A stretch of 64,000 bases of DNA, taken from Cyanophora paradoxa CCMP329 (taxonomy: Eukaryota > Plantae > Glaucophyta). The DNA is taken from NCBI GenBank assembly GCA_004431415.1, contig QPMI01000527.1:62001-126000 (forward strand), written 5' to 3'. The position numbers were made by a program, and so were the translations under genes. How positions within the stretch are numbered: position 1 is the stretch's first letter; each line of letters opens with the position of its first letter. Shown one piece after another: positions 1 through 64,000 of the stretch. The notes under the pieces are model-generated. The model was given only the letters and a program-made list of their open reading frames with translations. It ran no database searches and was not told the origin of the DNA.

Positions 1-1648
1 GCGCAGCGCGGGGCAGCAGGGGGGCCGACAGCGTCCCGCAGGTCTAGCGGCGCGAGCTGGGGCGAGGCGGGCGGCGCGCGGGGGCTCGGCGGCGGCCTCA
101 TCTCAGGTCCGGGTCCGTTAGCACGGGCGCAGCGCGGGGCGGTGGGAGGGCCGACGACGTCCTGCAGGTCGCATGGCGCAGTGGGAGGCAAGGCGCGCGG
201 GGGGTTGGGGCCCGGCGGCACATGTGGCATGCGAGGCGTGATGCAGCTGGGGCCCCGGCAGGTGGTTAGACCCTGTCCGTCGATCCAACCAGTAGACGTC
301 GGAGTGGTCATGCTCGAGGGCCCCCGCATTTGCGTGCGGCCGCAAGCAAGGAGGGCAGCGATAGCTCCAAGAGCAATGAGAAGGGGACTGGCCATGGGTA
401 GAAGGGGGATGAGGGGAAGGTGCAGGACGGGATTCGCAGCAGCAGGTTGAATGTGCCACAAGAGGGCGGCGATGATGGTGAGGAGCTTGGGGGAGTAGTG
501 TGGGTACGGGGCTTTCTTTAAGGGGCCACGGGGGGATATAGTGTCTAGAGCAGTTTGTAGGGCGTGGCCTGCTAAAGCAGAAACGGTCACTATCGAAATA
601 AATTCTAGGGGTTCTGGAGGATGGCCTAGAAGAAGGAGGAAAGGCAGGGTAAACGGTGCAGCCAGCACAGCCGGGGCCAGGCCAGGGTCATCTGAGACAT
701 AGAGTGCATGCAGGAGATCAGCCCCGAGCTGCCATAGTGCACAGGAAAGCACATGCCATTCGGCCGCTAGGAAGGCCGGGAAAATAATAGAAAATTCAAG
801 GAGACGGGGTGCGAGAAGGAGAGCAAAGTCGGCGAGGCGGGTCCAAGCAAACGCTGCCCGGCGGCGTGCCAAAGGGGACAAGGCCGGGGGAGGGCGAGGG
901 GAGGTCGGGGGGGGAGGGACAGGGCAGGTAAGGAGTTGAAGAAGAGCAGGGCCGGACGAGTCAAGAAACCGCCGGCGGCGCCGGGAGAGGAGTGCGAGCA
1001 GAAGGATCCCGGCAGCTGGCGGGGGGAGGGGCAGAGGGGTAGGAGGAGGCGGGGGCGGGGGGAGGGAGAAGGGTGGGAGGGGGGGAGCAGTTGCTCGGGG
1101 TGTCCTAAGAGGAGGGGCGGGGGGAGGGCTGGTCGAGGGGGCCGGGTACGAGGGATCAATGAGCCATAGTGGGGATACGGGAACCGCTGCAATAACGAAG
1201 CGGAGGGCGTCGATAAGGTGAGGGGCAGTTGTAAGGGGAGGGAGGGCAAGGAGACAGTGAAGGGAGAGGATAAGGAGGGGGGCCCCGCGGTAAGGGCCTC
1301 CACATCGACGCCCGCGGGCTCGTCGCGCATGCTGGGCTTGCCGGCGGGCGCGAATGAGGAGGGGACGGTGGGCGCTGGGAGCGGGATCGGGAAAAACAAG
1401 GTGGCGAAGGAAGCGAGCAGACAGCAGGAGGAGAAGCAGCGAGGGGAGGGCGAGGAAGGCGGGGGAGAGCTGAAGATAAGACGGGGGCCTGATAGAAGGG
1501 GGGAAGAAAGAGGCGGGAGAGGCGGGGAGAGGGGGCGGTGCCCTAGGGGTAGTCCACAAGGGGAGAGGGGGTGGGTCAGGGGGGGCCGAGAGAGGAGGCG
1601 ACTCCGCGAAGGACACTGCTGAGGGGGTCCAAGGGGGGGAAAGGAGAG

Positions 1649-1857
1649 TTCTATGTATATATTAATCATATCGAAGGTCTCGATGAATCATTGAAATTCG
1701 ATGACTATTTGAAAAAATTCGCCGATAGCGAGAAACATCCCGAAGTATTATACAAATACATTGATTACGGAAAGTTACCAGAAAAATTAAAAAATCCCAA
1801 TCTAGAATCATTTGAGGATAATAAAACCAAATTAATCAGTCTAATAAAGAAAAAGAG
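1649..1857 (+). other. AT-rich coding-like insert (FYVYINHIEGLDESLKFDDYLKKFADSEKHPEVLYKYIDYGKLPEKLKNPNLESFEDNKTKLISLIKKK)
   Basis: Composition switches abruptly from G-rich to AT-rich. About 70 stop-free codons, mostly A/T-ending, on the + strand. It separates the two minus-strand ORFs. Confidence 0.6.
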
Positions 1858-3333
1858 CCGGGCAATCAAGGGATGCAGGGGGGGGTACTCTGAGAGGCGG
1901 GGGGGTAACTGGAGGAGAAGTGAGAAAGGGAGTAACGAGAGGGCGAGGAGAAAGGAAAGAAGAAAAAGGAGAGAGAGGGCGGAGAGGGCGAGGAGCTCGG
2001 GGGTTGTGATATGGGGCAGGGGGGGGCACGAGCCGTGCAGGAAGGCATGAAGGGGGGAAATGGGGGCCGTACAGGAGGAAGGGGGGTCAGGGACTGCCGT
2101 TGACGGGCGTCGGCGCGGCTCAGGGGCGGGCTGGGGGCGGGGCTCTCGGGCTGGGCGGCGGCGGGTGGCGTGGCCCTTGAGGCGCCGGGCGAGGAGGGGC
2201 GGGCGGGGTCGGGGAAGGGAGCGGCCAGACGAGAGCGCGAATCGGACCGTGAGGCGGACACCCCGGGGCGGGGCAGGAGAGCTGGCGAGGGAGCTGGCCT
2301 GCGGAGCCATCGGGCGCGTCCTCACAGCTGCTGGGGGGGGTAAAGAGGGCCAGCTGTTCCGGAGGGCAAGAGCGGCTGCAACGTTGCGACGTGCCCGCGC
2401 CGTCGAGAAGGGAGGACGCGCGGGCAGGGGCGTCAGCGGGCGCAGGGTACGGGGGCGTACACGATTGGACTGTGCAGGACGGAGGCCAGGTAGGGGGAGG
2501 TCGGGGCGGGAGGGCGTCGCAGCAGGAACCTGCAGCTCAGCCGGTAGGGGTGGGGGGGCGGGGGAGCTGAAGAAACGACGGAGGCGACGCGGATGACTCT
2601 TCCGCGAGGCCCGGGGCCGGCGAGGCGAGGGTCGGCGCTGATAGGGGGAGAAGGGCGAGCGCGGGAGCCAAGGAGTTGCACCGACGCGGGCCGGGCAGGG
2701 GATAGGGCAAGAGCGGGGGCGGGAGCGGCGAAGGCGCCGGCGGGTGGACCTCGGCAGGGGCCGCCAGGGCCGGCGACGGCGGCAGAGAGCGGGGCCTAGC
2801 AGCGGGGCGGGGCGGCGAGGGGGGCGGAGTAGGCGCGGCGATCGGGGGCCCCGGCGGAGGCCCGGGGGTCCGGGTTCGACTTCGCGGGGAGCGAGCCCGG
2901 CGACATCGTCTAGGCGCCGGCGTCGTCGGACATAGCCCCGGACGCCGATTCCCATGGACAGGCTAAGTGCCGTGAGTATCCCCACGGCAATCCAGCTGGG
3001 ACTAGATAGGAGCCCGAGGATCTCAGAGGCGCAGACGGAGGGAGGGGAAGCCCAGGTGGTGGGTTCAGCTAGGGGCCCGAGGACCGGAGCGAGGCTGGCC
3101 GCCGGCGGGAGGAGGGCGAGGAAAAGAAAAGAAAACAGACCAGGAGTGGAGACACCATGCCGAAGACCCAGTTTCCTGCGAGGAAGGTGTGGCATGAGAG
3201 GGTCGAGGTGGAGAGGCGGGCGGCGGGCGGGCGGGCGGGCGCGCGCGCGCGGCGGGGAGCGAACAGCAGGGGGGCATCTTACCCCGGTGAGCCTTGCGGC
3301 CCCGGGGGATCGACGCGCGGGTTGCCTATCCTC

Positions 3334-3524
3334 GGAGAGCCGGGCCGCTCGACGACGGCGTGTGGCCCCGTGGCATCGGCGCAGCGGGGGAGACCGGACG
3401 GATAGCCAAACCGTACGACGACGGTGTAAGGCCCCGTTACATCGGCTCCTGTGTGGATTGAGGGGGGGCTTATTCATGGATAGCCAAACCGCACGACGAC
3501 GGTGTAAGGCCCCATGACATCGGC
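3334..3524. repeat. Three ~47-bp direct repeats (ggatagccaaaccg.acgacgacggtgtaaggcccc...acatcggc)
   Basis: Copies at ~3334 (degenerate), 3400 and 3478. On the minus strand they encode RC(H/N)GALHRRR(A/T)VWLS-type repeats. Confidence 0.85.
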
Positions 3525-4167
3525 CAGAGCGAGGCATGCCTTTAGCGTCGGCAGCGAACGCGGGGGGCACGTCGTTCGAACGTCGGCCGCCCGCGCCCGC
3601 CACGCAGTGAAAGAGTGGTGATTTGAGAACTGCGGGGCGGGCGTGAGGCCCGGGCGGGTGGCGCGAACGACGCGCGAGGCGGGGTGATGTCCCTTCGCAA
3701 GGGCGCATCGCACGGGGGCTTCTGCAAGCAGAAGGAGCTTGTTCGGTCGGTCGCCGCCCGGCTCGAGTTCCGTCGCGGGCGGCGTTGGCTTCTTGGTGGT
3801 CGCTCGGCTCGAGAGTGAGCGCGGCGCCACATCGTTCGACTCCCTCTGCACCGCCGAGCTGCGACGCCGCTTGGATTGCATCTTGTTGTTGGCGTTGCGT
3901 CGCGAGCCTTGTGTTCGGCTCCGGTGTGCTCGGGCGGTGTCCTCCAGCTCCGTTTGGTGCCGGGAGGCTGTTTATGCTGCTGGACGATGCGCTAGCATCG
4001 CCAGTTTCCCGTACGCGCAGGCCTTCGCGATGGCCTGGGTACATCGTTTTTTTTCTACGCACTCCTAAGGTGCGATTTTTTCGAATTCGAATTCGAACGC
4101 TGCAAACAGCGCTGCGAATCCGAACGCGCCCAATCCTTGCTGCTGACGCGCGCGATTCACCTTGCAG

Positions 4168-7100
4168 ATTCAGCAATCCTTTCGCAGATACTACGAGACT
4201 TGCGCTTTGAATCACTTAGAGGATGCACGTCGGGTCCTGTTCAAACTTGTTTTCAGGGCTTCCGCACCTCGGCCAGCAGCGGAGACCAAAGCCGCCGGCG
4301 CCGGCGCCGCTTCTGAGAGCGAGTACGACGTGGACGCTGCTCTCCGGCTCTTGGGCGAGGCCGATCAACCCGCGGCCGCGGCGGGGGATCCGTCCTCTTT
4401 GAATTCGTGCAATGTTAATGAGAAGCGCAACAGGAAGAAGCTAGCCCAAGCGAAGGTACGGACTCACTTTTCTTGGTCCTCACACATATGCATGCTGAGC
4501 GATAGGATACTGCAGTCGCGGGCCGCCGAGCTGATGGCGCTGTCGAAGTGGGGCCCCGCAAAGGAGCAGCTCCTCTCTGCCCTGCGGGTGCTTTTCATTT
4601 TTCTTTACCTCGTCCTGTATATTTAAATGACATATCTTTGTTCTCGATTTTCTATCTTTGTTCTGACATAGAGTCGTTTTTATTTGTTTTGCGCAGCGCG
4701 ATCCCTCGGATGCGGATGCCCGCACCGCCCTGGCGGAGTGCCTCCTCCGGCTGGCGGACGCGGAGGGGGCCCTCAGCGAGTGCGAGAGCCTGGATCGCCT
4801 CGTCTCCCCCGAAGACGAGCGGCTGAGCCGGTGCGAACGTCGACGCCGGCTGCACAAAAAACGTCGACGTCCTTTATTCAAGAATTTCCATCTTTGATTG
4901 AAAACGCGAGCATTCGCAGCGTCCGAGCTCTTTTAGAATCCGACGAGCCGGCGCCCCGAAAGAAAGACGCTATCGCTGCGAAATCAGCGGCCGCTCCTAC
5001 AGGCGCGAGTTTCAGCCACGTTTTCATCCATATCCGTATTCGCTTTAATTGTGCGGCTACAGGATTATCAAGTGATCACGATCAGCCCGACAGCGAACCC
5101 GCGGGCCTCCCTTTGCAATCCTCATCAGAGCAACCGCGCGAGGTCGAGGGGAAACCCAGCGCTGGAGATGCTCCAAAGCAGCAAAGCGCCAGGTGCTTTC
5201 ATTTACGACGTTGTTGAAAGCGCGAGCATCCGTTAGCTTTTATGACTATTTTTCGACAGCGCTACTACAGATCTAGAGAAGGCCCCCTCTCGCGAGATCA
5301 GCCCCCCCGCGGATGCCGCAGAACCACGTGCACGCAAGGACAAAGAAGTTTCTGCCCTTGAATTCAGGTGCGCTGTGGATTTGGTTAGAACGCGATTCGA
5401 AGATAGATACGCCGACAGCAGTATTGATAACAAGGCTCGCCCGCGCACGGCCAGCCCGCATGCGCACGCACAGGAAACCCGCAATCGCAAGGAGAAGGGG
5501 AAGAAGGAGAAGCACGTAGCAGCGGCTGAAAATCGCGCCGCGTGCCGCTATTTTATGCGTGGCGTCTGCCATTTTGGGAGGCACTGCCGGTGTGCATTGA
5601 ATTGAGCTCCTGCACTCGTACATACGCGCACCGGTGTCACGATTATCTAATCGTTTTAATTCGCAGATACCTGCACACCATCGCCACCTGCACGTCGCCA
5701 GATGTAGAGTGGGTTTTTCGAGACCTAGTCGACATCAAGACGGATTTGATTGCTGAAATCTTTGAAACTCGCATGTGCAGGTCGGCGTCGACGTCTTCGC
5801 ACTTGGCAACGCAAATCTCGTCCGCTTCAAATTTGGCTGCCGCTTCCCGCCGGCGAAGCAGCGCGGAGGCCGAGCTCGAGTGCGCAATTTGCAGCGAGCC
5901 GCTGACCGCGTCGGCCACGCGCGGCCCCGCCCGCCGCCTCCACTGCTGCCGTTCGCTGCCCTTTGAAATCGCCCTGAATATGAACAAATTCTGATGAGCG
6001 ATTTTCGCAGACGAGTTCCACGGCTTGTGCATCGACGGCTGGGCCCGCTCGGACTTCTCGGACGGCTGCTGCCCCATCTGCCGCGCACCGCTCGACGCCG
6101 CCTCCGCTCTAGCGCCAGCGACGGCTTCGAGCAGCTCCGGAACCTCCAGCGCCCCCCGGCCCGCGACCACGTCGCCAGCTGCAGTGCCTGCAGCCTCCGG
6201 ATCCGCTGCGGGCTCGCAGCCCGCGACCGCAGCCACCTCGAGCCCGGGCTCGGGCTCGATCGCGAGCTCGAGCGCCACAGCCGCAGCAGCCCCCTCTCCG
6301 ATCATGATCTCCTCGAATTCCGCACGTCAGCCGGATTCAGCGGCCGACTCCGGCTCGATGGAGAGCGCCACAGCCGCAGCAGCCCCCTATCTGATCCATC
6401 CGAATTCCGCACGTCATGAGCAGCCGGCTTCAGCGCCCTTTTCGGAGGGATCAGAAGGCGGTCCCGTAGCCCCCGCCGCCACCGCCGCCGCCGCATCGCC
6501 GGCGATCGCGAGCCCTGCGGCCATCTCGCCCCTTCCAACTGCGGCGTCTCGCCCCACCCCGGCCCGACCTCGGCCCTACCAGCCCCCGACCGGCCCGCGC
6601 ATGGGCCCGGCGGCCGCGGTGGCGTTCCAACCGGTACCGCCGCTGGCTCGCCCCGAGTCGGCTCCCCCCGCTGCACAGGCACCGGCCGTGGTGCAGCCGG
6701 ACCGCGCAGCGTCCGAATCGGAGCGGGACGCTGAGATCGCGTCGCTGCGGCGCCGGCTGGCGGAGGCGGAGGGGCGGCTCGCGGCGGCGGCGGGGCGGGA
6801 GGCGGGCCTCTCTGCGGCGCTGGCGGAGCGCGCCGCGCAGTCCGCCACGTGCACAGAGCTCCAGCAGCTGCGTGAACAGGCGCGCTTAAGAATTTCGCGC
6901 ACCGCCGCCGCCGTCGCCGTCTAATTTCGCTCTAATGAATTTAAATTCAAACCTCGGCTCCGCAGCGCGAGTCGGACCTGGCCGCCGCGGACGGGCGGCT
7001 GAAGGAGAAGGACGCGCAGCTGGCGGAGCTGAAGGCCCACCTCGCCTTCCTGCAGGTGCCTGGCCGCCCCTCAGGGCCTGTACAAATTCAGTTTAGACCG

Positions 7101-7796
7101 CCTTTCACTTGCTAGTTTCCTTCCTGATTACATTGATGAGCCGAGTCTCCTTAGCCCAGGCCTTCCCAGTGATCACGCTCGCCGCAGCTGCAGCGGGAGT
7201 CGGACCGGGGGGCGGCGGAGGGGCTCAAGGCGGCCTTCGCGGCCCGCGACGAGGAGCGGGGCGGGGAGCTCGCGGCGGCGGCGGGGCGCGAGGCCGGCCT
7301 CCTCGCCCAGCTGCGGGCCCTCCAGGCGCGCGCGGGTTTATAATTAATTTCTCGGACTAACGCGAACCGGATTATAGCTATAGCTATAGTGAGCATGACG
7401 TGAGCAGTCTATCCGCGTTCTATTTTATTAATCAACGTTCTGAATTCGAAGGCGCCGGCGAATCTCACTGCGCATGCGCGATTTCTTCCGGCTCGCAGAT
7501 CCAACTGTTTGGGCTGGAAACATCTCGAAACGAGCTCCAAGCCCATGTGCAGGTCCGGAACTCGAAATTGTATTTATAAAAATGGGATTTGCAGCCCGGT
7601 CTGGTCCGGTTTGTTCCGGGATCCGGTTCGACGGGGGGCGCCCGGGCAGGTTCAGAGGGAGGAGGTCTGGCGCCTGCACCGCGAGCTGAACGCACAGCGC
7701 GAGTCGACGTCAGCGACGGTCTGGCGGGGGACGCGTACGGCGCAGAGCAAGGGGCAGCACAGCGCGTCCTCTCGCCAGCGGGGGCCGGAGGCGTGA
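4168..7796 (+). CDS. Multi-exon protein: TPR-like helices + CCCH zinc finger + RING-H2 finger + Ser/Ala/Pro linker + coiled coil (putative RNA-binding E3 ligase); 5' end uncertain
   Basis: Splicing gives CRYFMRGVCHFGRHCR|YLH (C-x7-C-x5-C-x3-H) and CAIC...LHCC|HEFHGLCIDGW...CPICR (intron 5951-6010). TPR-like segments are AAELMALSKWGPAKEQLLSALR and DPSDADARTALAECLLRL. Coiled-coil exons follow; stop TGA at 7794-7796. Confidence 0.75.
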
Positions 7797-8490
7797 CTCG
7801 CGACGGCGCCGAGAGGAAAAGTCACGTTAACGCTCTCATGCTTTGTCGCACCGGAACAAAATATTATTAAAGCTGCGCGCGCGCGCACGTGTGCACGTGT
7901 TTGACTCGTTCATTATATTCAAAAAAGCAATATTCAAAAGCACATGTACACGTTCCTGTTACATCTGGCGGGATGGAGGCTCATGGAGCTAGGGAGGGGG
8001 CGGGGGAGCTAGCCTAGTAGGGGGGGTCGTCTGACAGGCGGTTAAAGTTCGGCGGTTCAACGTTGCAATTGAAGCATAAGCGAGATCACGTGCGGAGAAC
8101 TTGAAATTCGAAAGGTGGAAGAGAATGATTCGAAACTCGCGGAAGAATGTACAAATTAAAGCAAGAGCGCCTGCCGTGGCCCGCGCACGTGGTGCGCATG
8201 CACGACGATGGTGCATCAGGTGATCAAATCTTGCGGCTGTTCAACGGTGTTTTTCCCCAGGTTTGCCCCAGGCGGGGGTCTTGGTAGGTTTAGTTGATCG
8301 GTCGGAAGGGCACGTCACAGAACATTAATATATGTTGATGCCTGTGCCGTGGAGTACCAATGCGACGTCTACTTTTGCAAAAGCAATGGCTGCAAATTTA
8401 AAGCCTGCAATGGACATGGAAACATGCAGGACTCCGGATGCGGATCATAAAACATGAATCATTAATCGTTAAATTGAAACGTTTCACACG

Positions 8491-8867
8491 TAGGGCACTG
8501 GCCGGCGGGTCTAGAAGCTTGCACCGGGGCTGGCCCAAAATTCCGAAAGCTTGCACCGGGGCTCAGCGGCTGGCCCTAGCGGCTTGGCGGCTCCAAAATT
8601 TCGGCTGGCTTGCCAGCGGCTTGCCAGTTACTATGGTACCGGTGGCCAGCGCGGCTTGGTCTGGCTTGGTGCAGCTCGTGCTAACTTCACCTATGCTTCG
8701 TTCGCCGGCTCGATTGCGAGCCCCGGGCTTGCTGACTTGGCTGACAAGCCGGGGAAAACCGGCAAAACCCCTGGGCTGGCAAGCCGGGGTTTCGGCTGCC
8801 TAGCCCAGGCGCCCCCCGTCCAAATTGGCCGGCTAGCTAGCCGGCTTGGCCGCCGGCCAGTGCCCTA
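8491..8867. mobile_element. Non-autonomous hAT-type MITE (377 bp)
   Basis: Perfect 18-bp TIRs TAGGGCACTGGCCGGCGG, a perfect 8-bp TSD TTCACACG (8483-8490 and 8868-8875), and internal short repeats (aagcttgcaccggggct, ggcttg). Confidence 0.93.
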
Positions 8868-8999
8868 TTCACACGTTACTAAGTTAATCATCCGCGGCCG
8901 CATTTGCATCAAATTGCATGTCAAAGCCTCAACGGCTGTCATCGATATCCGGATCCAGACTCCGGACTCCGGATATGCGCATACATATGCATGATCGAC

Positions 9000-9067
9000 T
9001 CTGTGAACTCGCGAGTCGCGATTCGCGAATGGCGATCGATCGCGCGTCGCGATTCGCGAGTCACAGA
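9000..9067. repeat. Imperfect ~21-bp inverted repeat (hairpin)
   Basis: tctgtgaactcgcgagtcgcga ... tcgcgattcgcgagtcacaga. Confidence 0.6.
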
Positions 9068-10344
9068 CTTCCGTTCGCGTTGTATATTATGCGTGTATAT
9101 GACGTCGACGACCAAGGGTCCGACACTGTGACAGACTGTCACCGCGCCATCATATGCATTGGCCTATCAATCGCTTCGTGAGTCCGCTCGTGACTGAGTC
9201 GTGAGTCCGCTCGTGAATCGTGATTCGGGCCGATTATCCGATGATTATCCGATGCATCATTTATGATGATCAGTCCGATGGTAGCCTAGTAGAGCCTCCG
9301 ACTCTCAGGCTCCGAGTCTAGTGACCCTAGTCGGAGATCTATACTAGTAGCTAGATGCATATGATTTGAGCCTCGGCCCTCGCGATCGGATCCGGAGTGA
9401 CATTGATTCCGGACTCCGATCCGGAGGTAGAGACGCGCAGTTGCCATGATCAATGCAAGCGCAATATTCAATGATTAATCGCAATCGTATTGCGCCGATT
9501 CGCGCCGGGCGCCGCGCGCCGGCGGGGCCCGGGGACTCGGCGGGGAGTCCGCGGGGACTCCGCCCGGTCCGCCGGCCGCGGGGACTCGCCGGCGACTCGC
9601 CGCCGATCGCGACCGCCGGGCCCGGGGGCGCCGCGTTCATGCATATGCTCATGAATAATGATCAGATTAACTTATTTATATATTTTTTTTTTTGGTGAAT
9701 TACCGGCCACAGTCTCTAGACACCAGCACTGCGGGGGCTGCCCAGGGGGCATAGAGACAAAATAGCAAAATAACTAAGACAAGAGCACGAAGAAAGATAA
9801 GACAAAGAGCCAAAATCGACAATAAAAAAGGAAAGACACAGAGCTCGAGACAGATCGATTGCGAGAAGAGACAACTTATTTATATAACATTCCGCAAGCG
9901 TATATGTCGCCGAATATATGCGTAATATTCGTGAATATATGTTCGTGAAAAAAATCACCGCTTCGCCCGCGTACTACCGTAAAAAATAAACCCCCACCGT
10001 ACTACGGTAGTTTCACGCGCCGCGGCCCCACCGTCCCACCGTATACGTAGTTTCTCAAAACAAAAAAAATGAGTCAGCTACCGGTAGCTTCGCTGATGGC
10101 ATCACTAAGTCCGACGGTCATGGCACTGATATCGATGGCACTGCGGCAGTTACTGATGATCATCATCATGACATCATGGCATCAGAGATGACCGGGCCAG
10201 GCCGGGGAGCCACTGCAGCTGGGATTCGGCCGGGCCGTCCGACGGTCTGGCCGGGGCCCGGGAGATTGGCCCAGTGTCCACAGTGGCACGAGCCGCACGA
10301 CTCGACTGTCGGACGGTCGCCAGTGACTCGCCACTCACTCACTT

Positions 10345-10850
10345 CAGGTCGTTTTCCCCATGCGCGGCGACTTGGAATTCGGTAATTAGGTAATTAGGGG
10401 TTTTTCGTCGACGAGGGGAGGGGTACAGTCTTTAAACTAGTTCCGGACAGCCCGAGCTAATTAGCCGGAACTCGAGGAGGTCCGGCCCGACCTCCTCGAA
10501 TTCCAAGCTACCGTGTAACACTAATTTAACAGCCCGTTAACTAACAGGTTATAAAATCTGGCCCTCCCTTAGGCGAAATAACAGAGTCCCAAATTAACAG
10601 ACTGAAACATTTGGGCTTGTATGGGGCGGTAATCTTGGGGGGTAGATTGTATGGGACGACTGAACAGGAGCGAATTAGCAGAGTCCCAAATTAACAGACT
10701 GTGTCAAATTTTCGGTCTGTTAATTTAGGACTCTGTTAATTAAGTGAGTCCAGTATTTATGTGTTACACGGTAATTAGATTTTTACCGGTTCGAGGATCG
10801 TCCGCAAAAAAAGGTGCGTGTTCGACCTAGTACATGGGGAAAACGGCCTG
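10345..10850. mobile_element. Putative PIF/Harbinger-like MITE hosting a nested insertion
   Basis: 18-bp TIR with one mismatch: CAGGTCGTTTTCCCCATG (10345-10362) / CATGGGGAAAACGGCCTG (10833-10850). An internal palindrome runs 10455-10510 and continues at 10774. No clean TSD, so the family is tentative. Confidence 0.55.
10511..10771. mobile_element. Tc1/mariner/pogo-type MITE (TA target)
   Basis: TIR CCGTGTAACAC at both ends, flanked by TA (10509-10 and 10772-73). Internal cagagtcccaaattaacagac occurs twice direct and once inverted. Confidence 0.85.
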
Positions 10851-11486
10851 AGCCTCGGAGTGCCAGCGAGTGCTGGCGCCAGGCTGCAGCCCGCAGCTGC
10901 ACGGTCCTGCACCTTATGCGCACTCTCCAAAAGTTGAGCACGTGCACCGTGCACGCTCCGAGGCTCATGACGCGACTCAGCCTGGCATGCGCAGCCTGGC
11001 AGGATCACTCAACTTGTGACTCAAGTCGCACTATCATGATCATAGTATATATCCTCGTATATATACACTAGTAATATGATACCGGTATCATAATATATAT
11101 CTAGCTATAAGTTTTCGTTCCTATAACCTATTCCTAGCTATAGCTATAGCTTGTAGCTAGTATACGTACTAGTAATATCTAGTATGTCAAGTTGTCAACG
11201 CAGTATGCGTATGCCAGTATGCGCAGCCGGTACTACATAGCTGCAGGCTGCAGGCTGCAACTGCATGCATATGGCTGCTGCAGCTCGCAGCTGATCATGG
11301 AGTCATTGAGTGTGCAGCTAGCCTAGTAGCGCGCTTGCAAGTCGTGCAGCAGCAGCTGCAGTCCGCCGCGGGTTCGGCGTCTCTAGATCTAGATCTGAGA
11401 AGCGTCGGTCAACGTTGGGGCCAGCCCTGAAAGTCGTGGTATACGTAGATCTAGAGGTGCCCGGCGCGGCCGCGGCAGCAATATTA

Positions 11487-14400
11487 ATGACGTCGACCCG
11501 AATCCGAAGCGACCGGAGTTCGACCGCATTTAGCTTCCTGCTCCTGCTCCTGGTCGCGGTCGCTGCAGCCGCCGGTACGCCGCAGCCGCTAACAGATCTA
11601 GAGCGAATTTAGATTTCCTCGCTGATGTTTGCCTTTGAATTCGGCGCGGGCAGTTTGCGTCTGCGATGCAGCGCTTCCAACGCGACTCCTGCCCGGCATC
11701 TCAAGCCTGCCCGTCGGCGAGGGCTGGAACGTGCTGGCCAAGGGCGCGTACAAGTACTGCGCGGGGCGCTCAGAACCCGACGGCGTTGTGGCGCGAGCCG
11801 GTTCGTGCATTGCATGGACCTGCATTAACGTTAAAAAAGTTTATTTCATCTATAGCTATAAAATCAGATCTGTACGTATACATGTTTATGTGCTAACGTC
11901 GACTATCTTCCCGTTCTGACTTCAGGCACTGGAGCGGTCGCTGTCTTCGGATACGTTCGCGGTGAGCGCCACATGTATTTTAATGCAGAGTCATTCGTTG
12001 GTAACGATAAGCTGCGCATGCGTGCCACTCGTGACCAGGGCTCCATTACAGCACTTATGATGGTAGGCTCTTGACTCATATAATCAAAATTACTGCTTGA
12101 TCATGATAATGATTCGTACGCGTATATAAGCCGAATTGACGCACGGTAGGGTACCTGTACGTCGGGAGCGCGGTGGGAATCTGGCGCGTCGACTCGAACT
12201 GCGCTTCAACGCTTCTCGCCGGCGTGATTCCAGCGGCCGTGCAGCGCAGAGAGTTGCTCGCAAATACACCCATCTACAGTATCAACCCAGGCTCCCCCGC
12301 AACTTCAGCCACTACCGTTCAGTTCGGGTGCGAACTTATATTTACAATTGGGTCCGTTCACACGCGAAATGCCAGCAACTGATTCGTTTTCTTCAGCGAT
12401 CCCGGCACCGGGGACGGGCGCGGAGTTGTCGGACTTGCGGCGGTCAGCAGCACGCGCCTGTTCTGGGCGAATGACCCCGGCGGCTTCGAGTCTCCTTCTG
12501 GTGGCCCCCTAGGCTACTCAATAGGCTATACCGACCCCTCGGCGGCTTCGAAGACCGTTGTCATCGTCTGGAGGGAAAAGTGCACCTGCGGCGTTCGGCG
12601 GGGAAGTCGACGTGCACTTTCCGGCCTATCGTACGTCCGACAGCCGATGGGGATGGCATACAATGCAGTTACCGACAAGCTCTACGTCCTGGCCAATCGC
12701 GTAGACTGCACCGCAGCATGCACCGATACCAGAAAACGCGGCCTGCTTCAATTCCCGGAGCTCCAGACAGCATACGCTGGCACAACCGGTGCAGAAATCT
12801 TCTCCATGACCCAGGGTTCGCGACTGCTGTAGTAAAGCCCAAACACATCCTTTTGATGATCGCGATTCTTCAAATATTAATCCACAGGCGGAGCTAGCAC
12901 TTTTGTCGCGGCGCTGTCCAGTGCATCCAGTCGAAACGCTTGGTATGCGGGTTTCGCTTCGTTGGCGCTGGACGTCGGAGCGGATGGCGCGATGACGGCA
13001 TACGCCGGCGTTGCCGGCGGAACCTATTCGACTTCAAACCGACGGAATCAGCGTCGATTGGCCGCGGATGCAGCGTACATGCCCGGTCGCATCGTTCAGG
13101 TCAGAGAATGAACTTTCACCTGATCATGAGCATTGATTTATATATAATACGAAGACTTCCATCTTTGAAATTCAATGATCACGATATGCGTAGATTTCAG
13201 TCAGCGCGTCGGGATCTGTTACGGATGTTCGCAATTTCACGGTGCGTTCACGGAAATGTTCGATGCTTTCTACATTATTGAACCTCATACCGTTCACCCA
13301 TGCAGGTCTTGAGTAAACCTGACGTGCCGAATTTCTTTTGGGACGCCACTTTCTACGGCTTGACAGTTGTCAAGACGACCTACCCGTGCGCACCCGTTAC
13401 CTTTACGTTGGTTGGCGTTTTCCGTCACCACCATTCTTTTGACCATGAACTTGTGCGCAGGTCGAGCACGTGGCGCCTCGTTGCCAAGGTATACTGGGGC
13501 AATTCTGAGTATAACGGAATCTACTCGTTCGACGCGACGGGAACCGCAGTCACCGATGAGAAGATTGTGGAAGTTCTCCAGTGTGTCCCCATATATTTTC
13601 AGAATTGATTTTTGCACGTACGCTGAGCACCTCTGCAATCGTGAAGACCTCAGGCAACAGACCCAGAATATTGGGAGGAGGGCGCGTGCGTGCAGCTTTA
13701 TATCTGCTGTCGAATCCGGTCGCGATTCCTCTTATGATTTGATCATGATGAACGTGCATGCGCATGCGCAGGACACTCCCGAACGTTGATGCCGTGGGCA
13801 TCACCAACGTGGGGACGCGCGACTTCCCGATTTTTTACACTATATGGGATAACCAATTCTTGTTCGTACACCGCCTGAATATGGACATTTCGTTCGAGAT
13901 ACCTACCCCGAGCCCGTCGCCCTCGCCGAGCGCTAGTCCCAGCCCGAGCCCGAGCCCGAGCCCATCGCCAAGCCCGTCTCCAGTACGTTGACTTGTGCAA
14001 TTTTCTGAGGCAGAGCTCAAAGACTCACTCGCTGGAACGCCGTCCGCAAAACCAGTCGGCGGCCCCGACCCCGATCCCGCCGTCTTCTGACGACGGACAG
14101 TCCACGCCCATCCCTTCTCCGACTGCAGCCGCAGACCCTGCCACACCGCCGACCCCGACTCCGGCGGCCGCCGACCCTGTTGCGACTTCGACGCCCTCCC
14201 CGACTCCGGCCGACGCGATGCCGACGCGCACTCCGGATCTGGAGGCCCCGCTAGCGCTCTCGCCCACGCCAACCCCAATTCCGCCAATCGTGCGCCATAC
14301 ATTGATATAGGATTAAGTTTTTCAGTTCGCTTTTCAGTTCGCTGTTAACGTTATCACCTGCAGAGTTTCATTCAGGAGGGTTCCACCTCGTCCCAGGCCT

Positions 14401-15670
14401 CCGTTGGCCAGTTTAAGGTGCGCCAAATTCAACATTCTTTGCAATTGCCTCCGCGTCCGGCTATTTGACCCCTAATAACCCTGCCTGCAGCTGAGCCCAT
14501 CGAACTTCACCAGAACGAAGGTACAGTGCAGACCTGCCGTTGCTCCGCGGCAGAACAAGGCTTCTACGGAAGTGATCATGACCGCTCGCCCCCGCTTTGA
14601 TTTCCTCTGGCAGGACCGGAACGGCAAAGGTGTCGACAAAGTCGAGCTCTCCGAGCCTGTGATCAGGGCTGCGCAGGTGCGGGCGAACCGTGATTCGCTT
14701 CTCCTCATAATTTATCCGCGGGCCGGCACCTCTTCGATCGGTGACTTATATAATTACCTGATACAAATATTAATTGGACGAGCAGCAGGCGTCCGGTTCC
14801 GGTTCCGGCTCCTTCGTCGAGCTGATTGTGTGCGTACTTTTTCGTGCGATTGATCAATTGCGATCAAAAACTATATTCCGTTGTGTATTCGCGGTCTAAT
14901 CGGAAGGTCTCCTTTTTCGTGTACGCTTCGAATTCGCATTCGTGATCGCAGAACTGGGCTTCTCCAGGTAATAGAACTCTAGATCTAAAGTCTTCCATGC
15001 CATTTGCGTCTTATGGAATGCCCGTTCGCTGCAAAGCCCGATCAAAAGGTGCTCATCTTCATCGCGAATGAGGCGGGAGACCAGCGGCCCGCGACGCAAG
15101 TCTCCGTTGTTCAGCGGGGCTCCGAGACGATCCTCCGATTCAGTGCGCCTTCATTGCATTTGCCTATAGCTATTTACTATTCAATGATTGCGAGCAGTTC
15201 CCCCTTCGCTTAATCGCCGCCGCGCGGCGCGCGCCTTCGTTGCAAACAAGGCCGTGCGCGGCATTCGTTGCGATTTGTTGTTTACAATTTCTGCGATCGA
15301 TTTTCGCTTGCAATTGCAGTACGATCTCCTCATCGAGCCTGCCCCCGGCGAACCAGCTTTCGTGCCCCTCCTGCTCGGCGGGGTGAGAGATTCTTTATAT
15401 AGCCAAAAGGCGGCAGCAGGCAGTCTCGACTGATCAACGGCAGGCTTTCGTCTACACCCCGGCCGGCATCTCTGTCGCCTCGGTCCCGTACTGGCCAAGT
15501 GCTGGTTATGCCGTCTCGCTTCCCGAGCACGTGCGCACGTCTTTGATTGCTGCATATGCAAGTTTGGCGCATCTGATTCACGCTTCGCGCAGGCCTGGTT
15601 TAGACTGGCCGTCAGCTTCGCGCTCCCGCTTTTTTTGGCCTGCATGCAGCTGGCGACTCTAGATCTGTGA
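11487..15670 (+). CDS. Multi-exon secreted/cell-surface protein with signal peptide, (Ser-Pro)n and Thr/Pro/Ala-rich stalk, and hydrophobic C-terminus (possible GPI/TM anchor)
   Basis: N-terminus MTSTRIRSDRSSTAFSFLLLLLVAVAAAA; beta-rich middle exons; IPTPSPSPSPSASPSPSPSPSPSPSP; proposed last exon AWFRLAVSFALPLFLACMQLATLDL*. Confidence 0.65.
13905..13983 (+). repeat. (agcccg)n-type hexamer repeat encoding (SP)n
   Basis: Read directly; in frame in ORF 13758..13991. Confidence 0.9.
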
Positions 15671-16123
15671 GCAGCGTGCAATTGCAAGAAGTAAAAGAAG
15701 CCGATATGAGTTCTGCACTTGCAAGCAATCGCAGTTGCAGTCTCAAGTTTTTTGTTGCTAGAGACCCATCAGAGCCTGACTTCTGAAGGCTTGTAATGAG
15801 CATTTCGCATGACTCGCCAATATAACCAGAGTTTCGCATGCATGCGCATCCGATCGCGAGTCGCCGCGGCCGCTAGCGTTGCTGAGTACATCTGGTCGAA
15901 CGGCGCCGAGGTCAATTCAAGGCATGCGGGAGTCTCGAATACCTCGAGCCGGAGACGCGAGCATCCGTCCTGAAGATCGCAAATCGCGAGAGCTAGCTAT
16001 AGGTGAAACGCGAAATTACTTTAGCTTGCAAGCTTCAAATCGAGCTAGCATCAGTCGCCTTTGACGAGCTCGACGCGCTAACGCCGGAATTCAGATATAA
16101 AATGACACTGAATTAGTTTCCAT

Positions 16124-16211
16124 CTTCTTCTCATCGATCTGTGTCATCTGGGCGGGGGGGGGGGGGGGGGGGGGGGACGCACGACCTTCTTCTCATCGAT
16201 CTGTGTCATCT
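16124..16211. repeat. 26-bp perfect direct repeat flanking a 36-bp poly-G insert
   Basis: cttcttctcatcgatctgtgtcatct at 16124-16149 and 16186-16211, with gggc(g)nacgcacgac between them. Confidence 0.9.
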
Positions 16212-17751
16212 CATTCAAGTACTCAGCCCGCGCGTCGCTGTCATGTGCCATGCTGAAATATATCAATTGCATGCCCGGCGCATGCGCAGCGCCTCGTAGC
16301 AGAGATCGCTCCGGATCCGGATCCGCCGCGCCGACCGGGCTGGCGCCGGAAGCAGCAGATCATGATGATTGACATGATCGGGTCGGGGAGGGGGGGGCGC
16401 TCGAGTCTGTCCCGGCCCCCCGCTGCACTGGCGGGGCCGGTGTAGGCGGATACCCCCGCGAAATTCACTCAATTCACGCGAAATTCACTTAATTCACGCC
16501 TTCATTAATATTTCTGCAAGCTGAAGATCAGACTAACACCAGTCGCGGTAACGTTCGCGATCTTGCCGCAGATCTGGAATGACTCTGACAACTCGCGATC
16601 GGCTTTCAAGTTCCATACATATGCCTCGCCAATCGCGAGTCGCTGCAGCCGCGATAGCGCTAGCGCTGAAATTCGAATTCGAATTCTCATATATGATGAC
16701 ACCGAATTTTCGAATTTAGTTTCTATTTCCTCTCTCTGCGACTCTCCGTACTGCAGCTGCGCAATTCTGGTCATGATATATAATTATATCAGAATAGCAA
16801 CTGGTACTTAGAGCGAAACGTGCACGCGGCTCGCCGAACAACGAGTAAACTGATGTCAATCCTAGGCCTCTCTCTCTAGATCTCGGTCCCCATGCCCGGC
16901 GCGCATGCGCAGCGCATGCGCAGCCCCTCGCCGAGTCGCGATCGCAGCTCGCGATCGGTCCCTGTGCCCGGCAAGCATGCGCAGCCCCTCGCAGCCCCAC
17001 GCGTGTGGGGCCCGGCCGCCGGGGTTGTGTTCAACGGTTTTTTCCAAATGCACTGATGACGTTTATTTGAACGTCGACGTCGACGTCACCATGACGTGAT
17101 GTTCATGATCAATTGAACGGCACCAGCTGCAGTGCATTTGCAAAAAAAAGAGCCGGACGTCGGACGATCGCAATACGGAAGGAAGCTTAAGCCAAGAACA
17201 GGCGGCTGAGGCAGGACTGCCGCAGGAGCGGACCCGGGACTCGGGAGAATATGGACCTTCCGGATTCGAACCTGACCAACCCGATCATGATCATGCACGT
17301 GCACGTACGTGTGCACGTGCACGTGCACGCCGCGTCGCGGCGAGGGAACTCGATCGCGATCATATCCGGATGTACATGTACGCTCCGCTCGCGCGTCGGA
17401 CGCGCGGTCGATCGCGACGTCGATCGTGGCAAGTTGAATTGCAATTGTACCCCCCGAGAGCATCCGCGATCCCTTCTGCTCGAGCGACCAACGCTTTTTT
17501 TTTGACGCAAGCATCGATCAAATCGACGCTTCCGATCCACGCGTACGCGCAATGCGCATTCGTAGTCCTACAGGAGAGCGCGCGCGCCGGCGCCAGATCT
17601 CGATCCAGCAGCTGCGCCAGACCTAGATCTAGATCTAGAGCAGCGCTAGCCGCGCGCTGAGCTGCAGCAGAGCTAGCCGGCGCGGGAGCGTGGGAACGTG
17701 GCGCGGGCCGATCTCGTTCCCTCGCACAGCTCTCAGCACGTGCACGTCCAA

Positions 17752-20700
17752 ATGACCGGCGCCGGCCGCGGCTTCGGCAGCGCGCGCCCCGCGCGCCTCG
17801 CGTTTGTGGTGGCGATCTTGGCCGCCGCCGTCCTTGTCGCGTCCGGCCAGCATAATCACGGCGGCGGCGGAGAGCTCGAGGCGGAGGTGAAGTTCGTCGC
17901 GAAGGAGATTGCAAAATTGACCACGCGGCGCTCAACGAGACCGCGGTGGAGCTCACCCTCGACAAGCTGGTCAGCGAGTGCAGCACCACCTGGCGCACGC
18001 TGCTCGGTGAGCACGATGGCCTCTGTGGGCTCGAGCTCTTAAACTGCCACGCTCAGTGATGCTAGATCGGGGCTGCCTGCCTGCGTCCCTCGCGCCGATC
18101 AAATTTTTGGATCTGACTCTAGGTCTGCTCCGGTCGACCCGCAGCTGCGGGCCACGACGATCATGGCCACGACGACCACGCCGGCGAGGAGGGCGAGACG
18201 GGCCACGACGATCATGCAGATGAGAAGACCGGCGGCGCCGCGACGAACGGGCACGGCGCCCACTCCGCTTCGACGAACGGGACCCATTCCCACGAGCACG
18301 ACGAGCACGACGAGCACGGGCATCACGAGGAGGGCGAGGAGACGAACACGACATCGACCGGCGGCGCCGGCCGGAGGAGGAGGGTTCGGCAGGCGATCGC
18401 GACCGTCCCCGCCTCCAAGGCCGGTTCCGGCCGGAGGAGGAGGCTGCAGCAGGCGATCACGCCCGCTGCTCGCGAACCCATCCACGAGCTGCTCGTCGGC
18501 TGCGCCGGGGGTGCGTGATCGTGCTGGCGAAATTTTACTTTCTTTTAATTTGAAGAATGATCTGACTCTGTTCGAATTCCGAGCAGGCCAGCTGATGTGC
18601 GACGTCGGACAGGACGCGTCGGGCCTATCCTACCTGAGCCCGGTCAGCTGCCAGTGCATGCAGGAGGAGGACCAGTGCGCCGCGTCGGTCGCCGGCTCCG
18701 AGAACTACGACCGCCCACTCCATATCGTGCGCCCCGACCCGCCCCGCCCCGCCCAGGCCCGCCCCTGCACCTGCCCGGCCTGCCTGATCTCCGCTCGCTT
18801 CTCGACAGGCCGCCGTTTTCATCCTGGTCCGCCCCGGCTGTAGGGTTTCTTTGGCGCCCCTCCAATAAGCTACAACTGACCGCCCGCCCGCGCCCTCCAG
18901 CTCGCCGTCTCTGTCGCCGGCTCCGGTGCGCCCTGCCCCGCGGCCCTCCCAAGCGAGCGCTAAGGCCGCCCCCCACCCGCCCTGCAACAGGGTACCCCGT
19001 GCTGGCTTACTACAAGCCACGGCTCTCCCTCCCGCCACTCCTCATGCGCGCCCTCGCCGTCTTTGGTGCCGGCGTCATCCTGACCACCGGTCCGCGCCGC
19101 GGCCTCGCACTCGCACCTCGCCGACGCCGACGCGGCTCGCCGCGCAGCGCTCATCCACATGATCCCGCCGGGCTTCGAGCTGCTCAAGTCGCCGTGCATC
19201 AGCGCCACGTGGAGCGAGTACGAGTCCTTCGGCGGCCTCTTCGTCCTCATCGGCGTCCTCTTCATCCACGTGCGCTCCGGCCTCGGCGGCGTCCGCCCGC
19301 TCCGGTTCTGACGAAGTAAATGTACGTTCCACAGGCCGTCGAGCTCGTCGTGGGCCGCTTCATGCCGCACGCGCACCTCGGCAACCACAAGCACGAGTCG
19401 GTGGCGGGGCCCGGCGCCGAGGGCCAGAGCCCCGAGTCGAGCGACCCCGGCTGCACCCACGACCACCACACGCCGCACCCGCAGCTGGGAAAGGCCAGCC
19501 CCGAGATACCTGATCTCGAGAACGCGCGCACGGACGGTGCGAGCACGTCCCCGGCCCACCGGCGCCGATCGCGACCTTAAGATTTTGTGGCGCCGACGGC
19601 AGCTGCAGTGATCACGGCGTCGACGAGTGAGGTGAACAAGGTGCACGTGGCGCATGCGCAGCGGACGGCGCCGGCGGTGGTCGCACCCTCGGACAAGCAC
19701 CTTGTGCCCGTGAAGCAGAGGAGGCTCCTGGGCTTCATCCCGCTCCCCCAGGTCTGTCACGTCCAGCTTCCTTCCCTCTTATATAATTAGCTATCTCGCC
19801 CGAAGCTTAAGCTTCTAATTTCGAGGTGACGTGTTCTTATTCTAAGCGCAGGGCCCCGCCGTCGAGAGCCTGGCGACGACGGAGGAAGAACGCCGCCGCC
19901 GCGTCGGCCTCGTCTCCCTCGAGGTGCCTCGGGACATTCTAATCCATGCTCTAATAATATCGAAATATCATGCTCTAATAATATCGAATCCATGCTCTAA
20001 TCCTCACGTCAAGGATGAATCGAATTTTTTCTATTAACAGCTCTGATAACTTGGAAGAGTCTGTATAAGGAGGATTCAATCTAACTCCTCGGAACCACTT
20101 GCACCCAGGTGGCCATCGCGGCGCACTCGGTGATCATCGGGATCATGCTCGGAATCGCGCGCGAGAACTTCAACACGCTCCTCATCGCCGTGTCTATCCA
20201 CCGTGCGTGCTTTCCTTCCTTCCTCCCCTCCTTCGCAAAGCCGAGAGCTCAGATCTGACTTCGTTCGCGCAGAGTTCTTCGAGGGAATCGCGCTCTCCGC
20301 AGCGGTGCTGGGCGCCGGCATCGTTCGGGGCTGGGCGCTGCCCCTCCTCACGATGATCCCCTACGGCCTCGCCACGCCCCTCGGCGTCGCCATCGGCATC
20401 GGCGTCCACGGCACGTACGACGCCTCGTCGGCGGTGAGCGAATTCTTAAAAGAAACGATGAATGGTTCAGTTTAGTTTGGATTTTTAAGAATTTCTTATA
20501 AGATTCTTATAAGAAATGAAGAAGACGCTTTTAACGCGGCGTCCACCGTCCTTCCGTCAGTCATCGTCCATCCGCATGGGGAACCGTCCCTCTCGTCTCT
20601 TCCTCAACTAATTTAATTTCGACGGCGCCCCGGCGGCTGCACAAATCTAATATACGCGCTCGCGCAGGCGCGCGTGCTGGTGGAGGGCATCATCGAGTGC

Positions 20701-21034
20701 GTCGCCGGCGGCATCCTCATCCACGCCGCCCGTGCGCCCTAAAAAGATCAGATCAAATTTAAAGATCAACGGCCCAGACCCAAGCTTTCAATTCGCCGCA
20801 GTCGTCGAGCTCATCACGCCCGCCTTTGAGAAGGCTCAGAAGGAGCGCGCCCGGACCGGTGCGCGTTGCCCTTTAATGAATCATCATTTGATATGCCCTC
20901 GAGCTCGTTCTCGTCGGCGCCGCCGCTGACCGCGCCCCTTCTTTCCCTCTTTCTTTTTCGCCGCAGTCTTCTTCCTGGTCATCTCCTTGTGGCTCGGCGC
21001 AGCCGTCATGGCAGTCCTTGGGCGCTGGGCATAG
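17752..21034 (+). pseudogene. ZIP (Zrt/Irt-like) zinc transporter copy 1, with His-rich ectodomain; frameshifted in exon 1
   Basis: ZIP motifs after splicing: YDRPLHIAAVFIL, FGAGVILTTALIHMIP, VAIAAHSVIIGIMLG, IHQFFEGIAL, LATPLGVAIG, AGGILIHAALVELI, MAVLGRWA*. It carries an extra 8 bp (caaaattg, 17912-17919) relative to the paralog at 52370-55438; I found no other lesion. Confidence 0.8.
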
Positions 21035-21605
21035 GCCCGCCGGCGCCCCGCGGGCCGCTTTCGACGCTTTCGAAGTTGATTTCGCGTACGCGTCATCCTA
21101 CTCTACTGATATCAATATTCGAATTGAATTCTAGCTTTACGGATATTAATATTACTGATATGTTGTCGAGGTATTAATATTCGGTTTCTGAGTAGCTTTT
21201 GCTATAGATAGCTATGGATCATGGACACAGCGAAGCGCGTTTACACAGCAGTTTCACATCGATATATATATATCCAGCGCAGTGCTTCTGTTTGATCATG
21301 ATTCTTGTCTGAGTAGCGCTAGCCTGTCTACTACTAGGCTAGGGCTGAAGTTAGCATCGGGTTCTTGCCTAAGCAGCCTGGCAGTTTAACCAGATTTAGA
21401 GAGACTAGCTTAGGTAGAGTAACGCTTTTTTGGATCCCCGTCAACTGCATTTGCGATGCCTTGCTGGGCAGAGGGGGGTTGTTGGGGGGGGGGGGGGGGG
21501 GGGTGGAGGGGGGGGGGAAGGGGGCGGAGTGACGGGGGCGGCGAGGTCGTCTCGTTCGGCTCGGAGAGGAGGCGGGATCTGGAGGGCGGGCGTACTACGG
21601 TACGG

Positions 21606-22887
21606 TCAGAGGCGGTAGTACAGGGTGTCCGGGGCCGCCTCGAGGATCACCTGAGCAGGGGGGTACAGGTGAGTCCTGGGCGCGGAATGGGGTACAGGGA
21701 AAGATCGCGCACCGCGAGGCTGGGGTGGGCGGTGGTGAGGACGGCCAGGTCGGGCTGCTGCTGGAGCGCGGCCTTGAGCCGCTGCCGGACCCGCGGCTCC
21801 TCGGCCACGTTCCTAAGTGCCGTGATCGCGTTCTTTTGTACGGCGGGAATGGGGTCCCGAAGCAGGGAGATCAGGCCCTCCAGCGCCGCCTCGCCGGCGG
21901 GCGCCTTGCCCGCCACTTCGACGGCGACGAGGGCCACGGCGCCGGCCGCGAGCCGCCGGAGCTCGCCGTCCGAATCGGTCAGGGCGCGCCCGAGGAGCGG
22001 GAGGAGGCCCTCCTGGATGGCCGCGCGCTTCCCGACGGAGGGCGCGACGGCCTTGTAGAGCGCCTTCATGGCGCGGAGCCGCGTCTCGCCCGTCTCGGGG
22101 GTGCGCGCGCCGGCCACGGACTGCTTGAGGACGCTCGCCAGGTTCTTCATGACGCCGGCCTCCACGCCCTGCTCCACGGCGCTGTCCAGCCGGAGCACGC
22201 TCCCGAGGGCCTGCAGGCACGCCAGCTGCGCCGTGCCGCATGCGTCGGCAAAGGCAGCGAGCGCGCGGGGCGGGGCGCCGCACATGCACGCGGGAGTCCG
22301 GGTCCAGCGTGCCCGCGACCAGCGCCGCCACCACCCTGCGCGCCCGCGTCGGCTGCCGCGCTCGGCCTTGAGAGCTGCGGGGCGGCGCACCCTTCCACCC
22401 CAAGAGAAAGGCACTCGGCGCCGTCCGAGCTCAGCGCCACGTGCTCCAGCGCCCGCGCCGCGTTCGCCCGCACGTCGGCCTCGTCGTCCCCAGTCATGAG
22501 GCTACAGAGCGTCGCCAAGCCGGCCGCAAGCTGCATCGCCTCCCATCCCTGCTTGATGGACACGAGCTTCGCCGAGACGCCCGACGCGTACTTCCTGATC
22601 TGGCCCTGCTCGTGCGACAGGAGCAGCACCAAGTCCTCTACGAGCTGAGGCTGGCTTATAGCTAACGCTTTGGACTCCTGCGAGTTGACAAGGCCCTCCA
22701 GCACTCGCAGCGCTTCTATGCACTGCCGCTCGCGCACGGGCGGCCTGATGTGCTTTGCGAGGTTTGCGATGCCGGCCTGCGGGCCGAAGCCGAGAGAGAC
22801 CTCCGGCTCCGCTGGCGGCGGTGTTTCCTTGTATGGGTGCCGCTCTTTCAAGAAGTTGCTGACCACCTGATTCCTGTAGACGTGCAT
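21606..22887 (-). CDS. RSPH14: Armadillo-repeat radial spoke protein (Chlamydomonas RSP8 / RSPH14-like)
   Basis: MHVYRNQVVSNFL...VSLGFGPQAGIANL...ALRVLEGLVNSQESK...GKRAAIQEGLLPLLGRALTDSDGELRRLAAGAVALVAVEVAGK...QKNAITALRNVAEEPRVR resembles RSP8/RSPH14 as I recall them. The last exon is VILEAAPDTLYYRL*. Confidence 0.8.
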
Positions 22888-23022
22888 CGCTTGGGCGCTG
22901 CAGCTGGATGCTCCAAAGTGCTGCGTCCCTTTTTGCCACGAGTGTCGTGTACCCCTCGAACGCCAGCCTGCTCTGGCCTCTTTGACGCACGAGAAGCCTG
23001 GACGGTTAGGAAGGACACAGAG
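22888..23022. promoter_or_regulatory. Compact bidirectional promoter region
   Basis: Only 135 bp separate the inferred divergent ATGs (22887 minus, 23023 plus). Confidence 0.5.
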
Positions 23023-25484
23023 ATGCCGGAGGGGGGGCCCGGAGACGCCAGCAGCGTCAGCTCGGCCTGCTCATGGTTGGTGCAATTGTGAAGATCGCTT
23101 CAGGTCGGGCTGACGGGGGTGCCCCTTCGCCGCAGGCTTAGCGTATCCTTCACCGTGTTGCAGAAGGGTGCTAAGCACGCGGCCGTCGCTGGTAGTTGGG
23201 ATGGCTGGGCGCGGCATGTGAACTTGAGCGCAGCAGGTGACATGTTCACGACGGTGAGTGGTTGGCTGGTCCAAAGGTCTACATAGACGCCTTTCTAGCT
23301 TATGAGCAGTCGTACGCAGCGCTCCGCGCCACGCAAGCGCCGGGGCAGCCAAGTCGTTCTTAGCGCCGCTAGCGGGTTCCCGGGACACCCCCGCGTCACC
23401 TCTGTGCGTCTTCCATCTCTCTTACATGCGAATGCGCAGGAAATCCCTCTCAAGCCGGGTGCGATGCGGCCAACTGGCGCTCTTGCGTCATTTGATCCCT
23501 TGCCGAGCGCCCTCTGGCCTGGCCCCTTTGCGTCTAACTTGGACCTTAGGCACGTATTCTTTCAAGTACATCATCGACGGGGAGTGGAAGGTGGACACTG
23601 CGCGGCCCACGCAGACCGACGCCGGTGAGTCTCGACTCGCGACATCGCCGCCTCCGCGCCTCGCCGCCGATCACAGTCCTCAGCGGGCAACTTGAACAAC
23701 ATCGTCGTCGTCGACCAGACCTGCACGTGCTTCTGCAATGAGGCCGGCGATGGGCGCGCAACGCCCCGCGACTCGAAACGGCCTCCGGTACCTCGTCGGA
23801 GGTCACTTCGCGTCGGCGTCGCCGTGAGCCAGAGGAAGTGCCAGGGCGCGAAGATTTCGGAGGACGTGAGGCGGCGCTGCACGCGGATGCACCGCCGGGT
23901 GCGCCCCGCCCTCCAGATCCGAGTCTGGCGAGCCCGCAGCTGACCTGCGCCCTCTCCTCTGTCCAGATCGCCCTCACGCCCTTCGAAGTGACCGTCTGCA
24001 GCGCTCGCGACGTCGCGCCTGCGGCCGGGTGCGCCGCGGCTTCCGGCCTCCGCCCTTTCCTTCCGGCGCTGACGCGTGCGCCGCGCAGGAGCGCGCTCTG
24101 CGAGCTCGGGGCGCTGGCGCTGGAGCTCGAGAACAGCGAGCCGTCGGCGCCGCCGGAGGAAGGGGAAGAGGAGGCCTCTCCGGAGCAGCAGCAGCGACGG
24201 ATCCGGAGCGTGACTCCGGAGCGGTCCGGGTCCGAGAGCGCCGTAGCGCAGCCGCCCAACTCGCCGCGCTCGGTCCCCGCCAGCCCTGTGCACCGCCGGC
24301 GACTCACTTGGTACGACCCCGCCGAGGTGCGCGGCTCTCGTTTGCCGTACCCCGGACCCGAGCCGAACGTACCCCTGGGACCGACCCTCGCGGCAGCTTC
24401 CGTACCTCATCCGCCAGCGGCTCGGGGCGTGCCACCCGAACGCTCTGTTCGATCCGAACGACCGGCACGATCACATCCAGGTGACCGTTCCTCTCTCTCT
24501 CTCGCTGCCCTTCCGGACTTAGCGCCTCGCCGACCAGGTGACGCACGCGGGCTACTGCGCGACGAAGGCGCACCCGCTGAGCCTCTACCGCTCGGCGCGC
24601 TGCCGCGGCTCCATCCCGCTGGGTACCCCCGTCTACTTCGAGATGGAACTAGTCGAGCAGGTGAACTGGTCGCCCGCCCTCATGCCCCCCTACCCCCTCC
24701 TCTGACGCCCGGCCGTAGCCTCAGCCCGGCGGCTTCTGCGTCGGCCTCTCGAGCCCCGAGTTCCCCCTCTCGGCGCTGTGCGGGGCGCGCCCCGGGAGCG
24801 TGGGCCTCTACTCCACGGGAGACTTCATCTCCGGCTCCCGCTGGCGCAAGCACGGGCGCCCGTTCGGCGTGGGCGACGTGGTCGGCCTCCTCGTCACGCT
24901 GGCCCCGGCCGTAGGCGGCGACGGTGCCTTCTTTTTTGTACCCCTCGCGCGCCCCTGCCTGTCGAACGACGGGACCTAACGCCGGGCCGGCCGGCGCAGG
25001 GGCGTCCCTGGCTCACATTTCCTACTTCCTGAACGGAGAGCCGCTGGGGGTACCGGACACGGGCGGCCCGGTCGCGTTCAGCGGCCCCGTGCGCCCGACC
25101 CTCACGCTCTACAGCCGCGGGCAGCGGGCCCGCGTGCTCGCCGGGGCCGCCGAGATCGCGTACCCCTCCGAGGCGCTCCGGCTCGTGGCGCCCAACGCCG
25201 TCGCGGCGGACGGGCGGCCGATCTTCTCGGCGGGCGTACCCCGCGCCCTCTCCGAGTTCGAGCTGGAGCTCAGCGACGAGGAGCGGGACCGCTGCCGCTG
25301 CGCCGCGCCCGTCCACAAGCGGCGCCTGAGTGAGACCGGCGCGGTCGGCTGCGGCGCCTCGGGCGACGCCGACCGCGCCTACGACCGCGCCTGCGCCCTC
25401 TCCGCCGCCCCTACCCCCCTCTTCTACCCCCAGTCCACGCCCCCGTCGGTCGCTACGGCCGGGCAGCTCGCGTGCAGCCTCTAG
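23023..25484 (+). CDS. AMPK-beta-type glycogen-binding CBM48 domain + C-terminal SPRY domain protein
   Basis: CBM: VSFTV...AVAGSWDGW...EIPLKPG|TYSFKYIIDGEWKVD...GNLNNIVVV. SPRY: YFEMEL...FCVGLS...GSVGLYSTGD...HGRPFGVGDVVGLLV...ISYFLNGEPLG...VRPTLTLYS. Confidence 0.8.
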
Positions 25485-26029
25485 GTTTTGGCTGAGCGCC
25501 GGCAGCCGGATCTCTCTCAGAGTCTACCCCCAGACCTCTCCTCCTTTTTTTTAAGCGGGCCATTTTCCTCGTCGCGCCCACCTATGACGATTCTTGTTTT
25601 TCCCTTCATGCCCTGTCTTCTTTTTTTGCAGTCCGCCCTCGCCGCGTCCGGAGGGCGTGTACCATAGCTTATCAAATTGCAAACATCCATTACACAGTGG
25701 TACTAGCTTAGTTACGCTAGCGCTCTCTTAGTATGGTACTAGTTAAGCTTGTTTGGAATCTGGAAGCTGTTATCTAATCCATGTGCGTATGCGTATACTA
25801 AGCTCCTGCGAAATCCCGAAATCCCGAAGCGCGGGCTGCAGTTCTAGGACTAGCTATAGCTGTAGGATGCTCTTCGAGGCCGCAGCCGCGGAGCCGCGCC
25901 GGTCCGCCTGCAGCGGCCGGCTCCGCCCGCGGGCTGGCTGGGCCTGGGCGCCTGCGCTTCGAATTCCGCGGCGCGCGTCTCCGTCCTAGCCTCGGAGCGT
26001 GGGCCGATGCGGCGTCGCGGGGCGTGCGC

Positions 26030-26285
26030 GCCGCCCGCGGGCTGGGCCCCGGCGGCGGCGCCGCGTCTCCGGATCCGGCCTTGCCGCCGCGGGGCGCGGG
26101 TGCCGTCGCCGCGCCGCCGCCGCGGGGCGTACCGGCAAAGGTGGAGGCGTCGGGCGAGAGCAGGGCGGACCCCTGGTGCCGCATCCCCCGCGCCTGCGCA
26201 TGCCCAGAACCTGGGATCATATCGAATCAGAAAGAACCGGATTAGATCAGAACCAGATTAGATCCGACCGGATCGGCGGAGCGGA
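26030..26285 (-). pseudogene. Inverted relic copy of the last intron/exon of the HEAT-repeat gene
   Basis: ARGMRHQGSALLSPDASTFAGTPRGGG...GGKAG..DAAPPPGPSPRAA matches 50996-51180. The upstream intron (ccgatccggtcggatc.aatctg) is also shared. Confidence 0.85.
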
Positions 26286-27235
26286 GCGGCGCACGCGCAG
26301 GGCGGGGCGCACTGCGGCACGTGCGGTGCGACCGCCCCTCGAGCTCGGGATTCTCGCGGGCGCTGGTGCGCATGCAGTGCACGTGAACATCGATATCTAG
26401 ATCTGGGGGAGCGGTGAACATCAGGGGCGGACTCCGGGAGGAGCGCTAGCGGGCGGGGGGGCGGTTAACGTTCAACGGTTGATGGACGTACCCAGATCCA
26501 GACGGGGAGCACGTCGGACTCGTAGGCCCTGAGGAGTTCACTGCTGGGCGAGCAAGGGCGCTTGGGGCGCGCCGCCGCGGGCGCGCGCGGTCATGCATGT
26601 CGTGATCGGGGAGCGGACGCCGGCGCTAGGTGAATGCGCGATGGGAGGATGCCCGACGATGCGCGGAGGAGGATGCGGGTCAGAGGTCGGGGGGTGCGCG
26701 GAGGAGGATGCGGGGACTACTGTAAGGCACTTGCTCAGCGGCTTGGAGCGGAGCGCGGCTCAGGGCTTAGGAGTCAGGACCATTGTCAGGTCGCTCATGG
26801 GGTACAGGTCGCGATTGTTCGTGGTCGACCTTCCGCCATCGAGCCGACACTGGCCTGCCAGCCACTCCGACGGCCCGCGAATCCGACATCTACAGCCAAT
26901 TCTGCCTTCGAATCCAACCCAATCTGCGCCTGATCGAGCAAGCGAACTCTCGCTTCGGTGCGCTTGTCATTCCCAGGGCTGCCGACGTGCATAACGCAGT
27001 CTCAACGCATACAGGAATCGAAAAAGTGCGCGAGGCCGCGGCCCTAGACCGCAGCGGCCGCCGCAGCCGCCGCAGCCGGCGCGTCGCCGAGACCATTCCG
27101 ACCATTCCGCGCCGCAGCCGCGACTACGTGCGTGTTTATGTACAAGAGCTATATAACTAGTTCGATACGTGTGATTCCCTGCGGGCCGCGCCGCATGCTG
27201 ACACTGCCCGCGCCGGCACTGGGGATCCGATAGCG

Positions 27236-30200
27236 ATGAGTGCAGCCGAAACCGCTCGGCCTCCGCGGAAATCGGCACGTAAGGCGTCTTCCGCGGCGCC
27301 GGCGAACCTAAGCGACGAGGCGGCAAACGGGGGCGCCGGCGTCACTAACAACGACGAAGTTCTGCACGATTTGAACCACACCAACAACTACAGGCGACGC
27401 TACGATCTTCTGCTGAAGTACCTCGCCGACGGGGCAGAGCCCGCAAACTTGCAGTCCGTGGCAAAGTTTCTGAATCCCGGGCCCATGGCCACTCCGATCT
27501 CCGCATCCAAGCTCAAGGAGGGTCTCCCCAAGCGATCCGACTTTCTTAAAGATCTCCACACGCAAGGGCTTCTTGGCGGGCTCTTTGAGTCTCTCATCGC
27601 CGCCACTGAGCGGGCTTCCCTGCCCGGGAAACCCTCGTCCATCGATCACTCCGACGCCTTTTTCACTTCCGTGCGACCGTACCCCTACATCTCGCACTTC
27701 GCCATGCTCTTCGCTCATGCATATGATCATAATCATTCATCGCTTCAGGCACTGTTCGTGATGAGCCACATCGTACGCATAGCATCGCATCCCCACCCAC
27801 CGCCCAACATTTCTGCCGATGTGCGACCCCTCTCTCTTTGCGCCTGTACCCATATGATGTGCTCAGCCTCTGCTCGCGATCGCTGCAGGCGAAGCGGGCG
27901 GCCGCAGTGTTCATCCGACTGATTGATGCTGCGCCTAACGAAGCTGCACCCGACAACGAGAACGAGGCGAGCCATTCCTGGGTTTTGAAGCTTTCAAATT
28001 GATAACCTATGATCGTGGGCACAGATTCTGGTCACGGGCTGCGGACTTTTTCTTGAACTTTTCACGACGGGTGCCATCCAGGACGAGGCCTTCGATGAGA
28101 TTCTCGGTACCCCCCTCGTGCACCACATCTGCCGATCGATGGGTCAGATTCCAGGGTTAGTCCATTTTCTTTTCGCATGGGGGGGGATAGGGGGCCGGGG
28201 GGGGGGGGCTTAGGGGGGTATTCAAGGAGAGCGGGAAACAGCTGAAAAAAGCGGGAAACAAGCTGCGGGATTGAGGGGCTAGAAGGATCGAGGGCAGCTT
28301 AAACAGGGGGGTAGAGGGTTGGGAGGGGGGGCGGGGTTGGGAGGGGGGGGGGGGCTCGGGATTAAGGCCTAGGGGGAGCAGGCAGCGCTAGCTATATATT
28401 ATAGGCCTAGGTTCGATGCATATGCCCCCCTGTCTTTTCTCTGACATTGGCCTCGATTCGCAGCGACGATGATGAATCATCCATCGCGCTGGCATGCGTT
28501 CGCCGGGAGTGGGCCATGGGCGCACTCGCTAACATGGCCGACACGGAGCAGCGCGCAAAGGCGCGTGCACGCGCGTCCCAGCGTGCTGCCTCGTTTTTCG
28601 GCTGACTGGAAGAGCAGAGGATGCTCCAGAAGCTTCCCGGCCTGCTACAAGCGGCCGCACAGGCTCTCCATCGGGCGGAGCCTGATGGGGACATCACGAT
28701 TCTCAGTGCCCGTGGGGTGTCCGGAATGGCGCAGCGCCAGCGGGGGCGTGCAGACGAGATACGCGCTGCTGCCCTTCTGGCCGCCAATCTCGTCGAAGAC
28801 TTGGTTTTTTTTCCGAGTTCGATATCAATTTTCTATAATGTTGACTGCCAGAACAGGATGCAGCGCGGGCCGCAGCGGACGTACTTGCCCCTCAAGCCAA
28901 CGAGTGCCTTTCTGCAGCCAAGTATGAACTCATGAAGAAGGTTCGAATTCAAGAAAGTGCTAAAAAGATCATTGAACTCGATTCGTCTGATCGAGAGATG
29001 CCTTCAGATTTCCCTGCGTGAATCCGAGTACGAGTCTACGGCGGCTGCGGTCCGCGCTAATCCTCTCTTGCCGTGCACTTTTCCGTGCCAATTCATCTTT
29101 ACCGCAGGCGCTGCGGGTTCTGGCTGGCTTGGCCCGCCTCGAGCCGAGGCCGGCCGTGGTGGACAGTGCCAAGCAGACGGTACAGCCCATTAATATGAAC
29201 ACCAGCCTGATTGACCTCCTCATCACCGTCTCGTTTTCCATCAGATCCGTGATTTCACAAAGGCTCGTCTAGATCTGCGCATGTCGGACGCGAAAAGCAC
29301 CGATCTCATCGCCGCTTTGCTCGCCGCCCTTCTCGCTTTCGGAGAGTACGACAGCTTGAACTCTGATCAGGTTTGCGGCTTCTTCATCACGCGGGCTCGG
29401 CCCGCGCGCCAGCCCTAGGCCTGCTGACCGTGACGTCACGTGCGCAGGTTACGAGCATCCTCCGGAAGCTGAAACGCCACCTGACACCTGCGGCTGACGC
29501 TGACACAGCCAATGCGCTTCTGTGCGTAGAATTATAGTCATGAGAATCGCAGCACCGCGCTGATAAAATATTTGTCCGCGCCAGATACACCGCCAAGCTC
29601 GTCCTCAACGGTACCAGCCCGGATCGAGATTATCTAATGGAGCTTAACAAGTGCGGCATCCCTTGAATTGCCAGGTCGCCCACCTGCAAGTTTGACCGCG
29701 TGCTCCACCCTTCCCAGAGCTCTTCAGGACGCCGAAGTAGCGCTTATTATCGAAGCGGCGGCGGCGGACCTTGGAAGGAACGACTTGCTCGCCCAAGGTG
29801 AGGCTTGGAAGGTTCTTGCGTCGAACCGTGCCAGCTCTGAAGCCTTTCCTCGCAGCTGCGCGGGCGGTGAACGCGGCCAAGTTGCAGGCGGCGCCCCTCG
29901 CGGCCGCCCAGGCGCTAGCGCCGCCCATGCCCCCCGTGGCTGCCGTCCCAGAGCCACCCGCGCCCCCTGCGAAGGCCGCCCCAGCGCCGCCCGCGCCCCC
30001 TGCGGCTGCCGTCGGCGCACGAGCGCCGCTCGCGCCTCCGGATCCTGCGGCGGCCGCCCCAGCGCCGGCCCTGCCCCCGGAGGCCGCTGCACCAGCGCCG
30101 TCCCCGCCGCCCATCAAGCAAGAGAAGCACGAGGCGTCTTCCGCATCGGCGCCGACCAATCCCGCAGCTGCAGCCGCGCACGCCGCGCCCGCTCCGCCGT

Positions 30201-31865
30201 CAGCATCCGAGGCCCCGTTGGCGCCTGCAGGCGGAGCGCCCGCGCCTCGTGATCGTGATCAGGCGGAACTTCTTCCACCGGTACCGCCCGTCGCGATCAA
30301 GATCAAGAAAGAGCAGCAGGCGCCGTCGCTGCGATCGCCATCCGAGCCGATCGTCATCGATATCGACGACGAAGAGGAGGAGGGCGGGCCGGCCCTCGCG
30401 CGCACAGGCCCGGCAAGGTCGCCTTCTCCGGCATCGGGCGCTCCATTGCCACCTGAGGCGACGGCCAGCCCTTTCGCGTCCTCCTCTTCGATTTCTGTCG
30501 GAGTGGCCGCTGGCCCGTCGGCAGCGTCAGCTGCAGCTGGCCACGGCAAGCGCCCTCACCCCAGCGAGAAGGACGCGACCGACATTGGAGAGGCTGCGAA
30601 AAGGGTGCGCGCGCGCGCACCGCTGCAGCTGTGTCCCTTTTTTCGGTTGCTTTGAATTAATGACTTCGATTTGTGCTCATGATCATGATCAGGCTCGGCC
30701 TTCGCAAACGTCAGCTACTGCTGGCTCGGCATCCAGCTCGGCTGCGGGTACAGCGGCCGCTGCACCCTCGAGCTCGAGCTCGGCCGCCGTCGACGTCGGG
30801 GCCGTGCGCATGCCCGAGGCCGGCTCAAGCTCGGGCGCATCGACGCGTGCGGTCGATGGCCAGCGAGCTGCGGTCCCCGACCTGCCGCCCCTGATTCTGG
30901 AGCTTGGTCTTCCGATCGAAACCGAGCCCTCCCGCCATCTTGTACGTTTGCGTCTTTGACTTGGTCTGCCCATTGCCAAAACTCAAATCGTAAACCGAAT
31001 TCTCTGCAGCTCACAAACTGGACCGTCGGGGAGCTGAACGGGCATTTCCTTGAATTTTGCCGAGTCATCTTCTACGAGAGGTGCACTCAAAATTCTAGCA
31101 GATTCGAATGCGTCTTGCGATCGCGATCGGCGCCTGGACCGGGGGGAGAGTACTGATCGTCATTGTCCTCTCAGGAGCGATGTGGAGAAGCTGGGGAATC
31201 TACAGTTGAACGGACTCAAGCTGGTCAAGATGGCGCACAAAGCGTGCAGCCAGGAAAGGAGCATGCGCGACCTGTTTCTTACTGGGGAACGCTTCTCCGA
31301 GGTCCTTAATATTATGATTATATATAATCCCTTCTTCTTCAATCGCCTTTCACTGAACTCGAATCCCATTTGAAGGCGGCGGCTGAGCCATTGGGGTACA
31401 TGACCGCCCACCTTGTTAACGACTTCTTTAACGAGGCAAGTTGGTCACAGTATTTGTTATAGGATTAAACACTCGAAATCGCTATCTAACAGCGCTCTCC
31501 CGGCCCCCAGCAATTGAAAACCGGCATGCGGAGCACAATCGTCACAGCTGCCAAGGCGGAGTTGTTCCGCAAGCTAAACGACCTCGACGTTTAGATCTCG
31601 ATCTACTTCGAAACTGGGACGCCCGCCCGTGGGCCCCCCGCCAGGCGCCTGCCAGATCTGTTACAGATTTGTAGGAGAGGTATTCGCAGATCGATGTTTA
31701 CAGTTCAAGGTTGTTTGTGCAGACCAAATGTCCCCCGTCTTCTCTTGGTTGATTACCAAGTTCTGTCAGTCCCACGAGCTCGAGCGCATATGCATGCCGC
31801 AGTGCTTGCGCATCGTCTCCGGGGCTAGCGCTACTTGCAATTGTACTATTTTGCAGCCGCACTGA
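27236..31865 (+). CDS. Multi-exon hypothetical protein: helical N-terminal half, Pro/Ala-rich linker, SAM-like domain near the C-terminus; 3' end uncertain
   Basis: Long first exon (MSAAETARPPRK...), regular short introns, a 294-aa Pro/Ala ORF, and a SAM-like pattern LTNWTVGELNGHFL...EKLGNLQLNGLKLVKM. Confidence 0.55.
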
Positions 31866-32182
31866 TTGTCGACTAAACCAGTGCGAGCGATATCGACGCC
31901 TGATTCGGGCGCGGCCGTCCCGGGCATCAGTCGGCGTCGGAGAAATCGCCGGGATCGGAGGCAGGAGGCGTGGGGATGGTTGGGTACGCTTTGGAAGGCG
32001 GCGCTCAGGAAGCGAAGGGAAGGGGAAGGGGGGGGGGAAGGGAGGGGGGGGAAGGGAGGGAGGGGGGGGGGGGACTCCTCGGGTGACGCGGCGGCGTTTG
32101 CGTCGCGCCCCGCGTAACCCCGTGGAGCTGACGGGGGCGGGGACCGCCGCTCCGGGGGGTATATGGCAGCGGGACCGGCCGG

Positions 32183-34796
32183 CTAAGGCGCCGGCTGGGA
32201 TGGAGCGCCGCCGCCTGGCAGGGGCAGGGGCGGGGGGAGCGGTACGGGGCTCTCGACGGCCAGCGGGGACGGCGCTAGGAAGCCGCCGCCGATCGGGGTC
32301 CCGGCGGTCGCGCTGCTGCTGCTGCTGCTGCTGCCGCCGCCTCCGCCGCTGCCGTCTGGTCCCAGGGGGGTAAAGGGGAGGGGGCTGGCGACGAGCGGCG
32401 TGTGGGGTATTGGAACCGCAAGGTTCGCGGGGGGCGCGGCAGGGCCCGGAGCGAGGTGGAGGGGGCCGGCGGTCGCGGCGGATGCACTGCCGCTGCTGCT
32501 GCTGCTGCGGCCGCTGTCGCCTGGTCCATGGGCCGTCAAGGGGGGGGGCGAGGGGTCGAGGGCGAGGGGCCTGAGAGGTTCGGAAGCGGCGAGGGGGGCC
32601 GGGGACGTGGAGGATCCGGCGGCGGCGGCGGCGGCGGCGGGGCCGGCGCCGGCTGCGGCTGCTGCCGCCTTCTTGGCGTTTCCGGTACCCTTGACGCGGC
32701 CGCGGCGGGAGCCGGTCGGCATCGGCGCCGACATCGTGTACCCGTGCCGCACGTTCAGGGCCCCCGGCTGCGGACGAATGCGCCTCAGCCGACGGACGGG
32801 TGAGGGCAGGCAAAGGGGGGTACCTGGATGGGCCGGGGTACGACGGCGGGGCCTCGCTGCCCCCCCGGTACCAGAGGCACCTGCTGCACCCCGAAGGGGA
32901 AGGGGTACACTATCGGGACTCCCTGCCCGACGGGTACGCCGCCCTGCATGTACGAGACCGGCACAAGCGGGGCGGCCGCCATCCCCGGCAGCGGCGGGGG
33001 GGGGAGACCCTCGGCGTCGCTCCGCCGCCGCTTGCCCGCCTCGCCCGCCCGCGCATTCTCCCCCAGGGGCTTCGGAACGCTCGGAACGCCTCTCAGCGCG
33101 GCGGCGGGGCCCATGACTCCGGCCTGAACGAAGAGAAAACACGTCGGCGGAGGTTGGGGGCGGGGAAATGGGCGGAGGGGGGTACCTCGAGCTGCTTTTT
33201 TAGGGATTCGATCTCCGCGTCCTTCTCCGCGAGCCGAAGGAGCGCCTCGGCCTGCACGCTGTACCCCGGCCCCGCGTTCGGCTTGGGCCCCCCCCCCCTG
33301 CTGGGTACGACGGAGGGCACCTCATGAGCATGCCCATCCATCCCCCGGGGTCCATCCCCTCCTCGACCGCCTCCTCGCCCTCCTCGCCGTCGTCCTTCGG
33401 CTGAGGGGGGCGTCTCATTCAAGAGCCGCGGCGGATCCGCAGCGGGCGGATCCGACTACTCGGCCGACTACTCGGCCGACCGCACCGTCTCGCGGTTCGT
33501 GGGCGTGGAGGCGAGCGGGAGGAGCGCGTCGGAGCGGCCCGAGGCGGCGATGTGGGCGACCAAGTCGCCGGCGAAGCGCCGCAGCTCGAACGCGATGAAG
33601 GTCCGAAACGCTGCCGCCCATCAGATCAGATCAGATCAGATCGGATCGGATCAGATCAGATCGGATCAGATCGGGCGGGGCAAGAGAGAGCGGCGGAGCG
33701 CACCGGGGCGGGAGAAGCGGCAGAGGGCGCGGGGGCACGCCATCCAGTGCTCGTGGCTCGCGCATAGGATCCACGTCATCCTCGACTGCGGCGTACCCCC
33801 CCCCCCGCTCGCAAGGGCGGGCCCCGGCGCGGGGGGCTGTGCGCAGCGCGTGCGTACCCCGGCTGCCTCTTCCCCGGTGGCTGAGCTCCGCCGGGAGGTC
33901 GGGCGGATCCAGTACCCCGACCACGACAGCTCTTTTTGGATGATGTGCGGCCTGCGCGTACCCCCCTCGGCCTTCCTCCCCCGGGCCGGGCGGGAGGGGG
34001 CCGGGTCTGGGTACGGGAGCTTCGGGAGCTGGAGCCCGTCCGTGGGGACCGACGCATGCACGACGTAGAATCCCCGATCTCCGTCCGAGAAGCACGCTGC
34101 GAGGGGCGGACGGGACGCACGTCGGCAGGGTGCCGGCCCGCGCTGGAATGCGGCCCGGCGGGGTACTCGCACCCTCGGCGAGGTACAGGCTCACGAGGAT
34201 GAAGCGACCGATACCCTGAAAGACGACCTGGGCGCGCGCCGGCGTCAGCGGCCGGCGCAGAGGGCGGGACGGGGCGGGGCGGCCCCTGCGAGCCTGGTTT
34301 GTGACGCAGTTCTCTCCCGTGTAGTCGCATATGCGCTCGCTGATAAGCTGCGAGGACCAGGACTGCTCGGAGCGCATCAGGCCCGCGCCCAAGCTGGCAA
34401 AGCGAGCGGGCTGGCCGCGCTTCGCGGACCTTCCGCTCGGGAAGGAGGAAGTCCACAACCTCGCGCGGGCTCATCTCCGGAATGTGCGCGACCTCCGTTC
34501 GCACCAGGAAGTTGTCACCGTCGTTCTGCGGTGGAAACACACTTAGCTGCGCGTGAAAAGGGAGCCGCGCCGGCTAATGGAAACAAGCGGGGCCGGCACG
34601 CAGTGACACGAACCTCATCCAGAAAGCTGCTGACGATGTCCTTGTGTTTGTCCGTCCTGTTCAGCCGCCTCCACTCAATCACATCGCCGCCGAGGCAGCT
34701 ATGGAAGGACTTCAAAGCTTCCTCTACGATCGCTGGAGCGGAAGCTTTCGGTCTTGGTTCGACGGACCCGCCGGCCGGGCCGGCCCCCGCCGACAT
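32183..34796 (-). CDS. START/SRPBCC-like lipid-binding domain + short coiled coil + low-complexity tail
   Basis: Spliced: IEWRRL...FLVRTEV...SPREVVDFLL...WSSQLISERI...FYVVHASVPTD...WSGYWIRP...SRMTWIL...FRTFIAFELRRFAGDL, then AEALLRLAEKDAEIESLKKQLE, ending SQPAP* at 32183. Confidence 0.6.
33620..33674. repeat. (ATCAG/ATCGG)n intronic microsatellite
   Basis: Read directly. Confidence 0.9.
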
Positions 34797-35048
34797 GGCC
34801 GGTTAGCGTCTCCGGAAACGCGCCAGTAGCTCGAACGAAAAAAGTGTTCCAGGCGGCGAAAGCCGCTCGTACAGGCGCCAGCTGCTGTCGCGCCGCGGCG
34901 GTGCAACGCAAAGTGCCTCTCGAAATCCCTGGCGCTCAGAGCGCCTGGGCTACGTGCGCATGGTCTATTAGCAGCACTGGCACACCCGGCGGCTGGTACT
35001 GAGGAGGAAAAGGTCAGAGCCCAGACGCATGTTGGCGTACCCCCCTGG

Positions 35049-38000
35049 ATGCAAGCATTGCGGAGCCGACTGTCTGCCGAGCTTAGGGAGATGCAATGCG
35101 CAGCTGCGTCAGAACGCTGATACGAGCTTGACTTCGAATGCAGGGCCGAAGAGGAGCAGGCCGAGGTGGCAGCAGAGGAAACGCCCCGCAGCGCAGTACC
35201 CCTCTGGCGCCAAGCTTTCTTCAAAAAGAAGCAGCCGGTGGGGGCTGGTCAGGCTGCGCAAGCGTCAGAGAGGGCCAGAAGCGAAGCTATAGCCGCCGCC
35301 GCCGATCCGCGCCTCGATGCCGCCGCCCCGCCCGGCCGCATGCGGCGTGCCTCCCGTGCGCGTATTTCCTTAGATCTTTCCCTGGAGTAGTGTGAAGCCC
35401 TCGTCCGGCGCCACCGCCCCCGATAGCTAAGCAATAGCAAGTTGCAATGAGCAAGTCGGGACGCGCGGCGCGGTTCGAGTTCGATGCCGAGGTGGTGCCG
35501 CGCGTCACGGAATGGGTGGCGGAGGCGCGTGCGCTCTTCGCGCGGTCCAAGGTGGCGGAGGCGCCCGCGGAGTGGGCCCTGGGCCTCGAGGACGTCATCG
35601 AGGGGATCACGGTGCGGGGCGTGTGCCGGCGCGGGCCCCGCGGGGCGGCGGGCGCGACGGGGCGCGACGGGGCGGGCGTGGGCAGGTCTCGTACGCGGCG
35701 CGGCTGGTGGCGAGCCTGGTGAACGAGTACGAGGCGGTGCGGCTGGAGAGCGCCGGGCTCCTCGTCGCACTCGCCTCCCTCCTCGGGCCGGCCCCGCTCG
35801 AGGAGGCCCCGGCCCGCGCCGCCGTCGACGCCTTCCGCGCCGACGAGAGCGGTGCGCACGCCGCCCGCCCGCACCGACAGCGCCAGCCGCCGCCGGCCGC
35901 CTCCGACCCGACGGGGCAGGCTTCAACGACGCGGTGCACGGGCTGATGCGGCTGGCCGGTCCGCCGCTGTGCCGCGGGGCGTTCGGCTCGGCGCTGGTGG
36001 CGGCGCTGGAGGGGTACTACGCGCACCCGGACCTGGCGGTGCAGCGGGCGGCCATCGCCGCGAGCTCGCGTGTCATGGCGGAGGGCGCGGACGCGTTCGG
36101 CGCCGAGATCCACCCCGCCGGCGTCTACGCCCTCTTCTTCCTGCTCGACGTGCCGCCCCCCGCCGGCGCCCTCGCCGCCCTCGACCCCCGCCGCCTCGCC
36201 GTCGTCGAGGGCCTCGGCCTCCTCGCGCCCCTCTACGCCGCCTCCGACGGCGCCCTCGCCGGCCACGTCCTCGCGCGGCTCCTGCAGGCCCCCGCCGGGG
36301 GCGCCCGCGAGACCGCCGCCCTCCAGCGCGCCCTCGCCGCCATCTTCGGCTGCTGCGCGGGGCCCGGGCCCGGCCGGCCTCCGGGCCGCCTGGGGCGCCC
36401 TCCTCGCCGCCCTCTCGGGGCAGCCGGCGGGGAGGAGCGCCTCGGGCTGCTCGCCTGGGCCGCCGCCGAGCTGCTCCGCGCCGCCCCGCCCGGCCCGCCG
36501 CCCTCCCCGCCGCCGCCGCCCTCCACGAGGCCACCGCCCAGGCGAGCGTTCCCCCGTCGCGCACCGCCCCGCCCCACCCCGCCCCCCGCCCCGCCCGGCG
36601 AGCGGGGCGCGCAGGTGCTGCAGCACTGCCGCGGGCCCTCGCCCGCCCTCCGCTACGGCGCCGCCGCCCTCCTCGCCGCCCTCCTGCACGCGTATCCCCC
36701 GCTCGTCGTGCGCGTAACCCCCTCCGCCCGGCCCGACACGGCCAACCACCCTCGCAGGACGAGTGCCCGGACCCGGTCTTCTTCCCCCTCTTCGTCGGCT
36801 GCTTCGTGCGCGGCGCCCCGGGCAGGCGGGGCGGGGCGTGACGCGGGGGGCTGGGGGGTACAGGACGCGGACCGGTCGGTGCGGCGGCTGCACCTCACCA
36901 TGCTCGCCACGCACGCGGAGGCCAAAGTACGCCGTACCCCTCCCCGCCCCTCCCCCGCCCACGCCTGATCTGACTTCGTTCGCCCCCAGGGCTGGCGCGC
37001 CGTCTACCGCCCCGTGAACAGGCAGCCCGGCCCCGCCCCGCCCCGAGCCCCGCGCCCCCCTCCGCCCCTCTCTTAGGCCGCCTCTCAGGTACCTCTCGGC
37101 GTACGCGGGGTACCGGGACGAGGAGGAGGAGCGGGAGGCGGCGGAGGAGGCGAAGGGCATCCCCCTCGTCGTCAGCACCGCCGAGGCGCGCGCTTTATAA
37201 GAACTCTAATCAATGAAGTCTTCTACGGATCTAATCTAAAAGGAGTCTTCTATCGCCCCCTCCGAGTCTTCCACCGCGCCCCGCCACCTCCGCCCCGCCC
37301 CCCCGTCCCCGCCCCGCCCCCGCCCCCGCCGCCCCCGCCGCCACGCGAACGACCACGCGAACGCCACGCGAAGAGCCTTCCCCGCCCGCCCCGCTGCCCC
37401 GCCCCGCCCCGCCCCCTCCGCCCCTCCGCCCCCGCCGCCCGGGGCTGACGTGCCCCGCCCGCGCAGCAGGCGGAGGAGGGCCCGGACCTCGCCGCGGGCC
37501 TCCGCGAGGCCCTCGCCACCGCCGCCCGCCTCGGGCCCCCGGTGCGCCCGCCAGCTTTGGACCCCTCGCCTCAGCCGTGGACCCTCACCGCCTCCGGGGC
37601 CGGCGCAGGTGGAGCCGCGGGCCCTCCAGGCCCTCCTCAGCGCCATCCCCCACGAGCCCCTGGTGCCCCCGCCCCCGCTCCCCACAGATCAAAGATCTTA
37701 GATCAGATATCTGCTAAGCTCTTTTAAGTTCATTCGATTCGATTTATAAGATATAAGATGGTGCCCCCGCCCCCGCTCCCCTACGATACAAGATCTTAGA
37801 TCGAAGATATGCTAAGATCTAACCTCCTCGAGCCTGGCGCGTTCGCTGAGGCTCCGACTCGCTCGCGGCAGGAGCGGCAGCGGGAGGGGATGGGGATGGC
37901 GGCGATGCTGGCGGGGCGGCTCGCGGCGTGCCCCGCGACACTCGTGGCGGCGCTGCTGGCGCCGCTGCTCGCGCCGGCGCCGGACCGCGCCCTCGCCGAG

Positions 38001-41000
38001 GCCGCCTTCGCCGCCCTCGCCGAGGCCGCCCCCGCCCTCGCCGCCGCCGGCGAGCACGCCCTCGCCAGGCCCGCCCGCCCTCTCTCTCTTGAAGGATCCT
38101 AAGAGCTCTCATAAGAGATCCTAATAAGGACCATGCAAGGATCTTAAGAGCTCTTGTTAGAGTCTAATCTAAGAGCTCTCATAAGAGATCCTAATAAGGA
38201 CCATGCAAGGATCTTAAGAGCTCTTGTTAGAGTCTAATCTAAGAGCTCTCATAAGAGATCCTAATAAGGACCATGCAAGGATCTTAAGAGCTCTTATGAG
38301 AATCTAATCTAATCTCACGAGCGCAGCGTGCACGCGCACGCGATGCGGCTGCTGGCGGCGGCGGCGGACGCCGGGGACCCCGCGGCCGGCGCCCTCGCCC
38401 CCGCCCTCCTCGCCGCCGCCGCCCGCCTGCCCCTCGAGAAGCTCCCCGCCCCGCCCCGCGCCGCCCTCCTCCGCGCCCTCCTCCGGTGCGCCTTCGATGG
38501 GATTCTTATAAGAAACACACTAAGTTCTTCTAAGAAAGACACTAAGTTCTTATAAGAAACACACTAAGTTCTTATAAGAAACACGCCGAGCCCGCCCGCC
38601 CCCCTCACTGGCGGCTCGCCCTCGGCCGGCAGGCTCGCGTACCACCCGTCGCCCCCCGTGCGGGCGGCCGCCTACGCCGCCGCCGCCGCCGCCGGCCGCC
38701 TCTGGACCGCCGAGGTCCGCACGGGAGCCGGCTTACTTATTGGCCGCTTACTCACGCCCGGACAGCTCGCGGACCTGCCGCTGGCCCTCCTGTTCGTGGC
38801 CCTTGGGGACCGCCACCCGCCCAAGCGCGCCCCGCCGCCCGCACCGTTCGTTCCGTCTTGTTTCGTTTGTTCGCTCACGATTTCGCGCAGCGCGGCGGCG
38901 GCGGCGGACGCGCTGGAGTCGCTGCTGGCGGACCGCGGGCCCTACGCGCCGGCGCTCGCAGCTGTGCGGGAGCGCCGCGCGGGCCTCGCCGCCCGAGACG
39001 ACCCGTCCCGCCTCCACGCATATCCTCCGCCCCGCCCCGCCCCGCGCCGCTCGGCCCCGCTTCGCCCTTGACCGCCCCGCGCCACGCTCGACGCGATCGC
39101 GAACGCGATTGTGGGACTCGGGAGCAACTCGCTCCTCTACAGGGTGAGAATCCCGAAGGATCTAACATAATAATCGCATAGGATAAATCCGGATCGGGTC
39201 GCAGAGCTTCTCGGACGAGGGACTGCGGGAGCTGGTGACGGCGGACCTCGCGCGGCCCCTCCCCATCCTCGCATCCGACCTGCCGCCGGCCGAGCGCGCC
39301 CCGCCCTCGCCCGCCGCCGACCCGGCGGCGGCGGCGGCGGCCCGGGGCCCCTCGCCGGCGCGGGGGCCGAGGAGCGGCCCCATCTGAGCGCCTGGGCCGC
39401 GCTTCTCTACAGCAAGCTAGGGGCCACCCTCACGGCGCGCCGCCCCGCCCGCTCCCGGCGGCCTTCGCTTACGGGCCGGCGCGGCAGGTGACGGCGGAGC
39501 AGCAGCGGGCGCTGGAGGGCGTGGCGCGGGCGGGGCAGCCCGTCCACCCGCTCCGCCTCCTCCGCCCCGCACTCGCCCACCCCAACCCCGCCGTGCGACG
39601 CCGCCCGCCCCGCCCGCCCGCCCGCCCGCTCCGCCCCGTCGAGTAAGAGAGCGGGCGGCAGGTACGGCTGGCGGCGTGCGTGGCGGTCCGGCGCGCCTGC
39701 TTCGCCGCCGACGCCGTAAACTTCGCCTCTCTCGCCGAGGCAAGACTAGAATCTTATAAGAATCTTATAAGAACTTCTTTGAGATTCTAATAACGAACCG
39801 CCAGGCGGTGGACATCCTCCTGCCCTCGCTGCTCGCGACGGCCGCTGCGGTCCCCGCCACGCCGCCGACGGCCTCGGCGACCTCCGGCGTCCCCGGGACC
39901 CCCGGCCTGCTCTCGGCCACGACGGGCAGCGCCGTGCCGCCCACGCCGCGCACGCCGGCGCAGGCGCCCCTCGCGGCTCCCTTCGCGTCGCCCCTGGCGC
40001 TCGGGAGCCCCGGGCCCGGGGGCGCCGGCCCGCCCAGCATCACCCTCTCCACGCCGGCGGGCCCGGGGGCCGGCGCCGGGGCCGAGCGCCCCCTTGACCG
40101 GGGCCTGGACGAGCCGCACCTCGCAGAGTGAGATTAGATCCCGCGCCCGCCGCGCACCCGCCCGCCCTCGCTCAGCCTGGTGCAGGGCGGCGCTGCTGGT
40201 CTTCGCGCAGCTCGTCCCCTTCAAGATCCGCGGCCTCAACAAGCTCGTGCGCGCGGCTTTAGGCCGTAAGCTCTCCGAGCCTTTCTCCGACCGAGGCGGG
40301 GCGGGGCCACAGGTGTGCGACCAGGCGCTGGAGCCTTTGCTAATGCTCATCGAAGACGCCGGCGACGTGGCGGCGGCGGCCGGCGGGCTCCCCTCCGCCT
40401 CGGGCCGCCGCGCGGGGCCCCTCTGCGCCCGCCGCGCCATCGAGCTCGCCGAGGCACGCGTATACGTACCCCCCTCCGTCTTCTCCCCCTTCCCGGCGTC
40501 TAAGCTTTCTTTTTCGGCGCAGGCGCTGCTGCTGGCGTGCCCTGCCGCCTTCACCGACTCGATCGAGCGCCTCCGCGACGCGCTAAGGTGCCGCCCGCGC
40601 GGGCGCCAGCCCCGAATTTGATCCGCGCAAACCGAATTCGATCCGGCGGCAGGCGCGCCATCGTGCACGCGCCCGAGGAGGCGGGGCGGGCGGCCGAGCG
40701 GCTGTACCCCCTCGTCTTCCGGGCCGCGACCTCGGGGGGCGACGCGGAGCTCGGGCGCTCGTTCGTGGGGTGCGCGCGCCCCAGAGATAGCCCAAGGACG
40801 CTAACCGTTAGACCCTTGTGTTGCTCGCGCTCGGTTCTTCTCGTCGCCTCTGACCCTCCAACTCTTCTCTTCTCCGGCGCACGCGGGCGCAGGTACGCGC
40901 GGGGGGACGTGCAGCCGGCGCTGGACCCGCGCTGGGAGAGCCCCGCCGACCACATGCTCGCCGGCCTCTCCCTCCCCCAGCTCCGCGGTGCGCGTACCCC

Positions 41001-44000
41001 TTTGCTCTCTCCCTCCAGAAGAGGACTCCCTCTAGATCTGATCCGAGATCCGACCGGATCTAACAACGACGACCGCGACCCGCCGGCGCAGTGCTGGCGG
41101 TGGCCTCTGTGGACGCCCTTGGGGCCGTCATGGACCCCCGGGTACGAGCTCTTTTAAGCTCCCCCCCCCCTCCCCCCCTCCCCTCCCCCTCTATGATGCT
41201 ACGATGATCCAGCATCCATCCGATTTCCCCGAAGCCCCCGCAAAGAATCTATCTGACGGGGCGGAGCGGCGGCAGCCTATAAGACGCCCCCTATATATCT
41301 CAGAAGACGACCTTTTTAAGCTCCAAACTCTTCTTTGCGAATCCGTCCGTCTCTGAACGCGCGGGGGCAGCTGGCGGCGGGGGTGCTGGAGGAGGTGCTG
41401 CCGCTGCTGCACCACGCGGAGCCGGCGCTCCGCCTCGCCGCCCTCGAGGCCGCCCTCGCCCAGGCAAGGAGGAGTCCCATGGAGCCTAAATTTGAGAAGA
41501 ACCTAAAATTAGGCCGCCCCTGCCTTAGCTCTTAGATCTAAATTCCCCGCCTTATGTTGAGAAGAACCTGATAGCTCTCACATAGCAAGAAACTAAGCTT
41601 CTCGCCTGGGCGGGGGTGGCCTCGTCGAGGCCGTCCTCGCCCAGGCGCGCCCCTGAATCCCGCCCATCTCAGGATTTAGAACTCTAGATTCCCCGCCTTA
41701 TGTGCCTTCTTCCTGACTCGATTCCTCCTCCTCACGCCCGGGGCAGCTGCCGCAGGCGGAAATTTGAAAATAAGTTTAATAAGCCCCAGATCTCAGGATT
41801 AAGAGCTCTAAATATCCCCCGCCTGATGTGTCTTCCTCCCGATTCCTCCGCCTTAGACTCCCGGCAGCTGCCGCAGGCGGAGAAGGCGGAGGTGCTTGAG
41901 GAGGGCCCGGGGCCGGCCCCCGCCGCCACCGCCGCCGCCCGCGCCGTCTGGGTCGCCCTGCCCCTCCTCGCGGACCCCGTCGGCGAGGTGCGCACGAATC
42001 CGAACCCAACAAAGCTCACCCAACAATCCGAACCCAACAAAGAAGCTTTACAAAACTAATAACGAATGCTCCCCCCGCTGACCCCGACCCCGTCGTCCCT
42101 CCCTATTTCTTTTCCTTCGGCCCGACGATCGCGAGCCCCGCAGGTGCGGGCGGCCTGGCGCCGGTACCTCGCCGGCGTGGCGGGCCTCCTCGACCACAGG
42201 GTGCGTCCGCAGTGTGTTCTCTTTCATTCTAGTCAAGAGGACGCAGGGCGCGCCCGCCCCGCCTCGCCCGCCCGCCTCTTCCTCTTCCCTTTCCGTTCCT
42301 CGCGCCTCATCCTCTCGGCGCGCGCAGGCGGCGCTGCTGCCGGTGGACGCGGAGGCGAACGACGCGATCGTCGCCGCGCTCTCCTCCGGCGCCCGCGCCG
42401 CCCCCTCGTCCGCACGCGCCCATAAAAATAAGCGAAAGCATAGCGAAAGCATAATAAGCCTCTCATAAGAACCTCCTAATAAGAACCTCGTCCGCACGCG
42501 CCCTCCCTCGAGAAATTAACCTAGGGAAGCACAATAACAAGAACCGAGCACCGCCTCGCCTCGCCTCGCTTTGCTTTTCTGAGGGGCGGGCGGCAGGGCG
42601 CGCGGGGCCGGGGCCGGGGCCGGGGCGGCGGGGGCGGGCGGGGTGCCCCCGACGCCGCGGCAGGCGGGGGCGGCCGCCCTGCGGCTCGCCGTCACAGCCG
42701 CCGGCTTCGAGTCGGGCCTCACCCAGGCCCGCCCCGCCCCGCCCCGCCCCGCCCCGCCCCGCCCGCTCGCCCCTCGCCCGACGCGACCAGCGCAGACGGT
42801 CCTGCCGAAGCTGGTGGCGCGGCCGGAGGCGCCCGGGGCTCCTTTCTACCTCGCCCCGCCCCCGGGCTACGAGCTCAACGCCCGTTCCCCCCGCGCCCGC
42901 CCGCCCGCCTAAAATCTTAGACAGGGCGTCTAATTAGAATCCAAGCAGCGTTCCTAGACCCGTTCTCCCGCCCACCGGTCTTGACGTCCCGTGCGCAGAA
43001 AGAGGAGGCGGGTCCGCCGCCGGCGCCCAACGGCGCGCTCCTCGAGCGCATGCAGGTGCGCATGCGCGCCCCAGCAAATGAAGAACGCTCACAACAAGAA
43101 GAAGAATGCGCCCCTCCACCAGTCCGCCCCTGTCCTGACCGCGCGCGCTCGCTCCGTTTCGCAGTCGCTCCATTAAAATATTAGAATCTAAGAATCTTAG
43201 AATCTTAGAATAAGAGCAAGTGAAGCGCGGCAACACAAGGACCCGCCCTGACCGCGCTCGCTTGGCTTCGCAGTCGCTGCTGAACTCGCTGCGGGCGGCC
43301 GGCGACGGGACGCCGGCCTCCCTCGCCGCCGCCGTCGGCGACGAGGCCGGGCAGGTCCGTCCAGGGCGGGGCAGGGCAGGCCCCGCCTTCTCCTCCACTG
43401 CAGGCCGCGGCGGCGTGGGCAGGGCAGGGCTTAGAGGCCAGAGGGTAGGCTATGCTAGAGGGCCCGCCTCCCGATGATGTGCAGCCGAGTCGGGAGGCGG
43501 CCCGGGCCGCCTCGCCTAGCCTAGCCGGAGGTCCGTCCAGGTCCGTCCGTCCAGGGCGGGGCCCTAGCCGAGCTTCCTCCGGCTGGGCTAGGCGGGATCG
43601 GGAGGCTGCGCACCGGGAGGCGGGCCATCTCGCCTAGCCTAGGGGCTAGGCTTGGCTAGAGAGCCTAGCTAGGCTAGGGCAGGGATTAGAGGCAAGAGGG
43701 TAGGCTAGAGGGCCCGCGCGCCTCCCGATGATATGCAGCCGAGTCGGGAGGCGGCCCGGGCCGCCTCGCCTAGCCTAGCCGCCTAGCCGCCTAGCCTAGC
43801 CGAGCCTAGTCGCCTAGCCTAGCCGGAGAAAGCGGGAGGGCCTACCGCCGCACCTCCTCCTCCCCCCGCCTCGTCTTATCTCACCGTCTCCCCCACCCCC
43901 CTCCCCCCCCGCCTCGTCTCATCTCACCGCACCCCCGCAGGCGGCTGTGGCGTACCACCTGGACTGCTTCCGGGCGCTGAACGACCCCCTCCCGGGCGCC

Positions 44001-47000
44001 GCCCTCCTCGCCCTCTCCGAGCTCGCCGCGCTGCTCCCGGCCGCCGTCGGGCCCAGCGCCCTCCAGACCCTCCTCCAGTCGGCCGCCCGCCAACTCGGCC
44101 CCGCCACCCGCCACCAGGTGAAGCGAGCGAAGAAGAAGAAACCAATCCTAACCTGACCTAACCTAACCAAACAAATCTAAACAGATGCAGACATAAACTA
44201 ATGCAGACATAGAAACCAAGCAATAACAGTCTAACTAATTCTAAACTAACTCACTAATGCAACTGAAGCTTCTAATCAATATAAGCCAAGCTAAGCAATC
44301 CTCGCCCAGGTGCTCCCGGCGTGCGTGGGGCTGGTGAACCTCTCGCGGGCCTCCAAGGAGCTCTTCGAGGAGGCGGTCGGCGTGCTCGGCGGGGCGGCGG
44401 CGGCCGCCGAGGGGCAGCTCCTCGCCCTCCGCGCCCTCGTGCCCCTCCTCGCCCAGGTGCGGCCCGCGCCGAGCCGAATGGCATTCTTTGGGAAAGATCT
44501 AGCATGACCCTTCTAGAGGCAATAGTTGGATAAGAGGCAATCTAGCAAACAGTCTCTAGCGAATAATTTGAAGAGCGGTATCTAGCAAGAACCTTCTAGC
44601 TAGAAGCAATCTAGTTTGATGAGAGTCAATCTAGCAAACAGTCTCTGCGGATCTAGATTTAGGAACAAGTTAGGAAGAAGCAATCTAGCAAACAGTGTCC
44701 GCGGCCTCCTCGCTGAGCCGCGCGCGTTTGTACGGCCGCAGCGGTGCAAGGAGCGCGCGGACCCCATCGCAACGCACTACGCCCAGGTCCGTCGGGCCTC
44801 CTCCCAGTCCTAGACCGGCCCCCGGGCCTAGGCCCGGCCCCTCCCCGTCCCTCCAGCCTCCAAATGAGCTCAGTGACTTGAATTTGTGCGCAGTTCCTGA
44901 ACCGGACGTCGGCCCCCCCCGAGACGCGCCGCGCCGCCATGGAGCTCATCGGTACCCCCCCCTCCCTTCCTTCCCCCCACCCCACCCTACCCCTTCCTTT
45001 CTTTACTGAAACTTCGTTCGCAGGGGAGCTGGCGCCGCTCGTCTCGCCGGCCACCGTCTCCGCCATCGCCGAGAAGGCCCGCCCCGTCTAAGCCTAAGTC
45101 TCCAAAAACAATACGAAAATTTATCTAGAAACCGCCCAAGAAAGAGAATCCATAAGAAGTTTCCACCAAAACAGGAACGAATCTATCTAGAAACCACCCC
45201 ACCCCGCCCCACCTCTCGTCGCTGGCCCTGGCCGGCTCTCGTTGCCTCGTTTGCTTCTCGTCGTGCTCAGCCGGCCCGGGCCGCGAGCAGGTGCGGGAGA
45301 TGCTGGAGCAGGCCCTCGCCGGAGGCGGAGGCGGAGGCGGAGGCGGAGGCGGATTCGAGGACCAGGCGAGCCGCCCGACCCCCATGACTCCGATCTGTCC
45401 AACCCGATCTGACTTCTCCGCGGCCCGCAGGTGCTGAAGTTCATGGGGCAGGTGCCGCGGGAGCACGGCATCGTCCTCCGCCTCCTCGACGAGGCCGCCG
45501 CCTCCCTCCCAAGGTCCCTTCCTTGGATCTTTCTAAGGACCGCTCGAGGGGCCTTGCCGAAATCCCATAAGAACTTTAAGGATACCACAAGATGCCTCTT
45601 CTCTGACGCCTCCGGATCCTCTGACACTTCTTCGCTCTGACGCTTCCCTTCCCCTTCCCCCTCTTCTCCGCAGCGCGGCGGACGAGCGGCGGGCGAAGGC
45701 GGCCGTCCTCTTCCGCGTCGTCGCCAAGCACGCCCCGGCGCGCCCCGCCCGGCCCGACAACAAGACTCTGATTAGATTGGATATAAGCTCTTGGATCTTA
45801 GAGATCGTCGCCCCGCCCCGCCCCGCCCCGCCCTTCCCTGTCTTCTGAGGCGGCCCGGCCCCTCCCCCGCAGCCCGAGAAGGTCATCTACTTCGTGCTGC
45901 ACCTCCTCGCCGACCCCTCCCCCCGCGTGCGCCCTCCCGCTCGGCCCCGCCCTCTAGTAGTAGTGCTCCGTCTAGGCGGCCAGGCGGGCGGTCGGTCGGT
46001 CCAGCCTCTGGTCGATGGTTGATTCGATCCCCTCGCTCCCCCCGGCAGCTGCGGGAGCGGGGGGTACGGCTCATGCTGGACCGGCGCGCCCTCGGGTCCG
46101 CCCTCTGCGACCCGCTCCGCGCCATCCTCACAGAGGTGCGCGTACCCCCCTTACCCCCCCCCCCCCCCCCTTCCGAGAAAAAGGTTTGAATGTTAGCGCC
46201 GCGCCCCTTTGCTCCGCTCCGCGCGCAGGCCGGGAACGCCCTCCTGAAGGCGGCGACGGCGGGGGGCGCCAAGGGCGCGAAGCTCGTCCCGATGCTCACG
46301 CCGCCCGCCGCCGCCGCCGCCGCCGCCGCCCCGCCGCAGCCCGCCCCCGAGGTCCGTGGGACCCTCTGCAAGAATGCTAGAAGAGAATCTAAAATCTAAT
46401 AACTTGCTAGAAGAGAATCTAGAGGGCCTAAAATCTAATAACTTGCTAGAAGGGACCCTCTGCAAAAATGCTAGAAGAGAATCTAGAGGGCCGCTTGACT
46501 ACGCTTCGCTTTCTTCTCCGCTGAGGCCCGCCGGCAGCTGGCGACGGGTCCGCTGGCTGGGCGCCTCTCGCAGTGGGCCGGGCGCGTGATGGCCTCCCTG
46601 CACGGCGCCGGCCCGGCCCGCGGAGGGCACGGCGGCGGCGGCGTTCCCGGTACCCCCGCGACGCCGGGCACGCCCGGCACGCCCAGTACCCCCGGGGGGC
46701 CGGGCCGGGGGTCTGGGTCCGGCATCGCTGGGGACGGCCTGCCCGAGGAGATGTGGGGCACGCGGGCCGACCCCTGCAACGCCGCCCTGCTCTCCTCGCC
46801 GGCCTACCAGGCGGCCGCCCGCGCCTACGGGCTGCCCCCCGCCGCCCTCCGCATCCCGGAGAACGCGGCGGCCGCCGCCGGCCGCATGCTCGCCGGAGCC
46901 TCCAAGTCCAAGGTGGGCTAGGGCTAGGGCTAGGGCTAGGCTGGGCTAGCCGACGGCGGCCTCGGGCTGAATCGAGCGGCAGCTAGGCTAGGGGCTAGGG

Positions 47001-50000
47001 GCTAGGGCTAGGGCTAAGCTAGGCTAGGCTGAGCCGCCTCAAAAGAACGCAGCCCAAGTACGCCGAAGGCCTAACCGAGCGGTGCAGGGCGCGGCGGCGT
47101 CGGAGGTGGCGGAGGAGGCGGCGGAGCGCGCCGCGGCCGCGACGCTCGCCCCCGCGGCCTTCACGGTGCGCCCGCCCGCCTCCCGTCTAACAGGAACCTA
47201 AAAGGACTTATTAGCCCTTCAAAAATAACGCTAACGGACTCTTTATTAAAGAGAACAAGAACCTAACAACTTCAGTGGGGCCACCCCCGCGGCCTTCACG
47301 GCGCGCCCGCCTCCCGCCCCGATAATACTGAACTTCAGCAAGAACCTAACAGGAATCTGAAAGGACTTATTATTAGACTCTCCTAATCAGACCAACATTC
47401 TCCAACACACTCCTTAGAGGCGAACAGGAAACTAACAAGACTCCCTTCGATCGCAGGCAGTGGCGCAGGACCCGGCGCCCGTGGCGAGCCTCGTGATGAA
47501 GGCGTGGCCGGCAGCCGCCGCCGCCGCGCTGGACGCGCTCCAGGCCGCCCTCACCGCCGGCCCGCCCCTCTTCTAATAATAAGCGATCGCGAAGAAAGCG
47601 AGCGAGTATGACTGGGGAGCAGAGGCGTCGGCGCCGGGGCGGGCGGCCGCGGCGGCGGCGGCGGCGCGCGTGCACGCCATGCAGGTCTTCGCCGCGCTCC
47701 TCCGCGCTGCCGATGGTCCGCCCCCCTCCCCCTCCCCCCCCCCCCTAGGCCTCCTTTTCATTTTCGCCGCAGGCGTGCGCGGGGACGTGGCGCAGCGGCT
47801 CGAGTCGCTCTGCTCCTTCGCGGACGACTGCGCCCGCCGGTCCGTGTAATTATAATCTAATAAGGGATCTTATAGGAATCTAATAGGAATCTAACAAGAA
47901 TCGAATAAGAATCTTATATTAAAGAGGCTGAGAATCTAAGAAACTAAGAATGCAGCAAGATTCTCTAACTAAGAGAATGAACTAATGAGAATGAACTAAC
48001 ATGACTTATCTGATGACCATGACCAAGAAGAACCGCGGCTCTTGAGGCGCCGCTTCTCCGCCCGCCTCCTCTCTTTCTTCTGAGGCGGCACGGCGCAGGG
48101 CGGACGTGGCGCGGGAGTCGGTCTTCGCGGAGGCGCAGCGGTCGCTCTTCCTCGGGCCCCGCCTCCTCGACCTCCCCGTCCCCAGGCCCGCCCCGCACCG
48201 CCCCGCCCTGTCTCAGATGAAAGACTCTAAGAATCTAACAATAAGTATTAAGCGAGGCCCGCCGGCCCGCCCCGCTCCGCCCCGCCCCTGATGAAGCTTT
48301 AAAGACTTTATCTTAAAAGACTTTATCTTAAAAGAGTATGCTCTAGAGACTTTATCTTACAGGAGGTCTATTGAGCCCCCCCCTTCTTTATCTGAGGCCC
48401 GCCGGCCCGTTTCGCTCTGCCCCGCCCCTGTAGATCTAGACTTTATCTAACAAGTATGCTTTGAGCCCCCCCGCGCCCCCCTTACTTCGTTCGCTTCGCC
48501 CGCAGCGGGGAGGCGCACGCGCTGCGGCACGCGCACCGGCGGCGGCTGGAGGCGGCGGCGACGGACCGGACCGCGCACGACGAGCTCGCCAAGGAGCGCG
48601 GTGCGCCTCCCGACCCCCGCTAGAAGGCGGCTGAGCCCTATACGGGGTGTCCTACAAGAATCTAACCTAATGAACAACAAGAGCAATGTAATCTAAGAAT
48701 AAGAACCGCGGAAAGGCTGAGCTGAGCTGCCGGGCGCAGGGGACTGCCGGCGGGCGCTGGACGCCCGCCACTCGGAGCTGTGGGCGCTCAATTTCGCAGC
48801 CCAGGCCCGCCCCGCCCCGCCCCGCCCCGCCCCGCCCCGCCCCGCCCGCTTAGCTTCCCTGGGCCTCCTAACTAACTGATCTATTAACTAACCTAACTAA
48901 TTGACTAGCTTCCTAACCTCTAGATCTTAACCAACTAATTATAACCTCGCCGCCCCGCCCCGCCCCGCCCGCTCAGCCTCCGCCCGCTCTTCTCTAGAGC
49001 CGGCTTTGACGCGAGGCCCGTCGCCCTGCAGGCCGCCATGCAGACCGCATCCTCGGCCTACCGCTCCGCCGCCCGTGCGCGCCCGATCTGTTGCCTTAGC
49101 GAAACGCATCGAATCGAATCGAATCGCGCGAGCAGACATGCCGGCGGAGCAGCTGCTGCGGGGGTACGGCTGGTTCTCTCGCCACATGTACCACGCCCAC
49201 CGGTGCCCCCCCCCCTCCCCCCCCTCCCCCCCCCCCCCTCCCCGCCCCAGAGATCGCCCGCGCCCCGCTCAGCTTGCGATTGCGATCGGAAGGGGAGTGC
49301 GGGGTATCGCGGCGGAGGCGGTGGTGGGCATCGCCCACGAGCGCGGCCTCGCCTCCTCCCACGTGCAGGTCCGTTCCGTCCGCGCCAAGAATCTGAAAAT
49401 AGCCACGAAGAATCTAAGACATGAGCCACGCGCAATGGCCACGCGCCACGCGCTCATCGCTGCATAAGTTTTCACGCCCGATGCCTCACCCGCTCTCATC
49501 TCGCGTTGTCTCCCATGCTGACCCGCCTCTCCCGACCTCCGCCCCGCCGCGCGCAGGCGGCGCTGGTAAAGACGGTAGAGGGCCTGCGCGGCGCCCTCGA
49601 GGCCGACCTGTCCGCCGCCGCCCCCCTCCGCCGCGTCCGCCCTTGCTTTCATTCGATCTGCTTCGCTTTGCTTTGACGCTTTACTTCGCGTCGCAGACAA
49701 AGGCGCACCTGCTGCTGGCGCTGGGGCGGCTGCTCCCGCTGTACCGGGCCCCCGCCAAGGCCCCCGGCGCGCACGACGCGGCCGCCACCGGCGCCCTCCG
49801 CACCGCCTGCATCGCCCTCCTCATGAGGCCCGCCAAGTCTAATAAACGAACTCTAAGAGAACAACTCTAAGAACCTAGTTGACCTAAGAACCACCCATCG
49901 CCTCCATCGCCCTCCTCATGCAGCGCGCCCGCCCGCCCCTCCCCGCCTGCCACATATGCACCGCGAAGAACGGCAACAAGAAGAACAACAACCCAACAAC

Positions 50001-51223
50001 TCTAGATCTACAACAGCTAACAACCTAGTTACAACAACGAACTCTAAGAACCTAGTTAACAGCAACTAATGATATCAACGGGCGCAGGTTCTGGGACGAT
50101 CCGGACGGGACGGTCCGCCTCTCCGCCATCCAGTCCGCCCAGGTGCGCATGCGGCGCCCCTAGACACGACCCTAGACACGACCCTAGCGGAACTTCAAGT
50201 GACGCGGCACGGCGCGTTTGAGAAGTGACGCGACACGGCGCGTAACTATAAGCTCTACGCGAAGCAGAGCAGCTCTATAAGCGGTGTCCCTCGCGGAGCT
50301 TAAGCTTCGAAACGTAGCTAAAGTGGAGCAGAGAGCTCGAGGGGCGGCCGCGGGGCGGGCTCGAAGCGAAACAAATCGAAGCAAAGCAAAGCAGCTCGTG
50401 TGATCAGCGTCACTAATTATAAGCTCAACGCCAAGCAGATCTAGAGGGAACCAAGCAAAGGGGCGCGGATCCTAATCAATCAAGCGGAGGGGCGCGGATC
50501 TCAGTTTCCGATCGACTAGTGCTAGCTTTAACCAGATAACACCTATAGCTACATCCCGAAAGTGCGGGCACCCTGGGCCTTTATTACCCTGAGCCCCGCG
50601 CGCGCGCAGCACCTGGCGGAGGTGGCGCTCCCGGAGCTGGTGGCACTGGCGCAGCCGGGCCCCGGGGGGGCCACCGCGCCCCTCGTCGAGGCCATCGCCG
50701 CCCGCGTCAAGATGCCCGACTACCGCGAGAAGGTGCGCGCCGGATTTCGAATCCAACGGCGCTCAATCGGACATCTGCGGGCTAGATCCGTGCTATATAT
50801 ATGTGCATGAAGCTCGAGAGTTTTCGGTTCAAGGCCGCGCCCGCCCGCCCGCCCCTCACCCACCGCGCCCGCCCCGCAGGAGCCCCTCAACGCCCTCCTC
50901 AAGTGGTGCTTCGGGCGGACCGTGCGCCCCGCCCCGCCGATCCGGTCGGATCAAATCTGATCCGATCTAATTTGATCTGGTAGGTGCTGGGCGAGGCGCG
51001 CGGGATGCGGCACCAGGGCTCGGCCCTCCTCTCCCCCAACGCCTCCACCTTTGCCGGCACGCCCCGCGGCGGCGGTGGTGGCGCCGCCGGCGGCGGCGCG
51101 GCGGCGGCGGCGCCCACGCCCCGCGGCGGCAAGGCAGGAGACGCAGCACCGCCGCCGGGGCCCAGCCCGCGGGCGGCGGCGGCGGCGGGCGGCCCCGGCC
51201 CCGCCCCGCGAAGAGCGGGCTAG
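35049..51223 (+). CDS. Very large multi-exon HEAT/ARM-repeat protein of unknown family; start uncertain
   Basis: Dozens of short exons with HEAT signatures: HPDLAVQRAAIAA, GPSPALRYGAAALL, HPSPPVRAAAY, LLHHAEPALRLAALEAAL, LLADPVGE|VRAAW, FWDDPDGTVRLSAIQ. The last exon is VLGEARGMRHQ...RRAG*. This could be more than one gene. Confidence 0.7.
38099..38310. repeat. 70-bp tandem repeat x3 (intronic)
   Basis: Units start at 38099, 38169 and 38239 (ctaagagctctcataagagatcc...). Confidence 0.95.
38505..38585. repeat. ~22-bp tandem repeat (cttataagaaacacactaagtt) x3.5, intronic
   Basis: Read directly. Confidence 0.85.
43430..43780. repeat. ~95-bp direct repeat plus CTAG-rich microsatellite-like tract in an intron
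   Basis: Copies at ~43431-43527 and ~43686-43781. Confidence 0.85.
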
Positions 51224-52369
51224 ACTTCGAAAAGCGGGCCGTGTTGGGCTGTGAGCGATGGACGATTGGCCGGTGGTCCAGTATAGCACGAGCAGTCACG
51301 TGCACCCCAGTGGTCTCTAAATTAACTTGCAATTGTCCGTTTGCCCGTCACGGCGTGCGCAAGCGCTAGCATGCAGTAAAACGCAGCTAGCGCGCTTGAT
51401 AGGATCGCGAGGCGCGGGGCATGCGGCACTACGTACAGAGCCCGCGCCGGCGCCCGCGCGGCACGTGCACTAGTACTGAGCCATGGCTTTTCGGGGCCCC
51501 GCTGCGCCAGCCACTGGGCCATGCAGGCCAGCAGCTTATGCATATGATCCCGCGGCCGTTAAGCTTGGCAGGTTTAATTTCGGATTCGAATTCTGCAGCA
51601 GTGCCCCACGGTGCCTCACGCGCGCGTACGCGCGCATGCCAATTGCAAGCGCTAGCTGCAGCTGCAGCTGATCATGATTGGTTATATATATATGATCATG
51701 ATCATGAAGTCACTGATCACCGCGGCACGAGTACTCATGAGTATTCTTTGATATCGATGCGCATGCGCATCCCAAGCTGAAGGACTGCATGTGCACGCTG
51801 TGACGTGTACGTATACTTTTTTGATTGTGAGACACCGTGACACTGACATACATGCAGTAAACATTGAAAACACATGCTGCGAAGCATGGATAGAGATCTG
51901 GATCAAAATGAGTCCAACGGTCTTAATCTACCTAAGCTAGCGTCTCTGGTCAAACTGCCAGGCTGCTGAAAACAAAAACCTGACGCTAGCTTTGTGCTAC
52001 AGTAGCCTAGAACGTGTGGGCTGGACGCCCCTGGCGTTGGGGGCTGTTAATCGTTCAGAAACACTCTCGGATCGATATCGATCAAACGACAAAGGACTGT
52101 CGCAACAGAGCGCCGCGGCGGAACGATTCAGGATAGTTTACGAGCTACCGTAGCATCATAACGTAAATACATATAAAGAAACTGCCGCTGTATACGTATA
52201 GGGAAGCACTGCGCTGTAACTCTCTATTACTCAGAAACGTTCACTCAGGTATCTAGCGTATCAGCGTACGTATTCTTGTAAGGGATCGGATCAGCGAATC
52301 GACTGAGAAATCTATATATCTTATCTATAGAAGGCGTCCGACGGTCGCGGCCCCCGAGCCGGTGCGGGC

Positions 52370-55300
52370 CTATGCCCAGCGGCCGAGGATCGCCATGACG
52401 GCTGCGCCGAGCCACAGGGAGACGACCAGGAAGAAGACTGCGGCGAAAAAGAAAGAAAGAAGGGGCGCGGTCAGCTCAGAAAGAAAGACAGAAAGAGAGA
52501 GATATATAGAGAGGATCAGCTCACCGATGCGGGCGCGCTCCTTCTGAGCCTTCTCGAAGGCCGGAGTGATGAGCTCGACAACTGCGGCGAAAGCTTGGGT
52601 CAGGGCCGTTGATCTTTAAATTTGATCTCCATGGGGCGCACGGGCGGCGTGGATGAGGATGCCGCCGGCGATACACTCGATGATGCCCTCCACCAGCACG
52701 CGCGTCTGCGCGAGCGCGCGGGGCGCGGAGCAAAGTTCAGGCGGGGATCCGATCATGAGGGCCGCCCAGGCCGGCGGCCGCGGGCAGACGATGGCTGACG
52801 GACCGTCGACGTCGCGTTGTACGTGTCGTGGATGCCGATGCCGATGGCGACGCCGAGGGGCGTCGCGAGGCCGTAGGGGATCATCGTGAGGAGGGGCAGC
52901 GCCCAGCCCCGCACGATGCCGGCGCCCAGCACCGCCGCGGAGAGCGCGATCCCCTCAAAGAACTCTGCGCGAACAAAGTCAGATCTGAGCCCTCGGCTAT
53001 GCGAGGGAGGGGAAGAAGGAAGGAAAGCACGCACGGTGGATGGAGACGGCGATGAGGAGCGTGTTAAAATTCTCGCGCGCGATGCCGAGCATGATCCCGA
53101 TGATCACCGAGTGCGCCGCGATCGCAACCTGGGTGGTTCCGAGGAGTTATCAGAACCGATAATAGAAAATTTTCATCCTTAGACGTGAGGGCACCCACCT
53201 CGAGGGAGACGAGGCCGACGCGGCGGCGGCGCTCCTCCTCCGTCATTGCGAGGCTCTGCACGGCGGGGCCCTGCGGCAGACAGACGAACGCTCAGCACAA
53301 GCAAGCTCTATAAGACGCTAAAAACAGCGAGCGGGATGGACCTGGGGCAGCGGGATGAAGCCCAGCAGCTTCCTCCGCTTCTGGCTCTTCGCGGGCGCAA
53401 GGGACGTGTCCGAGGGGACGATGACGGCCGCCTGCTGGACCACCGGCTTGCCCACTTGCACCGTCACTGCCGCGCCCCGCGTCGCGTCGGCGCCGGCCGC
53501 GCCAAGGGAAGGGGAGGCGCGCGGGCGGACCGTCCGTGCACGCGTTCTCGAGGTCGGGTTTGACGAAGTCGCCCTTGCCCAGCTGCGGGCGCGGCGTGTG
53601 GTGGTCGTGGTTGCAGCCGGGGTCGCTCGAGTCGGGGCTGTGGCCCTCGGCGCCGGGGCCGGCCATCGACTCGTGCTTGTGGTTGCCCAGGTGCGCGTGC
53701 GGCATGAAGCGGCCCACGACGAGCTCGATGGCCTGTGGTACGTTCGCGTCGTCAGAGTCGGGGCGCGCGGGGCCAGCGAGCCGCTGAGCCAGGAGCGGCG
53801 CACTTGGATGAAGAGAACGCCAATGAGGACGAAGAGGCCGCCGAAGGACTCGTACTCGCTCCACGTGGCGCTGATGCACGGCGACTTGAGCAGCTCGAAG
53901 CCCGGCGGGATCATGTGGATCAGCGCTGCGAGGCGAGCCGCGTCGGCGTCGGCGAGGTGCGAGGGCGGGGCCGGCGGCGCGGACCGGTGGTCAGGATGAC
54001 GCCGGCGCCAAAGACAGCGAGGGCGCGCATGAGGAGCTGGGGCAGGGCGAGCCGCGGCTTGTAGTATGCCAGCACGGGGTACCCTGGCAGCCGGCGGGCC
54101 TCAGCGCTCGCTTGAAAGCACCACGGGACAGGGCGCACCGGAGCCGGCGACAGAGACGGCGAGCTGGAGAGTGCGGGCGGGGGGGTCAGCGAGAGGGTTT
54201 TAGAGGGGCGGTGCGAGGACGGGGCAGCCGGGGGCGGACCAGGATGAAAACGGCGGCCTGTCGAGAAGCGAGCGGAGATCAGGCGGGCCGGGCCAGGGGC
54301 GAGCGCGAGCAGGGCGGGGCGCACGATGTGGAGCGGGCGGTCGTAGTTCTCAGTGCCGGCCGACGAGGCGGCGCACTCGTCCTCCTCCTGCATGCACTGG
54401 CAGCTGACGGGGCTCATGAAGGGCAGGCCCGACGCGTCCTGCCCCACGTCGCACATCAGCTGGCCTGCGACGGGACGGACGGAGTGAGTCTTGATCAGCT
54501 AAAATTCGGGATCGGGATGGGGATGGGGATCGGGATCGCGATCGCGCACCCCCGGCGCAGCCGACGAGCAGCTCGTGGATCGGCTCGCGGGCGGGCGGCG
54601 TGATCGCCTGCTGCAGCATCCTCCTCCCGCTGGCGCCGGCCTTAGAAGTCGGGAGAGCGATCGCCTGCTGAAGCCTTCTCCCCCTCGTGCTCGCCTCCTC
54701 CTCGCCCTCGTGCTCGTCGTGGTGCTCGCCCTCCTCTTCGCCCTCCTCGTGACCGTGGTGCTCCTCCGTGCTGGTCGAGTTGGTCGCCGTCCCGTTCGTC
54801 TCCGCGTGGGATCCCTCGACGTGGCCGTGGTGCTCATCGTCCACGTCGTGCTCGTGGGAATGAGTCCCGTTCTTCGCCGACGCGGTGCCGTTCGTCTCCG
54901 CAGAGGATCCCTCCGCGTGGCCGTGGTCGTGATCGTCCTCGTCCTCCGTGTGTGTCGCGTTCTTCGCAGCGCCGCCGGCCTCGGCATGGCCGGCATGATC
55001 TTCGTGGCCCGCCTCGCCCTCCTCGCCGGCGTGATCGTCGTGGCCATGATCGTCGTGGCCCTCCGCTGCGGCGCCGAGTCAGGAGTCAATGACGATGTCG
55101 GTCCAGAGATTTGATCGACGCGAGGCACAGAGGGAGGGGGGGCCCGTCTAGCATCACAAAGCGCGGCGATTCGAGAGATCATGAAAGCAAGTGCTCGCAC
55201 CGAGCTGCGTACGCCAGGCGGTGCTGCACTCGCTAACCAGCTTGTCGAGGGTCAGCTGCACTTTGGTCTCGTTGAGCGCCGCGTGGTCAATCTCCTTCGC

Positions 55301-55438
55301 GACGAACTTCACCTCCTTGGCCCCTCCGCCGTGAGCGTGACCGCCTCCGCCCGACGCGACGAGGACGGAGGCCGCCAAGATCACCACTACGAACGCGAAG
55401 CGCGCGGGACGCGCGCTGCCGAAGCCGGCGCCGGTCAT
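52370..55438 (-). CDS. ZIP (Zrt/Irt-like) zinc transporter copy 2, apparently intact, with signal peptide and His/Glu-rich ectodomain
   Basis: Same exon structure and ZIP motifs as copy 1. Exon 1 is open (MTGAGFGSARPARFAFVVVILAASVLVASGGGGHAHGGG...SECSTAW). His/acidic tract DEHHGHVEGSH...EEHHGHEEGEEEGEHHDEHE; stop at 52370-52372. Confidence 0.88.
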
Positions 55439-56025
55439 TTGGACGTGCTGAAAGCTGTGCGAGGGAACGAGATCGGCCCGCGCCACGTTACGGTCCCACC
55501 ACGCGATCCGCTTCTGCAACTGAGCCCACCGTTCAGGCTGATAGCTCAAGCTACAGCCTACAGTGCGATCAAACACGTATGCTCGCGGAGCTGGATTGCG
55601 GTCAAGAGCGATCTCTCATCAATGAGGTCGATGAAGCTAGGGATGCTGGGATGCTTTGGAGGCGGATGCTTTGAAGGGGGGTACATCACCAGATCTAGCG
55701 AGAGGAGATGCTTTTGATCTAGAGGGGGATGCTTTCGATCCAAAAGGGGGGGGGAGGATCTAGAAGGGAGGAGAGGTGATAGAGGGGTACAGACCTGAGT
55801 CACAGAGGCTTAGCTCCGACGTGCGGCAGCGCTGTTCCCATTTCTCGTTCGTAGCAGCAAAATTCGACCTACAGCTAGCTAGGGGCGCACCGCAGCTTAC
55901 GCGACGCGCCGTGCTCTGCGTCCCTCTACTTAGCAGCCTAGCCACCGGCAGCCCGAGCCTGCAGCAAGCTTGAAGCTGAGCAGCCAGCACAGGCGAGGCC
56001 TTAGAGGCCTAGCCGCCCTGCAGAG
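55439..56025. promoter_or_regulatory. Divergent intergenic region between ZIP copy 2 and the cyclase, with clustered GGATGCTTT-like motifs
   Basis: About five GATGCT(T)-containing copies within 55640-55736. Confidence 0.4.
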
Positions 56026-59000
56026 ATGGCCATAGACCGGCGGTCCTTCAAGAGAGGGGAGCCGAAGGACAACAAGGACAAGGCTAAGCTCGATTTTGAG
56101 CGGGAGTGGTCTATCTTGCGTCCTTTTCTCCCGCTCAACCTTATCGCGCGGTGCGCCGCATGTACCGCCAAACGCCAAAACAAGCTCGCAGGCTGCGCAC
56201 TCTAGATTTGTCGCCGGACGGCGGCGCTGGCTTAGCTGGCTGGTCATGAGCTCAGCATTCTCTCCATTGCGCTGCTCTGACAAAGCGCCCCCGCGCTGTT
56301 CGGGCCCGCAGACACAACACGAACCCCACGCCGGTGCACACCCAGGGCGAGAAGGAGCCCGACAACAAGGCAGACTTTGAGCGCTTTGCAGCATGCCTCC
56401 TCGTGCGCACACGCGCCCCCAGGATCCCTAGCTAGCGCCGTTCCCCATGCGCGGCCCCGTTCTGACGAGGAGGCTTCCCCGCACAGTTCTGCGACATCAA
56501 GGTGCACATGCCCGCTGTATTGCAGGACGCGCTCTCCCCACGCGCGCCCCGCTCACGCGCCGGCCACCCGCCGTATCTCGGTCGCAGGGTTTCACGGTTC
56601 GCTGGCCTTTCCGCTCTGGCGCCCGCTGTTTCGAGCGGCCCGCGCGCAGGCTCTGATGGAGAAGCACTCGGCGCTGGGCAACGCAGGCATCGAGCAGCTC
56701 TCCAACGTCATCTCGAGCACCTTCGGGCCGCAGATCGACACCATCCACCGCTTCATGGGCGACGTCATCTGCGTGGACGGTCCGCCTCCCCTCCCGCCTG
56801 CCCTCCCGCACGCCCTCGCGGGCGCTGACCGGCCCCGGGCGGCCCCGCAGGCGACGCCCTGATCGTGATGGCGCGCCCCGCCCCGCCCCGCCCCGCCCGC
56901 CTCTTCTCTCTTTCTTATCTTTTTCCCTTCTCTGTCAGTTCCGGGAGGAGCGCAACATCGACACGGTGAAGGGCAAGGACGGGCTCTTCTGGGCGGTCGT
57001 CCGCGGCGCCCAGTGCGCCCTCGCCCTCGTCTCCCAGAAGTACCCCCCAGGTGCGAACGAAGAAGGAAAAGAAGAAGTAGCGGGCTGCCGCGCCGCTCCT
57101 CTCCGCCGCCCCGCGCCCTCGCCCCTCTGAGCTTGCTCGGCCTCGCCCTGCCGCAGCGCAAGAGAGCCGGCCGGCGGCGGCGGCCGCCGCGATGCGGAAG
57201 ATGAGCATGGCGCCGGGCTCCAAGGCTGAGGGCTCCATGTACAACCGCCGTGCGCCCTTATTATGCTACTACGCTTTTTCTACTTATACTGTGCAGGGCC
57301 GTCGCTGGAGCCGGGGGCGGCGATGATGCCGGGGGGGCCCGGCGGGGGCGGGGAGCAGCAGGTCCTCCTGACCAAGGTCTCCGTGGGCGCCGGCGAGGTC
57401 GTCGCCATCCAGGCCGGCATGAACCCCAAGGTAAGAAGAAGGAGGGGGAGAAGTCATTATCTAGAGAGAATGAATGCTAGAACAGCTTAGAACAACTAGA
57501 ACACGGTCCGCTGCAACGAGGGGGAGGAGTTTTCTAGATAGAGTGAACGCTAGAACAACTTAGAGCTGCCCGCCGGCACTGCCCGCCCGCCTGGCTGGAT
57601 ATCGTGCCCTCCTTTCCTCTGCCGCCCTTGTTCTCTCGCTCGCTCACTCGCCTCGGCGCGGCGCCGCAGCACGTGATGGGGAGCACGTTCCCCGGGCGCA
57701 AGTTCTACATGATCGGGGGGGCGCCCCTCACCCAGATCGGCGAGATCGAGCACCTCTGCGGCTCCAACCAGGTCGTCACCAGCCGGTGCTTTCTCTCTTT
57801 CTTTCTCTTTCTTTCTCTTCCTTTTTAAAGTGTTCTTTCCTCAGGTTCGTCTGGCGGGACGTGGGCCTGTCCAGCGTTGCGTCTGGTACCCCCATCCAGG
57901 GCCAGACCGCCTTCCGCCTTGAATCGATCACGGACCTCCCCATCTTCCTCGCCTCGGACCGGCCCGTCGCCGCTTCCTGTACCCCGGAGGCCCTGCCCAT
58001 GCTCCAGACCTTCGTGCCCTACGCCGTCCGGACGCGCCTCTCGGCCGCCGTCGGCAACGGATTCGTCCTCAACCGGGGCGCCTGGATGCAGGTCCGTCCG
58101 CGTCATCGGGCGGCTAGCTAGGCACGGCTAGGCTAGAGGGGGCGTCGCCCGCGTCCCTCTCTCTCAGCACCCCCGCCGCTCCGTCCCTCGCGTTCTGACC
58201 CCGACCTTCTCGCCTCCTCCTCCTCAGGCCAACTGGCTGGCCGAGTTCCGCGTCATCACCTCGGTCTTCGTGCAGGTGCTCGCGCTTAGAGAGTAGGATA
58301 GGACACCTCTCCGCTCAATGGGACCCAAAGCCCCCGCCCCGCCCTGTCCCGCCCCGCCTCACCCTCCTCGCCTCAGCTGGGCGTGGACTTCACGGGCCCC
58401 GCCCCGCGCGACGGCGAGCTCGCCGAGCTCGTCCAGAAGTGCACCATCGCCATCCAGAAGGTCCGGGAAGATCCTCCCCCGCCCGGCCCGCCCCCAACGG
58501 AGAGCCAGCTAGCCAAGCTGCAGCTAGCCGGCCTAAGCCTTATCAAGCTAACATGCAACGCCGTCGCAGGTGGTGTACCGGCAGGAGGGCTCGCTGCAGT
58601 CCCTCGTCGTGGACGACAAGGGCTGCATCGCCCTCGTCGCCTTCGGCCTCCCGCCCTTCTCCCACAAGGAGGACCCCCTCCGCGCCGCCCAGGTGCGGGG
58701 TGGGGAGGGGAGGGGACCTAGGGGGCGGGGCTGGAGGGCTTGGAGGGGCCTAGAGGGGCCCAGGCGAGCCCACACGCCCGCCCGCCCGCCCGGAGGGAGA
58801 GGGGCGGGGGGGGGGGGGGGGTACCGCCCGCTTCTTCTATGGGCTCGCCGAGCGTTGGCTCGTGCTCTCCGCCGTGCTTCGGGCTCGCCTAGTAGTGCTG
58901 GCTACTAGTGCCCTCCGCCGCCGATCTATCCGTCTACATACCCCCTCGCCTAGCCCCCCCCCTCCCCCCCCCCTCTCTGGGCGGAGCTGGAGGGCCTAGG

Positions 59001-62000
59001 AGGGGGGCCTTGAGCCCCCCATGCGAGCCCACCCGCCCACCCGCCCGCCCGCTTCTCTTCTCCTTCCGCCGCCTATCTGCCAATCCAATCTGACCAGCCC
59101 GCCCGGCCGGCAGGCGAGCCTGGACATCGCGTCGAGCCTCAAGTCGATGGAGGTCGGCTGCTCCATCGGCATCTCCACGGGGCGCGCCTTCTGCACTCTC
59201 GTCGGCAACGAGAAGCGCTGCCAGGTGCGAAATAACCGTAATACATTCTTCGTTCAAGGCTTCTTCGTACTGCTAACGAGGAGCGAACCAGTACGCCATC
59301 TACGGGGACTCGGTCAACGTCGCGGCGCGCCTGATGCAGCGGGCGGCGGGGCGCGTCGTCTGCGACTCGTCGACGTGCGACGCCATCCGCTCCAAGATCG
59401 ACGTCAAGAGCCTGGGCGGCGTCGTGTTGAAGGGCAAGCAGCAGGCGCGTGTAACAAGGACTCTAGAACTCTAATAGAACCTTCGTTTCGGTCTTACTAA
59501 ATTATAAGCGCAGGCGCGGGAGCACTTTGAGATCTGCTCGCGGAAGCGGCACGCCTCGTACCGGGAGCGGGACGCCGAGGGCGCCGCCAAGCGCCAGCTC
59601 AAGATGATCGGCCGCGAGCAGGCGAGCGCTCTCCCGCGCCGACGCCGCCGTCGCCGCCGCCGCCGCCGCCGCCGCGCCGCGCTCCCTCGCTTCTAAGACT
59701 ATCTATCTATCTATCTATCTACAACTCTTCACACTATAATCCGCCCCCACAACGCCCCCTCCTACTAACTGACCGCTTCCCTTCTTCTACTTCTTCTTAG
59801 GAGCGGGAGGCGCTGGAGGCGGCGGTGCAGCAGCTGGTGGCCGCCCCCGCCTCGGAGGGCCGCGTCTTCATGCTCGAGGCCGACACCGGCATGGGCGCCT
59901 CCACCCTCCTCAAGGTCTGCGAGAAGCTAGATAGATAGAAGAGGAAGATTAGCCAGAACAGGACCGGGTTTGCTTAGATGATATAAAGATACTTAAGAAG
60001 CTAGAATAAGAGTAGAAGGAACTTAAGGATCGGGTCCTCCTCCCTCTTCCTCCCCATATAAAAGATTGAAAGAAAGATGCAAAGATCTTTTATCTGCTGA
60101 TCCTCTCCTCCCTCTCCTAACCCCTCGCCCCCCTCAGGCGGTGGTGGCGGCGGCGGACGCGGCGAACGTGGGCGTGTACACGGGCGAGGCGAGCGTCCAG
60201 GAGCAGCGCTCCGCCTGGCAGCTCTGGTCCCAGGTCCGCCCCACCCATCCGGTTGACTAGACTGGCGGCTGGAGGCGTATTGAAACGGGCCCCCCTTCTT
60301 CTCTCCCCCTCCTCACTCACCCTCTCCTTCAGGTGGTGAGCCAGGCGCTGCAGCTGGGGGAGCGCCCGCCCGACTCGGACCCCTCCATCTTCAACGACTA
60401 CGTCATGTCCTTCTTCGAGCCCGAGGACGAGCGATTCGTGCGCGGGAGCTTAAGCTCGCTTGAGCATAAGAGGCTCCTTGTTATCCATCTTAATGAGAGC
60501 ATAGAAAGAGAGAATGTTCGGCACCGAGACAACGAGAAGCTAACTAACGCACCCGCCCGCGCAGGTCCCCCTCCTGTACGAGATCATCCCGGACCACGCG
60601 CTGGACTACGCGCGGCACCCGCACCTCAAGAAGATGCTCCCCGAGGGCCGCCTCCGCCGCCTCGCCGCCCTCATCAAGAAGCTCCTCCAGAGCGTCTGCG
60701 CCAAGGTGGGTGGAAGGAAGAAGGAAGGATAGATAGATCTAATCTAAGTCCAAGTCTAACGATCTGCAGGCGCCCAAGCTGCTGGTGATCAAGGACCTGC
60801 AGTGGGGCGACTCGAGCAGCCTGGACCTCCTCTCGCAGCTGGCGCGGGAGCCTCCTCCGGGCCTCCTGCTCGTCATGTCCTGCCGCCCGGGCGCCGCCCA
60901 GGGCAGCGGACTCCTCGCCTCCCAGCAGGTGCGGCGAGCGAGCGGCGTTGCCGGGCCCCGACCCTCTAGCTACCAGCCTCTAGCCGCGCCCTCTAGCTAG
61001 CTAGCTAGTCCCGCCTTCTAGCTCTGGCCTCCTTTGCCCCGCGCCCAACCCCCCGCCCGCCCGCTCGCCCGCCTAACTCGGCCCGGCAGGTGCGGCTGAT
61101 GCGGCTGCTGCCGCTCTCGAAGGTGGACACGGCCTCCCTCGTCGCCTTCTACCTCAGGGAGGGCGGTGCGTAGACGAACCCGAGCGCACAAGGCCGAGTC
61201 TTCGGCCCCGCTGAGGCGCCCGCTCGCTAGCTACCCGGGATCTAGCCGGCCCTATTATGATTCCTTCTATCATTCCTGAGGCGCCCGCCCGCTTGCTCGC
61301 GCAGCCAAGGTGCTGGTGCCGCCGGAGATCGTGCACTGGATCTACGAGAAGTGCCAGGGGAACCCCTCCTACACCATCGAGATGTGCGCGCCTCCCGCCC
61401 GCCCGCCCGCCCGCCCTCCTAGATCGAACTCCTAGATCGCCTCCTGGATCGGGCGGAGCTAGATCGGGCCGGCGCTAGATCGATCGCCTCCTAGATCGAG
61501 CGCGCGAGCCGAACGGGTCGCCCTCCGTCAGATCGCTCGCCCGCAGCGAGCGAGCGCGCCGCCCTCTCCTCGCCCTCTGACCTCTCGGGCAGGTGCGAGC
61601 ACATCATCTCGTCGGGGACCGTGCGGATCGACCCGCCCGTGCGGGAGGGCGACCCCTTCACCTGCCTCCTCGTCCGCTCCCTCGACGCCGACGTCATCCC
61701 CAAGGTAGCTAAGAATAGCTAGGCCGCTCGTGGGCCGGGCCGGGGCTAGGATGGATGGCTGGGGCTAGAGAGGCGGCTAGGCTAGGCTAGGCTAGGCTAA
61801 AGGGGACTCGACGTCTCCCCGCTGCCTTCCTTTCTCGCCTGAATCCGCCCCTGCAGAGCATCCACTCGGCGATCTGCGGCAAGATCGACAAGATGAGCGA
61901 CATGCAGCAGCTCATCGTCAAGGCGCGCCCTATTATTTATTGTTCCCATCTATCTATTTATTCATCTATCTGAACCTTGTGGCCACGCCAGGTCTCGGCG

Positions 62001-64000
62001 GTGATCGGGAAGCTCTTCTCGGCGGACACGCTCCTCGGCGTCTTCCCCGTCCCCATCGACTCCCAGGTCCGAAGGGGGCGGACAGGCGAACACATAAGGA
62101 CGGGAACAAGATCGGGCGTACAATAGGGCCTCCAATGAGCCTCTTATAGAAGCTGTCCTCCCCGCCACCATTCCTTCTCGCCTCCCCCGCCTCCACTCCC
62201 TCCTAACCTCCTAACCCCCCGGCCCCGCGCAGACGCTCCTGGCCTCGATGGAGACGCTGGAGTCGACGGGGGTCGTGGAGCGCGTGCCCGCGGCGCTCAC
62301 CCTCGCCAACATGCGCTCCGCCTTCTCCGCCCTCGACTCCCTCCAGTGGACCTTCGCCTCCAACATGGTCCGCTTCTCAACTAGCTAGCTTCTTGAATCT
62401 ATATCTATTATTGTTGTTAGATCTCTTATTATTGTTAGTGGACCTTCGCCTCGAACATGGTCCCCGCGCCCCGCCCCCCTCTCTTATGAGATCTCTTACT
62501 GTTAGATCTCTTACTTAGCTAACTAAGTAACCTGCTAGATCTTAGATCTTAGATCTTACTCAGATCTTCTTAGAGCTCTTATTACTGTTAGATCTCCCTC
62601 CAGTGGACCTTCGCCTCCAACATGGTCCGCTTCTCAACTAGCTAGCTTCTTAGATCTCTTAGACTAACTTCTTAGATCTCGTATTGTTAGATCTGCTTTT
62701 CCCTCTTCCTTGCTGTTGCTTATCTGAGTAAACTGACCCGCTACCTCAGGTCCACGAGGTGGCCCTCTCGCTCCTCACGTGCGCCATCCTCCCCTCCGCC
62801 CCCTCTCCTCCCCGCCTCACGCGCGCCCCTCCCTGCCCGCAGGTACGCGTCGCGGTGCGAGATGCACAAGCGGATCGGGGAGTACCTCGAGGAACACTTC
62901 AAGGGCGCCCCCGGTGCGCCAGGGAGGGAGCGGGGCAGCGCGTCCCAGCGCTTAGCAGCACTCTCCACGCCCTGCGCCAGGCGGCCCAGCCTGATAGACC
63001 CCCTAGCTCCAAGCACAGCAGCGCATTGCAGCGCGCCCGCGCTAGGGAAACAAACAGACTCGATTCCTACATCTTCCTAGCTCCACCACGCCCCCACTGC
63101 CCCTCTTACTCGTCCCAGCGCTTAGCAGCGCTCTCTGCGCGCCTTAAAGCGCCAGGCGGCCCAGCCTGCTAGACCTCCTAGCTCCAAGCAGAGCTTCGCG
63201 TTGCAGCCCGCCCGCTAGCGTCACCTCCCCACGACCTCAAATCCCCCCCTGCCCCCCTTTCTCAACTCCTCCCTCCTCTCCCCCCCCCCCCCCCCCCCCC
63301 CCCCCCAAGACGCGAGCGACCTAGACCCCCTAGCTCCAAGCAGAGCAGCGCGCCCGCGCAAGGGAAGCAGACTCGACTCCTGCATCCTCCTAGCTCCACC
63401 ACGCACCCACTGTCCCTCTTGCTCTTTCTCACTCGCCCGCTTTCCCCCCAGACGCGACGATGACGCTGGCGGACTACGTGGTCCTCTCCACGCACTTCGC
63501 CGAGGCCGGCGACTCCCCCGACGTCCTCGAGAAGGTCCCCCGCTTCCCTCCCTTCCTCCTCTCTCCCCTCACTGACTTCGCCCCTTCGGAAGGCCGTCTC
63601 CTACTCCCTCCGCGCCGGCTCCCTCGCCGAGAACAAGGTGCGGAGAAGCCCGACGAGCCTAGCTAGGCTTAGTACCTGAGCACTCTCCTCACCTTGCCTT
63701 TCTCACGCGCCCGCCCCCGCCCCCGCCCCCCCGCGCAGTTCTCGAACCAGGAGGCGTGCACGTTCTACCTGACGGCACTGCACCTCTGCGAGAAGCTCGG
63801 GGAGGCCCGCTCGCCCCGCGTCGCCCAGCTCTACCGCCGCCTCGGCGACGTCCAGGTCCGAGCCCGGCCGCTTTAAGCAGAATTACGTTTAGTTAGGTAG
63901 AAAGAAGAGCGCGCGAGCGAGCGGGGCCGCCGCTGCCTGCGCCTCGCCTGCCGGAGGCTTCTAGCTTACGAGTGGATTCTAAATTAGTAAGACCGATGAG
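56026..64000 (+). CDS. Soluble class III nucleotidyl cyclase of the sAC (ADCY10)/Dictyostelium SgcA type: tandem cyclase domains + AAA/STAND-like NTPase + TPR-like region; 3' truncated by the window
   Basis: Spliced motifs: LLFCDIKGFTALMEK..GIEQLS..GDVICVDGDALIVMF; WLAEFRVITSVFV; EGSLQSLVVDDKGCIALVAFGLPPFSHKEDPLRA; SIGISTGRAFCTLVGNEKRCQYAIYGDSVNVAARLM; LKGK; MIGREQE; IKDLQWGDSSSL; CQGNPSY; MHKRIGEYLE. Confidence 0.88.
62339..62651. repeat. Duplicated exon end + donor site (54-bp copy plus a partial copy) inside a cyclase intron
   Basis: ccctccagtggaccttcgcctccaacatggtccgcttctcaactagctagcttctt at ~62339 and ~62596; partial copy at ~62438. Confidence 0.92.
62941..63420. repeat. Patchwork of 100-170-bp imperfect direct repeats with a poly-C tract in a cyclase intron
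   Basis: cgtcccagcgcttagcagc at 62941 and 63111; tagacc(c/t)ctagctccaagc-like unit x3; cagactcga.tcct.catc.tcctagctccaccacgc x2. Confidence 0.85.

Follow-up and report, generated by a model that had tools for sequence, protein, structure and literature searches.

Repair-mediated duplications described in vertebrates (Pace et al., 2009, PMC2671141, where Thomas et al. are cited for 'doublets') are direct copies of local sequence that have filler at their breakpoints and empty sites in relatives, and the exons or splice sites that they copy end up in adjoining introns. The duplications in Cyanophora paradoxa introns analyzed here share these features, but have shorter arms (median 25 nt), spacers of tens of new AT-rich bases, and a density of about 4 per kb of intron. 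Staggered double-strand breaks give rise to tandem duplications with or without templated inserts, through cNHEJ, polymerase theta, and CST-Pol alpha (PMC5730883, PMC8355091). In these systems, as in Cyanophora, the stretch adjoining the break is copied over a variable length, with extra bases copied in cis and repeated rounds; however, most inserts seen in experiments are short, filler that is both long and AT-rich is atypical, and in Cyanophora these enzymes would be candidates. Filler at repaired breaks in plants is a mosaic of about 1–130 nt copied from nearby sites (PMC2686159). Cyanophora filler is also a mosaic from sites near the break, but the events are mainly net insertions, whereas filler in maize usually accompanies deletions. 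Reviews of intron gain (PMC3443670, PMC3296678) cover break repair and tandem genomic duplication, which likewise involve direct repeats and filler at splice sites. The Cyanophora events, in contrast, lengthen existing introns. Introner elements and other intron-making transposons are repeat-flanked inserts at splice sites; the Cyanophora inserts resemble them in this respect but have no shared element or fixed target-duplication length.

The C. paradoxa assembly paper reports only short introns, with a mean of 86 nt (PMC6704402), and we found no literature account of these duplications in Cyanophora. An earlier note on this DNA proposed that many introns carry a 'ghost' copy of their own exon end and donor beyond AT-rich filler, produced by an 'intron-expansion system' that breaks DNA at or near splice junctions. 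As we discuss below, the copies are real, and general error-prone break repair, with splicing acting as a filter, is the probable source.

Gene models and event scan

Our sample was one 64,000-nt window of C. paradoxa tig00021013 with six genes, from a PacBio RSII assembly corrected with Illumina reads (genome GC 67.6%). Introns (n = 131) were set from open reading frames, and the splice sites are those predicted by these frames. Run without constraints, the gene finder labelled several ghosts as micro-exons, and their removal by hand was a matter of judgement. Host gene G1 probably starts near 35446. Per-exon Pfam matches for the adenylate-cyclase-like gene (AC) were weak and under curated cut-offs; AC is identical to published model g17068.t1 in 511 of 531 aligned columns, and its exon 62233–62367 was used as a search query. 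Scanning for copies of at least 12 nt inside their own intron gave 65 local duplications across the 131 introns. An interior-tile count (149 of 464) scores the two arms separately, overstating the frequency about two-fold, and one-directional anchors were used instead. All-versus-all BLAST of introns was dominated by CCGCC runs and was repeated with filler alone.

Table 1. Host genes, duplicated segments, and paralogous sites in the window.
Feature	Coordinates	Strand	Details
ZIP paralog A intron	19924..20108	+	185 nt versus 70 nt in paralog B
ZIP paralog A polarised event	20419..20575	+	Live exon end/donor 20433/20434; filler 20441–20532 (92 nt, 25% GC); ghost 20533–20575
Host gene G1, curated part	36615..51222	+	Frame-based model; 58 exons; 1903 stop-free codons; Ala-rich
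Donor duplication	37661–37704 / 37759–37802	+	Offsets −2..+42; filler 54 nt
Exon-end and donor duplication	41444–41465 / 41625–41646	+	Offsets −20..+2
Intron 3' end, acceptor, and 14 exon bases duplicated (~95 nt)	41666..41881	+	CTGAC branch-point motif kept in upstream copy
Donor duplication	42404–42421 / 42486–42503	+	Offsets −4..+14; filler 64 nt
Acceptor duplication	43134–43169 / 43247–43278	+	Branch point, AG, and 5 exon bases; absent from the earlier note
Donor duplication	43352–43372 / 43538–43562	+	Offsets −3..+18; GC-rich spacer
Exon-end and donor duplication	47149–47185 / 47284–47316	+	Offsets −17..+20; GT to GC in ghost donor
Exon-end duplication	49804–49825 / 49899–49920	+	Ghost without donor
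ZIP paralog B junction	52780..52821	−	Empty, pre-insertion state of the 20419..20575 event
Host gene AC, soluble adenylate-cyclase-like (cyclase + AAA/STAND NTPase)	56026..63855	+	33 exons in window; continues past its end
Exon end and donor, three copies	62337–62394; 62437–62463; 62594–62651	+	Live; older ghost; young exact ghost

Duplicated junctions are real

All eight junction pairs listed in the earlier note exist where it placed them. Junction anchors aligned with other introns at an equal threshold gave zero matches in 30 permutations, and dinucleotide-shuffled introns yielded about one junction-touching event per set. Several descriptions changed on closer alignment. Three pairs reported as copies of an exon end plus donor (37661/37759, 43352/43538, and 42404/42486) are genuine but hold just 2, 3, and 4 exon bases, respectively, and are therefore mostly copies of intron 5' ends. 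The copy at 62339/62596 is 58 nt when exact rather than 54, or about 100 nt with gaps, and the older of its two ghosts had been missed. The acceptor pair at 41742/41863 also stands, but as the tail of a duplication of about 95 nt from the 3' part of the intron (41666–41760 / 41790–41881). Filler is mostly AT-rich as described, except in the 43352/43538 spacer (GC 0.73–0.74). Among the 36 introns of at least 150 nt, the 'many introns' come to about 10. The eight pairs are nearly all of the strong junction pairs, compared to 75 purely intronic pairs in 22 introns.

Use of the ghost donors would introduce an in-frame stop in all cases (8/8), and the proposal that duplication plus new filler is tolerated as one junction remains usable fits these data. 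Intron gain by tandem genomic duplication would use a duplicated exonic AG/GY as new donor and acceptor; AG/GC sites in two arms (41449 and 41756) could give an in-frame message, with donor scores of −1.4 and −2.5 bits versus a 5th percentile of 2.6. At 41444..41646, the donor is weak upstream (0.5 bits) and strong in the downstream copy (9.6 bits). The intron hosting the 43352 donor duplication is 586 nt long and contains additional internal copies of up to 107 nt.

It is extremely unlikely that the copies are artefacts of long-read assembly. The PacBio RSII origin of the assembly, the GC content of the genome, and a probable compensating pair of one-base errors near 36370–36425 speak for artefacts, but substitutions separate most copies, one ghost is closer to the other paralog than to its own exon, frames are open across all affected introns, and the assembly was Illumina-corrected. 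The 58-nt exact copy at 62594 is the sole remaining candidate for an artefact.

A paralog pair preserves empty sites

The eight listed pairs have no relatives within the window, and empty sites came from one pair of ZIP paralogs alone. The ghost at 20533–20575 in paralog A matches the paralog B junction better than it matches its own exon. By this sequence comparison, the ghost is the old junction, pushed aside by a new exon end, donor, and filler. The intron at 19924..20108 has two mid-intron inserts (~70 and ~35 nt) with 4–5-nt flanking duplications and without copied exon sequence. Across ~1.2 kb of paralog A intron, the pair records three larger and several small inserts within a dS of 0.21. 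Filler dated in this way is 25–37% GC in GC-rich surroundings, with no tandem source nearby.

A break-free route by replication slippage or template switching, with filler growing by repeated slippage in AT-rich runs, would account for the many internal copies that are perfect tandems with spacers of 0–10 nt and for the tandem arrays of 70, 22, and 11 nt inside filler. We regard this route as very improbable, because spacers have a median of 47 nt and reach 165 nt, the paralog-dated filler lacks a tandem source, and inverted copies are over-represented.

No support for duplications aimed at junctions

Multiple measurements bear on whether breaks are aimed at splice sites. First, donor-touching duplications numbered 10 versus 9.3 expected if the 65 events were placed uniformly in the 131 introns, and acceptor-touching duplications were depleted (2 versus 9.3 expected; P = 0.003), with similar outcomes at three thresholds and with one event per intron. 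Second, the fraction of anchors duplicated was 1/54 for exon positions −50..−29, 5/57 for the exon end, 9/57 for the donor, 13/57 for intron positions +8..+29, 4/57 for the acceptor, and 1/57 for the exon start, a gradient without a junction peak (donor versus +8..+29, P = 0.48). Third, breakpoint offsets from the splice site were scattered (left, −2 to −31; right, +2 to +42 or more), no constant offset was found among the junction duplications of the window, and fixed-offset targeting was rejected on the variability of the arm ends. Finally, intergenic DNA also bears local duplications, at a net 0.7–1.7 events per kb or roughly one-third to one-half of the rate in introns. A junction-targeted system is not supported by the donor count, the depletion of acceptors, or the variable offsets, and the suspected excess of junctions over matched anchors did not appear: intron-internal anchors are copied equally often, and intergenic sequence is copied at a lower rate. 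This is largely the outcome that the earlier note had named as refuting its proposal. The junction copies are within what random placement plus selection would give and therefore look like sloppy break repair, not a junction-aimed system.

Several points count against general repair. The internal repeats may be pieces of one filler rather than separate events. The number of events per kb in introns is 2–3.5 times that in intergenic DNA. Of the 11 events that combine a GC-rich arm with poorer filler, 7 touch the donor (P = 0.001 when set against present intron lengths). For this subset, P is 0.04 given short ancestral introns and 0.89 only if inserts at intron 3' ends are assumed to be purged; it is donor-skewed unless such purging is assumed. 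The intron excess and the donor-skewed subset favor a weak form of the earlier idea, in which breaks or nicks would fall preferentially in transcribed DNA or in the 5' portion of introns, through R-loops or a splicing-coupled lesion, and so enrich repair duplications near donors before selection. The strand skew of G1 filler (CTAA 94 versus 21 for its complement) and a drop in GC within 10–20 nt of the donor in long introns point the same way. We nonetheless consider such a bias unlikely: offsets are not fixed, the total donor count equals expectation, the excess is gone once 3'-end purging is allowed, AC has no strand skew (14 versus 17), and dense micro-scars (9.9 per kb) may erase intergenic copies faster.

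Filler composition and excision scars

Direct 8-mer repeats in filler numbered 652 versus 26–109 after shuffling, and inverted 8-mers numbered 90 versus 11–23. Cross-intron comparison revealed no element common to the fillers; the best match was a 28-nt palindromic TCTTATAAGAA repeat, and the remaining top matches were 21–26 nt. With no shared element sequence, a common transposon was rejected as the filler source. Arms ranged from 13 to 99 nt (5th–95th percentile), without a constant target-duplication length. General repair leaves unexplained why filler is AT-rich from birth, which also counts against it.

Breaks might instead come from excision of a transposon with a 3-bp target, presumed to leave scars of the form X-revcomp(X)-X in this genome, with the large duplications as failed repairs. 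Such scars are real and 3-base specific (intergenic DNA, 128 versus 7–9 shuffled; introns, 30 versus 8–10), they occur in filler (13 versus 2.8 expected), the form or a near variant of it is seen in five small paralog A inserts, and maize filler has been attributed to excision breaks (PMC2686159). This origin is quite improbable, however, as hairpin bases lie at 6 of 96 arm/filler boundaries versus 6.8 expected, scars peak between genes whereas large duplications peak in introns, and no transposon element was found within the window. Looking for CAC-ended elements with 3-bp duplications yielded two pairs, both low-complexity chance matches. Hairpin-derived insert ends occur only in separate 5–8-nt inserts, and for want of a boundary excess we rejected a direct origin of the large events from hairpin scars.

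Discussion

The copies, their placement, the filler composition, and the paralogous empty sites are observed, and general error-prone repair probably accounts for them as follows. A break, probably staggered, would be filled in, copying the adjoining 13–100 nt, and repeated re-priming on sequence close by, both direct and fold-back, would contribute 0–165 nt of new, mostly AT-rich filler. End joining, polymerase theta, or strand annealing are candidate activities. Breaks could fall anywhere, and selection would decide which events remain visible. Inserts in exons would be purged, as would most of those lying between the branch point and AG or creating a second acceptor, and inserts past the donor GT/GC would survive at any position. 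Because ancestral introns of just ~65–85 nt would be short relative to arms of ~25 nt, a surviving first event would very often span the donor. The working copy would then lie upstream, and the displaced old junction would be the downstream ghost. Subsequent rounds would produce nested copies. It is improbable that breaks are instead tied to transcription or to splicing and fall preferentially right on the intron side of the 5' splice site, with an unusual polymerase adding long AT-rich, stop-rich filler and some events creating new introns, for example at 41666–41881, with a 9-nt in-frame micro-exon.

The duplications are not evidence of new targeted machinery. Under general error-prone repair, they mark a genome with a repair spectrum biased toward insertion and a high density of events. 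Model g17068.t1 ends by reading into the ghost-bearing intron that starts at 62368, and thus ghost-bearing introns may fragment annotation. Were breaks coupled to the 5' splice site and filled by an unusual polymerase, they would be an ongoing source of intron growth and gain. The duplications can be tallied as a record of short-intron growth and of splicing tolerance, with duplicate donors accepted and duplicate acceptors rarely so.

Splice-junction duplications within introns

All eight splice-junction duplications listed in the earlier note were found in the sequence, but three of the pairs hold just 2–4 exon bases. When complex direct repeats were sought locally, seven donor pairs, one acceptor pair, and one exon-end pair were recovered, which matches that list with the addition of a third copy at 62437, as well as 75 wholly intronic pairs; junction anchors tested against other introns gave zero matches. 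Junction ghosts (second copies of an exon end and donor, or of an acceptor, inside the intron) occurred in ~10 of 36 introns of at least 150 nt. Once pairs were chained, there were 65 events with arms (the two copies) of at least 12 nt, with a median arm of 25 nt and a median spacer of 47 nt. Events clustered in the two long genes, G1 (36615–51222) and an adenylate-cyclase-like gene (56026–63855), at 5.2 and 3.5 per kb, whereas three short genes had none.

Six genes were modeled from reading frame, with inferred splice sites, giving 131 introns (median 84 nt; GC donors in 25). The published assembly, which is probably haploid and based on Illumina-corrected PacBio RSII reads, comprises 712 contigs with 67.6% GC and a mean intron of 86 nt (PMC6704402). 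Frames were open without a stop for 1903 codons in the Ala-rich gene G1 and 1074 codons in the adenylate-cyclase-like gene. The latter model was identical to the published one in 511 of 531 aligned columns, and its exon 62233–62367 matched EukProt protein tig00021013_g17068.t1 of Cyanophora paradoxa at 100% over 45 residues. The published model terminates by read-through of donor 62368, because the annotation breaks off there or because splicing is inefficient.

Features in and around the modeled genes
Feature	Position (strand)	Observation
ZIP-type metal transporter paralog A	17752–21034 (+)	Inverted pair with B; named by eye from sequence; N-terminal region His-rich in both
ZIP-type metal transporter paralog B	55438–52370 (-)	
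8-nt insert, paralog A exon 1	17908–17919	Shifts frame, so that the joined model meets its first stop at codon 209; A may be a young pseudogene
Small inserts, paralog A	17736, 17763 (in exon, in frame), 20096, 20787	Scar form or near variant
Intergenic scars (examples)	7850–11690, 15700–17740	Net per kb: X-revcomp(X)-X (+6) 9.9; X-C-revcomp(X)-G-X (+8) 2.3
ARM/HEAT-repeat gene	21600–22890 (-)	Few introns; radial-spoke protein likeness judged by eye
Shifted coding frame	36373–36423	In-frame parts on both sides; probably a pair of single-base assembly errors in GC runs that offset each other
9-nt micro-exon (GFT)	56588–56596	Needed for cyclase catalytic motif
Introns with identical ends	within 59441–61096, e.g. 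60929–61089	Some with identical 9–11 nt at both ends around CAG/GY; possibly a chance effect of the splice consensus, or intron gain
15-nt micro-exon (ELKDR), published model	60019–60033	Within AT-rich filler; may be prediction artefact or exonized filler
538-nt intron	62914–63451	Two internal duplications of ~100 nt each; weak acceptor and exon-start ghost near 63310

Placement of events relative to junctions

The proposal that breaks are directed to splice junctions failed our tests. First, 10 of the 65 events straddled donors (P=0.45) and 2 straddled acceptors (P=0.003), versus 9.3 expected for each if events were placed uniformly wherever the insertion point falls within the intron; counting one event per intron gave 4 donor and 2 acceptor events versus 6 expected, and three thresholds were concordant. 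Second, in an independent anchor test of 57 introns of at least 100 nt, with other introns as the null, matches sloped into the intron without a peak at the junction (exon -50 to -29, 1/54; exon end, 5/57; donor, 9/57; intron +8 to +29, 13/57; intron -45 to -24, 7/57; acceptor, 4/57; exon start, 1/57). Third, arm ends were dispersed, with left ends ranging from -2 to -31 and right ends from +2 to at least +42. Net events per kb were 0.7–1.7 in intergenic DNA versus 2.6–3.4 in introns.

A donor skew did hold for one subset, the visually conspicuous events in which a GC-rich arm is paired with GC-poorer filler: 7 of these 11 touched the donor (P=0.001 versus present intron lengths). Re-placed on short, ancestral-like introns, 33% of such events straddled the donor (P=0.036), and additional purging of inserts in the last 30 nt raised this value to 75% (P=0.89). 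Purging is an assumption, and a reasonable one because of the acceptor deficit and the median branch-point distance of 24 nt.

Polarity and the working copy

The ZIP paralogs share 14 introns (dS 0.21, dN 0.048, dN/dS about 0.23), and B serves as the pre-insertion state. Intron 12 spans 234 nt in paralog A and 98 nt in B. Because A 20533–20575 matches the exon end, donor, and intron start of B (score 42, P<0.001), and the live exon end of A does not match this B-like spot, the downstream copy is the old junction; the upstream exon end, donor, and 92-nt filler (25% GC) are newer, or have diverged since. Intron 10 (185 nt in A versus 70 nt in B) has gained ~70 and ~35 nt, bounded by 4–5-nt duplications and free of exon sequence, and thus the process operates mid-intron as well. 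By this comparison, filler was AT-rich from the outset.

In the frame models, use of any of the eight ghost donors would lead to an in-frame stop within 7–41 codons, and thus the upstream copy is the one expected to function. Six ghost donors retain GT or GC, and several score equal to the live site. The intron at 41464 has a weak upstream donor (0.5 bits) and a strong downstream one (9.6); both arms in this intron contain AG/GC, with potential in-frame micro-exons of 15 and 9 nt. Intron gain is conceivable here, although the donors it requires score poorly.

Filler, scars, and mechanism

AT-rich segments account for 5753 of 16860 intron bases. They are enriched for nearby 8-mers, both direct (652 versus 26–109 in shuffles) and inverted (90 versus 11–23), and for short palindromes (1.5–2.2 times expectation); comparison between introns revealed no common element. 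This composition fits repeated re-priming on nearby templates, a mode reported both for filler DNA (PMC2686159) and for templated inserts (PMC5730883). Filler in G1 was strand-skewed (CTAA 94 versus TTAG 21; AC 193 versus GT 73), and that of the cyclase-like gene was not. An Introner-like element failed our tests.

X-revcomp(X)-X scars, candidate footprints of excision by a transposon with a 3-bp target, were specific to an X of three bases (128 in intergenic DNA against 7–9 in shuffles; 30 in introns against 8–10) and explain several small inserts in paralog A. They appear to be separate from the large duplications because their density is greatest in intergenic DNA and scar bases show no excess at duplication ends (6/96 versus 6.8). 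Excision could furnish some of the breaks.

The events probably reflect a break at any position, after which fill-in would duplicate the adjoining 13–100 nt, error-prone synthesis would make the filler, and splicing would act as a selective filter. Such a process resembles the one behind the doublets and repair-mediated duplications of PMC2671141, and also the tandem duplications that arise from breaks (PMC5730883, PMC8355091); the sequence-level features that we tested are present, and candidate enzymes would be those of end joining, polymerase theta, or strand annealing. Events this dense, filler this long and AT-rich, and a surplus in introns relative to spacers remain unusual. Short introns would make donor ghosts frequent among the survivors.
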